Below, piece after piece: positions 1 through 64,000 of a DNA stretch of 64,000 nt. A model generated the notes under the pieces. The model ran no database searches. It saw only the letters and a list, made by a program, of their open reading frames with translations, and was not told the DNA's origin. Position 1 is the stretch's first letter; each line of letters starts with the position of its first letter. The position numbers and the translations under genes were made by a program. The stretch covers positions 1,440,001 to 1,504,000 of the forward strand of contig NZ_JAQNDL010000001.1 in the NCBI RefSeq assembly GCF_028368995.1. The letters run 5' to 3'. Source of the DNA: Nannocystis bainbridge. Its GTDB lineage: Bacteria; Myxococcota_A; Polyangia; Nannocystales; Nannocystaceae.

Positions 1-570
1 CCACCCCGGCAGCGGCGCCATGCAGCGCAGGTCGTCGGCCCCCGCCGGCTTGGGGATCACCAGCGGGTCGAGCGGCGCCCCCATGCCCAGCTCGCAGCTC
101 GGCAGGCAGCCGTCGTCGAGGTCGGCGTTGGCCCCGTCGTCGCACGCCTCGCCCGGCTGGACCACGCCGTCGCCGCAACCCGGCGGCCCGCCCGTGCTGC
201 TCGTGTCCGGCCCGGTGCTCGTCGTCGTCGTCTCTTCGCCAGTGCTCGTCGAGGTGTCCGGCCCGGTGCTCGTCGAGGTCGTCGCTTCGCCGGTGCTCGT
301 CGAAGTCGTCGCCTCACCGGTGCTCGTCGAAGTCTCGGTCGCGCTCACGCCCTCGGTGGTCGTGCTCTCGCCCGTGCTCGTGCCGGTGGTAGTCGTGGAT
401 GTCGGATCGCCGGTGGTCGGCGGATCGTCGCTCGTGGTCGTCGCCGTCTCGCTGCCGCTCGCGGTCGCGGCCCCGGTGTCCGTCTCTGTGTCCCCGGGGA
501 CAGGTTGTGAAGGACAGGCCGTCAGCAGCCCGCAGACCATGAGCGCGGTCGAACGATCGACAATCGACAT
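1..570 (-). CDS. Thr-rich lipoprotein with myxobacterial Cys-rich repeat (partial, runs off the window start)
   Basis: Not in the ORF track; translated by hand from ATG at 570: MSIVDRSTALMVCGLLTAC (lipobox), Thr/Ser-rich linker, then CGDGVVQPGEACDDGANADLDDGCLPSC (Myxococcus Cys-rich/DUF4215-type repeat). Confidence 0.8.
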   Translation of the reverse strand, partial: MSIVDRSTALMVCGLLTACPSQPVPGDTETDTGAATASGSETATTTSDDPPTTGDPTSTTTTGTSTGESTTTEGVSATETSTSTGEATTSTSTGEATTSTSTGPDTSTSTGEETTTTSTGPDTSSTGGPPGCGDGVVQPGEACDDGANADLDDGCLPSCELGMGAPLDPLVIPKPAGADDLRCMAPLPGW

Positions 571-910
571 TGGCGAAATCTACGCGCGGGCCGCAGCGCC
601 GGCAAGCCGCGCGCCGCGGTCGGTCCGGCGCCTCCACCGCGATCCGCACGCGAATCGACGAATGCGCGTACCTCCGACGCTCATCCTCCGCCCACGACGA
701 ATGCGCGGGGCGTCGCTACGATTCGCCCGATCTGTCGCGCCGGAGCGCGCACGCCCCGTGAGTTCGCCGGACGGATCGCGCCCCCGTGCGCCGCGTGAAT
801 CAGCGACGGAGGCGGGCCCGCCATGACCTTGACCGTCGAGCCTGCTGCGGCGACGGTCGAGCCCGCCGCGCGGCTCGCTCGGTTGCGCATCGCCGGAACT
901 CGCGCATGCC

Positions 911-1498
911 ATGGGCGGGAGAAAATCGCTGATGGGTTCCACATCGCTGAAGGGCAAGAAGATCGCGATCCTCGTCGTCTCGGGGTTCGAGCAGAGCGAG
1001 CTGGTCAAGCCGCGCGAGGCGCTCGATGCCGCCGGCGCCGAGACGGTGCTCGTCTCATCCGAGTCCGGCAAGGTGCGCGGCTGGAAGGGCGGCGACTGGG
1101 GCGACTCGTTCCCGGTCGACCTCGCGCTGAGCGACGCGCGCGCGGTCGATTACGACGCCCTGCTGCTGCCCGGCGGCGTCATCAACCCTGACAAGCTGCG
1201 CATCGACGAGGACGCGATCAAGTTCATCCGTCACTTCGTCGCCAGCGACAAGCCGGTCGCCGCCATCTGCCACGGGCCGTGGCCGCTGATCGAGTCGGGC
1301 GGGGTCCGCGGGCGCAAGCTGACCTCGTGGCCGTCGCTGCGCAGCGACCTGCAGAACGCCGGCGCCTCATGGGTCGACGAGGAGGTCGTGCTCGACCGCA
1401 ACCTCGTCACCAGCCGCAAGCCCGACGACATCCCCGCGTTCGTGAAGACGATGATCGAGGCGATCGCCGCCGAGAAGGCGACCACCCACGCCGCCTGA
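911..1498 (+). CDS. PfpI/DJ-1 family type 1 glutamine amidotransferase-like protein
   Basis: GFEQSEL, YDALLLPGG, AAICHGPW (catalytic Cys-His), LVTSRKPDD motifs; start may be 931. Confidence 0.93.
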   Translation: MGGRKSLMGSTSLKGKKIAILVVSGFEQSELVKPREALDAAGAETVLVSSESGKVRGWKGGDWGDSFPVDLALSDARAVDYDALLLPGGVINPDKLRIDEDAIKFIRHFVASDKPVAAICHGPWPLIESGGVRGRKLTSWPSLRSDLQNAGASWVDEEVVLDRNLVTSRKPDDIPAFVKTMIEAIAAEKATTHAA

Positions 1499-1503
1499 GC
1501 CGC

Positions 1504-3159
1504 TCACGGATAGGCGGCGCGCACGACGATGCCGCTCGGCCCGCGCAGGAAGCTGCGGCCGAGCGCGTCGACGCGGATCTGCAGGCCCTCGTCGAGGTTG
1601 ACGTCGGTCTCGCCCTCGCCGACCAGCTCGCCCAGCGGCGTGTACGCGAAATGCTGGACGACGCGGTTCGGCTGCGGGGTGATCCAGTTGTAGACCTCGC
1701 CGAGCACGAAGTCCTCGCCGCGCACCGGGATCTCCTGGTGCCGGCGGCGGAACGAATCATAGCAGTGGCCGCCGTCCCAGCCCTCGAAATCCATCGTGGT
1801 GCGCTGGACGTCGGCCACCGACGTGCCATCGGCGGCGAAGAACCGCATGTCGAGCGCGGTGCCGTCCGAGCGCCACAGGAACACGAACTCGCTCTCGTCG
1901 TTCATGCCGACGGTGAAGCCGTCGTACCAGTAGTGATAGTTGACGGACAGCTGCACCGGGCCCGCATCGATCCACCCGGCGCCGCCGGCCTTGAAGCGGC
2001 GGTAGTAGATGCCGTTGCCGCTGTGCTTCTGCGCGGCGACGATGCCCTCGCCGGTGGCCTGGTTGAGCGCGACGTGGTTGCCGTAGACGGCGTCGATGTC
2101 GAACGCCTCCTGCTGCGCCCCCGCCAGCCCGTCGGCGTCGACGAAGGTGATCAGCGTCTGGTTCGGCGACACCGTGATCACGCTGTTGCCGGCGGCGTCG
2201 ATCGCCGCGTTGTGGAACTCGAAGTATGCGTCCGGCAGCGCGATCGCCGTCTCGGCGGTGACGACCGGCTGGCACGTGTTGTCCAGCAGCGAATAGGCGA
2301 TGCGGTGGCTCGCCGGGTCGCCGCCGGCGTCGAACCACGTGACGAGGACCTTCTGCGCCTCGCGGGCGATGTGGATCTCCGGCTTCGCCCCCAGCCCCTG
2401 ACCGGCGTCGTAGCTGCCGGCCACGAACTCCGGCCGCCGCACCGTGCCGTCGCCGTTCCAGCAGGTCACCTTGAGCGAGCCCGCGTCGCCGCGCACGACC
2501 ACCAGCGCGCCGTCGGCCGCCACGTCGTAGTCGTCGATCGGCGTGTCGATGACGAGCGCGACCTCGTCGTCGCAGGCGTCGGGGATCCCGTCCTCGTCGA
2601 CGTCGACGTCGTCGGGCCCGGCGAGACAGAGGTCGTCGCCGTCGCACACGCCGTCCATGTCGCTGTCGTTGCTGGCGTCCTGAGGGCACGCATCACAGGC
2701 GTCGGCGATCCCGTCGCCGTCGCCGTCGAGCCCGTCGTCGCCGCCCTCGCACACGTCGCAGGCGTCCGGGACGCCGTCGCCGTCGCCATCGGGCCCGCCC
2801 TCGCACGGGTCGCCGGTGGTGCTGGTGTCGGTGGTGATCGCGTCGGTGGTGCTCGAGTCCGCGGTCGTGCTGGTATCGACCGCCGTCGTCTCGCCAGTGG
2901 TCGTCGTCGTGTCGCCGGTCGTCGTCGTCGTGTCACCGGTCGTCGTCGTCGTCCCCGACTCGCTGTCGCTCATGGCGCTGGTGGTCGGTGCCGCGGTGGT
3001 CGGCGCGTCGGTGGTCGGCCCGCCGGTGCTCGGATCGTCGGTCGTGCCCGTGCCGGTGTCGCTCGTCGCGGCCGACTCGGTGGTCGCGATGGTGTCGTCG
3101 CCGCAGGCGACGCAGGGCAGGAGCACGGACAGGAACAGCGAACAGCGGCCACGCATCAT
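1504..3159 (-). CDS. Lipoprotein with Thr-rich linker, thrombospondin type-3-like Ca-binding repeats and a beta-rich C-terminal domain
   Basis: Lipobox CVAC-GDD; DGDGDGVPDACDVC-type repeats x4. Confidence 0.8.
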   Translation of the reverse strand: MMRGRCSLFLSVLLPCVACGDDTIATTESAATSDTGTGTTDDPSTGGPTTDAPTTAAPTTSAMSDSESGTTTTTGDTTTTTGDTTTTTGETTAVDTSTTADSSTTDAITTDTSTTGDPCEGGPDGDGDGVPDACDVCEGGDDGLDGDGDGIADACDACPQDASNDSDMDGVCDGDDLCLAGPDDVDVDEDGIPDACDDEVALVIDTPIDDYDVAADGALVVVRGDAGSLKVTCWNGDGTVRRPEFVAGSYDAGQGLGAKPEIHIAREAQKVLVTWFDAGGDPASHRIAYSLLDNTCQPVVTAETAIALPDAYFEFHNAAIDAAGNSVITVSPNQTLITFVDADGLAGAQQEAFDIDAVYGNHVALNQATGEGIVAAQKHSGNGIYYRRFKAGGAGWIDAGPVQLSVNYHYWYDGFTVGMNDESEFVFLWRSDGTALDMRFFAADGTSVADVQRTTMDFEGWDGGHCYDSFRRRHQEIPVRGEDFVLGEVYNWITPQPNRVVQHFAYTPLGELVGEGETDVNLDEGLQIRVDALGRSFLRGPSGIVVRAAYP

Positions 3160-3233
3160 CGCGGCAGTGTAGCCGCCAGCCGCGCGCGCCGGAGCGCGTG
3201 TCCGCGCGCCGACGCTGTGGCATAGTCGGCCGC

Positions 3234-4532
3234 ATGCGACGGACCCCCGCGCTCGCGCGCCTCGTACCTGTCCTGTGGACCCTGTCTCTCGGTGCATGTG
3301 AAAAATCGGCCACGAACACGCCCGAGGCTGGCGCCGGGTCCGGCCCGAGCAGCGCCGCGCCGGCCGGCAAGCCGGCCCCGAAGGGCAGCTACGCCGACCT
3401 CGCCGGCCAGTTCGAGCAGGCCGCGGCCCAGCCGGGCGGCGCCGGCAAGCCCGATCTCGAGCGACTCACCGTCCCGCTGCTCGACGCCGCCTCCAAGCGG
3501 CTCAGCGAGCTGTCGATCGTGCACGAGGTCGAGCGCGGCGACGGCAAGGCGGCGCTGTGGATCAGCGCCGAGAGCGGCTCGCCGCTCGGGCGCCTGGCGG
3601 AGCAGCTGCGTTCCGCCGGCGACACGCGCACGGCCTACGACCTGGCGTGGTTCCGCGATCACCCCGGTCGCCCCGCCGGCTACGACGCGCCCGCCAACGT
3701 GCTGCGCCTCGAGCACGCGGTGATCCAGCGCGGCGGCGATCCGGACGAGCCGCGCCTGCGCCACGAGCAGGCGCGCGCCGAGGTGTGGGGCCGGCTGCGC
3801 CGCGGCGAGCCGTCGCCGTATCATTTCCGCCTGCTGGCCGGCAGCGGCGCCGACGAGGTCGTGCGCGGCGACGAGGTCCACGCCCGCGCCCGCGATCTCA
3901 CGCGCGAGCTGCAGGGCGTGCAGGACCTGCTGATCAGCCCCGACGACGCCCCGGTCACGCAGGCCGATCTCGCCGCGGTGCTGGCGGCGAGCGAGGCCGG
4001 CCCCGCGATCGCCCGCCCGCTCACCGAGCTCGAGCTCCGCTTCGGTCGCCTCGCCGCCGCTGCGGTCCGCGGCGCCGACGAGACTGCCCGGCTGCAGCCG
4101 CAGATCAAGCAGGCGCAGGCCAAGGCGAAGGGCAAGAGCGCCGCCCAGGCCTCGGCCGGCCCGCGCGGCGCGTCGCTGCTGCTGGCGCTCGACCCGGTCA
4201 AGGGCGATGCGTCGGGCGTCGCCCACGCGCTGATCGTCGACCTGGCCGAAAGTACAGGTCCCGAGGACCCCAAGAACACGGCCCTGCTGCGCACCCACCT
4301 GACCGACATCGGCAAGGCCGTCGATCGCCACGCCGCCCACTTCGCCGCGCTCGTCGAGCTGCTGCGCCGGATCGCCGGCACCCCGTCCGGCAGCGAGCGC
4401 CGGGCCCTGGTCAAGGCGCTCGCCGGCGTGATCGAGCCGGTCGGTGACGACGCGCCGGCCAAGGCCAAGGCCCAGGCCGCCTACGTCAAGCGCTTCGACG
4501 AGGCCCTGGCCGGGCCCGCTCCCGCCCGCTGA
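3234..4532 (+). CDS. Hypothetical lipoprotein
   Basis: MRRTPALARLVPVLWTLSLGAC lipobox; GC3-rich codon bias. Confidence 0.7.
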   Translation: MRRTPALARLVPVLWTLSLGACEKSATNTPEAGAGSGPSSAAPAGKPAPKGSYADLAGQFEQAAAQPGGAGKPDLERLTVPLLDAASKRLSELSIVHEVERGDGKAALWISAESGSPLGRLAEQLRSAGDTRTAYDLAWFRDHPGRPAGYDAPANVLRLEHAVIQRGGDPDEPRLRHEQARAEVWGRLRRGEPSPYHFRLLAGSGADEVVRGDEVHARARDLTRELQGVQDLLISPDDAPVTQADLAAVLAASEAGPAIARPLTELELRFGRLAAAAVRGADETARLQPQIKQAQAKAKGKSAAQASAGPRGASLLLALDPVKGDASGVAHALIVDLAESTGPEDPKNTALLRTHLTDIGKAVDRHAAHFAALVELLRRIAGTPSGSERRALVKALAGVIEPVGDDAPAKAKAQAAYVKRFDEALAGPAPAR

Positions 4533-4551
4533 TTCACCGCCTCACGCGAGC

Positions 4552-4572
4552 TCCGGGCCCGCAGGGCCCGGA
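4552..4572 (+). terminator. Stem-loop downstream of the lipoprotein gene (possible terminator)
   Basis: TCCGGGCCC-GCA-GGGCCCGGA perfect 9-bp stem 20 bp after the stop codon; only a weak U-tract. Confidence 0.4.
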
Positions 4573-4582
4573 ATTCACGTCC

Positions 4583-4611
4583 TTGACAATGGTTGCTTAT
4601 CGGGTTAACTA
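4583..4611 (+). promoter_or_regulatory. Putative sigma70-type promoter of the VOC-ArsR-SRPBCC operon
   Basis: TTGACA-17bp-TAACTA in an AT-rich patch about 30 bp upstream of ATG 4643. Confidence 0.4.
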
Positions 4612-4642
4612 TTCATCGAACCCGCAACCAACGGAGCACCGC

Positions 4643-5110
4643 ATGAAGAGCACGCCGGCCGGATGGCCCCGCATCTCCTCCTCGATCTTCTACGACGACC
4701 CCGCCGCCGCGATCGACTTCCTGTGCCGCGCGTTCGGCTTCGAGGTCCGCCTCAAGGTCGAGGGCGAGAGCGGCGACATCGCCCACTCGGAGCTGACCTT
4801 CGGCGAGGGCCTCATCATGGTCGGCGGCACCACGCGCCGCGACCCCGGCCGCGAGGGCTACCAGAAGCGCCACATCAGCCCGCGCGCGGCCGACGGCGGC
4901 AACACCCAGACGCTGTGCATCTTCGTCGACGACGTCGACGCCCACTGCGCCCGCGCCCGCGAGAGCGGCGCCCGGGTGTTCCGCGAGCCCAGCACCGAGG
5001 ACTACGGCGAGGACTACTGGGCCGACCGCAGCTACGGCGCGCTCGACCCCGAGGGCCACCAGTGGTGGTTCATGCAGCGCGTGCGCGACCCGGGGCAGCG
5101 TGCCGGCTGA
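4643..5110 (+). CDS. VOC/glyoxalase (PhnB-like) family protein
   Basis: AAIDFLCRAFGF, HSELTFG, VDDVDAH, DPEGHQW motifs; GGAG RBS before ATG. Confidence 0.9.
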   Translation: MKSTPAGWPRISSSIFYDDPAAAIDFLCRAFGFEVRLKVEGESGDIAHSELTFGEGLIMVGGTTRRDPGREGYQKRHISPRAADGGNTQTLCIFVDDVDAHCARARESGARVFREPSTEDYGEDYWADRSYGALDPEGHQWWFMQRVRDPGQRAG

Positions 5111-5441
5111 CCTCGACCGCACCCTCGCGGCGCTGGCCGACCCGACCCGCCGCGGCGTGATCGATCTGCTGCGCCGCAGCCCCCGGCGCGCCAGCGAGAT
5201 CGCCGAGGCGCTCGACATGACGCGCCCGGCCATGAGCCGCCACCTCCGCGTGCTGCGCAAGGCCGGGCTGGTCCGCGAGGACGCGCAGGACGACGACGCC
5301 CGGGTCCGCGTGTACCGCCTCGAGCAGGCGCCGTTCACCGGCCTGCGCGGCTGGCTCGACGAGGTCGAGGAATTCTGGGCCGACCAACTGCAAGCATTCA
5401 AGGCCCACGCCGAACGCCGGGCCCGCGGGAGAAGAGCATGA
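5100..5441 (+). CDS. ArsR/SmtB family transcriptional regulator
   Basis: ALADPTRR...SRHLRVLRKAGLV winged HTH. Confidence 0.92.
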   Translation: MPADLDRTLAALADPTRRGVIDLLRRSPRRASEIAEALDMTRPAMSRHLRVLRKAGLVREDAQDDDARVRVYRLEQAPFTGLRGWLDEVEEFWADQLQAFKAHAERRARGRRA

Positions 5442-5947
5442 CGACGCAGCTGCGCGGCGACGCGGCCAACGTGTCGGTGTCGGTGGCGGTGCCGCCGGCG
5501 CTGGCGTTCGAGATCTTCACCGAGGAGATCGATCAATGGTGGCGCCGCGGGAGCAAGTTCCGGGTCGCGGGCAAGCACCGCGGGATCATCCGCCTCGAGC
5601 CGGAGGTGGGCGGCCGGCTGTTCGAGTCGTTCACCACCGACGCGGGCACGCGGGTGGTCGAGACCGGGCGCGTGCTGGTGTGGCAGCCGCCGACCCGCCT
5701 GGTGTTCGAGTGGCGCGCGGCCAACTTCGCCCCGAGCGAGCGCACCGAGGTCGAGGTGGAGTTCACGCCGAGCGGCGACGGGACCTGTGTCCGCGTGCAG
5801 CACCGCGGCTGGAGCGAGCTGCGCCCCGACCACCCGGCCCGCCACGGCCAGCCGGTCGACGCGTTCCTGCGCGGGACCGGGCTGTGGTGGGGCGAGCTGA
5901 TGACCTCCCTGCGCGAGCACGCGGCCGCCCGCGCCGCGGCCCGCTGA
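5438..5947 (+). CDS. SRPBCC/AHSA1 (START-like) domain protein
   Basis: AFEIFTEEIDQWW, LEPEVGGRL, WQPPTRLVFEW, VEVEF, HRGW; ATGA overlap with the ArsR gene. Confidence 0.9.
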   Translation: MTTQLRGDAANVSVSVAVPPALAFEIFTEEIDQWWRRGSKFRVAGKHRGIIRLEPEVGGRLFESFTTDAGTRVVETGRVLVWQPPTRLVFEWRAANFAPSERTEVEVEFTPSGDGTCVRVQHRGWSELRPDHPARHGQPVDAFLRGTGLWWGELMTSLREHAAARAAAR

Positions 5948-5988
5948 GCGATCGTCACCGACCGCCGCGAGCGGCGGTCGCGGCGACC

Positions 5989-6058
5989 GGTGCTTCAGGA
6001 CATGTCTCCGAAGACATTTCCGAAAGCACAGGCTCTCAGGGACATGCTCCAAAGGACC
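5989..6058. repeat. Array of five phased 14-bp TGTCC-N4-GGACA-like units
   Basis: ggtgcttcaggaca|tgtctccgaagaca|tttccgaaagcaca|ggctctcagggaca|tgctccaaaggacc between convergent genes. Confidence 0.8.
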
Positions 6059-6103
6059 TGCGCGCGATCCTCCCGATCGGCGTGTCCGCGCGCGCCGAGC
6101 CGG

Positions 6104-6754
6104 TCAAGCCCCCTTGACCGCGTAGATCACCCGCACCCGCGACGTGATCTCGATCCGCCCCGGGATGATCGGCGTCGCCGCCCCGAGCTCGTCGGCCGCC
6201 GCGAAGTGGTACTCGGGCAGCGGCGGCGGCATGTCCTCGATCACCTGGGCCATCAGCGGCCCGTCGAGCAGGGCCCCGAGCGCCTTGGCGACCGTGTGGA
6301 TCTCGTCGATCGCCAGCTTGGTCGCCTGCCCCAGCCCCTCGCGGCGGTACTTCTTGTCGTCATTGACCACGAAGCGCAGCCCGCTCGCGGTGTTGACCCC
6401 GGCCGACACGCCGGCGTCGTAGACCGCGACCGCGCGGGCCACCGGGGCCGTCACGCTGATCACATTGGTCGCGCGATAACCGACGAGGATCTCGGTCTGC
6501 GTGTCCTCGTCCCATTTGGTGACGGCCTCGAGCTGCAGGTCCGCGGTCTGGATCGCCGACTCGGGGATCTTCTGCTGCTTGACCGCGGCGATGACCTTGA
6601 CCATGCGCTCGGCGTTCTCCTGCACCGCCTCCGCCGGCTGCTTGGCCTGCGTGGTCACGCCGAGCCGCAGGATCGCCGCGTCCGGCTCCGCGCGCACGAC
6701 GCTGCTCCCGGTCGCCTCGATCGTCTTCGTGTTCACGAACTCTCGTGGTTGCAT
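6104..6754 (-). CDS. SIMPL (DUF541/YggE-like) domain protein
   Basis: IEATGSSVVRAEPDAAILRLGV, GYRATNVISV, IIPGRIEITSRVRVIY. Confidence 0.88.
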   Translation of the reverse strand: MQPREFVNTKTIEATGSSVVRAEPDAAILRLGVTTQAKQPAEAVQENAERMVKVIAAVKQQKIPESAIQTADLQLEAVTKWDEDTQTEILVGYRATNVISVTAPVARAVAVYDAGVSAGVNTASGLRFVVNDDKKYRREGLGQATKLAIDEIHTVAKALGALLDGPLMAQVIEDMPPPLPEYHFAAADELGAATPIIPGRIEITSRVRVIYAVKGA

Positions 6755-7040
6755 GAACCCGAGCTTGGGACGTGCCCCGCCCGCCGGCGGGCGATCGACG
6801 ATTCGCCGCCGACAGTCGCAGCGCGCGGCGACGCCTGCGAGGCCACCGCGACGGTGCGGACGGGGCGCCCCGGCCCGCGCGCAGCGACGCGCACGGCCAC
6901 GCGCGGGGGCGCTCAGCCTGACCCGGGGTCGGCGGCCCGGATGGCCCCCATGACATGTCCGCAGAGACATTCTCCGCAGCGTGCGCGCGCCGGCGCGCGG
7001 CCTGGTTGCACGCACGTCGCCGCTGATCGATCGTGGGCCC

Positions 7041-8723
7041 GTGCCGGTCCGCGTCCGTCCCTCGCTCGTCCTCGTGCTCCTGTGCGCCTGCCCGTCCGCG
7101 GCCGGCACCACCACCGAGGACACCGTCGCCTCGACCGGCAGCGGCGGCGCGGCCACGGGCGAGCCGACTTCGACCGGCCCTGACGCGCCGACCACCGCGG
7201 GCGGCTGCCCCGCGCCGCTCGCCGAGTGCGACGGGGCCTGCGTCGACGTCGCCCACGACCCGGCGCATTGCGGCGGCTGCGACAGCCCGTGCGACGCCGG
7301 CCTCGCCTGTCTCGAAGGCCAGTGCGGCGTCGCCTGCGGCCCCGGCACCGCCACCTGCGACGGCGCCTGCGTCGACCTCGAGGTCGACCCCAGTCACTGC
7401 GGCGCCTGCGACCGCGCCTGCGACCCCGGCGTCGCCTGCGTCGCCGCGACCTGCGTGCCCGGCTGCGCCCCCGAACAGGCGCTGTGCGGCGAGGCCTGCG
7501 TCGACCCCGGCAACGACGAGGCCCACTGCGGCGGCTGCGATACCGCCTGTCCTTCGGGACAGCCCTGCGTCTACGGCCAGTGCGTCGGCGTCGGCCTGCA
7601 CCACCTCCTCATCAGCGGACAGAGCCTCTCGACCGGCTCGGGCTCCGTCGTCGTCAGCGTCGAGCAGCCGTTCGCCAACGTCTCGTTCAACACCGGCGTG
7701 CGGGCCGGCGGCGTGGGCCTCACGGGCTTCATCCCGCTGATCGAGACCTGGAACGGCGGCGAGGGCGAGACCATCGCCTCGGGCGCCGCCAACCTCGTCA
7801 GCCAGCTCGAGCAGGACCGCGGCGGCAGCCACAAGATCCTCGCCTCGGCCCACGGCGTCGGCGGCCAGCCCTACGGCGCGCTCAAGAAGGGCACCGCGCC
7901 CTACGCCAACGGCGTCGCCCAGGTCACCGCCGGCGTCGCCCTCGCGGCCATGGCCGGCGAGGCCTATGCCGTGCGCGCCGTCGCCATCGTCCACGGCGAG
8001 AGCGACCACCTCGGCGGCAACCTGGCCTACGCCGAGGATCTGCTGGCCTGGCAGAGCGACTACGAGGCCGACGTGAAGGCCATCACCGCCCAGCCCTACC
8101 CCGTGCCGATGTTCCTGTGCCAGATGTCGAGCTGGACCATGTACGGCAGCAGCGTCTCGCGGATCCCCGGCGAGCAGCTGGCGGCCGCGCGGGCCCGGCC
8201 CGACCGGATCTTCGTCGTCGGCCCCAAGTACATGCTGCCCTACGTCGACGGCGTGCACCTCACCGGCGAGGGCTCGCGCTGGCTCGGCGAGTACTACGCC
8301 AAGGCCTACCGCCGGGTCCTCGTCGAGGGCCTGCCGTGGCGACCGCTGGCGCCGCGCAGCATCACCCGCGAGGGCGCCGTCGTCACCGTCGAGTTCGAGG
8401 TCCTGACCCCGCCGCTGGTGCTCGACGAGCTGCTCGTCAGCAACCCCGGCAACTACGGCTTCGAGTTCACCGACAGCAGCGGCGCCCCGCCGGCGATCGC
8501 CGCGGTCGCGCTCGCGGGCCCCACCACCGTCCAGCTGACCCTCGCGGCCGAGCCCGTCGGCGGCAACCAGCGGGTCCGCTACGCCGCCACCGGCGTGCCC
8601 GGCGTCAGCGCCGGCCCGACCACCGGCGCCCGCGGCAACCTGCGCGACTCCGATGCGACCGTCAGCCGCCACGGCTACAGCCTCTTCAACTGGGCCGTCC
8701 ACTTCGACGAGCCGGTCCAGTGA
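7041..8723 (+). CDS. Lipoprotein with Cys-rich (Stig1/MXAN_6577-like) repeats and an SGNH sialate O-acetylesterase-like (SASA) domain
   Basis: Lipobox LLCAC; three CVDxxxDPxHCGxC repeats; GQS, HGESD, DGVH SGNH/SASA blocks; start approximate. Confidence 0.82.
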   Translation: MPVRVRPSLVLVLLCACPSAAGTTTEDTVASTGSGGAATGEPTSTGPDAPTTAGGCPAPLAECDGACVDVAHDPAHCGGCDSPCDAGLACLEGQCGVACGPGTATCDGACVDLEVDPSHCGACDRACDPGVACVAATCVPGCAPEQALCGEACVDPGNDEAHCGGCDTACPSGQPCVYGQCVGVGLHHLLISGQSLSTGSGSVVVSVEQPFANVSFNTGVRAGGVGLTGFIPLIETWNGGEGETIASGAANLVSQLEQDRGGSHKILASAHGVGGQPYGALKKGTAPYANGVAQVTAGVALAAMAGEAYAVRAVAIVHGESDHLGGNLAYAEDLLAWQSDYEADVKAITAQPYPVPMFLCQMSSWTMYGSSVSRIPGEQLAAARARPDRIFVVGPKYMLPYVDGVHLTGEGSRWLGEYYAKAYRRVLVEGLPWRPLAPRSITREGAVVTVEFEVLTPPLVLDELLVSNPGNYGFEFTDSSGAPPAIAAVALAGPTTVQLTLAAEPVGGNQRVRYAATGVPGVSAGPTTGARGNLRDSDATVSRHGYSLFNWAVHFDEPVQ

Positions 8724-8876
8724 CGCCCTGCGCTCCTACCGCGGCACATCGGCGCAAATCACGCGATCCTCAATTTGCGCCCGGAACAGCGCCCGGGGCG
8801 GTCCTGTGAGGCCGAGCCCGGCCTATAGCCCATGTCCGAGCTTGCGCCGGGGCGCCCGCCGATCATGCCCCCTCTC

Positions 8877-9653
8877 ATGCCGCGAGTCCTCATTGTCGAC
8901 GACGAGGAGCCCCTGCGCGCGAGCCTCAGCTACGCGCTCACCCGCGAGGGCTACAGCGTCACCACCGCCGAGGACGGCGCCAGCGCGCTCGAGCAGACGC
9001 GCACCCGCAACCCTGACCTCGTCATCCTCGACCTCATGCTGCCCGGCCTCGACGGCATGGAGGTGTGCCGCCGCCTGCGCGCCGTGTCCGACGTCCCGGT
9101 CGTCATGTTGACCGCGCGCGACCGCGGCCAGGACAAGGTCGACGGCCTCACCGTCGGCGCCGACGACTACGTCACCAAGCCGTTCGACACCCCCGAGCTG
9201 ATCGCCCGCGTCGGCGCCGTCCTGCGCCGGCGGGCCAGCGCCCAGCGCCTCCTCGAAGAGGACCGCCTGCTGGTCCAGCGCATGGAGGACCTGCTGCGCC
9301 AGGCCCCGATCCCGCGGATCTCCGCCAGCGAGCGGCCGCCCGCGCACGGACGCCTCGAGGGCGGCCGCGTCGTCGTCGACCTCGACAGCGCCACCGTCCT
9401 CGTGCGCGGCCGGGCGATCACCACCTCGGCGGCCGAGTACGCGCTGCTGCGGATCCTCCTGTCCTACCCCGGCCGCGTCGTCACCCGCACCGAGCTGATC
9501 GAGCGCACCTGGGGTCACGGCGCGCCCGACGGCCACACCCTGCTCGCCGTGCACATCCGCTGCCTGCGTGAGAAGATCGAGGAGGACCCGGCCCAGCCGC
9601 GCCTCGTCATCACCGTGCCCGGCATCGGCTTCCGCTACGACCTGCCGTCCTGA
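8877..9653 (+). CDS. OmpR/PhoB family response regulator
   Basis: VLIVDDE, LDLMLP (phospho-Asp), GADDYVTKPF, C-terminal wHTH TVPGIGFR; start could be 8832 or 8865. Confidence 0.93.
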   Translation: MPRVLIVDDEEPLRASLSYALTREGYSVTTAEDGASALEQTRTRNPDLVILDLMLPGLDGMEVCRRLRAVSDVPVVMLTARDRGQDKVDGLTVGADDYVTKPFDTPELIARVGAVLRRRASAQRLLEEDRLLVQRMEDLLRQAPIPRISASERPPAHGRLEGGRVVVDLDSATVLVRGRAITTSAAEYALLRILLSYPGRVVTRTELIERTWGHGAPDGHTLLAVHIRCLREKIEEDPAQPRLVITVPGIGFRYDLPS

Positions 9654-9673
9654 TCGAGGCCACCACCGCTCGC

Positions 9674-11116
9674 ATGCCCGCCACCGCCCGCAGCAAGCGA
9701 CGATTCGGGCGTCTGGGCGTCCGCCGGCGCCTGTTCGTCACCACCCTCGGCCTGCTGGTGCTGTGCGCCGGGGCGCTCGTGTCGGTGGTCCTGTGGTCGT
9801 TCGAGCGCTTCTACCTGGCCACCGCCGCGGCCGACCTCGGCGCCCGCACCCACGCGCTGGCCCAGACCGCCGGCGACCTGCTCGAGCAGGACGACCTGAC
9901 CCGCCTGCGCCTCCTCGTCGAGCGCTACGGCGCCCCCGAGGACATCGCCCTGCGGGTGGTCGCGCCCGACGGCCGCCTGCTCGCCACCTCGCAGCAAGAC
10001 CCCGCCGAGAGCGCGATCGTCTGGCCCACGGTGCCCGGCATGGCCGAAGCCCTGGCCGGCCGCGCCGCCAACGGCATCGCTCCCGGCCTCGTCGACAGCC
10101 AGGAGCGCATCTACCACGCCGTCCCGATCGTCCGTCACGGCCGCCAGCTCGGCGTCATCCGCATGTCGCGCTCGCTCGCCCAGCTGCAGGCGCACATGAC
10201 GGCCACGGTCTTCACCGTGCTCGCCGCGCTGGCCGTCATCCTCGCCGTCGGCGCCGGCTTCGTCGCATGGTTCGCGCGCGGCCTGGCGCGGCCGATCCAG
10301 CAGATGCGGGACTTCGCGGTCGCGCTCGGCCGCGGCGAGCTCGGCGCTCGCCTGGCGATCGCCCGCGCCGACGAGCTCGGCGAGCTCGCGGCCGAGCTCA
10401 ATCGCATGGCCGAGCGGCTCGCCGCGCTCGAGGGCGAGCGCCGCAGCTTCCTCGCCAACGCCTCGCACGAGCTGCGCACCCCCGTCTCCAACCTCCACGT
10501 CACCTTGCAGGCGCTCGACGGCGGCGCCGGCGAGGATCCCGAGCTGCGCACTCGCTTCGTCCGCACCGCCGTCGACGAGACCACGCGGCTGCGCACCCTG
10601 ATCCAGGACCTCCTCGACCTCGGCCACCTCGAGGCCGGCTCGACCCGCCTCGAGCGCAGCGACACCGCCCTGCGGCCCGTGCTCGAGCGGGCCACGCGGG
10701 CCATCGAGGGCCGCGCGCTCGACCGCCGCGTCTCGCTCGCCGTCGACCTCGACGAGGACCTGACCGTCTGCATCGACCCCGAGCGGATCGCCCAGGCCCT
10801 GCTGTGCGTCCTCGACAACGCCCTCAAGTTCTCGCCAGCGGGCAGCCGCATCGAGGTCGCGGCCCGCCGTCGCGGCAGCCGCGTCGACATCACGGTGCGC
10901 GACCAGGGCCCCGGCATCGCCGACGCCGACCGCCCGCACGTGTTCGAGCAGTTTTACACCGCCGACCCCGCGCGCCGCCGCGGCGGCTCCGGCCTCGGCC
11001 TGGCGATCGCCCGGCGGATCGTCGACGCCCACGGCGGCACGATCCACGTCGACACCGGCCCGGCCCGCGGCGCCGCCCTCGTCATCACCCTGCCCCTCGC
11101 CTCGCCCGCGGCGTGA
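9674..11116 (+). CDS. HAMP-domain sensor histidine kinase
   Basis: Two TM segments, HAMP, H-box ASHELRTP, N-box LDNALKF, DQGPGI, GSGLGLAI. Confidence 0.95.
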   Translation: MPATARSKRRFGRLGVRRRLFVTTLGLLVLCAGALVSVVLWSFERFYLATAAADLGARTHALAQTAGDLLEQDDLTRLRLLVERYGAPEDIALRVVAPDGRLLATSQQDPAESAIVWPTVPGMAEALAGRAANGIAPGLVDSQERIYHAVPIVRHGRQLGVIRMSRSLAQLQAHMTATVFTVLAALAVILAVGAGFVAWFARGLARPIQQMRDFAVALGRGELGARLAIARADELGELAAELNRMAERLAALEGERRSFLANASHELRTPVSNLHVTLQALDGGAGEDPELRTRFVRTAVDETTRLRTLIQDLLDLGHLEAGSTRLERSDTALRPVLERATRAIEGRALDRRVSLAVDLDEDLTVCIDPERIAQALLCVLDNALKFSPAGSRIEVAARRRGSRVDITVRDQGPGIADADRPHVFEQFYTADPARRRGGSGLGLAIARRIVDAHGGTIHVDTGPARGAALVITLPLASPAA

Positions 11117-11128
11117 ACTTCGGTCATC

Positions 11129-11164
11129 TGTCCCGAAGGACAGAATCACATGTCCTCCAGGACA
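11129..11164. repeat. Two perfect TGTCC-N4-GGACA palindromes
   Basis: TGTCCCGAAGGACA (11129) and TGTCCTCCAGGACA (11151) between convergent genes. Confidence 0.85.
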
Positions 11165-11183
11165 TGCGCGTTCATCGGTCCGT

Positions 11184-11831
11184 TCACCCCTCCTCGTCGG
11201 GCCAGCGCACCACCCGGCTCGCGTGCGCCACCTCCGGTTGCGGCGCCGGTCCTGCCAATGTCCGAAAGGTCAGGTTGATGCGCGGCCCCGTCACCCCCGG
11301 CTCGCGCGGCACCTTGTGCTGGTGCGTGTGCTGCAGGTCGCCGCGCATGATCAGCAGGTCGCCCGCCGCCAGCGCCAGCGTCAGGCACGGCTCGCTCGCC
11401 CCGCGCGCGCGGACCAGGAATTGCCGCGTCGCCCCGAACGACAGCGACGCGATGATCGGGTCGCGGCCCACCCCTGGGCTGTCGTCCGCGTGCCAGTTCA
11501 CCCCGTCCTCGCCGTCGCGGTACAGCTGCACGATGAGCGCGTTGAAGCGCGTCTCCGCCGTCGCCTCCGCCAGCGCGCGCAGCTCCGTCAGCAGCGGCGT
11601 CCACGGCAGCGGCGTGAACACCAGCCCCGAATAATCATAGGACCGCTCGCCGTAGTTGACCGTCAGCCGCGGCAGCTCGCGCGGGCGCCCGCCGTTCTCG
11701 TAGCGCACCGCCAGCCACGGCGTCTCGCGCAGCAGCGTCGCCATCAGCGCCGCCGCGCGGGCCGGCGCCACGAACCCGCGGGCCACCCGGATCCGGTCGT
11801 CCAGCAGCGAAGCCAGCCCCGCCGCGGTCAC
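11184..11831 (-). CDS. AlkB-family 2OG-Fe(II) dioxygenase (ALKBH2/3-like)
   Basis: FNALIVQLYRDGEDGVNWHADD (HxD), ASLSFGATR, HKVPR, RINLTFR; GTG start overlaps the GNAT stop codon. Confidence 0.9.
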   Translation of the reverse strand: MTAAGLASLLDDRIRVARGFVAPARAAALMATLLRETPWLAVRYENGGRPRELPRLTVNYGERSYDYSGLVFTPLPWTPLLTELRALAEATAETRFNALIVQLYRDGEDGVNWHADDSPGVGRDPIIASLSFGATRQFLVRARGASEPCLTLALAAGDLLIMRGDLQHTHQHKVPREPGVTGPRINLTFRTLAGPAPQPEVAHASRVVRWPDEEG

Positions 11832-12649
11832 GGCGACGGCTCCAGCCCCGGCCCTGGTCGCACCAGCGCCACCTTGTGATAGACCAGCGCGAACCCCATG
11901 CGGGCCGCGTTGCGCTCGGTCGGGATGCCCGGGCGCGAATGGATGCACACCACCGCGCACCCGCGGGCCTGCGCAGCCTGCAGCCGCAACGCGATGAGCG
12001 CCTGCTGGATCCCCCGCCCGCGGTGGCTCGCCCGCACCGAAGTCCCCAGCAGCGCCGCCACCCCCTCGCCGACATCGAGCGAACCGCCCCCGACCGCCGC
12101 CGCGCCGTCGAGCGCCAGGAAGCACTCCGTGCGCGCCTCCGCGATCATCCGCCGCGACGCGTCTGCCAGCGCCTCCGGCACCGGCGCGCCCTCGGGGCGA
12201 AAGCCGCAGGTCGAAGCCTCGACGAACGCCTCGACCTGGGCCCTATCCTTCCGATCGACGCGCGCGAACGTGATCCCGGCCGGCCACCCGAGCGCCGGCG
12301 CGAACGCCTCGCCCGCCGTCAGCGGCCGGGCCAGCACCGCCTCGAACTCGCGCAGCACGAAGCCTCGGGCCGCCAGAGCGGCCAGCAGCGTCTCGTCGGC
12401 GAAGGCGCACACCTCGAGCTTCGGCTCGATGCCGCGGCTGGCGTAGAACTCGACCAGGCGGTCGACCTCGGCCTCCGCGACCGGCCCCGCGAGCCCGAGC
12501 CCGCACGCCTGATTGGTCCACGAACCCGGCCCGCTGACCGACATGAACCCGCCGGCGACCGGCTCCGAAACCAGCGCCGCCGCCACCGTGCATTCGGCCT
12601 GGCGACGCTCCTCGAGCACGGCGATGTCCCTCGGCGACAGCTGCGACAT
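11828..12649 (-). CDS. GNAT family N-acetyltransferase
   Basis: TSVRASHRGRGIQQALI acetyl-CoA motif A; ERNAARMGF. Confidence 0.88.
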   Translation of the reverse strand: MSQLSPRDIAVLEERRQAECTVAAALVSEPVAGGFMSVSGPGSWTNQACGLGLAGPVAEAEVDRLVEFYASRGIEPKLEVCAFADETLLAALAARGFVLREFEAVLARPLTAGEAFAPALGWPAGITFARVDRKDRAQVEAFVEASTCGFRPEGAPVPEALADASRRMIAEARTECFLALDGAAAVGGGSLDVGEGVAALLGTSVRASHRGRGIQQALIALRLQAAQARGCAVVCIHSRPGIPTERNAARMGFALVYHKVALVRPGPGLEPSP

Positions 12650-12844
12650 GATGCGCGCGAGCCTACGCCAACTCGCGGGGCCCGCCAAGCGCGGCCCCGC
12701 GACATGTCCCTTCGGCCAGCTCGAAATATATCCGCCGCTGCTCCCGCGGTCCGCCGGAGAGATTCGACCGTCGCTCGCGCGGGTGCAGCGCGAGCCGCAC
12801 GCGACGCAACCTGCCTTACGACCGCGATCCTTGCGGGAGCTCGA

Positions 12845-13624
12845 TCAGAATTCGAAGCCGCAGCACTCGAACGAGATATCCGCCTTCTCGTCCGGCTCGA
12901 GCGCGCAGAACCCCTCGGATGACCCGCACGTGCCGTCCGGCTGGCCGGCGATGAGGCACGTGCAAGTGTCGCCCTCGCAGCGGATCTCCTCCGCCGGCCC
13001 GTCGATGCACTGGAAGCCGTACGAGCACGTATCCGGCCCCTCGCTGGATCCGATCTCCTCGCACTCCTCCGCCGAGCACGCCTCCACGAGCGCCAGCGAC
13101 TCCGCAGCGCAGCCGTTCAAATTCTCGCTCAGCAGCTCCTCGCAGGTCAGCCCGCTGGCGCACTGGTAGGCCGCGACCGTGGCCGCGGTGCACGCCTCGT
13201 CGCCGCCGGGGAGGTCGCTGGTGCAGTCGAGCTTGCAGGAGGCGACGTCGCCGAACTCGGGCGACTCGCACTCGTTGACGAACTTCTCGCACAGCGACTC
13301 GCACGCGGCGTCGACTTCGGGCGAGACCTCTCCGCCGGTGGTGGTGCCGGGCTCCTCGGCGGTCGTCGCTTCGGTCGTGCCCTCCGTCGAGGTCGGCGCA
13401 GTGGTCTCCGTGGTCTCCGTGGTCTCCGTGGTCGAGGTCGGCGCCGTCGTCATCGCGTCGGTGCCTGCCGTGTCCTCGGTGCCTGCCGTCGCGTCGGTGC
13501 CTGCCGTCGCGTCGGTCGTCGCGTCGGTGTCCGTGGTCATCGACTCGCCGCCGGGGCACGCGGCGAGTGCGAACACTCCGGCGATCAGACAGGCGCGAGC
13601 GAAAGACGAAGTCATCGTGTTCAT
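12845..13624 (-). CDS. Thr-rich, Cys-rich lipoprotein
   Basis: Lipobox ALAAC, Thr-rich linker, multi-Cys C-terminal domain. Confidence 0.8.
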   Translation of the reverse strand: MNTMTSSFARACLIAGVFALAACPGGESMTTDTDATTDATAGTDATAGTEDTAGTDAMTTAPTSTTETTETTETTAPTSTEGTTEATTAEEPGTTTGGEVSPEVDAACESLCEKFVNECESPEFGDVASCKLDCTSDLPGGDEACTAATVAAYQCASGLTCEELLSENLNGCAAESLALVEACSAEECEEIGSSEGPDTCSYGFQCIDGPAEEIRCEGDTCTCLIAGQPDGTCGSSEGFCALEPDEKADISFECCGFEF

Positions 13625-13924
13625 GGCCGGCGAAGTAACCGGGCCGCCGAGAAAAATTGCGGCGATGTTCGCGCGAACGACCGCCACCTCGCAGCCCCCG
13701 TCGAGCCCGCCGCCGCGAAGCTCTCCGGGACGCGGGACGGCCGCGGACGCGGCTCACGGCCAGCGACGGCCAGCAGCGCGAGCGCGAGCCTCGTCGGCGC
13801 CATGGGGCCCTGCCCGAGGCGGCTCGGGCCGGGCTGCCCGCCGCATGCAATTTCGACCAGCTCCTTTCGTGCCGGCCACCGACTGGCAGACCGGCCGCAT
13901 TTCGCGGATCCTCACCGCTCTGCC

Positions 13925-14368
13925 ATGCCCGACGTGATCGAGTTCTACCTGGCCGGCGAACTGAACGGCGAGTTCTCCAACTTCGCCCCCTTCCCGATCA
14001 AGCTCGGCGGCAAGAGGTGGCCGACCAGCGAGCACTACTTCCAGGCCCAGAAGTTCGCCGGCACGCCGCACGAGGAGGAGATCCGTCGCGTCAAGAAGCC
14101 GCGCCTGGCCGCCGAGATGGGCCGCGACCGCAAGCGCCCGCTGCGGCGCGACTGGGAGGCCGTCAAGGAGCGCGTGATGCTCGACGCCCTGCGCGCCAAG
14201 TTCAACCAGCACGACGACCTCCGCGCGCTCCTGCTCGCCACCGGCAACGCCCGCCTCGTCGAGCACACCGCCAACGACGCCTACTGGGGCGACGGCGGCG
14301 ACGGCAGCGGCAAGAACCGCCTCGGCTACCTGCTCATGCAGCTCCGCGAAGAGCTGCGCAACGCCTGA
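13925..14368 (+). CDS. NADAR family protein (YbiA-like), copy 1
   Basis: FSNFAPFP, WPTSEHYFQAQKF, DWEAVK, AKFNQH, LLATG, DAYWGDGGDGSGKNRLGYLLMQLR. Confidence 0.95.
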   Translation: MPDVIEFYLAGELNGEFSNFAPFPIKLGGKRWPTSEHYFQAQKFAGTPHEEEIRRVKKPRLAAEMGRDRKRPLRRDWEAVKERVMLDALRAKFNQHDDLRALLLATGNARLVEHTANDAYWGDGGDGSGKNRLGYLLMQLREELRNA

Positions 14369-14599
14369 GTCCTTGGCCGATCGGGTCGCAACGTCCGCGC
14401 GCGCCGACGATTGCGAAGCGACCCCCGCGAGCTCACGGCGGCGCCGCGCGCGTGCGACGACGCGGACATGCGCGCAAGCATGGCATCGATCGCCTCGTCG
14501 CATTCCAGGATGTATCGAGGCGTTCGAGGCCGGCGCGGTATCGAGGAGCTCGATCTCCGTCGACGTCGCCGCGCCTTCGCTGCTACTGTCGCCTCTGCG

Positions 14600-15124
14600 A
14601 TGTCCCAGCCCGATTTCGACGGTTCGCAGGTGATCGAGACCGCCACCATGGTGCTGTTCTGGCAGCCGCCGGGGCTGTTCGGCCAGTGGACCCCCTCGCG
14701 CTTCGAGGTCGACGGCGTCACCTACGGCTGCGCCGAGCAGTTCATGATGGCCGAAAAGGCCCGGCTGTTCGGCGACGAAGCCACCCGCGCCCGGATCCTC
14801 GCCACCGACTCACCGAAGCAGCACAAGGCCCTCGGCCGCGAGGTCGCCGGCTTCGAGCAGGCCGTGTGGGACCGCGAGTGCCTCGACATCGTCGTGCGCG
14901 GCAACCGGGCCAAGTTCGGCCAGGACCCGGCCCTGCGCGCCGCCCTGCTCGCCACCGGCGACAAGCTGCTCGTCGAGGCCAGCCCGCTCGACCGCCTGTG
15001 GGGCGTCGGCCTGCGCGCCGACGACCCGCGGATCCACGACCCGGCCCAGTGGCGCGGCAAGAACCTGCTCGGCGAGGCGCTGATGCGCGTGCGCGCCGAG
15101 CTCCGCGCCGCCGATCTTTCATAA
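14600..15124 (+). CDS. NADAR family protein, copy 2 (different subfamily)
   Basis: FGQWTPS, AEQFMMAEKARLFGD, KALGREV, GNRAKFGQ, LVEASPLDRLWGVG, WRGKNLLGEALMRVR. Confidence 0.95.
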   Translation: MSQPDFDGSQVIETATMVLFWQPPGLFGQWTPSRFEVDGVTYGCAEQFMMAEKARLFGDEATRARILATDSPKQHKALGREVAGFEQAVWDRECLDIVVRGNRAKFGQDPALRAALLATGDKLLVEASPLDRLWGVGLRADDPRIHDPAQWRGKNLLGEALMRVRAELRAADLS

Positions 15125-15186
15125 ACATGTCTCTTGAGCCATATCGCACGACGTGACTCTTCGGACAGCTCACCGCCAGCCGCCCC

Positions 15187-15719
15187 TCACGAGAACTTCA
15201 GGTCGAGCCGCCCCAGCGCGAAGAAGAACGGCGCCGGCGCCCGCGGCAACTTCCCTCGCATCAAGTTGCGCAGCGCCAGCCGCGGCCAGCTGCGCCGCGC
15301 GTCGACCCCGGAGAAGAACCGCGCCCCGCGTAATAGATCCGCTCGACCTCCTCGTCGCCGACCCGCCCGCGCACATAACTCGGCGTGTGCAGCCCGTGGT
15401 GATCCCACGCGTCGCGGCCGGGCTGCGGCGCCAGCCGCTGCGCCCGCCCCGGTCGCCCCGGCTCGCTCACGGACGACCACTGCGGCGAGTCCAGCTCGGC
15501 CCCCGCCGGCAGCTGCAGCGCGAACAGGTTGTTGCGAAAGTCGAGTTGAAACCCGCCGACGAACATGGTCCAGCGCCCGTCGACCCGGGCCACGCACGGA
15601 TCGCCGTAACCGAGCAGGTTCCGCGCCGGCGTGCCGTCCAGCATGCTGTAGAGCAGCGTCGGCGGGCCACACGGACGCAGTCGGGACACTCGCGGATCGA
15701 CGGACTCGGACACGCCCAC
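15187..15719 (-). pseudogene. Internally deleted/frameshifted beta-propeller glycosidase-like gene remnant
   Basis: Frame A: GYGDPCVARVDGRWTMFVGG...DAWDHHGLHTPSYVRG...ERIYYAGR. At about 15320 protein-like sequence switches to frame B: FFSGVDARRSWPRLALRNL...PAPFFFALGRLDL*. Confidence 0.55.
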
Positions 15720-16144
15720 GACGGTAGCACCGCGATCGCCGCAGCATCACGGCGACGCAGACCGCGACTCGCTCGTCGTCCTCGACAAACTCGCGCAGGC
15801 CCACGCCCCGTCGGACCTCGCCCTGCCATCAATCCACGCCGCCCGCCGAATCACCCACTCCCGCGATGCACCGACCTTCGCGGCGCGATCTCCAGTGGCG
15901 GCATCCGCCCTCTCGACGACCGCACCACCGCGATCTCCGAGCCCCACCAACATCCTGCATCGCGCCGCGCCTCGCAGCCCGCGAACGCGACCCATCACCC
16001 AACCACTGAACCGACCCTAACACGTCGCAGCGTCCCGCTACCAGCCCCGATCTGCTCACGTCCGCCGGCTCGGCCTGGAGGATCCGCACCCATCCTCTCC
16101 GCGCCTGCGCTCGCCCCCTCGAGCCGCGGTGTCATCTTTCGCCC

Positions 16145-18115
16145 ATGACTCGACCGCTCGCCCCGCCGGAGGCCGAACTCGTCGCCGAGGAGCGCCGCGT
16201 CTTGCGGGACCTCGCCGCTGCGCTGCCCGGGGCCCGCTATTTCGGCCGCCTGCGCGTGCGCACCGCGGCTGGCGAGCGCGACGTCTTGCTCGCCGATCGC
16301 GCCTTCGTCGGTCACGACCTCGCGCTCGTCGACTGGCGCACCGCCCCGCTCGCCGAGGTCTTCTTCACCTGCGACGTCGGCGACGACTACGAGCTGGAGC
16401 GCGACGATCGCCCCCTGCGCGGCGTCGTCGTTCGCCGTCACCTCGTCCACCTCCGCGCCGGCGAGCTCGTCGGCCTCGACCTCGCCGATCGCCGCCTCCG
16501 TCGTCAATCACACGACCTCTGGCTCGCCGACGAGCGGCCCGGCCCGCGTATCGCCCCGCGCCCGCCCGCCCAGCGCAGCCGCCCGCTGTCGCCCGCGCGC
16601 GTCGAGCTCGATCCGCACCAGCGCGCCGCCGTCGAACTCGCCGCCGAGCGCTCGCTGCTCGTCCTCGGCGAGGCCGGCTTCGGCAAGACCACCGTCGCCC
16701 TGCACCGCCTCGCCTTCCTCGCCCGCGCCGCCCACGACGCCCGCCGTCCGTTTCGCGCCCTCATGCTCGTGCCCACCCCCGGCCTGCAGCGCCTGGCCGT
16801 CCGCATGCTCGCCGACCTCGGCGTCGCGCGCGTCCACGTCGACACCTTCGAGCGATGGGTCACCGCCCAGGCCCGGCGCCTGTTCCCCCAATTGCCGCGC
16901 CGCCTCAGCGAGGCCGCCGGTCCCGGCGTGCGCACCTTCAAGCGCCACCCCGCCTTGCGCACCGTCCTGCCGCAGATCGTCGTTGGCACTGCCGCCATGC
17001 GCGACCTCGCGTCCGGCTACCGCGAGCACGCCGTCAGCCTGCGCGACCTCCTGTTGCACCTCTACGGCGACCGCCAACTGCTGGCCGACGTCGCCGCCCA
17101 GGCTCCGGACGAGCTCGGCCCCGCGGTCCTGCAGGACGTGCTCGCCCACACCAAGATCCAGTTCAGCGCCACCACCGAGCGGGCCATGGCCCACGTCGAC
17201 GGCGAGCGGCTGCAAACCCTCGACGGCCGCCCGATCGACGCCGGCACCCCGCTCGCCGACGCCGACACCCTCGACGTCGAGGACTTCGCGGTCCTGTTCG
17301 CCTTGCATCGCCGGATCACCGGCGGCGACCGCACCCCGCACGGCGCCCTCTCGCATTATCAACACATCCTGCTCGACGAGGCCCAGGAGCTGGCCCCCAT
17401 CGAGCTCGAGCTGCTCGCCCGCGCCGTCGCGCCCGACGGCACCGTCACCGTCGCTGGCGACGAGCGACAGCAAGTCGACGCCTCGACCGCCTTCCCCGGC
17501 TGGCCCGCCGTGCTCGCCGAGCTCGGGCGCAGCGAGGCCACCACCGCCGCGCTCACTGTCAGCTACCGCTGCCCGCCGCCCATCGAGGACGTCGCCCGCG
17601 CCGTGCTCGACCCTGGCCAGCGGCCCCGCGACGTCGCCCACCGCGACCACCTGCTCGTCACCCGCCACGACAGCCCCTGCCACCTCGTCGCCGACCTCAC
17701 CGACGCCTTGCTCGCGCTGACGCGCGCCGACCCGCACGTCCACGTCGCCGTCGTCTGCCGCCACGTCGAGACCGCCGCGGCCCTGCACGCCGACCTCGCG
17801 CGCGCGCTGCCGGCCCGCCTGGTCGTCGAGGACGGCGAATTCCGGTTCGCCCCCGGCATCGAGGTCACCACCGTCCAGGACGTCAAGGGCCTCGAGTTCG
17901 ACCTCGTGATCGTCCCCGACCTCGACGGCGCCACCTACCCCGATCGTGCTGACGCCCGCCGCGCCCTCTACGTCGCCGCCACCCGCCCGCTGCACCGCCT
18001 GTGGCTGGCCAGCCCCGGCCCGTGGTCGCCGCTGCTCCCGACCTGGCTCCTGGACCATGTCCGCGAGGACATCCCGAACGAGCCCACCCGCGTGCCCCAA
18101 CCACAGGTCTCATGA
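16145..18115 (+). CDS. UvrD/HelD-like SF1 helicase/ATPase
   Basis: Walker A GEAGFGKT, ILLDEAQE, AGDERQQ, LTVSYR, VKGLEFD, LYVAATR; N-terminal YFGRL and VDWRTAPLA as in HelD-like proteins. Confidence 0.9.
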   Translation: MTRPLAPPEAELVAEERRVLRDLAAALPGARYFGRLRVRTAAGERDVLLADRAFVGHDLALVDWRTAPLAEVFFTCDVGDDYELERDDRPLRGVVVRRHLVHLRAGELVGLDLADRRLRRQSHDLWLADERPGPRIAPRPPAQRSRPLSPARVELDPHQRAAVELAAERSLLVLGEAGFGKTTVALHRLAFLARAAHDARRPFRALMLVPTPGLQRLAVRMLADLGVARVHVDTFERWVTAQARRLFPQLPRRLSEAAGPGVRTFKRHPALRTVLPQIVVGTAAMRDLASGYREHAVSLRDLLLHLYGDRQLLADVAAQAPDELGPAVLQDVLAHTKIQFSATTERAMAHVDGERLQTLDGRPIDAGTPLADADTLDVEDFAVLFALHRRITGGDRTPHGALSHYQHILLDEAQELAPIELELLARAVAPDGTVTVAGDERQQVDASTAFPGWPAVLAELGRSEATTAALTVSYRCPPPIEDVARAVLDPGQRPRDVAHRDHLLVTRHDSPCHLVADLTDALLALTRADPHVHVAVVCRHVETAAALHADLARALPARLVVEDGEFRFAPGIEVTTVQDVKGLEFDLVIVPDLDGATYPDRADARRALYVAATRPLHRLWLASPGPWSPLLPTWLLDHVREDIPNEPTRVPQPQVS

Positions 18116-18460
18116 GACATGTCCGTTCGGACATGGCGAGCGCAGCCCGCTCGCGCTTCGAACATAACTCTTCGTACATGTCCAATGGGTCATGTCAATC
18201 GCCGAGCCGCTCGAGCACGGCGCTCCGCACATGTCCGATGGCCATGTCGATCGCCGAACCGCTCGAACACGGCGCTTCGCACATATCCGATGGGCCAATG
18301 TCGATCGCCGCGCCCGCTCGAACACGGCGCTTCGCACATGTCCGATGGGACACGACGATCACCCCACCCGCTCGAACCCGGCGCTTCGCACATGTCGATG
18401 GGCCGCGTCGATCACCGCGCGCGCCGCGAACCTGCCGCCTCGCACATGTCCTCGAGGACA
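18106..18460. repeat. Tandem ~53-bp repeat (5-6 degenerate units), each carrying a TGTCC-N4-GGACA-like palindrome
   Basis: Unit approx. TCGATCGCCGAACCGCTCGAACACGGCGCTTCGCACATGTCCGATGGGCCAATG; perfect palindromes at 18120, 18339, 18447. Confidence 0.85.
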
Positions 18461-18669
18461 TCCGCCCCGATCCACCGCGAGACGGCCCCCGACGCGCGCT
18501 CCAGGCAATCCCCGCGCCCTGCGATCGACCGCCGTTCAGCGCCCTCACTGCTTGACGAAACGCACGACGCCGGGCCTCCGCCGTCTCCGAGACCGCGGCG
18601 CGCGACGCCCTCGGGGTGGGGTCTGCCTCGCCCCTGCGCCGGCGCTGCGCCGACTGCTACGGTCCCCGC

Positions 18670-20019
18670 ATGCAGCAGCCCGACGCATCTCCGCCCCGCC
18701 AGTTCGGCCTGCCGCTCGTCGGCAACACCCTCGGGATCATGCGCGACCCGATCGCCTTCCAGCGCCGCGGCCATCGCCGTCACGGCCCCGTCTTCTCCGC
18801 GCGGATCTTCGGCACCACCCTCACCTTCGTCGACCCTGTCGGCGCCCCCGAGCTGTTCGAGCAGGTCATCCGCACCCCCACCGATCAGCTCAGCCTCGTC
18901 GCCGCCTACAAGCACCTGGTCGGCCGGATCCTCGGCCCCGAGCTGTTCACCGAGATCGACAAGCCGATGCGCGAGGGCCTGTCGGTCAAGTACATCGGCA
19001 AGCACGTCGGCCCCACCGTCGCCTTCGCCCCGCAGGTGCTCGCGCGGCGGATCCCCGGCACCCACGGCACCATCGACGGCCTGCGCATGGCCAACGACGT
19101 CGTCCTCCACGTCGTCGCCCACTACGTGCTCGGCCACGCCGGCGCCGAGCGGCACGCCGACGAGCTCGCCGAGGCCATGCACGTGCTCGAGAGCGACTTT
19201 AGCATCCTCGGCATGATGCTCCCGATCGAGACCGCCTCGGCCCGTCGCCGCCGCGCCGCCTTCGATCGCATGATGAGCCTCATCGAGGACGAGGTCCGCG
19301 CGCGCATGGCCGACCGCGGCGAGCACGACGATTTCTTGCAGTTCGCCATCGACCACATGGCCGCCGGCGGGACCGAGAAAAACAGCGTCCGCTGGCTCGC
19401 CCTGCGCGTGCTCGGCACCATCTTCGGCGCCCACACCAACACCGCCATGTCGGTCGCCTCGACCCTCAGCGACCTCGTCGAGCACCCCGACGCGCTCGCC
19501 CGGGTGCGCGCCGAGATCGCCGCCCTCCCCGCCGACGCGCCGATGGACCTCGCCGCCATGCGCTCGCTCGTCCACCTGCACCGCGCGATCAACGAGAGCA
19601 TGCGCCTGCGCAGCAACGGCGGCCTGTGGCGCATGGCCATGCACGACATCGACCTCGGCGGCTTCAAGCTGGCCAAGGGCACCGTCGTCGGCGCCAGCAT
19701 GGGCCTCGTCAACCTCGACCCCGCCCGCTACGCCGGAACGCACGAGTATCGGCCCGAGCGCTTCGAGGCGATGACCACCGACAATTATCAGAGCCCGCCG
19801 GTCGGCTCGACCCCGCTGCAATTCGGCGCCTTCGGCACCGGCCGCAACCTGTGCTCGGGCCGCCCGCTCGCCTACGCGATGCTGGCCGCGATCCTCGTGC
19901 CCCTCCTGCGCGACTACCAGTGGCAGATCGTCGACCGCCCGCGCCGGTGGTTCACCCTGCTCACCGGCGGCCTGTCACGCCCGATCGGCGGCCTCACCCT
20001 CCGCTACCGCCGGCGCTGA
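18670..20019 (+). CDS. Cytochrome P450
   Basis: LPLVGN, ESMR (ExxR), YRPERF, heme motif FGTGRNLCSG; atypical I-helix FGAHTNT. Confidence 0.93.
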   Translation: MQQPDASPPRQFGLPLVGNTLGIMRDPIAFQRRGHRRHGPVFSARIFGTTLTFVDPVGAPELFEQVIRTPTDQLSLVAAYKHLVGRILGPELFTEIDKPMREGLSVKYIGKHVGPTVAFAPQVLARRIPGTHGTIDGLRMANDVVLHVVAHYVLGHAGAERHADELAEAMHVLESDFSILGMMLPIETASARRRRAAFDRMMSLIEDEVRARMADRGEHDDFLQFAIDHMAAGGTEKNSVRWLALRVLGTIFGAHTNTAMSVASTLSDLVEHPDALARVRAEIAALPADAPMDLAAMRSLVHLHRAINESMRLRSNGGLWRMAMHDIDLGGFKLAKGTVVGASMGLVNLDPARYAGTHEYRPERFEAMTTDNYQSPPVGSTPLQFGAFGTGRNLCSGRPLAYAMLAAILVPLLRDYQWQIVDRPRRWFTLLTGGLSRPIGGLTLRYRRR

Positions 20020-20026
20020 GCGCAGA

Positions 20027-20902
20027 TCACAGCGGCGTGCCGAAGCGCTCCAGCGGCCAGAACACCGCCTGCGCCTTGCCGCGGATCATCGCTACGGGCA
20101 CCGGCCCGAAATGCGCGCTGTCGTGCGACAGGCCGCGGTGATCGCCGCGCACATACACATGGTCGGCCGGCACGACCGTGGCAGCCCGCGCGGCGACCGG
20201 CGCCGTGACGTGGATCGCGTACTCGCGGCCGTCCGGCGTCGTCTCGAACCAGCACGTCGGCGTCTCGCCCTCGCACGGGCGCCGCGACCACCGCGTGCCG
20301 TTGACGATCAGCGCCCCGTCCTCGGCCTCGGCGACGCTGTCGCCCGGCAGCCCGACCACGCGCTTCACGAAGGTCTGCGACGGATCGTCGGGGTAGAGGA
20401 ACGCGATCACGTCGCCGCGCGCCGGCACACGCGCGCGCTCGTGGAGCTTGGTGACGACGAAGTGGTCGCCCTCGCGCAGGCCCGGCTGCATCGTCCCGCT
20501 CGGCGTGCTGTACGTCTCGAGCGCGTACTCGGCCCGCAGCGCGTTGGCCACCCCGCCGAGCACCATCGAAGCCGCGATGAAGCCGAGGTACGCCCCGGCC
20601 CGGTTGTACGTGCGCAGCGGATAGGCGTCCCCGTGCCGCCGGGCCCGCCGCGCCGCGTCGAACGCCAGCGCGAACTTGAAGCCGAGCGCCATGCACAGCG
20701 CCAGCCCGGTGCCCCACAGCGTCGGCACGCCCAGCGCCACCGGCACCACCAGCAGCAGCTGCACGACCACGCTCAGCGTCAACAGCATCGCCAGCGCCAG
20801 CCGCGGGCTGCCGACGTAGAGGTGACCGAGCCCCGGCACCAGCACCGTGGCGACAAAGGCGAACAGCGGCGAGCGCGATGCGGTCAACCCGGTCTCGGAC
20901 AT
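20027..20902 (-). CDS. Signal peptidase I (S26) homologue with three N-terminal TM segments
   Basis: PGLGHLYVG, TPSGTMQPGLREGD, RGDVIAF, FVKRVVGLPGD, RGDHRGLSHDSAHFGPVP. Confidence 0.88.
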   Translation of the reverse strand: MSETGLTASRSPLFAFVATVLVPGLGHLYVGSPRLALAMLLTLSVVVQLLLVVPVALGVPTLWGTGLALCMALGFKFALAFDAARRARRHGDAYPLRTYNRAGAYLGFIAASMVLGGVANALRAEYALETYSTPSGTMQPGLREGDHFVVTKLHERARVPARGDVIAFLYPDDPSQTFVKRVVGLPGDSVAEAEDGALIVNGTRWSRRPCEGETPTCWFETTPDGREYAIHVTAPVAARAATVVPADHVYVRGDHRGLSHDSAHFGPVPVAMIRGKAQAVFWPLERFGTPL

Positions 20903-21070
20903 GCGGCCCAGGATGGCACGAAAGCCCCGCCGATACGAGCCGATCCCGCATCGCCGGAGCATCCCCGGCACCTGCGAACCCGCGTTTCTCCGAAACGACG
21001 CCCGGACCGGCGCGATCCCCGAGCCTGCGGGGCACGCCGGCCCGCTGCCGACCCCGCCATCCCGAGCACA

Positions 21071-21154
21071 GGGTCGCGTGGACATGCTCCATGGGGCATG
21101 CCCTGTATGACATGTCCATGAGAGCATGTCCCATCGCACACGTCCGAACAGACA
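21071..21154. repeat. Array of six phased 14-bp TGTCC-N4-GGACA-like units
   Basis: gggtcgcgtggaca|tgctccatggggca|tgccctgtatgaca|tgtccatgagagca|tgtcccatcgcaca|cgtccgaacagaca. Confidence 0.8.
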
Positions 21155-21163
21155 GCCACAGGC

Positions 21164-23842
21164 TCAGCGCTCGGGCAGCCCGACCTCGTACACACCCCAG
21201 CCGCCGGCGCCCAGGTACATCACCACCAGCGCCCGCTCGTCCGCCAGGACCAGCACGTCACCGAGGGCCGCGGCTGGCCACGCGGTCGTCCCGGTGTCAC
21301 TCGCGAGGCCGAGCCGCCCGTCGATGCGGATCGGCTGCTTGCCCGTGAACACCCCCCACCCGCCGATCCACGCCAGATCGCGGGCATTGTCCGGAAGCGG
21401 CTTGCCGGCGGGATCCAGCCCCGCCTTGCGCATCTTCGGCAACGCCTGACCGGCCCCGAACTCCGTCTTGCCGCCCGCGCCCCACAGCACCGCCAGCCCT
21501 CGCCGCACCCGCTTACCGGTGCCGCGGCGGATCGTCACCACCACGTCCATCTCGCCGTCGCCGTCGAGATCGCCGCGCGCGCCGCAGCGGCCGCGGTACC
21601 ACTCGAGCGTGAAGCAGTCGCGGCTCACCGCCGGCCCCAACTCCTGCCGCAGTCGGGCGTCGATCGTGCGCTCCAGCCCGTCGTCGGGCCCCAGCGGCGG
21701 CCACGTGAACGGCTCCACCGCGCCCGTCGGCATGGGCCCGCCGCGCCGCGCCGGGCTGGCGACCAGACGCGGCGCATCGACGGCCGTCCCGCCGTCACGC
21801 TCGTCGCCCCAGCACCACAACGAGCCGTCCACCAGGCTCGCGCACGAGTGGCGCGTGCCCGCGGCGATCGTCCGCGCCGGCCCCGGCAACGCCACCCGCA
21901 CCGGCGCGTCGCGGTCCATGCATTCGCCGTCGCCGAGCTGACCGAACGCATTGCGGCCCCAGCACAGCACCTCGCCCGCCTCACCGCGCGCGCAGAGGTG
22001 GGTCTCGCCCGCCGACAGCTGGACGATCTTCGGCAGCTTCGCCGGCACCGAGAAGTTCTCGCACACCACCTCGCCCCCATCGTCGAGCGCACACACCCCG
22101 AGGTGCGGCGCCGCGATCGCCCGCACCTTGCGCCCCGCCAACGCATCCGCCAGAGCCCGCCGCGGCGCGTCGCCGAAATCACCGCCCCAGCAGGTCACCA
22201 CCCCGTGCTCGCGCAGCACGCACGCGTGCTCGCGCCCCAGCGCCACCGCCGTCGCGTCGGCGATCCCCGGCATCACCAGCCCGGCCCCGTCGCTGTGCGG
22301 CGCCGGCAACATGGCCCGCGCCCACGGCCGCAGCGGCGCGTAGATGCACTCCCACGCGCTCGGATCGTCCTCGTGGCAATGCACCGCGTCGCGATAAAAA
22401 TCATCGTGCCCGTGCGCGTGACCGTGGATGTCGCCGCCCAGCCAGCGGAACACGTCGCGCCCCCAACAGCGCACGCGCCGGTCGGCCCCGACCGCGCAGC
22501 CGCCCCGACTGTTGACCGCGAGGTCGACCGCATCGCTCACGTTCGGCACCACGAACGGCGCTGCCGGCTCGCTCCCCCGCGCCTGCCAGCAGGCCACGCG
22601 CCCGCCGACCAGCGCCGCACACAGGTTGCCGCGCGCCGCCGCGGCGTTCGTCACCCGCTGGGTCCCGCTCAGCGCCTCGAACTGCAGCTGCGGCCGCTCG
22701 CGCAACGACCCGGCGCAGCGCAGCACCCCGTCGTCGAGCAGGCAGGTCGAGAGCCCGGCGACGATCCTCCCGCCGGCCTGGATCCCCTCGCGCCACCGCC
22801 GGGGCCCGCGATCATACTCGCCGAGGCCGAGCTGCCCCCAACGATTGTCACCCCAGCAATGCAGCGAACCATCGCCCGTGAGCGCGCAGGTGTGCGCCGC
22901 ACCGGCGCTGACCTTGCGGACATCCGTGAGGGGCACCGCGAGCGGCTGGTTGTCTCGCGCCGACATCCCCTCGATCCCGCGCCCGAGCTGCCCGTCCTCG
23001 CCGCGCCCCCAGCACCACAATCGATCGTCGCGGGTACGGCCGCAGAAATGAAAGTCTCCCGCCACCACATCGACCAGCGGTGGCAGGTTCAAGAGCTGCG
23101 ATCGCCGCACCCGCGTGGGCTCGAACTGCCAACAATGCACCGCGCCCTCGACATCGACCGCGCACCCTTCCCAATCGGCGTAGGCCACGTCGACCATCGC
23201 CGGCAGCTCCGACGGAGTGACGCGGTGGCCGCCGGCGAAGCGCACCTCGTCGTCCGCCACCAGCATCCACGCGTCGAGGTGCGGATGCACCGCGAGCGCC
23301 GAGACCCGCGTCCCCGCCTCGGCGAGACGCAGCCGCGATTTGGGCCGCGGCGCCCCGTTCCAGTCCCAGCAGCCCACGCCGCCGCCGCTGTCGCGCGCGC
23401 AGCCGATCTCGGCCCCGGCCGCGACCTCGACGACCTTCGCCAGGTCCAGCCCGCCCGACGCGCTGGCGATCGCCTCGGGGCGCCAGTCAGCGCCCCAGCA
23501 CCACAGCCCGCCGCCCTCGACGGTCGCGCACGTGCGATCGACCCCGGCGAAGATCGCCCGCGCCGGCGGCAACCCCACGATCGGCGCCTCCTCGCCGGTC
23601 TCGCCGCACCGCCCCGCGCGATACCCCCAGCACCGCACCTCGCCGCCCTGCAGCACGCACGTGTGCCGCTGCCCCGCCGCGATGTCCGTGATCGCGGCAG
23701 CCTGCCGATCCACCGGCGCAGCGGGAGCAGGCGCCGCCACCTCGGGCGCCCGTGGGGCCGGCAGCTCGCGGCAACCGGCGCTCCCCAGCAGCCCGGCCGC
23801 CAGCCAAGCCCTCGACCAGACCCGCGCTGCTCGTCCAGACAT
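21164..23842 (-). CDS. RCC1/BLIP-II repeat lipoprotein
   Basis: Lipobox SAGC; many AGxxHTC...CWGxNxxGQLG repeats; C-terminal GDLDGDGEMD motif. Confidence 0.88.
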   Translation of the reverse strand: MSGRAARVWSRAWLAAGLLGSAGCRELPAPRAPEVAAPAPAAPVDRQAAAITDIAAGQRHTCVLQGGEVRCWGYRAGRCGETGEEAPIVGLPPARAIFAGVDRTCATVEGGGLWCWGADWRPEAIASASGGLDLAKVVEVAAGAEIGCARDSGGGVGCWDWNGAPRPKSRLRLAEAGTRVSALAVHPHLDAWMLVADDEVRFAGGHRVTPSELPAMVDVAYADWEGCAVDVEGAVHCWQFEPTRVRRSQLLNLPPLVDVVAGDFHFCGRTRDDRLWCWGRGEDGQLGRGIEGMSARDNQPLAVPLTDVRKVSAGAAHTCALTGDGSLHCWGDNRWGQLGLGEYDRGPRRWREGIQAGGRIVAGLSTCLLDDGVLRCAGSLRERPQLQFEALSGTQRVTNAAAARGNLCAALVGGRVACWQARGSEPAAPFVVPNVSDAVDLAVNSRGGCAVGADRRVRCWGRDVFRWLGGDIHGHAHGHDDFYRDAVHCHEDDPSAWECIYAPLRPWARAMLPAPHSDGAGLVMPGIADATAVALGREHACVLREHGVVTCWGGDFGDAPRRALADALAGRKVRAIAAPHLGVCALDDGGEVVCENFSVPAKLPKIVQLSAGETHLCARGEAGEVLCWGRNAFGQLGDGECMDRDAPVRVALPGPARTIAAGTRHSCASLVDGSLWCWGDERDGGTAVDAPRLVASPARRGGPMPTGAVEPFTWPPLGPDDGLERTIDARLRQELGPAVSRDCFTLEWYRGRCGARGDLDGDGEMDVVVTIRRGTGKRVRRGLAVLWGAGGKTEFGAGQALPKMRKAGLDPAGKPLPDNARDLAWIGGWGVFTGKQPIRIDGRLGLASDTGTTAWPAAALGDVLVLADERALVVMYLGAGGWGVYEVGLPER

Positions 23843-23957
23843 CGAAGCCCGGATCTTAGCCGAATCCAGGCCCGAATTGGACACATCTCGGGCCGCACGC
23901 AGCGCTGCTGGAGCACCACGCGCGTCTCTCCCCATCGCCGATCTGCGCGGCCGCTCC

Positions 23958-23999
23958 AGGCTCTTCGGACATGCCCTGACGGACATGTCCTAAAAGACG
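23958..23999. repeat. Three phased 14-bp palindrome-like units
   Basis: aggctcttcggaca|tgccctgacggaca|tgtcctaaaagacg. Confidence 0.7.
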
Positions 24000-24022
24000 T
24001 TACCGTATTATTTCCCCGCCCG

Positions 24023-25771
24023 TCACTGCGGCCAGTCGCGCCCGGTCGGGATCGTGAACTCGATCCCCCCCGACACCCCGCCGACGAAGAACGGCCGGGC
24101 CGTCATCGCCCCCGCGAAGCCCTGGACCACCAGCGACAGCCACGGCGTCAGCGACACCCGCGCCCCGCCGTTCAACGTCATCACCCCCGCCGGCGACGCG
24201 CACGGGTGCGGCGCCTGGGCGCATCTCGAGATCGGGATCAGCGCCCCGAACGACGCCCCGATGTGCGGGCGGAACACCTTGTGCGGGCGGTACACCCGCT
24301 CGTAGCGGGCCATCGCCAGGATGTAGCGCCAGCGCGGCCCGTAGCCGGCGTATTGTGCATAGGCCACCTCGAAGCCGACCTCGTGCACATAGTTGACGCG
24401 CCCGAGCACCGTCCCGCCGAGCCCGTAGCCTTGCGGGAACCACCGCGGCGCGAACCCGACGCTGATCGCCTTGCGATACGAGCGGCGGTCGATCATGGTC
24501 CTGCCGATCTGGCTGTCGACCGGCGGCGGCGCGTCGGCGGCCGCCGCCGAGAACGACGGCAAGCTCGAGCGGTCGCCGCGACTGAGCCGCCGCTTCGCCC
24601 GCTCGACCGCGCGGATCCGCGGATACGCCTCCGCCGACAGCCCCGAGTGCGTCACCAAGAAGCTCGCCGCCGCCCGCTCCTGGACCTCGACCGGCACCCC
24701 GCGCAGCTCGAGCAGCACCCGCAGCTCGTCGTAATCGCGGATCATCCGCGCCTCGCTCTGGCGCAGCACCGCCCCGTGATCGCGCCAGCGATCGCAGAGC
24801 TCGCGCGCCTGCGTCAGGTACGGGTTGTCCTGCTCGATCGCCGCCAATCCGCACCACGCCTCCGCGTGGCGCTCCGGCGTCGCCCGCCGGTCCGCCTGCA
24901 CCTTGACCGCCACGTCGTAGGCCTGATGCGCCGCCAGGCTGCCGTCCAGGTCCATCGATTGCACCTCGCGGCGGTCGAGGTCGGGCGGTCGCAGGAATTG
25001 TTGCGACCCGGCCAGCGCCTCCGCGTGGGCCGAGATCGGCGCCACCTCGAGGCGAATCGGCGCAGTACACACGTGCCGCCGCGGGTCGTCGGTCGCCGCC
25101 ACCTGGGCGCACGCCTCGAGCATGTTCGGCGGCGACTCCTTGAGCACCTCGACCGTGTCCTCCGACGCCCCGGAGAGCACCGCCCCGGCCCCGCCGCGCG
25201 CGCTGTCCGCGACCGACGACAGGCGAAACGCCCCCAGGCTCACGCCCGTGACCACGTGGGTCGCGCGCGCGCACTCGGGCCCGCCCCGCAGCTCCTTCGC
25301 CGTGTAGCCCGGCTGCGGCGCCTCGTAGCGGCCGACCACCACCATGTCGAGCTCGAGCGCCTCGCCCCGCTCGACCCGCCCGCCGAGCTGCGCCAGCCCG
25401 AGCGGGATGTTGATCAGCAGCTCGTCGAGCGAGCCGATATGAATGCTCTGCGACCCGGTCGTGGTCTGCGCATACGCATAGTTGCCGGGCGCCGTACACC
25501 CGCGCAACACCTCCATCTCGCAATCCTCGTAGCGCACCGCGACCACCCCACGGAGCAGCCGCGACTCGAGCTCGGCCGCGTCCATCCCCGACCACTCGAC
25601 GATCAGCGGCTTGTCCGGATCCTTGACCACGCTGCAGCGCGACTGCCCCGCGGCCGCGAGCTGCTCCCCGGTCAGATCGCTGGCGTCACGCAGGCCGCTG
25701 CGCGAACAGCCGCTCGCGAGCAGGACGAGGTCGGCGAACAGGACAGCGAAAAGACAGCCGAGGCGTCTCAT
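24023..25771 (-). CDS. Hypothetical lipoprotein with possible C-terminal beta-barrel
   Basis: Lipobox LASGC; PLIVEW...GVVAVRYEDCEMEVLRGC domain; amphipathic beta strands ending GGIEF. Confidence 0.72.
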   Translation of the reverse strand: MRRLGCLFAVLFADLVLLASGCSRSGLRDASDLTGEQLAAAGQSRCSVVKDPDKPLIVEWSGMDAAELESRLLRGVVAVRYEDCEMEVLRGCTAPGNYAYAQTTTGSQSIHIGSLDELLINIPLGLAQLGGRVERGEALELDMVVVGRYEAPQPGYTAKELRGGPECARATHVVTGVSLGAFRLSSVADSARGGAGAVLSGASEDTVEVLKESPPNMLEACAQVAATDDPRRHVCTAPIRLEVAPISAHAEALAGSQQFLRPPDLDRREVQSMDLDGSLAAHQAYDVAVKVQADRRATPERHAEAWCGLAAIEQDNPYLTQARELCDRWRDHGAVLRQSEARMIRDYDELRVLLELRGVPVEVQERAAASFLVTHSGLSAEAYPRIRAVERAKRRLSRGDRSSLPSFSAAAADAPPPVDSQIGRTMIDRRSYRKAISVGFAPRWFPQGYGLGGTVLGRVNYVHEVGFEVAYAQYAGYGPRWRYILAMARYERVYRPHKVFRPHIGASFGALIPISRCAQAPHPCASPAGVMTLNGGARVSLTPWLSLVVQGFAGAMTARPFFVGGVSGGIEFTIPTGRDWPQ

Positions 25772-26179
25772 GGCGCGGTCCGTCAGTATTCACGACGCCC
25801 GCCGCCGACGCACCCGGAATCCTCGCGCCCGCCCGGGCGAGCGCCGCCCGGCGCGGCCAGGAGTGAAACCGCGCATCGCCCCGGATCGCCACGCTCCTGG
25901 TCTCCGGCGGCCCTTCCCGGTCGCGACGACCTCGCCGGGCGACGACGTGACCGATCCGACACGCCTCGCGCGGACCCCCGCGGCCCGGGCAAGACCCGCG
26001 TCACGCGCAGCACCGCGACCTCGCCCGCCCGAACACCGCGACTGACAGTCCGGGCCAACCCGGAGGATTCGACTCTCGTGGGACGACACTCATGTCCAAA
26101 GATAAAACCGGCACCGATCCTTCAGACACGGATCGTGGCACGCGACGGGCGGGTGCTCTCTGCTATCGTCGCGGCGCCC

Positions 26180-26566
26180 ATGGAGATCCGCTACATCACG
26201 GCCCACCTTGAATTCGAAGCGCCCACGAGCCTCGATCGCGTCGTCGCCGAGCTCGAGCCCGAGGTCGTGATCCACCTCCACGATCGCGCGGGCGAGCTCC
26301 ACTCCGTCGCGCTCGGGATCGCGGTGGACGGCTCGCCGGAACAGTCCGTCGCACACCTCTGTGCCCTGCTCGAAGGCCTGTCCCCGCCCGCCCGCGACGC
26401 CTGGGACCAGTGCACCCGCCGCGTCGTCGACCTCGCGTTCGAGAGCGGCACCACGCCCAAGGACGTCACCTACGCCCTCTCCGTGGGGCTCGTACGCCGG
26501 CTGGGCGACCTGGGGCTTGCGATCGCGGTGACCGTGTATCGCGTAGGCTTTTACTCGGGCGAGTGA
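26180..26566 (+). CDS. Small hypothetical protein (possible immunity-type protein)
   Basis: Protein-like C-terminal part of a long spurious ORF: MEIRYITAHLEF...ARDAWDQCTRRVVDLAF...LAIAVTVY. Confidence 0.7.
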   Translation: MEIRYITAHLEFEAPTSLDRVVAELEPEVVIHLHDRAGELHSVALGIAVDGSPEQSVAHLCALLEGLSPPARDAWDQCTRRVVDLAFESGTTPKDVTYALSVGLVRRLGDLGLAIAVTVYRVGFYSGE

Positions 26567-26844
26567 GGCGACCGCCTTGAAGTCCCTCGGCGCGGCCACG
26601 AATCGCGCGACCGCGGCGGCTTGATCGCTTCCGGACACGAGCAGGGCGAGGTCGCGGATGCACGCATGCGTGGCCTCGGATCGTCGTGGTCCTCGCGGTG
26701 AGCGGCAAACGTCGATGTCGCTCGCGCACGCGTCCTCTGCCGCCGCGCGGCCGCAGCCTGCATCCACGGCACCTGCGGGGTCGGACCCGCGTGGCCCTTG
26801 CTCGCCGCCGTGACACCCGCCCGCCCGCGTGCGATCCTCCGGCC

Positions 26845-27399
26845 ATGGCGACCCGCAAGGCCACATCGAGATCCGCGACGAGCAAGGCCCCCGCACGCCG
26901 TTCCGCCCCCGAAAAGCCGGCCGCCCGCCCCTCGCCGACCGCGACGCACAAGCCCGCGCGCCGCCCCGCCGCTGCCAGACCGGCCCCGGCTCCGCCGACC
27001 CGCGACGAGCTGTTCGCCCGCGTCGAGCGGCGTGCGACCCAGCTCGGCGTCAAGCTGCGCAGGGGCGCCACGCCGCGGGAGATCGCCCAGACGGAGCAAG
27101 CCCTCGGCCTCACCCTGCCCGACGACGTGCGCGCCTGGTACCGCCGCCACGACGGCAGCGACGGCTCCTCCCCCTACCTGTGGCCCCTCGAGCTCGTGCG
27201 GGTCCACCGCGCATTGTTCAACAATTCCATCGGCCCCCACGCCGTCGTGTTCGCCGGCATCGACGACGAAGTCACCGGCATCGACCTGTCCGCCGGCGGC
27301 GCGGGCCACATGTTCGACTGGGTGCCCGAGGAAGGTCCCATGCCGTACAAGAACGGCTCGTTCCTCGCGTGGCTGCTCGCCTGCGAGTGGAAGTGGTGA
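26845..27399 (+). CDS. SMI1/KNR4 family protein with basic low-complexity N-terminus
   Basis: GATPREIAQTEQALGLTLPDDVRAWYRRHDG ... SFLAWL. Confidence 0.88.
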   Translation: MATRKATSRSATSKAPARRSAPEKPAARPSPTATHKPARRPAAARPAPAPPTRDELFARVERRATQLGVKLRRGATPREIAQTEQALGLTLPDDVRAWYRRHDGSDGSSPYLWPLELVRVHRALFNNSIGPHAVVFAGIDDEVTGIDLSAGGAGHMFDWVPEEGPMPYKNGSFLAWLLACEWKW

Positions 27400-27583
27400 G
27401 CCCCGCGCGGCCACTGAACAATGAACGGCTGAGGCTCCCGCAAACTGTCGAAGCAAGACGCAAGGATGCGGCGGGGCGGCCTCGGTGATGCGTCAGGGCG
27501 TGGGGGCGAATCCGACCAGCCGTGGTCCGGTGGGCGCAAAAATTCGCGGTCGAAGCACGTCAAGCTTGTGGGAAGATTGCGTC

Positions 27584-27832
27584 ATGGCTCAAGCATGTTT
27601 CAAGTGTGGCGGCTCCGGAAAACTTCATTGGAGCGCGATGCCTCATTCCCCGGGATGTATCTTCTGCACACCTTGCGATGGTTGCGGCAGCAGTGGCGCG
27701 ATCTCCGATGACGCCTCGAGGTGCCCGAAGTGCCAGGGCCAGGGCCGGATCCACGACAGCGCCTTGCCTCATGCCTCTGATTGTATCTTCTGCCAACTAT
27801 GCTCCACGTGTCACGGAAAGGGACACCTATAG
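27584..27832 (+). CDS. 82-aa two-repeat Cys/His zinc-finger-like protein (DnaJ-type CxxCxGxG)
   Basis: Two copies of CxxCxGxG-x2-H-x-S-A-x-P-H-x3-CIFC-x2-CxxC-x3-G; 12 Cys. Confidence 0.75.
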   Translation: MAQACFKCGGSGKLHWSAMPHSPGCIFCTPCDGCGSSGAISDDASRCPKCQGQGRIHDSALPHASDCIFCQLCSTCHGKGHL

Positions 27833-28154
27833 ACCGGACGCCGCGCCCGGTGAAGGGCAAGGGGTGTGACACTGGCTCGAGATAGACTTTGCATACCCCT
27901 CCGCCCCCCGCTTTCGCCTGCATGGGATCGGTAATGCCAGCCGGGACGGCGACGCACAGGAGGAGATTGAACCTCGCGGTGTTGCCGGGTTCGGCCGTAA
28001 CGCTCACCGCGAACAGGAGGATCGCGGCGGGAGGCCATCCCCCGAGCACGTCGAGCCACGGTCGTTCCAGGCCGCCGCTCTTTCGCGCGGCGCCCCGGCG
28101 AATTCGCCGGCCCAGCTTCGGCGTCCTCGTCGACGGCGCGCTCCGCTTCCTTCG

Positions 28155-28622
28155 CTAGCCCGCCCAAGGGTCGCCCATCAGCACCCGCTCGCGCCCCGGC
28201 TGCTTCGGGGGCGGCTTGACCGGCTTCGGCGGGCTCGGCTCCGGCGCCGCACCGACGGACGCCGCGCCGTCGGGGATCACCGGCACCGGCCTGGCGAGCG
28301 CCGGGACCTCCGATTCGACCGCGGGCGCGAGCCGCTGCGCCTCCGGGGTGTGAGGAGCGCAGGCCGCCAGCACCATCGCCGTCACCGCCGGAACGAGCCG
28401 CGGCGGCTCGCGGCGGAACACCGCGAACCCGTCCTCGTCGACCCGCACGCGCACGCACGGCCGCGGCCCCGCGGGCGACCGAAGCAGGCGCTCCGCCTCG
28501 CGCGCGGACAGGGCGGTCAGATCGTGCACCTCGCGGCGACATGTCTGACAGCGCCGCCCGACCGCCGTCGATTCCATCGTGTCCCAGTTAGCATCGCAGG
28601 GCTCGAGGACGCGAAGACGCAT
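28155..28622 (-). CDS. Hypothetical protein with Cys-rich N-terminal domain and internal lipobox-like segment
   Basis: LRVLEPCDANWDTM...RRCQTCRREVHDLT...PCVRV, then VLAAC and a Pro-rich tail ending LMGD. Confidence 0.72.
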   Translation of the reverse strand: MRLRVLEPCDANWDTMESTAVGRRCQTCRREVHDLTALSAREAERLLRSPAGPRPCVRVRVDEDGFAVFRREPPRLVPAVTAMVLAACAPHTPEAQRLAPAVESEVPALARPVPVIPDGAASVGAAPEPSPPKPVKPPPKQPGRERVLMGDPWAG

Positions 28623-28929
28623 GCCCTCGCTTCGTACGTCCGACCGACTCCGCCGATCTCCGCGAGCGAGCCCGGGCGCCCGCCCCCGCGCCTGCCCTCC
28701 CCGCCTCGTCGCATTCCGCCCTTCCTCCCATTTCGCGTCACCGCGTGCGCCGACCACTCCCACCATTCGCCGCCCAGCGGTCCCAACCGTGCGCGGGGCC
28801 GGGTGCGAATCCACGTTCTGCGGGTAACCCCTCGCCGTACCTCCCGCCTGCGGGGTCCGCGTTCGCAATCACCAACCGCCCGAAACTGCCCGCGCGCATC
28901 GTCATCCGCCTCGATATACTCGCTCGCTG

Positions 28930-31881
<2,952 letters not shown>

Positions 31882-32293
31882 AGGACATCCCGACCCGCGC
31901 TGCGTAGCGCGCGTCGCCACATTCGTCGTGGCTCGGACAGATCCCGCGGCATTGCGTGGGTGCACGCAGGCGACATCATCGCGAGCCTCGCTCTCGAAAC
32001 GATCCGGTTCCGTGGCGTCGTCACCGTCACAGCAATTGGGTGACGGCCCCATCCGCCCCGGGATCGAGGTCACTCGTCGCCTCGTCCGCGGCGGATGAGG
32101 ACACGCATCGAGTCCCATGAAACTCGCGGCCGGGAGTCGAAGCAGCCGCGCATCCGCTTACCGTCCGCTCTCCCGTTCGGACTACCAACGTCCGCCCGCA
32201 GCCTCGTGGTGAAGGGCCCGGTCGGCTCCGAGCGCCCGACCCTCGGCGACCTCGCCATTGCGCCCCGGGGCCGTTGTTTGCGACCCTCGCGGC

Positions 32294-33274
32294 ATGCTCC
32301 GCCGCCTCGTCGCCCTCCTCGCCGCCTCCGGTCTCGCCTGCGCCGGCGAGGCGGCCAAGTCGGTCGCTCCCGAGGTCGCCGCGCCGCCGCCCGTCGCGCC
32401 GCCCGCACCTGCATCACCTGTCCCCGAGGACAGCCAGCCGCCCGCGCTCGAGAAGACCAGCGTCGCGGTCGACGGTCACAGCATCGCCGTGCACGTCAAG
32501 CGCCCCGCGGCGCCGTGGGGCGCGATCGTCCTGGTCCACGGCCGCACCTGGAGCGCCCTGCCCGACTTCGACCTGCAGGTGCCCGGCGCGCGCGTCTCGT
32601 TGATGGACAACCTCGCCGCCGAGGGCCTGGCGGTCTATGCCGTCGACCTGCGCGGCTACGGGGCCACCGCGCGCGACCCCAGCGGCTACACCGACCCGAT
32701 CCAGGCCGCCGACGATCTCGCCGCCGTCGCTCGCCTCGCGGGCACCGGGCTGCCGACCCGGCCCGCCGTGCTCGGCTGGTCGCTCGGCGCCCGGGTCGCA
32801 GCGCTCGCCGCCGAGCGCCACGACGACGCCATCGGCCCGCTGATCCTCTACGGCTCGCCGTGCCCGCCCAAGACCCCGCCGCCCGCCAAGCCTCCGGCGC
32901 CGCCGGCCAAGACCAGCAACACCGAGGCCGCCGCGCGCTCCGACTTCATCACCCCCGACACGCTCGAGCCCGGGGTCGCCGACGCCTTCGCCGCCGCAGC
33001 CCTGGCCGCCGACCCGGTCAAGGCCGACTGGCGCGACCTCCACGTGTGGGCCGACTTCGCCCGCCTCTCCACGCCGGTGCTGGCGATCCACGGCGACCGC
33101 GACCCGGTCGTCACGCCGGCGTGCCTGCAAGAGCGGCTGGCGCAGGTCCCCGGCGGCGCCCAGATCGAGGTCCTCGCCGGCTACGACCACGCGGCCCACC
33201 TCGAGCGCGCGGCCCCGCAGTTCGTCGCCGCCGTGGTCGGCTTCCTCCGCAAGCACAGCGCCCCGCGCGGCTGA
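32294..33274 (+). CDS. Alpha/beta hydrolase lipoprotein
   Basis: Lipobox GLAC; LVHG, DLRGYG, GWSLG nucleophile elbow, HGDRD, GYDHAAHLE. Confidence 0.9.
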   Translation: MLRRLVALLAASGLACAGEAAKSVAPEVAAPPPVAPPAPASPVPEDSQPPALEKTSVAVDGHSIAVHVKRPAAPWGAIVLVHGRTWSALPDFDLQVPGARVSLMDNLAAEGLAVYAVDLRGYGATARDPSGYTDPIQAADDLAAVARLAGTGLPTRPAVLGWSLGARVAALAAERHDDAIGPLILYGSPCPPKTPPPAKPPAPPAKTSNTEAAARSDFITPDTLEPGVADAFAAAALAADPVKADWRDLHVWADFARLSTPVLAIHGDRDPVVTPACLQERLAQVPGGAQIEVLAGYDHAAHLERAAPQFVAAVVGFLRKHSAPRG

Positions 33275-33291
33275 CCACGCGGATTTGAGCG

Positions 33292-33313
33292 CACATGTCC
33301 TTCAGGACATGTG
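33292..33313. repeat. Extended palindrome containing a perfect TGTCC-N4-GGACA
   Basis: CACATGTCC-TTCA-GGACATGTG. Confidence 0.8.
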
Positions 33314-33448
33314 ATTCCTCGGCGACGCTCGACCTCCCCGGCTCCAGCGAGACACCGACCGAAACTCTGCCACCGCGCCGTCCTGCTCCGACAAGACAAC
33401 GACCGACCCCTGCCACCGCGCCGTTCGCCCGGGTACCCTCGATCACCG

Positions 33449-34474
33449 ATGCGACTCCTGCTGCTCCTCGGCGCCCTCGTCGCCTGCACCCCCGCGATCC
33501 CGGAGCCGATCTGGGAGGGCGAGTTCCTCCACTACAGCACGACCATCGACGCGCCGGTCTGTCGCGGCTCGTTCGTCCTCCAGGAGCGCCACGCCGTCGA
33601 GGTGGCGGCCCTGATGGGCTTCGAGTTGCCCGAGGTGATCCACTTCACCCGCATCAAGCAGCGGCAGGTCCGCAAGTACTGCCGACAGCGCGCTCGCGGG
33701 TGCGCCTGGGACGACGCGCCCTACGCGTTCTTCGCCGAGAGCAGCTTCAACTTCCACGAGCTCACCCACGTCGTCGCCAACCTCGGCGGCCTGTCCGGAC
33801 CGAGAGCCTTCAACGAGGGGCTCGCCGAGGTCTTCGCGGACACCTCGGCCTCCATCCTCAGCGGCACCCCGCTCGCCCGGGTGCTCCACGGCGACATCGA
33901 CGATATCGCCGACTATCACACCGCCGGCCGGTTCGTCCGCTTCCTGATCGAGCGCCACGATCTCTCGGTGTTCGTCGAGTTCATGCGCTCGACCTGGCGC
34001 GAGGCCGAGTTCGACGAGTTCGCCCCGATCTTCGCCGAGGTGTTCGGCGAGCCGATCGAGGACGCGATGGCCGACTTCGCCGACTATCCGAGCTGCAGCA
34101 GCACGAGCAACCGGATCGCCGTGCTCGACTGCAACCTGCCGCTGCAGCCGTGGGACGGCGCGACGCTGTCCCTCACCGCGAACCTCGCGTGCGACCAGGC
34201 CGACGTGCTCGGCCCCGACAGGCACGGCCTGATGTTCACGAGCCGCGGCTTCGAGATCGCGCAAGAAGGCACCTACCGCATCACGCCATCCGCGTCGTCC
34301 GAATGGGCGCTCTTCAGGATCATCCGCTGCGGCTCGTGCTGGGACGATCTCGAGATCGGTATCATGCCCGGGACGACCGAGGAGCTCGTACTCCCGCCCG
34401 GCCGCTACTACGCGCAGTTCGGCCGCAGGACCCGCGAGCCCGCCGAGCTCGGCCTGCAGATCGAGCAGCGCTGA
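33449..34474 (+). CDS. Lipoprotein with gluzincin-like zinc peptidase motif
   Basis: Lipobox LVAC; HELTH followed by FNEGLAE; GRFVRFLIE. Confidence 0.78.
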   Translation: MRLLLLLGALVACTPAIPEPIWEGEFLHYSTTIDAPVCRGSFVLQERHAVEVAALMGFELPEVIHFTRIKQRQVRKYCRQRARGCAWDDAPYAFFAESSFNFHELTHVVANLGGLSGPRAFNEGLAEVFADTSASILSGTPLARVLHGDIDDIADYHTAGRFVRFLIERHDLSVFVEFMRSTWREAEFDEFAPIFAEVFGEPIEDAMADFADYPSCSSTSNRIAVLDCNLPLQPWDGATLSLTANLACDQADVLGPDRHGLMFTSRGFEIAQEGTYRITPSASSEWALFRIIRCGSCWDDLEIGIMPGTTEELVLPPGRYYAQFGRRTREPAELGLQIEQR

Positions 34475-34596
34475 CGACCGCGCATCGACCTGCCTCGCAA
34501 AGGTTGCAGTACGGCGCTCGAATGGCGTTCACGCGACCATGCACGCGCCGCGCTTGGCCATGCCTCGCCACGCCTGTACCCTGCTCGCGGGTCGCC

Positions 34597-35274
34597 ATGC
34601 CTCGAAGCTCTCGTCTTGCATTGGTCCTCGCAGCGCGCCTCGGCTCGGCGCTCGCCTTCTCGCTCGCCGCCTGTCGCCCCGCCGAGAGCGCCGCGCCGCC
34701 GAGCCCCGCGCCCGAGCCGCCCGCGGCCGCCGCGCCGGCCAGCGCCACCCCTCCCGGCCAGGCGGCGAGCCCCGAGTCCCCGCCAGCCACCAGCGCCCCT
34801 GCCGACGCGACCTCGTCCGCCGCGCCTTCCCGGCCCGCTGGCGCCGCGCCTTCGGCTTCGTCTTCGACCGGCAGCCTGCCTTCCGCCGATCCCGGCGCCG
34901 CCGATCCGCTGCGCAGCTCGGGCCACTTCGTGGCCACCGACAGCCCTGCCGGCAGCTGGCGCACCGACCTGCCTGGCAGCCTCGACAAGGACGTCGTCCG
35001 CCGCGTCGTCCGCAGCGGCATCGCCGGCGTCCGCGACTGCTACACGGCCGGCCTGGCCCACACCCCGACCCTCGCCGGGCGCGTCACGATCCAGTTCACG
35101 ATCGGCGGCGACGGCGTGGTGAAGCTGGCGGTGGTCCAGGACTCGACCCTCCCCGCCGCCGGCCAGGCGGTCGCCGAATGCATCGCCGGCGTCGCCGCGG
35201 GCTGGCGCTTCCCTCCGCCCGAGGGCGGCGGCATCGTCATCGTCAGCTACCCATTCGTGCTCGAGCCCGAATAG
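34597..35274 (+). CDS. Lipoprotein with AgmX/PglI (TonB-C-like) C-terminal domain
   Basis: LAAC lipobox, Pro/Ala linker, GSLDKDVVRRVVR...RDCY...GRVTIQFTIG...CI...WRFPPPEGGGIVIVSYPF. Confidence 0.88.
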   Translation: MPRSSRLALVLAARLGSALAFSLAACRPAESAAPPSPAPEPPAAAAPASATPPGQAASPESPPATSAPADATSSAAPSRPAGAAPSASSSTGSLPSADPGAADPLRSSGHFVATDSPAGSWRTDLPGSLDKDVVRRVVRSGIAGVRDCYTAGLAHTPTLAGRVTIQFTIGGDGVVKLAVVQDSTLPAAGQAVAECIAGVAAGWRFPPPEGGGIVIVSYPFVLEPE

Positions 35275-35328
35275 CGGCAGAGCCGGCCCGCGGCGGGCTC
35301 GATCCGGGCTCCGCTCGTCCTCGCGGCT

Positions 35329-36462
35329 TCACGCGCCCTGCCACACCGGCAGGTAGCCCCGCCGGCGGATCATCGCCGCCACGGCCCGGGGCGGGCGTTC
35401 GTCGGCGATGTGGAACTGCTCGCCGGGCTGCTCGCGCACGGGTGTCCATTCGTCCTGTGCGAAATCACTGTAGCCGCCCGGCTCGGTGCTCGCGCCGGCG
35501 CTCATCGTCGTCACGCCGATCGTCACCATGCGGTCGCGCAGCGGCGCCGACTCGCGGGTCGACACGACGATGTCGGCCGCGGGCAAGAACAGCCGCAGCG
35601 CGCAGACGATCGCCAAAAATTCTTCGTCGTTCGGCACGTACTGCGGGTCGGGCTGGAACGCGCCGGCCGCCGGCCGCAAGCGCGGCAGGCTGATCGCAAG
35701 CTGCACTTCGGGGCAGGTGCGCCGCAGGTGATCGGCGTGCGCCGCCAGCGACAGCGCCTCGAAGCGGAAATCTTGGAGCCCGTACAGCGCGCCGATCCCG
35801 AGGCGGCGAAACCCGCCGGCCAGGCCCCGCTCCGGCGCGTCCAGGCGCCACGCGTAGCGCTTCTTCGGCCCCGCCGTATGGACCGCGCGGTACGTCGGCT
35901 CGTGGTAGGTCTCCTGATACACCACCAGCCCGGCGCAGCCGGCCGCCACCATCGGCACATAGGCCTGGCTCTCGAGCGGACCGATCTCGATCGAAACCTC
36001 GGGCATGATCGGCAGCACCGCGCGGATCACCGCCTCGACGTACCCGTTCGACACGAACTTCGGATGCTCGCCGGCGACGATCAGCAGCGAGCCGATGCCG
36101 CGCGCCCGCAACGCTTGGACCTCGCGCACCGCCTGCTCGCCCGCGATCGTGATCCGCGGGATCGGGTTGGTGCGCGAGAAACCGCAGTAGGAGCAGACGT
36201 TGACGCACTCGTTCGAAAGATAGAGCGGCGCGAACAGGCGGATCGAGCGCCCGAAATGGCGCTGCGCGAGCTCGCCGGAGCGCGCGGCCACGGCCGGCAA
36301 GCGCTCGATCGCCGCCGGCGACAGCAGCGCCGCGACCTCCTCGAGGCTCTCGGCGTGCCCGCGGCGGAGGATCGGCTCGAGCTCCGCCGGCGTGGTAGCG
36401 AGCGAGCGCGCGACCCACGCGGCGATGGGCAAGGTCGGATAAACGGTGGAGAACGTCGGCAT
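35329..36462 (-). CDS. thiH: 2-iminoacetate synthase ThiH-like radical SAM enzyme
   Basis: FAPLYLSNECVNVCSYCGF (CxxxCxxC), YQETY, GIGALYGL, SLPRLRP, STRE, MSAGASTEPGGY, QFHIADER. Confidence 0.85.
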   Translation of the reverse strand: MPTFSTVYPTLPIAAWVARSLATTPAELEPILRRGHAESLEEVAALLSPAAIERLPAVAARSGELAQRHFGRSIRLFAPLYLSNECVNVCSYCGFSRTNPIPRITIAGEQAVREVQALRARGIGSLLIVAGEHPKFVSNGYVEAVIRAVLPIMPEVSIEIGPLESQAYVPMVAAGCAGLVVYQETYHEPTYRAVHTAGPKKRYAWRLDAPERGLAGGFRRLGIGALYGLQDFRFEALSLAAHADHLRRTCPEVQLAISLPRLRPAAGAFQPDPQYVPNDEEFLAIVCALRLFLPAADIVVSTRESAPLRDRMVTIGVTTMSAGASTEPGGYSDFAQDEWTPVREQPGEQFHIADERPPRAVAAMIRRRGYLPVWQGA

Positions 36463-36807
36463 GGCGTTTGTCTCTGCGAACGAGAGATGATGGGCGCTCA
36501 CCGCGGGCCCTGCAGGATTCGACGCGCAGGCGAAGTCATATGTCCCCGAGGACATGTGCGACGATCGAGCCCAGCCTTGGCGGAGGCGTCCGCGGGCGCT
36601 CACCCTGTGCATTCGCGGCGGCATCGCGCGAGCTGCCGTGGTTGTGCCGCCCAAAGATCAGGTGTCCTGCGACCGCGATTCAATTGCCCCGGTGCCCGAT
36701 TTATCGCCGAACCCGGGCAGCGCCTTCTCCGGGACGAACCCGCCGATCCCACAACGCGCACGCAACGGCATGCGACCGCAGACCGCCGCCCCTCGCCCGA
36801 CCCTGCA

Positions 36808-37764
36808 TCAGCGCATGCGACGATCGCCGCGGCACGCCCGAGCCTCCGTATACACCCCGGCCTCCGGCAGCTCGGCCTCGATGAACGTGCGCCCCTTCAC
36901 CGCCAATTCGAGCGCCGCCAGTTGGGCGCCGAGCACATCCGGCGGACACGGGGCGCTGCAGTCCACGCTGTCACCCCCGCGCACGAAGCTCCCCATCGAC
37001 CCGGCCATGGCCATGTTCGGACCTTGCGGATACGCCGTCAGGCGGCTGCAACGGCTGCAGCGACGTGGTTGACCGTCGACGCACTGCTCCTCCCGCACGC
37101 TCGCCTCGCTGCACACGATCTTCAGCGTGTACGCGGCAGCGCCGAAGTACGCGGCCCCCGCCTTGACCTCGAAGGCGGGCCCGTCGGCCAGCGTGGCGAA
37201 CGACCCGAGCCCGAACTCGCCGTCCGGCTGCCAGCGACCGCGAGCGTCGCGTTCGAACGCCTCGCCGTGCGGCCCTGTGGTGATGATCCCACGCTCGGTG
37301 ATGTCGACGCCCTCGTAGCGCACGGTCTTCCGGGTGCCCGCGACCGTGGCGACCTCGCGCGCGCGACCGAAGAACCCGTCGTCTTCCCACCCGCCACGCA
37401 CCGCGAAGCAGCGGTCGCCGCGGGCCCGCACCCACAGCCTCGTGCGAGCGCCGACGAGCCGGCGGAACTCCGCCCACCGCTCCTCCTCGTCCCCCGCCTC
37501 CCGGTGCTCCGCCAGCTCCGGCAACGTCGCCACCGCCCAAGCCCAGCGCGCCGACACCTCCATCGCCTCGACCTCGGCGAGCAGCCGCGACGACTCGCTC
37601 ACCGCCTCCGCCGGCTGCGGCTCAGGCGCGAGCGCCGGTTCGGCTTCCACCACCACCGCTACAGCCGGCTCCGAGGGCGGAGGCACCGGCATCGCCGCCC
37701 CGGCCGGCGCGCGCGCGCACGCCAGCAGGACCGCAGGAGCGACGAGGACCAGGCCAGCTCGCAT
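36808..37764 (-). CDS. Hypothetical lipoprotein with Cys-rich C-terminus
   Basis: MRAGLVLVAPAVLLAC lipobox; codon bias. Confidence 0.68.
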   Translation of the reverse strand: MRAGLVLVAPAVLLACARAPAGAAMPVPPPSEPAVAVVVEAEPALAPEPQPAEAVSESSRLLAEVEAMEVSARWAWAVATLPELAEHREAGDEEERWAEFRRLVGARTRLWVRARGDRCFAVRGGWEDDGFFGRAREVATVAGTRKTVRYEGVDITERGIITTGPHGEAFERDARGRWQPDGEFGLGSFATLADGPAFEVKAGAAYFGAAAYTLKIVCSEASVREEQCVDGQPRRCSRCSRLTAYPQGPNMAMAGSMGSFVRGGDSVDCSAPCPPDVLGAQLAALELAVKGRTFIEAELPEAGVYTEARACRGDRRMR

Positions 37765-38380
37765 CGTCGCCCCGAACGCGGTCACGCGCCCCACTATTCC
37801 ACGAGCGGCCCACGAACGCCACCGCGAAGCGCCACCGCGAGCCCCGACGCACGCATAGGGCGGGCCGCCGGCCCCTCGCGCAGCCGCACGACGAGACTTA
37901 GAGACGTGTCTCGCAGTTCTCCAAGTGGCCGACTTTAGGCGCGTTGCGCTCACTGCATTTGCAGAGTTCCCGACCGCTCGGCACACCCACTACGGACAAA
38001 CCCGCGCGCAACGATGTTGTATGTTGAAAATGCGGAATTCCTATGCTCAGCATAAAGCGCATCCATCGTCGGCTCTATCGTTAGCGGCACGAACACGACC
38101 CTCACCTATATTACCGTGAATGATATAAAGGTACGCCCGCTGATTCCGCTCGATAGCCCTCGTACCCGAGTGCGTAGGCGATGCGTAGGCAAACCCGCCC
38201 CCCCCCGACCATGAAGGGCCCACCTCCCATTCGAGGGCAATCGGTTGCGCGCTGCCGATCGACCCGACTATTTTGAACGAAGTCGTCGAGGCCAGCTATG
38301 GGTGAGGACCGTGAGAGAAAGCTAGTCGACACTGTGGGCCGCAGCAACTCATTCATGTCTTGCCGATGTAGACATGCACC

Positions 38381-39070
38381 ATGTCCCTGGTTGCGGTGCT
38401 CGTCGCGCTAGCTCTCGCTGCTCAACCTGTTGGTGCGCCACTTCTCTGCCCCAAAAACACCACCTCGTGTGCTTCAGGGGGATGCGTACCGCTGGGTGAT
38501 GTATGTCCCTCGACGGCCGAGCTCCATCCACCTGCGCGACCTGCGCCCACCGCTGCGCTCGCACCGCTCCCTCAAGCCCAGGAAAGCGAGGTAGAGGTGT
38601 TCGACGATCCGGCGCCGGCCAAGTCGGCAGCCGAGCGCTGCGCTGACGACGAAAAATCTGAGCTCCAGCCCCGCCGTTTCAAACTCAGATTTGGTCTGGC
38701 CCTGGGGAGTACGAGTGCGTTCCTTATCTCGAGTCTCACATTCGTCTTCGCACGAAAGCCGCTCGAGACCCAGTCCCAGACTGGGTTTGCTCATGAATCC
38801 GGGGTGGACGGTGTGAATCTTCGGGTGAACTGCATGAAGGGCAAACCGTGCGGCAACAGTTGCATTTCCTGGGATAAGGAGTGCCATGTCGACGACAGCG
38901 ATGGCGTCGGCTCGCTCGGAAAGCTGACGCCAGCCGGCTGGGTCGTCGGAACCACGTTCTTTGTCATTGGTGTAGGACTGCTCGTCGCGGCCTTCGTGGC
39001 CCCGCCCAGACTCAAGCCGCGACGCGCTCAGTGTGGTCTAAGCGGATGCTCTTTGAAGTTCCAGTTCTGA
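38381..39070 (+). CDS. Hypothetical membrane protein with Cys-rich motif, in a lower-GC patch
   Basis: Signal peptide, two TM segments flanking CMKGKPCGNSCISWDKECH; atypical codon use. Confidence 0.62.
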   Translation: MSLVAVLVALALAAQPVGAPLLCPKNTTSCASGGCVPLGDVCPSTAELHPPARPAPTAALAPLPQAQESEVEVFDDPAPAKSAAERCADDEKSELQPRRFKLRFGLALGSTSAFLISSLTFVFARKPLETQSQTGFAHESGVDGVNLRVNCMKGKPCGNSCISWDKECHVDDSDGVGSLGKLTPAGWVVGTTFFVIGVGLLVAAFVAPPRLKPRRAQCGLSGCSLKFQF

Positions 39071-39218
39071 CCCTCACTACTCTGTGAGCCGCTCGCGCTC
39101 ACCATGCGTCGCCACAATGCCGTCACCGACGACAGCTCACTCACGGTGAACCTCTCCGAGCTCCGGAGACGCCGCACGCGGAACAAGGAACGAGGACGAA
39201 CGCATACACATCCCCGCC

Positions 39219-40151
39219 TCACCCCGGCGCGCGCGGCGGCTTCGGCAGGCACCCTGGCCACACCGACAGGAACTTCTGCAGCGTCGCCACGAAGCTGCTG
39301 AGGCGCGCCGGCACGTGGCGGCTCCTCGCATAGACCGCGTACATCTGCTCCACCGCCGGGCAGTAGCTGTCGAGCACCGGCACCACCCGGCCCTCCGAGA
39401 TCGCCGGCGCCGCCAGGTACTCCGGCAGCCGGGCGATCCCGCAGCCTGACACCGCCAGGTCGCGGATCAGCGGCCAGCTGTTGGCGGTCGCGTGGCGGTG
39501 CACGATCGCCGGGCGGGCCGAGCCCTTCGAGAAGCGCCACGTCGTCGCCTCGCGGCGCGTGCCCATCACCAGGCACACGTGCTTCGCCAGCTCGCGCGGG
39601 TGCGTCGGCGCGCCGCGGCGCGCCAGGTACTCCGGGCTCGCCACCAGGCGGTACTTCGCCGGCGCCCCGAGCTTGCGCGCCACCAGCGACGCGCTCGCGG
39701 CCGGCTCGGCCTGGATCACCACGTCGAAGCCGTCGCGCAGCGGGTCGAGCTGCCCGGCGCACAGCTCGATCTCCACCTCGACGTGCGGGTGTTCGCGGGC
39801 GAACTGGCCGAGCACGCGCCCCAGCACCCCCTCGCCGAAGCCGCCCGGCGCGGCGATCCGCAGGCGACCGCGCGCCTCCCCGCGCGCCTCGGCGATCGTG
39901 CGCTCGGCCTCGGTGACCACGTCGAGGCCGGCGCGGACCTGCTCGAAGTACCGCTGGCCCTCGTCGGTGAGGCGCACGCGCCGGGTCGTGCGCTCGAACA
40001 GGCGGGTCCCCAGCCGCTCCTCGAGCCGGCTGACCTGGACGCTGACCGTCGACACCGGCGCCGCCAGGGCCAGCGCGGCCGCGCGGAAGCTGCCGGCCTC
40101 GGCGACGCGGACGAACGCCTCGACGGCGGCGAAGTCGGGGCGGCTGTTCAT
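39219..40151 (-). CDS. LysR family transcriptional regulator (CrgA-like)
   Basis: FVRVAEAGSFRAAA...LEERLGTRLFERTTRRVRLTDEG; VASPEYL. Confidence 0.95.
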   Translation of the reverse strand: MNSRPDFAAVEAFVRVAEAGSFRAAALALAAPVSTVSVQVSRLEERLGTRLFERTTRRVRLTDEGQRYFEQVRAGLDVVTEAERTIAEARGEARGRLRIAAPGGFGEGVLGRVLGQFAREHPHVEVEIELCAGQLDPLRDGFDVVIQAEPAASASLVARKLGAPAKYRLVASPEYLARRGAPTHPRELAKHVCLVMGTRREATTWRFSKGSARPAIVHRHATANSWPLIRDLAVSGCGIARLPEYLAAPAISEGRVVPVLDSYCPAVEQMYAVYARSRHVPARLSSFVATLQKFLSVWPGCLPKPPRAPG

Positions 40152-40216
40152 GGCCGTGAACAGATTGATCAATCGCCCGGGATTGTTCAAGCGCCGCGGG
40201 CGGCGTAGATCGGGGC

Positions 40217-40840
40217 ATGACCACCGAAGCGCTGCGACTCTACTACTACCCCGGCGTGTGCTCCCTCGCCCCGCACATCGCCCTGCGCGAGGCCGGCGCG
40301 ACCTTCGAGCTGGCGCGCGTCGACCTGCGCACCCGCAAGACCGAGGCCGGCGAAGATTTCGCGGCCGTCAACCCCAAGGGCTACGTCCCGGCCCTGCGGC
40401 TGCCCGACGGCGAGGTGCTGACCGAGACCGCCGTGCTGCTGCAGTACGTCGCCGACACCTGGCCCGAGGCCGGGCTCGCGCCGCTCCACGGCGGGCTGGA
40501 GCGGGTCCGCTTCGACGAGCGGCTGATCTTCATCGCCACCGAGCTGCACAAGGGCTTCGCCCCGTTCACGATCATGCCGAACGCCGGCGACGAGGCCAAG
40601 CGCTGGGCGTCCCAGCGGCTGACCGCGCGCGTCGAGCTGCTGGCGCGCGACCTCGGCGAGCGGCCGTTCTTCCACGGCGACGCGTTCACGGTGCTCGACG
40701 CCTACGCCTTCTTCGCGCTGCGCGTCTACCCCAAGCTGTTCGCCGCCGAGCTGCCGGCCAACCTCGCCGCCTTCCAGGCCCGCGTCGCCGCGCGGCCCGC
40801 GGTGGTCGCCGCGTTCGCGGCCGAGGGGCTCAAGGCGTAG
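40217..40840 (+). CDS. Glutathione S-transferase (beta class, GstA-like)
   Basis: LYYYPGVCSLAPHIALRE, NPKGYVPAL, TELHKGF; divergent from the LysR gene. Confidence 0.93.
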   Translation: MTTEALRLYYYPGVCSLAPHIALREAGATFELARVDLRTRKTEAGEDFAAVNPKGYVPALRLPDGEVLTETAVLLQYVADTWPEAGLAPLHGGLERVRFDERLIFIATELHKGFAPFTIMPNAGDEAKRWASQRLTARVELLARDLGERPFFHGDAFTVLDAYAFFALRVYPKLFAAELPANLAAFQARVAARPAVVAAFAAEGLKA

Positions 40841-40921
40841 CGGTCCCGGCCCGTGGTGACGATGTAAATGGACGGCCGCGTCGGTCGGTGGCGACGACCC
40901 GTCGGTACGACGAGAGGGCCT

Positions 40922-42043
40922 TCACTCCGCGGCGTCCACGGCTCGCTCTTCGTGAGCGCGGAGGCTCTCGACGATCGAGTCGCGGATCCTCCGGAAGAGC
41001 GCTTCATCTCTGGCAGACTCCTCGTCGTCGTCGTCGGGCTCCGCGGACCGATGCGCCGAATCCCACAGCTCGAGGGCCTCGACGAGGCGTGCCCGGTCGC
41101 CCCCCGCGTGTTCGTGGAGGTGTGCGGCGAGCATCCTGCGCGTCGCCGGTTCGTCGGGGCGGAGCGCCAGCGCGGCGCGGAGGCGCCGTTCGGCTTCGTC
41201 ATGGTGGCCGAGCTCGTTGCAAAGCACGGCGAGCGCGCGCGCCAGGAATGAGTCTTCGGAGTCGCCGACGTGGGCGACCCATGGGTCCACCTCGGCGATC
41301 GTGGTGGCGACGAGTTCCGGGTGCGCCTCGACGAATCTGAAAGCCATGAGGACGGCTCGCATGTGCTCCTCGCCGAGCGGGAGGCGGACGCCACCGATCT
41401 CGCCGGCGCTGTCCGACCCGCCGCGCCCGCGCACCGCCGCGAGAAAGCGGAGCCGAGCGGTGAGACACCCGACCATGTCGTCGTCGCGCAGGTCGTCGGC
41501 GTCCGCCAGGAGCGCCAGCAACGACTCGAGCGGCGGATCTTCCGGACGAAGCCGTCGCCACAACTCGACGGCGGCGAGCCCGAGGAAATCGCGGTCCGCC
41601 GCCGACACGCGCGACCCGAGGGCGGGTAACCAGTGAATCCGCGACATTCGCCAGGCAGAGCCGCCGGCGGGCATCCGGGCGATGTGAGCCAGGACGTCGG
41701 CTCGAGAGAGGACGAGGCCGCGGTCGGCGAGGCCGGTGAACAGGGCGTCGTCGGCGAGCGCGGCGACCTCCGCGTGCGTCCAGAAGCCGGGCATCTCGTG
41801 CCGCCAACGCCACGGCGTGCCACGGACGACGAGCTCGCGCTCACGCTCACGCTGCGTCAGATAGGGATGCACGTCGGTGTCCTCGTCAGCGCTGAGCACT
41901 CGCCCGTCACGGGCGAGTGGGCGCGGAGGCGCGGGGGTGGACCCGTCCTTGCGCGCGACGGTCCGGGCCTTCCGGCGCTCGACCTCCCGAAGGTGTCGCT
42001 TCTCGGCGCGGCGTCGGGCGCTGCGATGCTGCTGCTGGCTCAT
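40922..42043 (-). CDS. Hypothetical protein with TPR-like C-terminus
   Basis: Protein-like C-terminal part of a long ORF, start MSQQQHRS; ELGHHDEAERRLRAALALRP. Confidence 0.65.
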   Translation of the reverse strand: MSQQQHRSARRRAEKRHLREVERRKARTVARKDGSTPAPPRPLARDGRVLSADEDTDVHPYLTQRERERELVVRGTPWRWRHEMPGFWTHAEVAALADDALFTGLADRGLVLSRADVLAHIARMPAGGSAWRMSRIHWLPALGSRVSAADRDFLGLAAVELWRRLRPEDPPLESLLALLADADDLRDDDMVGCLTARLRFLAAVRGRGGSDSAGEIGGVRLPLGEEHMRAVLMAFRFVEAHPELVATTIAEVDPWVAHVGDSEDSFLARALAVLCNELGHHDEAERRLRAALALRPDEPATRRMLAAHLHEHAGGDRARLVEALELWDSAHRSAEPDDDDEESARDEALFRRIRDSIVESLRAHEERAVDAAE

Positions 42044-42193
42044 GGCACGACCCATAGCCCGTGAGCGTTTCCGCGCCAAGCGCCGCGAGGGGTGTTTGAA
42101 AGCTTCTAGATGGTTGCGCGGCTCCTCGACGCCGCCATCGAGAATCCACCCGGGCGTACGGACTCTCGAGTCAAAGCGCGACCCGGCTCGACA

Positions 42194-42263
42194 TGGCGAT
42201 CGAGACATGTCCTTAAGAACATGTCCGTGGGGACATGCCCTTTCGCGCATGTCCGCTCTCGCC
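42194..42263. repeat. Array of five phased 14-bp palindrome-like units
   Basis: tggcgatcgagaca|tgtccttaagaaca|TGTCCGTGGGGACA|tgccctttcgcgca|tgtccgctctcgcc. Confidence 0.82.
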
Positions 42264-42264
42264 G

Positions 42265-44394
42265 TCAGTCGACGAAGTTCGGCGGCCCGGTGCGCTCGAG
42301 GTACCCGTCGAGCGCGCCCTGCAGCCGCTCGATCTTCGGATCGCCGTAGGGCAGCGGCTTGTCGCCTTGCTGCTTGCGGGCCGACAGCGCCTCGTCGAGC
42401 AGGTTGCACACCAGCTTGTAGGTGCCGTCGAACACCGTGACCATGTTGTGGGTCGCGGCGCCGTTGGCGGTGAAGCGCCAGGTCTCGGCCACCAGCACCC
42501 GGTTCTTGTTGGAGGCCGGGTTGGAGAGGATGCCGGCGAGGTCGCGGCCGTCGAGGCCCTCGGGCGCCGGGGTCTCGGTCCACTTGAGGATCGTCGGCAT
42601 CACGTCGACGGTGCCGACCAACTGCTTCGAGGTGGTGCCGGGCGCGAAGCCGGGGCCGCGCACGACCAGCGGCACGCGGATGTCGTCCTCGCCGACGCCG
42701 ACGCCGTGGGTGCGGCGCTTGGCGCCGAGGCTCTCGCCGTGGTCGGCGGTGATGATGACGGCGATCTCGCGCTCCTTGGCGAGCTCGTCGATGCGCTCGA
42801 GCAGGCGGCCGACGTGCTTGTCGGTCCACGCGATCTCGTGGTCGTACTTGCCGGCGACGCTGTTGCCCCACCGCGGCACCCCGCGGTGCCACGAGTGGCC
42901 GCCGTGCGGGCCGAAGTAATGGGCCCACAGGAAGAACGGGCGGTCCTTGGGCTGGGCGTCGAGGATCTTGATCGCGGCGTCGGTGACGGCGACGTCGAGC
43001 GCCTTGCCCGAGACCTCCTCGTACTCGTCGAAGTCGGGGTAGGCGCCGGTCGAGGCGTCGAGGAAGCCGGTCGAGCCGTCGTCGATGACCGCGGCGGTGT
43101 ACATGCCGCGCCGCTTCAAGAACGTCTGCAGCGGCACGTACTTCTCGGCCGCGGGCAGGCCGAACTTGAGCTTGAGCAGCTCGCCGTCGTCGAGCTGATC
43201 GATCTCGGTGCTGCGCAGCAGGCGGAACTTGTTGGTCTCGAAGAACGGGTTCCACACCAGCCGCCGCGGGTACACGCCGCGGAACATCGACGACAGCGCC
43301 AGGCTGGTCCACGAGCCGCCGGTGTAGGCGCGGATGAAGCGGGTCCCGCTCTCGGACCACTTCTTCATCTCGGGGGTGGTGTTGCGCTTGCCGCCCCAGC
43401 TGACGTGGTCGGCGCGCAGGGTGTCGATGGTGATGAGGACGACGCTGGTCGGCGGCGGCTTGTCGGGCACCGGCGGGTCGGCGACCGGCTCCTCGACCGG
43501 CGCGTCGCCGAGGACGCAGTTGTCGTCGACGCCGTTGCCGGGCAGCTCGCGCGCGAACGGGTGGACCGCGGCGTTGAACGGGGCGCAGTCGCCACCGCCG
43601 AGGATCGGCGAGTAACCGTCGCGGTCGACGTCGCCGAGGGTCCGCAGCGTCCGCAGCGACAGGCTCGAGAACGGCCGCTCGAGCAGGCCCGCGAGCAGGT
43701 CGCGGTCGCCGTCGACGACCACGAGCGCCCACACGAACGGCAACGCCAGCACGCCCGCGCCGACCGGGCGCCCCCACGCGGGCACGCGCAGGCGGCGGGG
43801 CCAGTAGCGCAGGCAGGCGACGCCGACGATCGTCAGCATCAGCACCGCCATCACCCGCAGGGCCGTGTGCGCCGCCGGATAGTTGTCGACCCCGACCCGG
43901 CGATCGGCGACGATGAAGCCGACCGCCGCCAGCGCCAGCAGCGGGCCGGTCCACAGCGGCCGCTTCCACGTGCGCGACAGCCAGGCCGGCTGGGTCGCCG
44001 ACGGCTGGGCGACGAACCCCAGCAGCGCCAGCCCCAGCCCCGCGCCCACGCCGGCGATCGCCGCGGCCACGGCGTCGGCGTGGTCCTTGCCGCCGAAGCG
44101 GGCGATCACCCCGAGCTGGTCCATGAGCCAGACGGTCAGCCCGGCGCCGACCGCCAGCCACGCGAGCGCCCGCCCCCACGTCGGCAGCCGTTGCAGCCCG
44201 CGCAGCACCCCGGCGAACACGCCCCCGAGCACCGCGCCGGCGCCGACGCCGACGCCGAGAGCGGCGATCGCCGCCGACGCACCCACACCCTGCCCGCCGC
44301 TGACGAAATCGATCAGGGAGGCCAGGCCGGCGACCGCGGCGGCAAACGGGATATGGGCCAAAAACGCCGTTCTGGGCGGATCTTCGACGGACAT
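42265..44394 (-). CDS. Membrane-anchored sulfatase-like/alkaline phosphatase superfamily protein with MopE-like metal-binding motif
   Basis: Multi-TM N-terminus; DVDRDG...DC...GNGVDDNC; VLITIDTLRADH, WTSLALSS, YDHEI, TADHGE, RVPL, DVMPTIL. Confidence 0.88.
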   Translation of the reverse strand: MSVEDPPRTAFLAHIPFAAAVAGLASLIDFVSGGQGVGASAAIAALGVGVGAGAVLGGVFAGVLRGLQRLPTWGRALAWLAVGAGLTVWLMDQLGVIARFGGKDHADAVAAAIAGVGAGLGLALLGFVAQPSATQPAWLSRTWKRPLWTGPLLALAAVGFIVADRRVGVDNYPAAHTALRVMAVLMLTIVGVACLRYWPRRLRVPAWGRPVGAGVLALPFVWALVVVDGDRDLLAGLLERPFSSLSLRTLRTLGDVDRDGYSPILGGGDCAPFNAAVHPFARELPGNGVDDNCVLGDAPVEEPVADPPVPDKPPPTSVVLITIDTLRADHVSWGGKRNTTPEMKKWSESGTRFIRAYTGGSWTSLALSSMFRGVYPRRLVWNPFFETNKFRLLRSTEIDQLDDGELLKLKFGLPAAEKYVPLQTFLKRRGMYTAAVIDDGSTGFLDASTGAYPDFDEYEEVSGKALDVAVTDAAIKILDAQPKDRPFFLWAHYFGPHGGHSWHRGVPRWGNSVAGKYDHEIAWTDKHVGRLLERIDELAKEREIAVIITADHGESLGAKRRTHGVGVGEDDIRVPLVVRGPGFAPGTTSKQLVGTVDVMPTILKWTETPAPEGLDGRDLAGILSNPASNKNRVLVAETWRFTANGAATHNMVTVFDGTYKLVCNLLDEALSARKQQGDKPLPYGDPKIERLQGALDGYLERTGPPNFVD

Positions 44395-44650
44395 CGCGGC
44401 AGCGCCGCATTGTGCCCGACGTCGCGGCGTGACGGAAGCGTGACGTTGTTTGCCGGCGCTCCCCCATGCAGAGGTCACCCCCGCCGAAGGGCCGTCAGCG
44501 GCCCGTCAGACGGCTTTCGGCCCCGGGCCGGGCCCGCCCGCTCCGGCGCATGCCGTAGCGCACGAGGGGCGGCGATCTCCGCGACGCAGGCGACATCGCG
44601 CGTGACGCGCGATGCGCCGCTTGCGAGCGCGGCGAACGGCGTCCGCATGC

Positions 44651-44746
44651 TGTCCCGCGGGACATGTCGCATCGGTCATGTCGCTCACGCGGGCCCTCTT
44701 CACCGCTCGTTCGGGACATGTCCGTATCGACATGTCCCGAAGAACA
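44651..44746. repeat. Two clusters of phased 14-bp palindrome-like units
   Basis: TGTCCCGCGGGACA|tgtcgcatcggtca ... gctcgttcgggaca|tgtccgtatcgaca|tgtcccgaagaaca. Confidence 0.8.
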
Positions 44747-44748
44747 GC

Positions 44749-45663
44749 TCAATTCTCCTCGTCCTCGCCGTCCTCGTCCTCGTCCGCGTCGCCGTACGGA
44801 TCGTAGTCGTCGTCCGCTTCGATCTCCGCGATCGCGTGCATCTCCGCGATCTCCTCGTCGCCGGCCCCCAGCACCTCGGCCAGGCTGGCCCACGGGAACC
44901 CGCCTGCGTGGGCCAGGCCGAGGTACTTGGCGATGACCTCCGGGTCGCGCGCGTGGCCGCGGCCCTGATAGCACTTGATACCGACCAGCGCCCCCGCCTT
45001 GACGTGCCCGAGGTCGGCGGCCTTGCGGTACCACGCGAACGCGGCCGCGTCGTCCTGGGCCACGCGGTCGCCGGTCTCGGCGTAGTAGCCCTCGTTGAAG
45101 ATCGCCCGCGCCTGCCCGAGCGCCGCCGCCCTGGCGTTGTAGGCCCGGCCCGCCTCGGGGTCGCTGCGCCCGACCAGCACCGCGGCCTCGAACAGCCCGT
45201 CGGCGTGGCCCTTCTCGGCCGAGCGCACCGCCGCCGCGCGGGCCTCGTCCTCGTCGCCCTCGCAGCCGTCGGGCCCGGCCAGCCCGCGCGTCCACATGTA
45301 GCTGAGCAGCACGTCGAGCGCGCCGGTATTGTCGGCCGCGGCCGCGCGCGTCAGCGTCGACCACGACGCCCCCGCCAGCTGCGAGTCCTCCCGTTGCACG
45401 ATCCGCCGCGCCAGCCCGAGCGCCGCCTCGTGATGCCCGCCGGCGGCCGCCTGCGCCTGCGCCTGCCACGACAGCGCGCGCAGCTCCTCGACCAGCGCCT
45501 CGTCGACCGGCGGCAGCCCGGCGATCGCGTCGGACTCGCGGAACTCGAGCGCGACCACGGCGAGGCGATGGTGGTCGTACAGCTCCTCGGCGGAGCCCTG
45601 CCCGGCCAGCCCGGCCTTCAGCGCCGCGATCTTGTCGCGCGTGTCCTTCTCGCGTTCGTCCAT
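44749..45663 (-). CDS. Sel1-like repeat protein
   Basis: SAEKGHADG, AAALGQARA, AFAWYRKAADLGHVKA; acidic tail. Confidence 0.85.
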   Translation of the reverse strand: MDEREKDTRDKIAALKAGLAGQGSAEELYDHHRLAVVALEFRESDAIAGLPPVDEALVEELRALSWQAQAQAAAGGHHEAALGLARRIVQREDSQLAGASWSTLTRAAAADNTGALDVLLSYMWTRGLAGPDGCEGDEDEARAAAVRSAEKGHADGLFEAAVLVGRSDPEAGRAYNARAAALGQARAIFNEGYYAETGDRVAQDDAAAFAWYRKAADLGHVKAGALVGIKCYQGRGHARDPEVIAKYLGLAHAGGFPWASLAEVLGAGDEEIAEMHAIAEIEADDDYDPYGDADEDEDGEDEEN

Positions 45664-45793
45664 CGCTCGACGCTACCGCGACTGCCGGTGAAATTCGCGG
45701 CGCGCACGTGTGAGGAATTCATGGCTCTGCGCCCGGCGATGGCGTCGCCCACATCTCGCATCGGCGACTGCCCGAGCCGGCCCACCGATGAGA

Positions 45794-45842
45794 TGTCCCT
45801 CGGGACAGGTCGCATCGACGTCGGGACATGTCCTTCGAGACA
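45794..45842. repeat. Cluster of 14-bp palindromes
   Basis: TGTCCCTCGGGACA (45794); tcgacgtcgggaca|tgtccttcgagaca. Confidence 0.78.
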
Positions 45843-46087
45843 TGCCCATCCGCCGGCGATCGCCGTTCGCCGCCGGAGCCCCCGCGAGCGACCGGCGACC
45901 CGCGGCGGAATGACCACACCGTCGGCTCGCCGCCCGCGGCCCCGGGATCGCAAGACGGGCGATTTCGCGCCCCCCGTCGAGCCCCGTGCCCTCGCCCTCG
46001 GGGACCTTCGCAGCGCAGGGCTTCGCGGCTACTGTGGCCGCGCCGCCGGGCCCGGGGCGCGGCGGCGGATTGGCTAGAGGAACCACG

Positions 46088-46615
46088 ATGCAGCTTATGA
46101 GATGGAACACCATGGAGGCCCACGGCCCGCCGCGGCCCGGCTGGTGGGCGACCCTCGCCGCCGTCGCCCTGCTGGGCGGATGCGCCGACGACACGACCAC
46201 GGTCACCGACACGGCCCAGGGCACGACCACGCAGACGACCGTCGAATCGACCGTCACCACCGACGAGCCGACCACCACCGTCGCGCCGACCACCACCGAC
46301 GCGCCGACCTCGACCACCACCGAGACCGGCTCGACCACCGCGGTCGAGCCGACCACCACCGTCGAACCGACCACCACCGATTCGACGACGACGACGACGA
46401 CGACGACCGACACCACCGACACCGACAGCACCACCGGCGACGAGCTCGTCGGCAAGTCGATCACCCAGACCGTCAACAGCGGCACCGTCGCCCAGAGCCC
46501 CAACTTCCGCATGGTCTTCACGCTGGGTCAGCCGACCCAGAACCAGGGCCTCTACACCTCCGATAACTTTCGTCTGCAGGGCGGCCTCATCGGCGCCAAC
46601 GGGAACCCTCCATGA
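46088..46615 (+). CDS. Thr-rich lipoprotein, partner of collagen-like protein 1
   Basis: Lipobox LLGGC-ADD, Thr stalk, conserved ~60-aa C-terminal domain; ATGA overlap with the next gene; start may be 46097 or 46112. Confidence 0.82.
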
Positions 46616-47835
46616 CCCTCCGTCGCCTCTCCTCCGTCTCGACCCTGAAGCCGTGGTGGCTCGCGCCGATCCTCGCCGCCGTGACGCTGACGCCGCTCGA
46701 GGCCAGCGCGCTCGCCGTACCGGCCCTCGTCACCCACCAGGGCCGCCTGTTCGACGCCAACGGCGCGCTCGTCAGCGGCGCCCACGACCTCACCTTCGCC
46801 ATCTACGACGCCGAGCTCGCCGGCAACGAGATCTGGTCCGAGACCGTCACCGTCGATTTCGACGACGGTTACTTCTCGGTGCGCCTCGGCGAGCAACTGG
46901 TGCTCGACGAGAACGTCTTCGACGGCTCGACCCGCTGGCTCGGCATCACCGTCGACGCCGACCCGGAGATGACCCCGCGCGCAGCGATCGTCAGCGTCCC
47001 GTATGCGATGTTCGCCGGCGATGTCCGCGGTGAGATCAACCCGACCAATGTCAACATCCAGGGCTTCGGCGCGGTCATCGATCAGAACGGCAAATGGGTC
47101 GGCGACCCCTCGGGCCTGCTCGGTCCCGCCGGCCCGCCCGGACCCGCCGGTCCCGCCGGTCCCGCCGGCACCGAGGGCCCCGCCGGTCCCGAGGGCCCCG
47201 CCGGCCCGCCTGGACCCGCCGGTCCCGCCGGTCCGTCCGGCCCGTCCGGTCCTGCCGGCGCGCAGGGTCCCCAGGGCCCGATGGGCCTCGCTGGCCCTGC
47301 CGGCCCCGCCGGTCCTGCCGGTCCTGCAGGCGGCGTCGGCCCTGCCGGTCCTGCCGGTCCCGCCGGCCCCGCCGGCCCCGCCGGAGCCCAGGGCCCGAGC
47401 GGCCCCGTCGGCCCCGCCGGCCCGGAGGGTCCGACCGGCATCATCGCCACCGCCAGCTTCGCCGGCGCCATCGAGGACATCCCGCTCGACCCGGCGTGGG
47501 TGTTCGTCGGCCCGACCGCGGTCATCTCCGTCGAAGCCGGCCAGCGCCTGACCGGCACCGCCACCGCGGGTCTGGCCCACGGCACCACCCTCACCTGGCG
47601 CCGCGTCGACCTCGACCTCTGTTATCGCCAGGGCGCGCAGGCCCTGAAGAACTTCAGCGGCGTCAATTTCGTGTCGCCGCGCATCGAGCAGTTCGCCAAC
47701 TCGTTCACCGCCGCCGGCACGATCGTGCCCGGCGCCGGCTCGTGGACCGTCGGCCTTTGCATTCGCAACAACTACGGCGGCGAGATCCTCGACGAGAACA
47801 ACCGCGTCAACGGGTGGATCCAGCTCACCAATTGA
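46612..47835 (+). CDS. Secreted collagen-like protein 1 (~35 Gly-X-Y triplets)
   Basis: Signal peptide, N-domain [12 protein letters not shown]...DGYFSVRLG...SVPYAMFA, continuous GPA/GPQ/GPE triplets, ~130-aa beta-rich tip. Confidence 0.92.
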
Positions 47836-48332
47836 GCGCATGAGCGCAGCGCCCGGATCACCTAACCCAAAAGTCAGGTGACCCGGGCGCGGCGTGACCC
47901 CGATCGCGCACGCGCTCGAGCGAGCGCCCATTGCTACGACCCCCTGGGTCGCACCCGCGGCACTGCCATCATTGCCACGCTGAATGCGGCCAGGCGCGCG
48001 CGCGGGCGTTTTCGGGCGCGGCGCAGCCCGGCGATCGTCTCCATCGGCCCCCGGCGGGCGCGCGCATGCTGTCGCGGTCGTCACGATCGAAGCCGCGAGC
48101 CGGCGCCGACATCGCGCCATCGCGAAGATCGGCGCGGAGCCATACGAACGGCGTTCGATGGCCCGACCTGGCCGCTCCTCCGCGTGGCCGCCAGCCTCGA
48201 TTCCGCGCCGCCGCCGGCGTGCATGGTCCCGCGCGGACCGCACTCGGAGACCTTCAGCGAGCTCCGACTTCGTGGATAGTCTGCCCCCACCGACGCACCC
48301 CATGGGCGCGTCGGCGATTGCATGGAGGAGGA

Positions 48333-48884
48333 ATGCACGGGATGACATGGATTGGAATTACCGCCCATGGGCCGCCGCGCCCGTGGCTGGCGCTCGGCGT
48401 CGCCGCGCTGCTGACAGCAGCGTGCGCCGACGACACGACCACGGTCACGGACACCGCCCAGGGCACGAGCACGCAGACCACGGACGACCCTGACCCCACC
48501 GATTCGCCGCCGACCACCACGGTCCCGACGACCACCGATTCGCCGCCGACCACCTCGGTGACGGGCACCGATTCGACCACCGCGGTCGACCCGACCGACC
48601 CGACCACCACCGATACCACCGACACCACCGACACGACCACGACCACCACGACGACCACCACGACGACCACGGACACCACGGATACCGACACTGACGGCAC
48701 CACCGGCAACGAGCTCGTCGGCAAGTCGATCACCCAGACCGTCAACAGCGGCACCGTCGCCCAGAGCCCCAACTTCCGCATGGTCTTCACCCTGGGTCAG
48801 CCGACCCAGAATCAGGGCGTCTACACCTCGAATAACTTTCGCCTGCAGGGCGGCCTCATCGGCGCCAACGGGAACCCTCCATGA
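48333..48884 (+). CDS. Thr-rich lipoprotein, partner of collagen-like protein 2
   Basis: GGAGGA RBS; lipobox LTAAC-ADD; C-terminal 61 aa differ from copy 1 at only 3 positions; ATGA overlap. Confidence 0.85.
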
Positions 48885-50716
48885 CCCTCCGTCGCTCCTC
48901 CTCCGTCTCGTCCCTCAAAAAATGGTGGCTCGCCCCGGCCCTCGCGGCCGCGTGGCTGCTGCCGCTCGAGGCCAGCGCGCTCGCCGTGCCGGAGCTCGTC
49001 ACCCACCAGGGCCGCCTGTTCGACGCCAACGGTCTGCCCGTCGACGGCACCCAGGACCTCATTTTCACCATTTACGACGACGAGGTCGCCGGCAACGAGA
49101 TCTGGTCCGAGACCATCACCGTCGATTTCGACGAGGGCTTCTTCTCGGTCCGCCTCGGCGAGCAGCTTGTGCTCGACGAGAACGTCTTCGACGGCACGAC
49201 CCGCTGGCTCGGCATCACCGTCGGCGGCGACCCGGAGATGACCCCGCGCGCCGCCATCGTCAGCGTCCCGTATGCGATGTTCGCCGGCGATGTCCGCGGT
49301 GAGATCAACCCGACCAATGTCAACATCCAGGGCTTCGGTGCGGTGATCGATCAGAACGGCCAGTGGGTCGGCGATCCCTCGGGCCTGATCGGCCCCGCCG
49401 GCCCGCCCGGACCCGCCGGTCCTGCCGGTCCCGCCGGCTCGGAGGGCGCCGCTGGTCCCGAGGGCCCCGCCGGTCCTGCCGGCCCCGCCGGCGCGGCCGG
49501 TCCCGAAGGCCCCGCCGGCCCCGACGGCCCGCCCGGGCCCGACGGCCCCGCCGGCCCGGCCGGTCCCGCCGGTCCCGCCGGCCCCGAAGGCCCGCCGGGC
49601 CCCTCCGGCGACCTCGGCCAGGTCGGCCCGGCCGGTCCCGCCGGCCCCGAAGGCCCCCAGGGCGCCCAGGGACCGCAAGGCACCCAGGGCCCGCAGGGCG
49701 CCCAGGGGCCGCAGGGTGAGACCGGTCCGCAGGGCATCCAGGGCCCGCAGGGCGACCTCGGTCCCGCCGGCCCCGCCGGCCCGCAGGGCGAGATGGGTGC
49801 GCAGGGCGCTCAGGGCCCGCAAGGCGACCCCGGCCCCGCCGGTCCCGCCGGCCCGCAGGGCGAGATGGGCTCCGCCGGTCCTGCCGGCCCGCAGGGCGAT
49901 CCTGGCCCCGCCGGCCCCGCCGGCCCGCAGGGCGACGCCGGTCCCGCCGGCCCGGCCGGCCCGCAGGGCGAAATGGGCGCTCAGGGCGCTCAGGGCGCGC
50001 AGGGCGACCCCGGCCCTGCCGGCCCTGCCGGCCCTGCTGGCGCCGTCGGCCCCGCCGGTCCCTCCGGTCCGCAGGGCGACGCAGGTCCTGCCGGTCCTGC
50101 CGGCCCCGCGGGTGCCGTCGGTCCCGCCGGTCCTTCCGGGCCGCAGGGCGCTGTCGGCCCGGTCGGCCCGATCGGTCCCATGGGCCCCGCCGGCCCCGCC
50201 GGTGCGGTCGGTCCCGCCGGTCCTGCCGGTCCCGCCGGTCCTGCAGGCCCCGCGGGCGCCGTCGGCCCCGTCGGTCCCCAGGGCGCCGTCGGCCCGCAAG
50301 GCCCGCAGGGTCCCACCGGCGTCGTCGCCGTGGCCCGCTTCGTCAGCCAGGTCGGCAACATCGCCCCCAACGCCACCTGGACCTTCGGTGGCACCCCGGT
50401 CGTGGTCAACACCGTGGGCAACCAGCGGCTCACCGGCACGGCCACCTCGTCGCTCGGCTACCTCAACGCCGGGGCGCAGTTCAGCTTCGTCGACCTCTGT
50501 TATCAGAACGCGGCCAACCCTGGCGCCCTGACCCCGTTCTCGAACAACAACGGCGTCGAGCACCTGTTCACGACCAACCCCTACCCGATCGGCGCCACCG
50601 GCTCGGTCATCCCGGGGGCCGGCAGCTGGAACGTCGGCCTGTGTGTCGCCAACACCAGCCTCAACACCATCAACAACAACGGCTTCGTCACCGGCTGGGT
50701 GATGATCACCAACTGA
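48881..50716 (+). CDS. Secreted collagen-like protein 2 (~103 Gly-X-Y triplets)
   Basis: Same N-domain as copy 1, longer collagen stalk, divergent tip domain. Confidence 0.92.
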
Positions 50717-50783
50717 GCACACGGCGCCGGACCCCGCGCCGTCGCTGGTCGCGGGGTCCCGGCTCCGGCATGCTCCGCGTCCC

Positions 50784-51227
50784 GTGTCGACCTCGACGGC
50801 CATCCTCCTCGCCGGCGCCCTGATCGGCCTCGGCCTGTTCCTCGGCCTGCGCAGCCTCGCCCCGCGCGAGCTGCCGGTCGCGGCCCCGGAGCCGTCCGCC
50901 GCCGGCGCCCCGCCGCCGGCTGGCCCCGCGTTCGACCTGGCGACCTCCCAACAGCACGCCGCCAACGCCCTCGCCTACCACGTCGAGGCGCTGCGCCAGG
51001 CCTGCTACCTGCCCGCGGTCGTCGGCGAGACCCCGCCGCCGCCCGTGGTCCTCGAATTCAACTACACCTTCGACGCCGAGGGCCAGCAGATCGCCCGCGG
51101 CTCGCTCGAGAAGCGCGGCGCCTCGCGCCCGGCCGTCACCGAGTGCGTGCTCGCCAAACTCCCACCGCTGCGGATCCCCCGACCCGGCCAGACCGTCACC
51201 GCCAGCCCCACGCTGACCTTCCCCTGA
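50784..51227 (+). CDS. Single-TM protein with AgmX/PglI-C-like domain
   Basis: N-terminal TM, Pro linker, LRQACY...FDAEG...TECV...LTFP. Confidence 0.68.
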   Translation: MSTSTAILLAGALIGLGLFLGLRSLAPRELPVAAPEPSAAGAPPPAGPAFDLATSQQHAANALAYHVEALRQACYLPAVVGETPPPPVVLEFNYTFDAEGQQIARGSLEKRGASRPAVTECVLAKLPPLRIPRPGQTVTASPTLTFP

Positions 51228-51338
51228 CGGCTTTTCCATCGACCTGTCCCGAGGAACATCCTTGGCATCACGCGGCGACCTTCCCCTGACGGCTCTTCCA
51301 TCGACCTGTCCCGAGGACCACCCTTGGCATCACGCGGC
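51215..51338. repeat. 62-bp tandem duplication spanning stop codon, intergenic region and the start of the next gene
   Basis: GACCTTCCCCTGACGGCT(T/C)TTCCATCGACCTGTCCCGAGGA..CCTTGGCATCACGCGGC at 51215 and 51277. Confidence 0.9.
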
Positions 51339-52022
51339 ATCTATCTCGTGAGCGCGGCCCTGCTCGGCGGCGGCGGCCTCTTGCTGTGGCTCGTGCTCGC
51401 CGACCGGCCCGCGCCGTCGGCAGCTTCTGCGACCGCTCCTGGCACCGCCGTAAACGTCGACGGCCGCCCGCTCGGGGTCGCCGGTGCCGACTACGACCCC
51501 GCCAGCCCGCGCGTCGAAGGCGACCCCGCCGAGCCGCGCCGCGCCGACCCCGACGGCGTCGCCCGCGAGCGCGACACCGTCGCCCAGCGGCCCGCTGCCC
51601 CGCCTGCGCCCGAGCAGCCGCCCGGGCCGCCGGTCGTCGGCAGCCCCGGCCTCAACGCCGCCAGCGAGGCCAGCGAGGCCGTGCGCCCGCAGGTCCTCGC
51701 CGCCGTCAGCGCCGAGCTCGCCAGCCGCCGCGCCGCCCTGCGCCAGGCCTGCTGGCCGCCGGGCTCCGACTTCAGCGCCACCTTCACCGTCGAGGCCAGC
51801 TACGCCAGCGACGGCGCGCTGCTGACTCTCGGCGTGTCCGACGTGCCCGGCATGCCCGGCGTCGGCGCCTGTCTCACGGGCCAGATCGCCCAGAAGCCGC
51901 CGACCCTCGCCGCGCCGCCCGGCGCCGACGTGACCGTGGCCGTGCCCGTCGAGTTCGCCGGGACCGAGAAGCCGCCGACCCCGGCCCCACGCGGCCTCGA
52001 CGACACCGGCCCCTCGCGCTGA
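51324..52022 (+). CDS. Single-TM protein with AgmX/PglI-C-like domain (paralog of the upstream gene)
   Basis: N-terminal TM, Pro-rich linker, LRQACW...YASDG...GACL...VPVEF. Confidence 0.68.
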   Translation: MASRGIYLVSAALLGGGGLLLWLVLADRPAPSAASATAPGTAVNVDGRPLGVAGADYDPASPRVEGDPAEPRRADPDGVARERDTVAQRPAAPPAPEQPPGPPVVGSPGLNAASEASEAVRPQVLAAVSAELASRRAALRQACWPPGSDFSATFTVEASYASDGALLTLGVSDVPGMPGVGACLTGQIAQKPPTLAAPPGADVTVAVPVEFAGTEKPPTPAPRGLDDTGPSR

Positions 52023-52069
52023 GCGCCCGCGGACGCGAAGGCCGTCGATTCGCGGCAGGACGCGAGCAG

Positions 52070-52465
52070 CGTCGGCCGCGACTCGCGGGGTCATGATTCG
52101 CGGCTGCACCGGCTATGACTCGAAGCGACGATTCGCTGCAGCTTCGGCCGCGACCCCGGAGCCCCGATTCGCTGCAGCTTCGGCCGCGACCCCGGTGCTC
52201 TGTTTAGCAGCCGCATCGGCTGCGACTCGAGGGCCATGATTCCCAACAGCGCTTGCCGCGTCCCGGTGCTTTGATTCGCAGCAGCGTCAGCTGCGACTCG
52301 AGGGCCATGATTCGCTGCGGCGCTGGCCGCGACCCCGGTGCTCTGTTTAGCAGCCGCGTCGGCTGCGACTTGAAGGCTATAGTTCGCAGCACCGACGGCC
52401 GCGACGCCGGTGCCCCGATTCGCGGCAACGCCGGCCGCGACGCCGGTGCCTGATTCGCCGCCGCA
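52070..52465. repeat. Tandem 35-36-bp minisatellite, ~11 degenerate units
   Basis: GATTCGC/GTTTAGC anchors at 52095, 52130, 52166, 52202, 52238, 52273, 52309, 52345, 52381, 52417, 52452; consensus approx. GATTCGCTGCAGCTTCGGCCGCGACCCCGGTGCCCC. Confidence 0.88.
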
Positions 52466-52627
52466 CTCTCGTGCACGAGGCGACGCCCCGCGCCGCGCTG
52501 CCGCGCCCCTGTCGCCGCGATGCGACACCTAACATCGATTCATAACTGCGTTCGGGGGTTCTCCACCTCGAGCGACCTCGACCTTGGAAGCTTGCCCGAT
52601 TGGCCCTTGCACCCGACGATGGTGCCC

Positions 52628-53755
52628 ATGCAGAACGACCCCGGGTATCTCCAGCGCGCGCGGCGGATCGTCGACGACATCATCGTCCCGCACGCCTGCG
52701 ACGTCGATCGCGGCGTGTATCCGCGGACCGCCCTGCGCGGCCTCGGCGACGCCGGCTTGCTCGGGCTCCTCGGCGCCGAGGACGTGGGCGGCGCTGGCCT
52801 CGACCTGCGCGCCGCGGCCCGCGTCGTCGAGCTCGTCGGCGGCGCCTGCGGCTCGACCGGCATGGTCCTCTGCATGCATTACTGCGGCGCCGCCGTGATC
52901 GAGCGCCACGGCCCGCGCGCGGTTCGCCAGGCGATCGCCGCGGGCCGGCACATCACCACCCTCGCCTTCTCCGAGGCCGGCTCGCGCAGCCACTTCTGGG
53001 CCCCGGTCGGCACCGCCCGCGCCGTCGCCGGCGGCCAGATCCGCCTCGACGCCGAGAAGAGCTGGTCGACCTCCGCCGGCGAGGCCGACAGCTACGTGTG
53101 GTCGAGCCAGCCGGTCACCGCCCAGGAGCTCAGCACCTTGTGGCTCGTCCCCGCCGCCAGCCCGGGTCTCACCATTCCGCGCCCGTTCGACGGCCTCGGC
53201 CTGCGCGGCAACTCCTCTGCCCCGATCCGCGCCGACGACGTCCGCCTCGACCCCGCCGCCATGCTCGGCCTCGACGGCGGCGGCCTCGACATCATGATGA
53301 CGATCGTCCTGCCGCACTTTCAGGTGCTGTCGGCCGCCTGCTACATCGGCATCGTCGACGCCGCCGTGGCCGGCGCGGTCGCCCACGCCAGCCGGGCCCG
53401 CTTCTCGCACACCGACCAGACCCTGGCCGACCTGCCGACCATCCGCGCCTTCGTGGCCCGCTGCGTCCTCAAGCGCGACATGGCCCGCGCCCTGCTGGCC
53501 GACACCCTCGCCGCCCTCGAGGACGGCCGCCCCGACGCTCAGCTCCGCGTGCTCGAGGTCAAGGCCGCCGCCGCCGAGGTCGCCACCGAGGTCACCGAGC
53601 TCGCCATGCGGATCTGCGGCGGCGCGGCCTATCGCAAGGACGTCGGCGTGGAGCGCCAATTCCGCGACGCCCACGCGGCGACGGTGATGTCGCCGACGAC
53701 GGACCTGCTCTACGAGTTCATCGGCAAGCACGCGTGCGGCCTGCCGATGCTGTGA
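52628..53755 (+). CDS. Acyl-CoA dehydrogenase family protein
   Basis: GSTGMVLCMH, TLAFSEAGS, KSWST, GLGLRGNSS, ICGGAAY, ERQFRDA. Confidence 0.93.
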   Translation: MQNDPGYLQRARRIVDDIIVPHACDVDRGVYPRTALRGLGDAGLLGLLGAEDVGGAGLDLRAAARVVELVGGACGSTGMVLCMHYCGAAVIERHGPRAVRQAIAAGRHITTLAFSEAGSRSHFWAPVGTARAVAGGQIRLDAEKSWSTSAGEADSYVWSSQPVTAQELSTLWLVPAASPGLTIPRPFDGLGLRGNSSAPIRADDVRLDPAAMLGLDGGGLDIMMTIVLPHFQVLSAACYIGIVDAAVAGAVAHASRARFSHTDQTLADLPTIRAFVARCVLKRDMARALLADTLAALEDGRPDAQLRVLEVKAAAAEVATEVTELAMRICGGAAYRKDVGVERQFRDAHAATVMSPTTDLLYEFIGKHACGLPML

Positions 53756-53770
53756 AGCGACCCCGCGACG
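53717..53770 (+). repeat. 54-bp direct repeat, copy 1 (3' end of the acyl-CoA dehydrogenase gene)
   Basis: TTCATCGGCAAGCACGCGTGCGGCCTGCCGATGCTGTGAAGCGACCCCGCGACG; 52/54 identical to 57380-57433. Confidence 0.92.
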
Positions 53771-53799
53771 TGCACCCCATTCCCGGCTTCCTGGGTTCC

Positions 53800-54290
53800 C
53801 TGTGCACCAAGACGGCGTTCCGAGCGGGGAAGCGATTCCCCCATCTGCCCCGATCTAACCCGCGTTCCGTCAGGCAACAGAGGCCGATCGAGGCAACAGC
53901 CATTGCGCGGGTCGATGCCTGCCACGTCGTCGTAGACGTGGTCGCGCTCGCGCCGGGGAGCCGGGCCGCGAGGGTCTCGCGGATGTACTCGCTGATCGCG
54001 GCCTCGTACTCCTGACCGAGCGCGTGCAGCCCTATCGACTTGTCGTCGTCGGGTAGGTGCCGCGCCCGCTGGCCGGCCTAGATTGGGTGATCGAGTCCCC
54101 ACCGGGGATCCACGCCGCGCCGGGCTGTCCCTGAGGGCGCTCATGAATGGGCTTAGGGCGGTGTCGCATCCATGGACGTGGCCGTGTCCGCAACGTCGGC
54201 GACAACGCCGAACCATCGAGATCGACGAGCAATTGGGCGGCTTCGTCGCCTCGCGCGAGCCTCTGCCACGAATACGAATACGTCGAACAC
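53800..54290 (-). pseudogene. Possible degraded gene remnant
   Basis: Protein-like pieces in alternating frames (GVVADVADTA; DDDKSIGLHALGQEYEAAISEYIRETLAARL; DHVYDDVAGIDP) interrupted by stops; family not recognised. Confidence 0.25.
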
Positions 54291-54379
54291 TGCACGACTG
54301 TTCCCCTCTCGCGCGTGCGCGCATTGGGGAGATAAAGTGTCCCGCGCGCGTTCGATCGCGCCGGATTTCGGGGGAATGC

Positions 54380-57337
54380 ATGATCGTGCGACGCAGGACG
54401 CGAATCGTCGTGGGGGCGGCGCTCGCCGCCGTGACAGCGTGGTTGCTGTGGTCGCGGCCGACGAAGGAGCCTTATCGCGACCGGGCGGCGGCGGGAGCCG
54501 TCCCTGAACCGCGCGTGGTGCTCTCCGCGGATCCTGAGGATACGGGCGACCCGCGGCGGATCGGGTTCGCCACGATCTCCGGGAAGGTCACCGATCCGGA
54601 CGGGCGGGCGATCGCGGGCGCGCAGGTCTGCGCGTTCACCAGCTCGCGCCGGCTCGACGTGGCCGCGTTGCGGCAGCCGACATGCGTGGAGACGGGGCGC
54701 GACGGCGGTTACGTGCTCGCGGGGCTGTGGGCGGTCCGCCACCGCGTCAGCGCGAGCGCGCCGGGCCACATCCCGGCTTTTTACGTGCAGGGTGAGGGGG
54801 CGGCGCGGCGCGATACGATCGACCTGCGCCCGGCCGTCGACGTGCGCGGCATCGACATCGTGCTGCCGGGCGGCGGGGTCGAGATCCGCGGCACGATCAA
54901 GGACCTCAGCGGCGGCGCGATCGAGGGCGCGCTCGTGACGTCCGGTGGGGGTATCGAGGGGACCGGCGTCGCGGCGACGACGTCGGGGCCGGAGGGCGAA
55001 TTCTCGCTGTGGGTGCCGCCGGGTCGACCCAGGGTGCGGGCGACGGCCGAGGGTTACGCCGATGGGCAGGACTACGGGGTCGCGCCCGGGCACACCTTCG
55101 AGGTGTTCTTGACGCCGGAGGCTGTGCTGGTCGGCAAGGTCGTGCGCGCGGGCGACGGTTCGCCGATCGAGGGGGCGGAGGTGACGGCGGAGCGCGGCGA
55201 CGCGTTCGCCGAAGGCGGACGGGCGCGCACCGACGCGGGCGGCAATTTCCGGATCGATCGCCTGGCGGCGGGGGCGTACAAGCCGAAGGCGACGACCGAC
55301 GACGTGTACGGGGTGGCGACGGAGCAGGTCGTGCTCGGGCTCGGCGAGACGTCAGCGCCGATCGTGATTCGGGCGCACCCGGCGTTTTACGTCGAGGGAC
55401 GGGTGTTCGTGGCCGGCGGGACGTCGTGCAATAAGGGATCGGTGAGGCTGCGCGATCCGGCCCAGGGCCGCGAGCACTGGGTGGAGATCGAGGCCGACGG
55501 GGTGGCGCACGCTGACGGGCTCTTGCCGGGGACCTACGAGGTGACTGTCGACTGCCGCGGCTTCGTGTCGGCGGAGCGGTACGAGCCGGTGGTTGTCGCC
55601 GACGCGAACGCGACCGGGCTGCGCTGGGAAGTGACGCGCGGCCAGGCGATCCGCGGCGTCATCGTCACGGCGAAGGGCGAGCCGATGCAGGGCCTCCGGC
55701 TATCGGCACACTCGAAACAAGACCCCGCGCAGCCGCGGGCGCGGACGATTCGCGCGCGAGACAGCCAGTCGGACGCACAGGGGCGCTTCGAGCTCCCGGG
55801 GCTGCTGCCCGGGACTTATCAGGTCTACGCGTCTGCGATAAACCAGAAGCGGGTGACGCCGGACAAGCCGACCGAGGTAACGGTGCCCGAAGGACAGGAC
55901 GTGGAGGGCGTGCGGCTGGTGGCGCCGACGTCCGGCGAGGTCCGCGGCGAGGTCCGCGACGCGCATGGGAAGGGGCTTGCGCGCGTGGGGGTGCAGTTTC
56001 TCGGAGCGCGACCCGGCCCGCAGGTGACCACGGCCGACGACGGCACCTTCGTCGTCCGCGAGATCGCGCCGGGCGAGTACCGGGTCCTCGCTGCCAAGGA
56101 CGATGTGTTGCGGGCACCGGGCGCCGGTCCGGACGACGCGCAGGGGGTGAAGCTCGAGGTCCGCCCCGGGGCGGTGGAGACGGTCAAGCTGGTCGTCGAG
56201 GCAGGTTCGGAGACGATCGTCGGGACGGTCCGCGGCGAGCACGGCGAGGTCGTGCCCGACGCATTCGTCGAGGCGATCCGCGAGTCGGAGGAATGGGGCG
56301 CCGCGGGGCGAGGGGCCGGGCTGCTGACGGGGCGATTCGACCGCGACTCCGAACGGCCGCGCCTGACCGACGGCGACGGCCGGTTTTCGCTCGATGGGCT
56401 GTTCCCGGGCAAGTACACCGTGCGCGCATACCGGCGCGGCGGCGGCGAGGCGATCGCCGAGCAGGTCGCGCCCGGCAGCGAGGTCGTGCTGACGATCGCC
56501 GAGACGGGGCGGCTCGGCGGCACGGTGGCGCTGCCCGGCGGCAGGGCGCCGCAGGAGTTCACTGTCAAGGTGGAGGACATCAGGACCGGGTTCCGCCGGA
56601 TGGACTCGTTCTTCCGCACCGACGGGGCGTGGAGCTTCGCGGAGCTGCCGCCCGGGACCTACCGGGTGCAGGTGTCGGCGTCCGAGGGGACGCGGACGAT
56701 GGATATGTCCCTCGGGCCAGGCGAGGAGAACACCGGGATCCGCGTCGAGCTCGCGGCGAAGGTGACGGTGCGTGGCACGGTAGTCGACCTCGAGGGCAGG
56801 CCGGTGCCGGGTGTCGCCGTGCAGATCCTCGAGAGCACCATCGTCCGCTTCGGCGGAGAACCCGGCGACAAGAAGCACGTCAGCGACGCGGCGGGGCGGT
56901 TCGAGGTCGCGCGGGCGCCGACGGGCCTGGTGATGGTGCAGGCCTCCCCGGAGGAGGCGGAGACGTACGCGTCGGCCTCGATCAACACGCGGCTCGAGGG
57001 CGGGCCGGTGATCGAGCTGCCGCCGATCCGGCTGGTGAAGAAGGCCGTCCGCAGCGGTGAGTCGGGGGGCGACCTCGGGATCGGACTCAAGCAGGCCGAA
57101 CCGGGGGCGGACCCGCTGCAGCGGCGGTTGACCGTCGCGGTGGTGCGCCCGGGCAGCCCGGCGGCCGCGGCCGCGCTGCAGGTCGGCGACGAGATCGTCG
57201 CGGTCGGCGGGCAGGACGTCACCGGCGCGAACTACTACCTGTACTGGCCGCTGACGCTGGTGTCGCCGGGTACGACGGTGCGGCTGGGCCTCGCCCGCGG
57301 GGTGACGGTCGAGCTCGTCGCCGACGCGCCACTCTGA
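54380..57337 (+). CDS. Carboxypeptidase-regulatory-like (prealbumin-fold) repeat protein with C-terminal PDZ domain
   Basis: N-terminal TM; repeated GxVxD..G.PI.GA.V...TD..G.F....L..G.Y; PDZ GDLGI...VRPGSPAAAAALQVGDEIVAVGG. Confidence 0.88.
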   Translation: MIVRRRTRIVVGAALAAVTAWLLWSRPTKEPYRDRAAAGAVPEPRVVLSADPEDTGDPRRIGFATISGKVTDPDGRAIAGAQVCAFTSSRRLDVAALRQPTCVETGRDGGYVLAGLWAVRHRVSASAPGHIPAFYVQGEGAARRDTIDLRPAVDVRGIDIVLPGGGVEIRGTIKDLSGGAIEGALVTSGGGIEGTGVAATTSGPEGEFSLWVPPGRPRVRATAEGYADGQDYGVAPGHTFEVFLTPEAVLVGKVVRAGDGSPIEGAEVTAERGDAFAEGGRARTDAGGNFRIDRLAAGAYKPKATTDDVYGVATEQVVLGLGETSAPIVIRAHPAFYVEGRVFVAGGTSCNKGSVRLRDPAQGREHWVEIEADGVAHADGLLPGTYEVTVDCRGFVSAERYEPVVVADANATGLRWEVTRGQAIRGVIVTAKGEPMQGLRLSAHSKQDPAQPRARTIRARDSQSDAQGRFELPGLLPGTYQVYASAINQKRVTPDKPTEVTVPEGQDVEGVRLVAPTSGEVRGEVRDAHGKGLARVGVQFLGARPGPQVTTADDGTFVVREIAPGEYRVLAAKDDVLRAPGAGPDDAQGVKLEVRPGAVETVKLVVEAGSETIVGTVRGEHGEVVPDAFVEAIRESEEWGAAGRGAGLLTGRFDRDSERPRLTDGDGRFSLDGLFPGKYTVRAYRRGGGEAIAEQVAPGSEVVLTIAETGRLGGTVALPGGRAPQEFTVKVEDIRTGFRRMDSFFRTDGAWSFAELPPGTYRVQVSASEGTRTMDMSLGPGEENTGIRVELAAKVTVRGTVVDLEGRPVPGVAVQILESTIVRFGGEPGDKKHVSDAAGRFEVARAPTGLVMVQASPEEAETYASASINTRLEGGPVIELPPIRLVKKAVRSGESGGDLGIGLKQAEPGADPLQRRLTVAVVRPGSPAAAAALQVGDEIVAVGGQDVTGANYYLYWPLTLVSPGTTVRLGLARGVTVELVADAPL

Positions 57338-57379
57338 TCGCGCCGCATGAAGCGGGGTCGAACGCGCCACGAGATGTCC

Positions 57380-57433
57380 TTCATCGGCAAGCACGTGTGC
57401 GGCCTGCCGATGCTGTGACGCGACCCCGCGACG
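57380..57433 (+). repeat. 54-bp direct repeat, copy 2
   Basis: TTCATCGGCAAGCACGTGTGCGGCCTGCCGATGCTGTGACGCGACCCCGCGACG. Confidence 0.92.
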
Positions 57434-57551
57434 AACGCCCGTCGAGGTCGTCACGCGGCTCCCTGTCCGCCCGGATGCTCACGTCACCTGGACCGCGACG
57501 ACGCGCCGTCCCTGCGCGCCGCCCTGTCGCGCGGGTGTCGCCCGCATCGTG

Positions 57552-57607
57552 AGGCCGCGAGGACATGTCGTCATGAACATGCCTTTTTAGACATGTCCAA
57601 GGAGACA
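57552..57607. repeat. Array of four phased 14-bp palindrome-like units
   Basis: aggccgcgaggaca|tgtcgtcatgaaca|tgcctttttagaca|tgtccaaggagaca. Confidence 0.8.
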
Positions 57608-57760
57608 TCCCATCATCGGCGGCCGGATCGGGCCCGACGCTACGGGAACGATCCGCGGGGGACGAATCAGCAGGCCGCGGCTGCCTCGGCATTCGCCGAG
57701 TAGCAATGCTCTGATCCGAGCCCGACACAAGCGTGCCCATGGAGGCGCTCGATCCGCCGA

Positions 57761-57952
57761 TCATCGTCGAAGAAGCTCTGGGCTGCCGAGATCGCGGAGG
57801 ATCCAGCCAGCGTCCCAGAACAGCACGGCGTGCTCGGACGACGCGGTGCGGCCCTTCAGGGGCAATCGTGCTCGATGCGAGCGGCCGATCACGGTGCGAC
57901 CGGTCAGCGTGACGCGGTGGTCGCTCGCAATTTCGCGCAAGGAGCCCACCAC
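57761..57952 (-). pseudogene. Truncated FHA-domain gene
   Basis: RTVIGRS...ASSEHAVLFWDAGWILRDLGS matches the FHA GR/SxxH/DLGS motifs but breaks off just before the conserved NGT. Confidence 0.75.
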
Positions 57953-58083
57953 CGCAGTCTATCACCCCAGCGCGGGCCGTTCCCACTCCTCCACGCCCAT
58001 CTCCGCGACCGGGGCGAGGCCGTTCGGCCGAACGCCCCGGACTCTTCACGATGCGGCAGACCGGACGATTACGGCGCGAAGGT

Positions 58084-59646
58084 TCAGGGCGCGGCCGCCT
58101 CGTCCTCGTCGAAATCGTCGCCCCCCGCGGGGCGGACGACCAGGTGACGGAAGGGCTCGTGGCCCTCCGAGTAGACCTCGACGTGATGGTGCCGGGCCGC
58201 GACCCGGTGCTGCACCTTGCGAAGCGGCGGCGGCTGGGCCCCTAGCGCCACGGTGATGTTCTCGCTCACGGCCCGGTCGATCGCCTGCTCGATCTCGAGG
58301 ATGGCCTCGCGGACGACCTCGTCGTCCATGCCCGGCACCGTCGGGAAGGCGGCCTGCAGCACGCGACGCAGCTCCGAGCCGCTGTTGCGCTTGACCGTGT
58401 GCACCGGCCGACCCGCCTCTGCCAGCCGGCGGATCTTCTGGTCGTCCGCCCGGGCGCGCAGCGCGAAGATGATGTCCGAATGCTCGGGGTTGTTCACGAT
58501 CCGCGCGTCCACCGAGACGTCGCGGAGCGCACGGACCAGGAGGTCGCGGCTGATCGCGTGCAGGTAGATCAGCACCGGGCCCTCCCACGTGGCCGGGTTC
58601 CCCGCCCGGGAGCGCCTGGCGGGGCCGGGGGCCTCGGGCGCGGCCGCGGGGACGTCGGGCGTCGGTGCGCGGCCCGGCTGCCGGCGCTCGCCTCTCACGG
58701 CATCACCGGCGAGCAGCCGGTCGACCGCGGCGCCGGCGTCGTGGTGCACCACGACCTCGTCGCGTCCGACCATCTCGACCACGACATCGAAAGTGGGAGC
58801 CCCCCGGCGCTCGGTGACCGTCTTCGGGGAATGCCGCCGCCGGGCCTCGTCGTCGCCGAGCGTGACGGTGTGCACGCCGCCGACCAGGTCCGAGAGGGTC
58901 GGGTTCAGCACCAGGTTCTCGAGCGTGTTGCCGTGCGCCGTGCCGATCAACTGCACTCCGCGCTCGGCGATGGTGCGCGCGGCCGCGGCCTCGGCCGAGG
59001 TGCCGATCTCGTCGACGACGATCACCTCGGGCATGTGGTTCTCGACCGCTTCGATCATCACGGCGTGCTGGCGGTCGGGCCGCGGCACCTGCATCCGCCG
59101 CGCGGCACCGATGCCGGGGTGCGGCACGTCGCCGTCGCCGCCGATCTCGTTGGAGGTGTCGACCACGACGACGCGCCGCCCCAGGTCGTCGGCCAGCACG
59201 CGCGCGATCTCCCGCAGCTTGGTCGTCTTGCCGACGCCTGGCCGGCCCAGCAGCAGCACGTTCTGCCCGGTCTCGACCAGGTCCCGCAACAGCTCGACCG
59301 CGCCGACCACCGCCCGCCCCACGCGCAGGGTCAGGCCCACGACTTCGCCGCGCCGGTTCCGGATGACCGAGATCCGGTGCAGCGTGCCCTCGATGCCGGT
59401 GCGGTTGTCCTCGCCCACCGGGCTCAACTCGGTGAGCACGGCGTCGATGTCCGCGCGGCCGACGGGCGTGCCGGCCAGGCGTTCGGCGCGGCCCTCGAGC
59501 CGGGCCTCGGGCGTGCGACCGAGGTCCATCACCACCTCGAGCAATTGAGCCGGCGCGAGCGCGCGCACGGCGCTCTGCAGCTCGGCGGGCAGGACCCCGA
59601 TGAGGAGTCCGAGTTCGTGGTCCGATGTGCTCGTCACCGGCGACAC
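58084..59646 (-). CDS. Ycf45/SpoIIIAA-like AAA ATPase with C-terminal R3H domain
   Basis: EVVMDLGR, GIEGTLHRIS, GRPGVGKTT, DTSNEIGGDG, AVENHMPEVIVVDEIG, GTAHG; RKVQH...SEGHEPFR. Confidence 0.92.
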   Translation of the reverse strand: MSPVTSTSDHELGLLIGVLPAELQSAVRALAPAQLLEVVMDLGRTPEARLEGRAERLAGTPVGRADIDAVLTELSPVGEDNRTGIEGTLHRISVIRNRRGEVVGLTLRVGRAVVGAVELLRDLVETGQNVLLLGRPGVGKTTKLREIARVLADDLGRRVVVVDTSNEIGGDGDVPHPGIGAARRMQVPRPDRQHAVMIEAVENHMPEVIVVDEIGTSAEAAAARTIAERGVQLIGTAHGNTLENLVLNPTLSDLVGGVHTVTLGDDEARRRHSPKTVTERRGAPTFDVVVEMVGRDEVVVHHDAGAAVDRLLAGDAVRGERRQPGRAPTPDVPAAAPEAPGPARRSRAGNPATWEGPVLIYLHAISRDLLVRALRDVSVDARIVNNPEHSDIIFALRARADDQKIRRLAEAGRPVHTVKRNSGSELRRVLQAAFPTVPGMDDEVVREAILEIEQAIDRAVSENITVALGAQPPPLRKVQHRVAARHHHVEVYSEGHEPFRHLVVRPAGGDDFDEDEAAAP

Positions 59647-59786
59647 ATAATGCTCCCCGGCGGTTCCGCCATGGATCGGGGCAAGATTGGGCGCGAGCGC
59701 CTACGTGGCAGCGAGCGCGGGACACGCCGCGGCCAGCCGCCCGACCGCCGTGGCACCTGAGACTTCGGCTCGACGCACGGAGGGAG

Positions 59787-60372
59787 TCAGGTCGGCGGCG
59801 TCCACACGGCGCCGGTCTCACAGTCGACGTGCCGCAGGCCGACGCGCTCCGGCGTGATGTCGAGGACGCCGAACACGATGGGCAGTTGAAACCGACGCGG
59901 GCCGATCGACCCGGGGTTGAACACCGCGATGCCGCGGTCGCGGCCGATGAAGGGCACGTGCGAATGCCCGCAGACGACCAGCGAGGCATCCTCGGCCCGG
60001 GCGAACCGGGCAGCGTCGGCCCGCAGCCGCGGACCGGCCACGGCGATGTGCAGCATGGCGATCGTGAGCCGCACGGCGTCGCCGTCGCGGACCTCGAGGG
60101 TGCGCAGGTCCGGCAGCGTCGCCGCCTTCGCGTCGATGTTGCCGCGTACGGCGAACACCGGGGCGATCCGCTCGAGCTCGGTCAGCACCGCGAGCTCGCC
60201 GACGTCGCCGGCATGCAAGATGTACTGCGGCTCGAGCGCGGCGATGTGAGCCATGGCCCCGGGGTGCGGTCGACTGTGCGTGTCCGCGACCGCGACGATG
60301 CGCAGCGCCCCGTCGCGCAGGTGCAGCGCCTCGCGGCGGACGCTTTGAGGTTCGGCGCGGGCGTAGGCCACG
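59787..60372 (-). CDS. Metallophosphoesterase (YfcE/MJ0936 family)
   Basis: ADTH, HAGD, VRGNID, GHSHVP, FNPGS; start approximate. Confidence 0.9.
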
Positions 60373-60414
60373 GTGCCGGGAGGAATACACCGTCCGCGGC
60401 CCGCAGCCCACGGG

Positions 60415-60888
60415 TCACCGCCGAAACCCCAGCGTGGGCCCCGGGTCGCGCCGTGGCGGATCGGCGGCGAACCACGCGCGCGTCGCCTCCCGGAAATCGG
60501 CGAGCGCGAGCCCCCCGGCGTCCGGCGCGCACGCGTCGAGCTTGGCCATCCCGCGCGCGAGCAGCCGCGCAGCGCTCTCGGGTTTGCCTTGCACATGCAG
60601 CTTGTGGTGAGCCGCGGCGACCTGGATGAGGCCCTGCAGCAGGCGGCGTTCGTCGGGGTCGGTGGCCACGCGCCAGCGGTCCTCCCAGGCCTCGTGGGCC
60701 GCGAAGTGATCGCCGGCGTTGAACAGCGCGAGGCCGCGGGCGAGGGCCGCATCGGTGCCAAGGCTCGGCTCGCCCCGCGAGTCACCCTCGGATCTCAGCC
60801 GCTCGGCGGAGGCGTCCCCTGCTCGGCGGTCGTCGGGGCGGTCGATGATGTCTTGCTCGAGTTTCGCCTTCTCGGGATCGGCTCGCAC
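60415..60888 (-). CDS. DUF309 domain protein
   Basis: GLALFNAGDHFAAHEAWEDRW...LQGLIQVAAAHH; start uncertain. Confidence 0.85.
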   Translation of the reverse strand: MRADPEKAKLEQDIIDRPDDRRAGDASAERLRSEGDSRGEPSLGTDAALARGLALFNAGDHFAAHEAWEDRWRVATDPDERRLLQGLIQVAAAHHKLHVQGKPESAARLLARGMAKLDACAPDAGGLALADFREATRAWFAADPPRRDPGPTLGFRR

Positions 60889-61105
60889 CGCGCCATCGTA
60901 TCCTCGGCAGACCACTCGCCACCTGAAAAGGTGGATTCGCCGGACCGCGGCGAGCTTCGCGGGGCCGGCTGAGTTTTCCGCGCCCCGAGCGCGCAAGCGG
61001 CGATGAACATGGTGAGGTGATGGGTATTGCCGCACGGGTCATTGAGCTCGAGCGGGCCGATGACCCGCTCGCGCGGCTGAGCGGGGCCCGGTAGAGCGAT
61101 TGCCG

Positions 61106-61852
61106 TCAATTCTCGAGCGCGCGCTTGGTGAAGCGGTCGTCGGGCAGCGGCGCGTTGACCTGCCACGATTTGCGCACGAGCCGGGTCTGGCCGCCCTTGA
61201 CGCTGTCGACCATCCTGGACTCGGCGGGCGCGCACACGTTGCCCTCGCAGGAGTAGCCGGTGCGGGTCTCGATCTTGAGCTGCTTGCCCTGGGCGTCGAA
61301 GTACTTGAGCTCGCCGGGCAGCTTGCGGTCCTTGTTGACGGCGATCTCGATGCGGGCGTACGGCGCCTCGACGCCGGCCTTCGGCGTGAGCACCAGCTTC
61401 CAGGTGGTGGCATCCTCGCCGGTACGGGTAGCCGTGTAGCGCGCGCCGTAGGCGGTGGTCGTGAGGTCGGTCTGGCTGTAAGCGAGGCCGAAGAAGCCTT
61501 GATCGGCCACGGAGCTGGCGATCCGGCGGACCTTCCCGAACGAGGGCAAGAACACGTACATCTCCGTCGGCGAGAGCGTGAGGGACTTGGTGCCCTTCAT
61601 GTCGGCCGGGGCGCTGAACTCGAAGAGGTGCTTCTTGGCCTTCCTCGCCAGCTGCATGGCCATCTTGCGCTCGGGCTTGCCCGCCTCCTGGTTCAAGACC
61701 TCGAAGTCGATCACGAGGGTCTGGGCGCGGTTCAACGCCGCGTCCATATCGGCGAGCAGCTGATCGCCGGCCGGGTCGGCTGCGGCAACGGTGGAATGGG
61801 CAAAAACCGCGACAGACGCGGCGACGAGCACGACGACACGATGCATCTTCAT
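61106..61852 (-). CDS. Outer-membrane lipoprotein-sorting protein (LolA-like)
   Basis: Signal peptide; FSAPADMKGTKSL, YVFLPSFGKVRRIA, FFGLAYSQTDL, NAPLPDDRFT. Confidence 0.85.
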   Translation of the reverse strand: MKMHRVVVLVAASVAVFAHSTVAAADPAGDQLLADMDAALNRAQTLVIDFEVLNQEAGKPERKMAMQLARKAKKHLFEFSAPADMKGTKSLTLSPTEMYVFLPSFGKVRRIASSVADQGFFGLAYSQTDLTTTAYGARYTATRTGEDATTWKLVLTPKAGVEAPYARIEIAVNKDRKLPGELKYFDAQGKQLKIETRTGYSCEGNVCAPAESRMVDSVKGGQTRLVRKSWQVNAPLPDDRFTKRALEN

Positions 61853-62206
61853 GGGGAGTTCGATCGGCGACGAGAGTACGAGCGCGCTTCGCGGCTCACG
61901 GGTGAAGAGCCTGGACCCTCTCGCTGCGATCCAAAATAACTCGAAATTTTCCGCAGCCCTGCAGGCAGATCGGGGTCGACCCGTTCCGTAGCCGACCCAG
62001 ACGGACTCTCCATGGCCGGGCGCCCAGTAGCGCTTCGAGGCCCACAGGGCGGCTCTGCTGCCCCTGCCGCCGACGCCGTGGAGGTCGCCAGCGAGGGCGC
62101 GAAAATAGTTCGAAGTTTTTTGGATCGCAACCGGAGGGTCCTGGCTCTTCACCCTCAAGCCTCGGATCCGGGCGGGCCCATCACCCCGAGGCTCGACGAG
62201 AATTTC

Positions 62207-64000
62207 ATGACCCTTCAGAAGAGACCTTCGCCTGGCAACGACCGGTCCCCTGCCGCGCTGACGATCGATCGGCGCGGCTTCCTCAAGGTGGGGGCCACGC
62301 TCGGCGCGGGTTTTCTGCTGCCCGGGCTCACTGGTTGCAGTCCGGGGGACGACGGCGATCCGCGACCGGTCGCCAATGGCGAGCTCTTCACGCCCGCCAG
62401 CGTCCGCTCGCGCGACGGCGTGCTCGACATCGAGGTGACCATCACCGAGACCGAAGTGACGGTGGGCCAGTATACGTTCATGACCCGGGCGTACACGGGG
62501 CTCAAGGTCCTTCGCGGCGAGGCGAGCTTCGGCGATGCGACGTATACGGGGGTGGTCCCGGGCCCGAGCATCGAGCTCCGCCCGGGCGATCGGCTCAAGC
62601 TGAAGCTCATCAACGGCCTCCCGGACGACAACAGCGCCGTGGACCCCCCCGACTGCGCCATGGGCGGCGGCAGCGGCGGCGGGCACGGAGCGGGCGGCCA
62701 CGGCCCGGGCACGCACAACAACTCGACCAACCTCCATACGCACGGCCTGCACGTCGACCCCGGGCCGCCCGGCGATGATGTCTTCCTGATCATCGGTCCT
62801 GGTGAGAGCTACGACTTCGTCTTCGATATCCCGCGAGACATCGCCATGCCGGACGGCTCGAAGGCCAACCATCCGGCCGGGACCTATTGGTACCACCCGC
62901 ACATGCACGGATCGACGGCGATCCAGGTGGCAGGCGGCATGGTCGGGGCGCTCATCATTCGCGACGAGGAGAGAGACGACCTCGACAGGCTGTTCTCGCC
63001 CGAGCCCGGGCCGGGGCAGGGCAAGGAGCAGCTCCTCGTCGTCGGCGAGTACATGATCCAGACCCAGGATTCGTGCGATGGCAAGACCCGCCTCGCGACG
63101 TACGGGGAGATGGGCCATTCCGGTCCGCTTCCTCCGGGCGTCGAAGATTTCTTCCACGTCAACGGACAGATCGATCCGGTCCTTCGCATGCGCCCGGGCG
63201 AGGTGCAGCGGCTTCGGCTGCTTCACACCGGCTTTCGTGCGCCGCTGGACGTCGCCTTCCTCCGCGTGCCGGACGATCAGGCCGACACCGCGACCTCGCT
63301 GCCGAAGCCCGGCTACGATCCGTTCGGCTACTCCTGCGCCGCCTCGGGCGGCCCGCCCATGCTCGATCGGGACGCGCTGAGGGCGAAGTCGGCCACGTAC
63401 TACCAGGTAGCGACCGACGGGATCACGTACGGCGCACCCCTGAAGATGCCGCTCGCCGACCCCGTGTCCGAGGTCGAGTACGTCATCCCGCCGGGGGGCC
63501 GCGTGGACATGCTGGTCCAATTCGAAGCGGGCACCTACCAGATGGTGGCGCTCGGCTACCTCGATTTCGTCTGCTGGGCGCCGCAGGTCCTCGCCACCGT
63601 GGTCGTCTCGGGCAAGCCGGACACGAGCCTGCAGATCCCGCAGGTGCTGACGCCGCCAGCGCTCTACCCGTCGTTCGACGACATGTCGAAGCCCGGCAAC
63701 GCGATCACGAACACTCGCCAGGTCGAGTTCGCGGTGAACGTGGACGCTGACGGCGCGCACTTCCTCATCGACGGCAGGACGTTCTGCATGAGCCGTATCG
63801 ACCAGTGCATCGCCCTCGACGCCGTGGAGGAGTGGACGCTCGTCAACAAGTTCAGCGATACCGGGGGTGAGACGGTTCATCCCTTCCACATCCACGTCAA
63901 CTCGTTCCTGGTGACGAGCATCAACGGGAAGAGCCCGAGTCAGGCGATCTGGCGCGACACCTGTCTCATCCCCACGAGCGGCACGAACGCCGACGGCACC
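62207..64000 (+). CDS. Multicopper oxidase, Tat lipoprotein (partial, runs off the window end)
   Basis: Not in the ORF track; translated from ATG 62207: DRRGFLK Tat motif, LTGC lipobox, TNLHTHG, YWYHPHMHG, HPFHIHVN copper motifs. Confidence 0.92.
   Translation, partial: MTLQKRPSPGNDRSPAALTIDRRGFLKVGATLGAGFLLPGLTGCSPGDDGDPRPVANGELFTPASVRSRDGVLDIEVTITETEVTVGQYTFMTRAYTGLKVLRGEASFGDATYTGVVPGPSIELRPGDRLKLKLINGLPDDNSAVDPPDCAMGGGSGGGHGAGGHGPGTHNNSTNLHTHGLHVDPGPPGDDVFLIIGPGESYDFVFDIPRDIAMPDGSKANHPAGTYWYHPHMHGSTAIQVAGGMVGALIIRDEERDDLDRLFSPEPGPGQGKEQLLVVGEYMIQTQDSCDGKTRLATYGEMGHSGPLPPGVEDFFHVNGQIDPVLRMRPGEVQRLRLLHTGFRAPLDVAFLRVPDDQADTATSLPKPGYDPFGYSCAASGGPPMLDRDALRAKSATYYQVATDGITYGAPLKMPLADPVSEVEYVIPPGGRVDMLVQFEAGTYQMVALGYLDFVCWAPQVLATVVVSGKPDTSLQIPQVLTPPALYPSFDDMSKPGNAITNTRQVEFAVNVDADGAHFLIDGRTFCMSRIDQCIALDAVEEWTLVNKFSDTGGETVHPFHIHVNSFLVTSINGKSPSQAIWRDTCLIPTSGTNADGT

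What the first reader, a model, noticed from the sequence alone, without database searches (positions are those of the whole stretch)
489..57607. Hyper-abundant 14-bp palindrome TGTCC-N4-GGACA forming phased head-to-tail arrays every few kb: candidate undescribed chromosome-wide protein-binding or organising element
Seen: 14 perfect copies counted by eye (489, 7548, 11129, 11151, 18058, 18120, 18339, 18447, 29527, 33296, 36541, 42222, 44651, 45794) plus many 1-3 mismatch copies. A rough chance expectation at about 72% GC (GC estimated by eye) is ~0.05 per 64 kb. Units abut with exact 14-bp phase, so junctions read GGACATGTCC, in arrays of 2-6 (5989-6058, 6942-6969, 21071-21154, 23958-23999, 42194-42263, 44651-44746, 57552-57607). 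The central 4 nt vary freely and flanks are not conserved. Clusters lie between convergent, tandem and divergent genes of unrelated function. Established: REP and MITE copies conserve a longer sequence, whereas matS, parS, SlmA-binding sites, HIP1 and uptake sequences are short over-represented motifs. Inference: conserved half-sites, a free spacer and a strict phase fit an oligomerising dimeric DNA-binding protein (nucleoid, segregation or occlusion factor), not a regulon or a transposon.
Basis: partly seen in the sequence, partly recalled or inferred. Interest (0 to 1): 0.85.

Follow-up and report, generated by a model that had tools for sequence, protein, structure and literature searches.

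The report
Phased 14-bp palindrome arrays in Nannocystis
A 14-base palindrome occurs thousands of times in this soil myxobacterium, often in exact head-to-tail rows just behind genes, and a few of its letters are kept unchanged between species, so something (most likely a paired DNA-binding protein) reads it, but its job is still unknown.

Summary
TGTCC-N4-GGACA occurs 15 times in the window (shuffles give 0.12) and 1987 times in the 11-Mb genome. An order-3 Markov model expects about 5, and other spacer lengths give 0-16. By my own caller about 9,800 recognisable units (1.25% of the genome) form in-register 14-bp arrays of up to 9 units. Of 814 arrays with 3 or more units, 791 adjoin a gene 3' end, often within 8 nt of the stop codon, and 413 of 1326 convergent gaps hold one. 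By my own gene caller, 41% of perfect copies are solitary sites inside coding sequence. Five same-genus genomes (Nannocystis) hold 1550-2090 copies; two of five sister genera hold 87 and 161. Between species, positions T1, G2, C13 and A14 (and C4/G11) change 4-5 times less than flanks, even at third codon positions. The 4-nt spacer changes fastest. There is no stem covariation, no strand asymmetry of spacers, no U tract, no RAYT and no parent transposon. Best reading, inferred and not shown: a symmetric site read by a dimeric DNA-binding protein, expanded by slippage into arrays at gene ends. Rivals are a HIP1-like drive, RNA hairpins and selfish DNA. I found no description of it in print.

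The parts
489..502 (.). Solitary perfect unit. It lies in or just upstream of the 5' end of a minus-strand ORF that ends at 540.
5989..6058 (.). 5-unit array (8, 8, 8, 7, 7 of 10 matches) between convergent genes: AHSA1-like 5438-5947 (+) and SIMPL 6104-6736 (-). In three relatives the orthologous 5-unit array lies inside what reads by eye as a small lipoprotein ORF; that ORF is degraded here.
6942..6969 (.). 2-unit array in a divergent gap (6104-6736 minus strand / 7041-8723 plus strand).
7548..7561 (+). Perfect unit inside a Stig1-like cysteine-rich gene, read as C-P-S-G-Q. It is identical in four species.
11129..11164 (.). Two perfect units 22 nt apart (not in phase), between the convergent histidine kinase gene (stop at 11116) and the 2OG-oxygenase gene (stop at 11184). 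Relatives carry units at other positions in this gap.
18058..18133 (.). Two perfect units, at 18058 and 18120. They straddle the stop codon of the UvrD-like helicase gene 16145-18115.
18170..18451 (.). Higher-order tandem repeat with a 54-nt period (5.3 copies). Its copies carry units; those with at most one mismatch start at 18179, 18339 and 18447.
21071..21154 (.). 6-unit array that ends about 10 nt from the stop codon of the RCC1-repeat gene 21164-23713 (-).
23958..23999 (.). 3-unit array 24 nt downstream of the stop codon of gene 24023-25771 (-).
29513..29554 (+). 3-unit array (42 nt, 14 codons) in frame inside a Ser/Thr kinase gene, directly after the DFG motif. It is present at the same place in two relatives.
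30943..30970 (+). 2-unit array inside the TPR part of the same kinase gene. It is identical in two relatives.
32419..32432 (+).
33296..33309 (.). Perfect unit 22 nt after the stop codon of the hydrolase gene (33274).
36541..36554 (.). Perfect unit between two minus-strand genes. It lies 79 nt upstream of the start at 36462 and 254 nt downstream of the stop at 36808.
42194..42263 (.). 5-unit array that ends 2 nt from the stop codon of the sulfatase gene 42265-44361 (-).
44651..44746 (.). Two short sub-arrays (44651-44678, perhaps to 44692, and 44705-44746), 12 nt out of phase with each other. The second ends 3 nt from the stop codon of gene 44749-45663 (-).
45794..45842 (.). One perfect unit (45794) and one one-mismatch unit (45829) in a divergent gap.
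51245..51320 (.). A one-mismatch unit (51245) and a two-mismatch unit (51307) carried by a 62-nt direct duplication (51215-51338), just after the stop codon at 51227.
57552..57607 (.). 4-unit array in the convergent gap between the gene ending at 57337 (+) and the gene ending at 58084 (-).

Best explanation
TGTCC-N4-GGACA is a symmetric recognition site. Its constrained core is T1, G2, C4 and the mirror positions G11, C13, A14. It is most likely read on double-stranded DNA by a dimeric protein, one monomer per half-site.

Solitary sites are scattered through genes and spacers. They are held in place by constraint at the nucleotide level.

In Nannocystis the 14-bp site has also expanded, by in-register slippage or unequal exchange, into head-to-tail arrays. 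In these arrays dimers would sit every 14 bp.

The arrays are kept almost only directly behind stop codons, above all between convergent genes. There a protein-coated array would most plausibly act as a barrier at the end of transcription units, either as a roadblock-type terminator or insulator or as a topological boundary.

Shown here: abundance, spacing specificity, phase, placement, symmetric position-specific constraint, absence of structural covariation, and taxonomic range.
For: **Specificity**
- 1987 copies at N4 against 0-16 at each other spacer length. The order-3 Markov expectation is 4.8.

**Symmetric, independent half-sites**
- Watson-Crick pairing between mirror positions equals the product of the column frequencies. 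For pair 3-12 it is 0.438 observed against 0.456 expected; C-G occurs 239 times against about 234 expected.
- Complementarity is 0.69-0.70 for positions within a unit, between mirror units, between adjacent units and between random units.
- Spacers have no orientation relative to the upstream gene: TTCG 89 against CGAA 82, among 1925 sense-oriented units.
- Position 6 is Y and position 9 is R, independently of each other.

**Position-specific constraint between species**
- G005 against G007, 545 kb aligned, non-coding units: T1/G2/C13/A14 differ at 19 of 648 sites, against 559 of 4201 in the flanks (p = 5e-18).
- C4/G11 differ at 21 of 324 (p = 2e-4). Positions 3, 5, 10 and 12 differ at 90 of 648 (p = 0.66). 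The spacer differs at 137 of 648, which is faster than the flanks (p = 5e-7).
- The pattern holds for solitary and for array units. It repeats in G000 against G005 and G000 against G007: TG..CA 4.0-4.8%, flanks 21%, spacer 35-36%.
- Inside coding sequence, third-codon positions that fall on TG..CA differ at 1 of 222, against 274 of 3363 flanking third positions (p = 3.6e-7).

**Phase and array dynamics**
- Distances between units matching 9 or more of 10 bases peak at 14 (485 pairs), 28 (305), 42 (232), 56 (128), 70 (64) and 84 (32).
- One clean 28-nt, two-unit in-register indel separates G005 from G007.

**Placement**
- 791 of 814 arrays with 3 or more units adjoin a gene 3' end.
- 415 of 1250 array-to-stop distances fall between -3 and +8 nt.
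- Arrays of 3 or more units occur in 413 of 1326 convergent gaps, 288 of 3741 tandem gaps and 20 of 1474 divergent gaps.

**Alternatives for terminators**
- Canonical hairpin-plus-U terminators are at chance level in window 40001-60000: 6 found against 4.1 +/- 1.8 in shuffles.

**Age and range**
- Five same-genus genomes hold 1550-2090 copies, with controls of 3-6.
- Two of the five sister genera tested hold 87 and 161 copies, with controls of 10 and 1. In G013 (the only sister genus inspected) all but one of the sampled units stood alone.
Against: - No binding protein was found. Of 40 small genes with a perfect unit 5 to 196 nt upstream in a divergent gap, only 4 are transcription-factor-like (MarR, ArsR, two TetR). 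This is not obviously enriched, and none was tested further.
- No known specific DNA-binding protein has thousands of palindromic sites. This statement rests on recall.
- Reduced divergence at TG..CA could also come from biased repair or another molecular drive, not from selection for binding. These data cannot separate the two.
- Positions 3, 5, 10 and 12 define the consensus, yet they change as fast as the flanks. That fits copies born perfect and then decaying at least as well as it fits pure site selection.
- Sense-oriented units show a modest excess of G-U-type over C-A-type mismatches at pair 3-12 (261 against 179) and pair 4-11 (179 against 129). This could reflect RNA pairing, or equally a transcription-linked mutation bias.
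- The role proposed for arrays at gene ends rests on position alone. No RNA data exist.
- Gene positions come from my own codon-bias gene caller. It was checked with Pfam on only 16 window genes.
- The species compared are kin, and the three pairwise comparisons share lineages.
Confidence: 0.4

Rival explanations
1. A HIP1-like or uptake-signal-like hyper-abundant palindrome. The motif is created and kept by a molecular drive, not by selection for binding at each site. Candidate drives are a methyltransferase with very-short-patch-type biased repair, or biased DNA uptake and recombination. The arrays are a by-product of slippage, tolerated only in 3' spacers.
For: - By my own gene caller, 810 of 1987 perfect copies lie inside coding sequence. 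721 lie deep inside, and only 162 of those have a recognisable neighbouring unit. Most in-gene copies therefore arose in place, not by insertion.
- Reading frames are used unevenly: 456, 282 and 65. This is what one expects if only tolerable peptides survive.
- Copy number is near constant across five same-genus genomes, at 1550-2090.
- Bins with near-zero GC skew are poor in loci: r = 0.33 to 0.60 between locus count and absolute skew. This would fit a signature of native DNA.
- HIP1 is likewise conserved within and between ORFs (abstract of PMC5861425) and is linked to orphan methyltransferases (abstract start of PMC4390886).
Against: - Neither HIP1 nor uptake signals are known to form exact-phase arrays. 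This statement rests on recall.
- A drive does not explain why 97% of multi-unit arrays adjoin gene 3' ends and only 20 of 1474 divergent gaps hold one.
- A repair-type drive should hold all ten specified bases, yet four of them change at the flank rate.
- CATG, the array junction, is not unusual genome-wide: observed/expected is 1.24.
- No methylation or competence data were available.
Confidence: 0.2
2. REP-like 3'-UTR RNA elements. The arrays are transcribed and fold into long imperfect hairpins. These hairpins end or stabilise transcripts in either direction, or stall ribosomes at the stop codon.
For: - Arrays sit directly behind stop codons and between convergent genes.
- 120 arrays of 5 or more units fold at -6.4 kcal/mol per unit, against -3.8 for shuffled sequence. 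80% of the predicted pairs are between units.
- The palindrome gives the same RNA motif on both strands.
- U-tract terminators are not above chance in the window.
- There is a modest excess of G-U-type over C-A-type mismatches on the sense strand.
- E. coli REPs are described as transcribed and mostly extragenic, with a preferential location close to gene ends (passages of PMC12306157).
Against: - There is no covariation in any pairing scheme tested.
- Conservation is highest at the terminal pair T1-A14. It is at flank level at C5-G10 and T3-A12. This is the opposite of what hairpin stability would predict.
- Spacer orientation is symmetric relative to transcription.
- TTTT occurs within 20 nt downstream in only 12 of 263 arrays.
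- Solitary copies inside genes carry the same constraint, including at third codon positions.
- Some whole arrays carry the same unpaired variant in every unit, for example all GG... or all ...ACC.
- Rfam gives no match in the window.
Confidence: 0.15
3. Selfish miniature mobile DNA, of the REPIN, MITE or Rickettsia-palindromic-element type. It spreads by a transposase and is tolerated in 3' spacers and, in frame, in protein linkers.
For: - Copy number is very high and many copies are decayed: 1987 perfect, 4258 with one mismatch, and about 9,800 units in 5446 loci.
- 3' spacers turn over between species and carry different arrays.
- A 42-nt, 3-unit array sits in frame in a kinase loop.
- The TG...CA ends resemble the usual termini of DDE transposons. 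This resemblance is recalled, not tested.
Against: - The genome holds no Y1/RAYT transposase: 0 matches, while the positive controls matched in 6 of 14 genomes.
- No multi-copy element with TGTCC... terminal inverted repeats exists. The 29 candidates are array-to-array coincidences or large inverted duplications near contig ends.
- A 14-nt unit cannot insert in frame, yet most in-gene copies are solitary.
- Among 100 units perfect in one species and aligned without gaps, the other species always matches at least 7 of 10 bases. No fresh insertion was seen.
- Position-specific constraint is not expected for junk.
- Adjacent spacers are almost unrelated: 2.9% identical against 1.6% for random pairs.
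Confidence: 0.08

Closest known systems
REP / BIME elements of enterobacteria and pseudomonads (REPIN-RAYT systems)
   Same: Short palindromic repeats in hundreds to thousands of copies. They cluster into arrays and lie preferentially just behind genes. They have been proposed to act on transcript ends or, through gyrase binding, on DNA topology (passages of PMC12306157 and PMC3733652; the gyrase point is recalled).
   Different: - The unit is only 14 nt long, a perfect two-fold palindrome with a free 4-nt spacer.
- It has no GTAG or CGTC tag.
- Units abut head-to-tail in exact phase instead of alternating orientations with linkers.
- The genome has no RAYT gene.
- By my own gene caller, 41% of perfect copies lie inside coding sequence.
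HIP1 (GCGATCGC) of cyanobacteria
   Same: A hyper-abundant short palindrome, found in both genes and spacers. It is conserved within and between ORFs, its function is unknown, and a nucleoid-level role has been proposed (abstract of PMC5861425).
   Different: - HIP1 is an uninterrupted 8-mer linked to known orphan methyltransferases.
- It does not form phased arrays or sit at stop codons (recalled).
- The motif here is interrupted, 5-N4-5, with a strict spacer length.
DNA uptake sequences (Neisseria DUS, Haemophilus USS)
   Same: Roughly one to three thousand copies per genome. Copies lie in genes, in tolerated frames, and as inverted pairs behind genes where they can double as terminators. 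Related taxa share dialects. All of this is recalled.
   Different: - Uptake sequences are asymmetric words and form no phased tandem arrays.
- Competence and an uptake receptor are unknown for Nannocystis, and were not tested.
MetJ metbox arrays and plasmid centromere iterons bound by ribbon-helix-helix dimers (ParR, ParG, omega)
   Same: Short (pseudo)palindromic units repeated head-to-tail in exact register, 2-10 times. Each unit is bound by one dimer that contacts its neighbours. This is recalled, and it is the best-known way such an array works.
   Different: - Those are single loci or small regulons with 7-11-bp units, sited at promoters or centromeres.
- Here there are thousands of loci, 14-bp units, and a position behind stop codons.
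Rickettsia palindromic elements
   Same: Palindromic repeats that also occur in frame inside protein-coding genes (recalled).
   Different: - RPEs are 100-150 nt long and are inserted as whole elements.
- Here most in-gene copies are single 14-nt sites that cannot have been inserted in frame.

Membership tests
REP/BIME (REPIN-RAYT) | An imperfect palindrome of about 20-40 nt with a conserved GTAG or CGTC tag at one end | tested here: not met
   The unit is 14 nt. Flanking positions beyond +/-3 are at background composition, and no tag appears. The feature definition comes from passages of PMC3733652.
REP/BIME (REPIN-RAYT) | A RAYT (Y1 transposase, PF01797) gene in the genome | tested here: not met
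   Zero matches in G000 (90.5% complete). The same search matched in 6 of 14 control genomes.
REP/BIME (REPIN-RAYT) | Extragenic location, mostly near gene 3' ends | tested here: inconclusive
   Met for arrays: 791 of 814 adjoin a 3' end. Not met for single units: 810 of 1987 perfect copies lie inside predicted coding sequence.
MITE | Terminal inverted repeats that match a parent transposon, with target-site duplications | tested here: not met
   No repeated 0.3-6 kb element has TGTCC... ends. Units abut with no room for duplications.
Intrinsic (Rho-independent) terminator | A G+C-rich hairpin maintained by pairing, followed by a U tract | tested here: not met
   No covariation. TTTT occurs within 20 nt downstream in 12 of 263 arrays.
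HIP1-like iterated palindrome | A hyper-abundant palindrome in genes and spacers that is conserved between species | tested here: met
   About 400-fold over the Markov expectation. Conserved in coding and non-coding copies.
HIP1-like iterated palindrome | A cognate (orphan) DNA methyltransferase that recognises the motif or its core | not testable with these tools
   No methylation data were available. CATG is not unusual, with observed/expected 1.24.
DNA uptake sequence | Motif-dependent DNA uptake by a competence receptor | not testable with these tools
   Only abundance and distribution could be compared.
Cooperative operator / iteron array (MetJ, ParR type) | Units in exact register, each a symmetric site for one dimer | tested here: met
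   Unit-to-unit distances fall at 14, 28, 42, 56, 70 and 84 nt. The half-sites are symmetric and independent.
Cooperative operator / iteron array (MetJ, ParR type) | A cognate DNA-binding protein, with placement at a promoter or centromere | tested here: not met
   No protein was identified. Arrays avoid divergent (promoter) gaps: 20 of 1474 hold one.
CRISPR or any known RNA family | A match to a curated RNA family | tested here: not met
   No Rfam match at gathering score in the window.

The most novel reading that the evidence does not exclude
Nannocystis marks the ends of its transcription units in DNA. A sequence-specific dimeric protein polymerises on the phased 14-bp arrays behind stop codons. 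There it blocks or releases RNA polymerase coming from either side, or fixes a supercoiling boundary. This would be a protein-roadblock terminator or insulator used at about a third of convergent gene pairs, comparable in logic to mTERF, Reb1 or TTF-I in eukaryotes and organelles. The solitary in-gene sites would be the older, genome-wide layer of the same protein's binding.
Probability: 0.15. Interest if true: 0.9.

Novelty: new variant of a known kind. Interest (0 to 1): 0.72.

Why it matters
About 1.25% of an 11-Mb genome is built from one 14-bp word, and between species that word shows a clear footprint of constraint. Something important reads it, and nobody has described it.

It combines two puzzles that are usually separate. 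One is hyper-abundant palindromes kept inside genes, as with HIP1. The other is palindrome arrays behind genes, as with REP/BIME. It combines them in a form that is unusually easy to test:
- the spacer length is strict;
- six bases clearly matter;
- the arrays have a defined register;
- cultured strains are available.

Finding the reader protein could reveal a new nucleoid or transcription-end factor in very G+C-rich bacteria that seem to lack ordinary U-tract terminators.

The word is also a practical marker of native Nannocystis DNA. It is also a caveat for gene calling, because the arrays contain no stop codon in their conserved parts.

Tried and rejected
1. **RAYT search.** No Y1 transposase in the genome.
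2. **Parent transposon.** A search for an element with TGTCC... terminal inverted repeats gave only array coincidences and large inverted duplications near contig ends.
3. **Hairpin covariation.** None was found within units, between mirror units or between adjacent units.
4. **Tetraloop preference.** TTCG and CGAA are equally common on the sense strand.
5. **In-frame triplets.** I tested whether in-gene arrays come in multiples of three units. Called sizes inside coding sequence fall off smoothly (1634, 447, 130, 34, 21, 8), and most in-gene copies are solitary. The kinase 3-unit array is a single example, not a rule.
6. **Recent tandem duplication as the source of arrays.** Adjacent spacers are barely more alike than random pairs: 2.9% against 1.6% identical.
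7. **CATG as a methylation target.** CATG has observed/expected 1.24, and arrays hold only a minority of the 39,940 CATG sites.
8. **U-tract terminators.** Absent downstream of arrays.
9. **Autoregulated reader protein.** Pfam on 40 of 92 genes lying within 200 nt of a perfect unit in a divergent gap (the shorter proteins, 83-325 aa) gave 4 transcription-factor-like proteins. None stood out, and none was followed up.
10. **Helical-repeat spacing outside the 14-nt register.** Not seen. Minor peaks at 36, 48, 72 and 108 nt (multiples of three) more likely come from coding tandem repeats; this was not checked.
11. **RNA evidence.** No RNA holder was listed for window 40000-46000.
12. **Earlier notes of this scan.** Nothing on this genome or sequence.
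13. **Literature.** No paper holds the motif written as TGTCCNNNNGGACA or its variants. GGACATGTCC appears in the 15 listed of 47 papers mainly as the p53 half-site or in unrelated eukaryotic work, with no bacterial repeat among the titles. Searches for Nannocystis with palindromic, tandem repeat, or comparative genomics plus repeats gave nothing relevant by title or abstract.
14. **Calls that gave no result.** timed out and was rewritten.

Full report
**1. Observation**

The pattern TGTCC-N4-GGACA occurs 15 times in the window. In 100 dinucleotide-preserving shuffles the mean was 0.12 and the largest 2.

The listed arrays are real and in exact 14-nt register: 5989-6058, 6942-6969, 21071-21154, 23958-23999, 42194-42263 and 57552-57607. 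The exception is 44651-44746, which is two short sub-arrays 12 nt out of phase. Most array units match only 7-9 of the 10 specified bases. Tandem Repeats Finder sees period 14 only at 5997-6061, 29516-29554 and 42204-42237.

**2. Genome-wide specificity**

The window is G000:C1:1440001-1504000, in a genome of 11.05 Mb in 5 contigs at 71-72% G+C.
- The genome holds 1987 perfect copies at N4. Each other spacer from N0 to N11 gives 0-16.
- The array junction GGACATGTCC occurs 956 times.
- An order-3 Markov model expects 4.8 copies at N4, 4.3 at N3, 4.7 at N5 and 17 for the junction.

**3. Anatomy**

I called loci with a simple rule: a seed matching at least 9 of 10 bases, extended in 14-nt steps while units match at least 7 of 10.
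- This gives 5446 loci and 9835 units, or 1.25% of the genome.
- Array sizes 1 to 9 occur 3264, 1140, 495, 163, 209, 130, 33, 10 and 2 times. There is an unexplained bump at 5-6 units.
- Distances between good units peak at 14 (485), 28 (305), 42 (232), 56 (128), 70 (64) and 84 (32) nt.
- In arrays of 3 or more units the most constant columns are G2 (0.97), C13 (0.98), T1 (0.90) and A14 (0.89). T3 (0.61) and A12 (0.64) often read C and G.
- The spacer is variable. Position 6 leans to Y and position 9 to R, independently of each other.
- The central CG is present in only 19% of non-coding perfect units.
- Adjacent spacers are almost unrelated: 2.9% identical against 1.6% for random pairs.

**4. 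Placement**

Gene positions come from my own codon-bias ORF caller, which assigns 83-85% of each contig to coding sequence. I checked it with Pfam on 16 window genes.
- Of 1987 perfect copies, 810 lie in predicted coding sequence and 1177 in the remaining 16% or so of the genome.
- Non-coding perfect copies lie in convergent gaps (452), tandem gaps (620) and divergent gaps (104). The total lengths of those gap types are 276, 938 and 510 kb.
- Of 814 non-coding arrays with 3 or more units, 459 lie between two 3' ends, 332 next to one 3' end and 23 between two 5' ends.
- Counted by gap, arrays of 3 or more units occur in 413 of 1326 convergent, 288 of 3741 tandem and 20 of 1474 divergent gaps. 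At least one unit is present in 713, 939 and 219 of them.
- Arrays hug the stop codon. Of 1250 array-to-stop distances, 415 fall between -3 and +8 nt. In 74 cases the TGA stop codon is itself the first three bases of a unit.
- In the window, the arrays at 21071, 23958, 42194 and 44705 end 2-24 nt from a stop codon.
- No U tract follows: TTTT occurs within 20 nt in 12 of 263 arrays.
- Hairpin-plus-U terminators are at chance level in window 40001-60000: 6 found against 4.1 +/- 1.8 in shuffles.

**5. Copies inside genes**

- 721 perfect copies lie deep inside predicted genes. Only 162 of them have a recognisable neighbouring unit, so most are single sites that cannot have been inserted in frame.
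- Frames are used unevenly: 456, 282 and 65. The rare frame is the one that encodes Cys-Pro.
- Window examples with Pfam support:
  - A 3-unit, 42-nt array sits right after the DFG motif of a Ser/Thr kinase, where the Pkinase match breaks.
  - A unit reads V-P-E-D between an N-terminal signal-like stretch (read by eye) and the Pfam domain of a hydrolase.
  - A unit reads C-P-S-G-Q in a Stig1-like repeat. That one may owe something to the protein motif.
- All three are kept at the same place in two to three relatives.
- The array at 5989 is orthologous to a 5-unit array in three relatives. There it lies inside what reads by eye as a small lipoprotein ORF, which is degraded in this genome.

**6. 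Taxonomic range**

- A perfect two-unit pattern is found in 9 of 10 other genomes of the genus and in 0 of 30 genomes of other genera of the family and class.
- Single-unit counts in five same-genus genomes are 1550-2090, with controls of 3-6.
- Two of five sister genera are moderately rich, at 87 and 161 with controls of 10 and 1. Three are at control level.
- In the one sister genus inspected, G013, all but one of the sampled units stood alone, in genes and in spacers.
- Record titles of relatives of the window's helicase name the genus as Nannocystis.

**7. Evolution between species**

I aligned 545 kb of G005 with G007; coding divergence is 3.9% and non-coding 9.1%. I took units that match at least 9 of 10 bases in either species, which treats all ten positions alike.

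Non-coding units (n = 162):

| Positions | Differences | Rate | p against flanks |
|---|---|---|---|
| T1/G2/C13/A14 | 19 of 648 | 2.9% | 5e-18 |
| C4/G11 | 21 of 324 | 6.5% | 2e-4 |
| 3, 5, 10, 12 | 90 of 648 | 13.9% | 0.66 |
| Spacer | 137 of 648 | 21.1% | 5e-7 (faster) |
| Flanks | 559 of 4201 | 13.3% | - |

- Solitary and array units behave alike.
- Inside genes, third-codon positions that fall on TG..CA differ at 1 of 222, against 274 of 3363 flanking third positions (p = 3.6e-7). Spacer third positions differ at 26 of 141.
- G000 against G005 and against G007 give the same picture: non-coding TG..CA 4.0-4.8%, flanks 21%, spacer 35-36%.
- These comparisons share lineages, so they are not independent replicates.
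- Array length changes in register: one clean 28-nt indel was seen.
- Many 3' spacers are replaced wholesale and carry different arrays in the two species.
- Among 100 units perfect in one species and aligned without gaps, the partner matches 10, 9, 8 or 7 bases in 65, 21, 12 and 2 cases.

**8. Structure hypotheses**

- Pairing between mirror positions equals chance expectation. For pair 3-12, C-G occurs 239 times against about 234 expected.
- Complementarity is 0.69-0.70 whether positions are taken within a unit, between mirror units of an array, between adjacent units or between random units.
- Some arrays carry the same unpaired variant in every unit.
- Spacer orientation is symmetric relative to the upstream gene: TTCG 89, CGAA 82.
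- The only asymmetry is a modest excess of G-U-type over C-A-type mismatches on the sense strand: 261 against 179, and 179 against 129. A transcription-linked mutation bias would give the same.
- As RNA, arrays would fold well, at -6.4 kcal/mol per unit against -3.8 for shuffled sequence, mostly by pairing between units. That follows from the palindrome itself.
- Rfam has no match.

**9. Mobile-element hypotheses**

- No Y1/RAYT transposase is present.
- No repeated element has matching terminal inverted repeats.
- No fresh insertions appear in the species comparison.

**10. Large-scale distribution**

- Loci occur along all contigs at 9-96 per 100 kb, with contig means of 43-62.
- They are more clustered than random: the coefficient of variation of spacing is 1.48.
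- There is no void or gradient at the one GC-skew switch seen, on C3 near 1.5 Mb.
- Locus-poor bins tend to have near-zero skew (r = 0.33-0.60).

**11. Reading**

Four things are shown. The word is extremely specific, strand-symmetric and strict in its spacing. Six of its bases are held at the nucleotide level in genes and spacers alike. Its spacer is free and fast-changing. Arrays grow and shrink in register and are retained almost only behind stop codons.

The simplest reader for a symmetric site with independent half-sites and a non-contacted centre is a dimeric DNA-binding protein, one dimer per 14 bp. That is an inference, and no protein was found. The proposed role of arrays as a barrier at the ends of transcription units rests on position only.

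Three rivals remain open, in falling order: a HIP1-like or uptake-like drive, RNA hairpins, and selfish DNA.

**12. Known relatives and print**

The closest analogues are:
- REP/BIME, for placement and clustering. The tag, size and RAYT tests fail.
- HIP1, for abundance and conservation in ORFs (abstract of PMC5861425).
- Phased operator or iteron arrays, for how an array would be read.

I found no paper holding the motif or describing such a repeat in Nannocystis. For most papers I saw only listings. I read passages of PMC12306157 and PMC3733652 and the abstract of PMC5861425.

**13. Caveats**

- The gene map is home-made.
- The array caller's thresholds are arbitrary, and array edges are fuzzy.
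- No expression, methylation or binding data were available.

Noticed in passing
G000 contig ends: C1 about 4,521,800-4,534,900; C2 about 3,028,300-3,032,100; C5 about 711,200-716,700: Nested, perfectly matching inverted duplications several kb long lie close to the ends of three contigs. They could be fold-back assembly artefacts or real terminal palindromes.
   Followed up: no
window 18170-18451: A 54-nt tandem repeat (5.3 copies, also scored at a 107-nt period) downstream of the helicase gene. Its copies carry 14-bp units, so the word also spreads as part of larger repeats.
   Followed up: partly
window 5948-6103, and L002-L004: Three relatives appear, by eye, to carry a small lipoprotein-like ORF between the AHSA1-like and SIMPL genes. 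I did not translate it. This genome keeps only the array and the last codons, so the gene looks degraded here.
   Followed up: partly
window 47121-47423 and 49390-50278: Very long 9-nt-period repeats (consensus CGGCCCCGC, 34 and 99 copies) inside predicted genes. They suggest collagen-like Gly-X-Y repeat proteins.
   Followed up: no
window 29578-29703: The long insert in the kinase's activation loop contains a 30-nt repeat (4.3 copies, peptide roughly SGLRERL...). Its copy number differs between species.
   Followed up: partly
window 52130-52458: A 36/72-nt tandem repeat (about 9 copies) lies where my gene caller places no gene.
   Followed up: no
relative G007, region orthologous to window 44617-44755: This relative has three further copies of a repeat of roughly 70-75 nt (judged by eye). 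Each contains one unit-like 14-mer (TGTCCTTTCGGCCA type). The copies are absent from G005 and from this genome.
   Followed up: no
genome-wide and G005/G007 alignments: The 4-nt spacer changes faster than neighbouring non-coding DNA, and faster than other third-codon positions (26 of 141 against 274 of 3363). This looks like a local mutation hotspot and is unexplained.
   Followed up: partly
G000 C3 near 1.5 Mb: GC skew changes sign, from about +0.05 to -0.09 between 100-kb bins 14 and 16. This may mark an origin or a terminus. C1, C2 and C5 are negative, and C4 positive, almost throughout.
   Followed up: no
genome-wide: CTAG is strongly under-represented, with observed/expected 0.20 under a second-order Markov model.
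   Followed up: no
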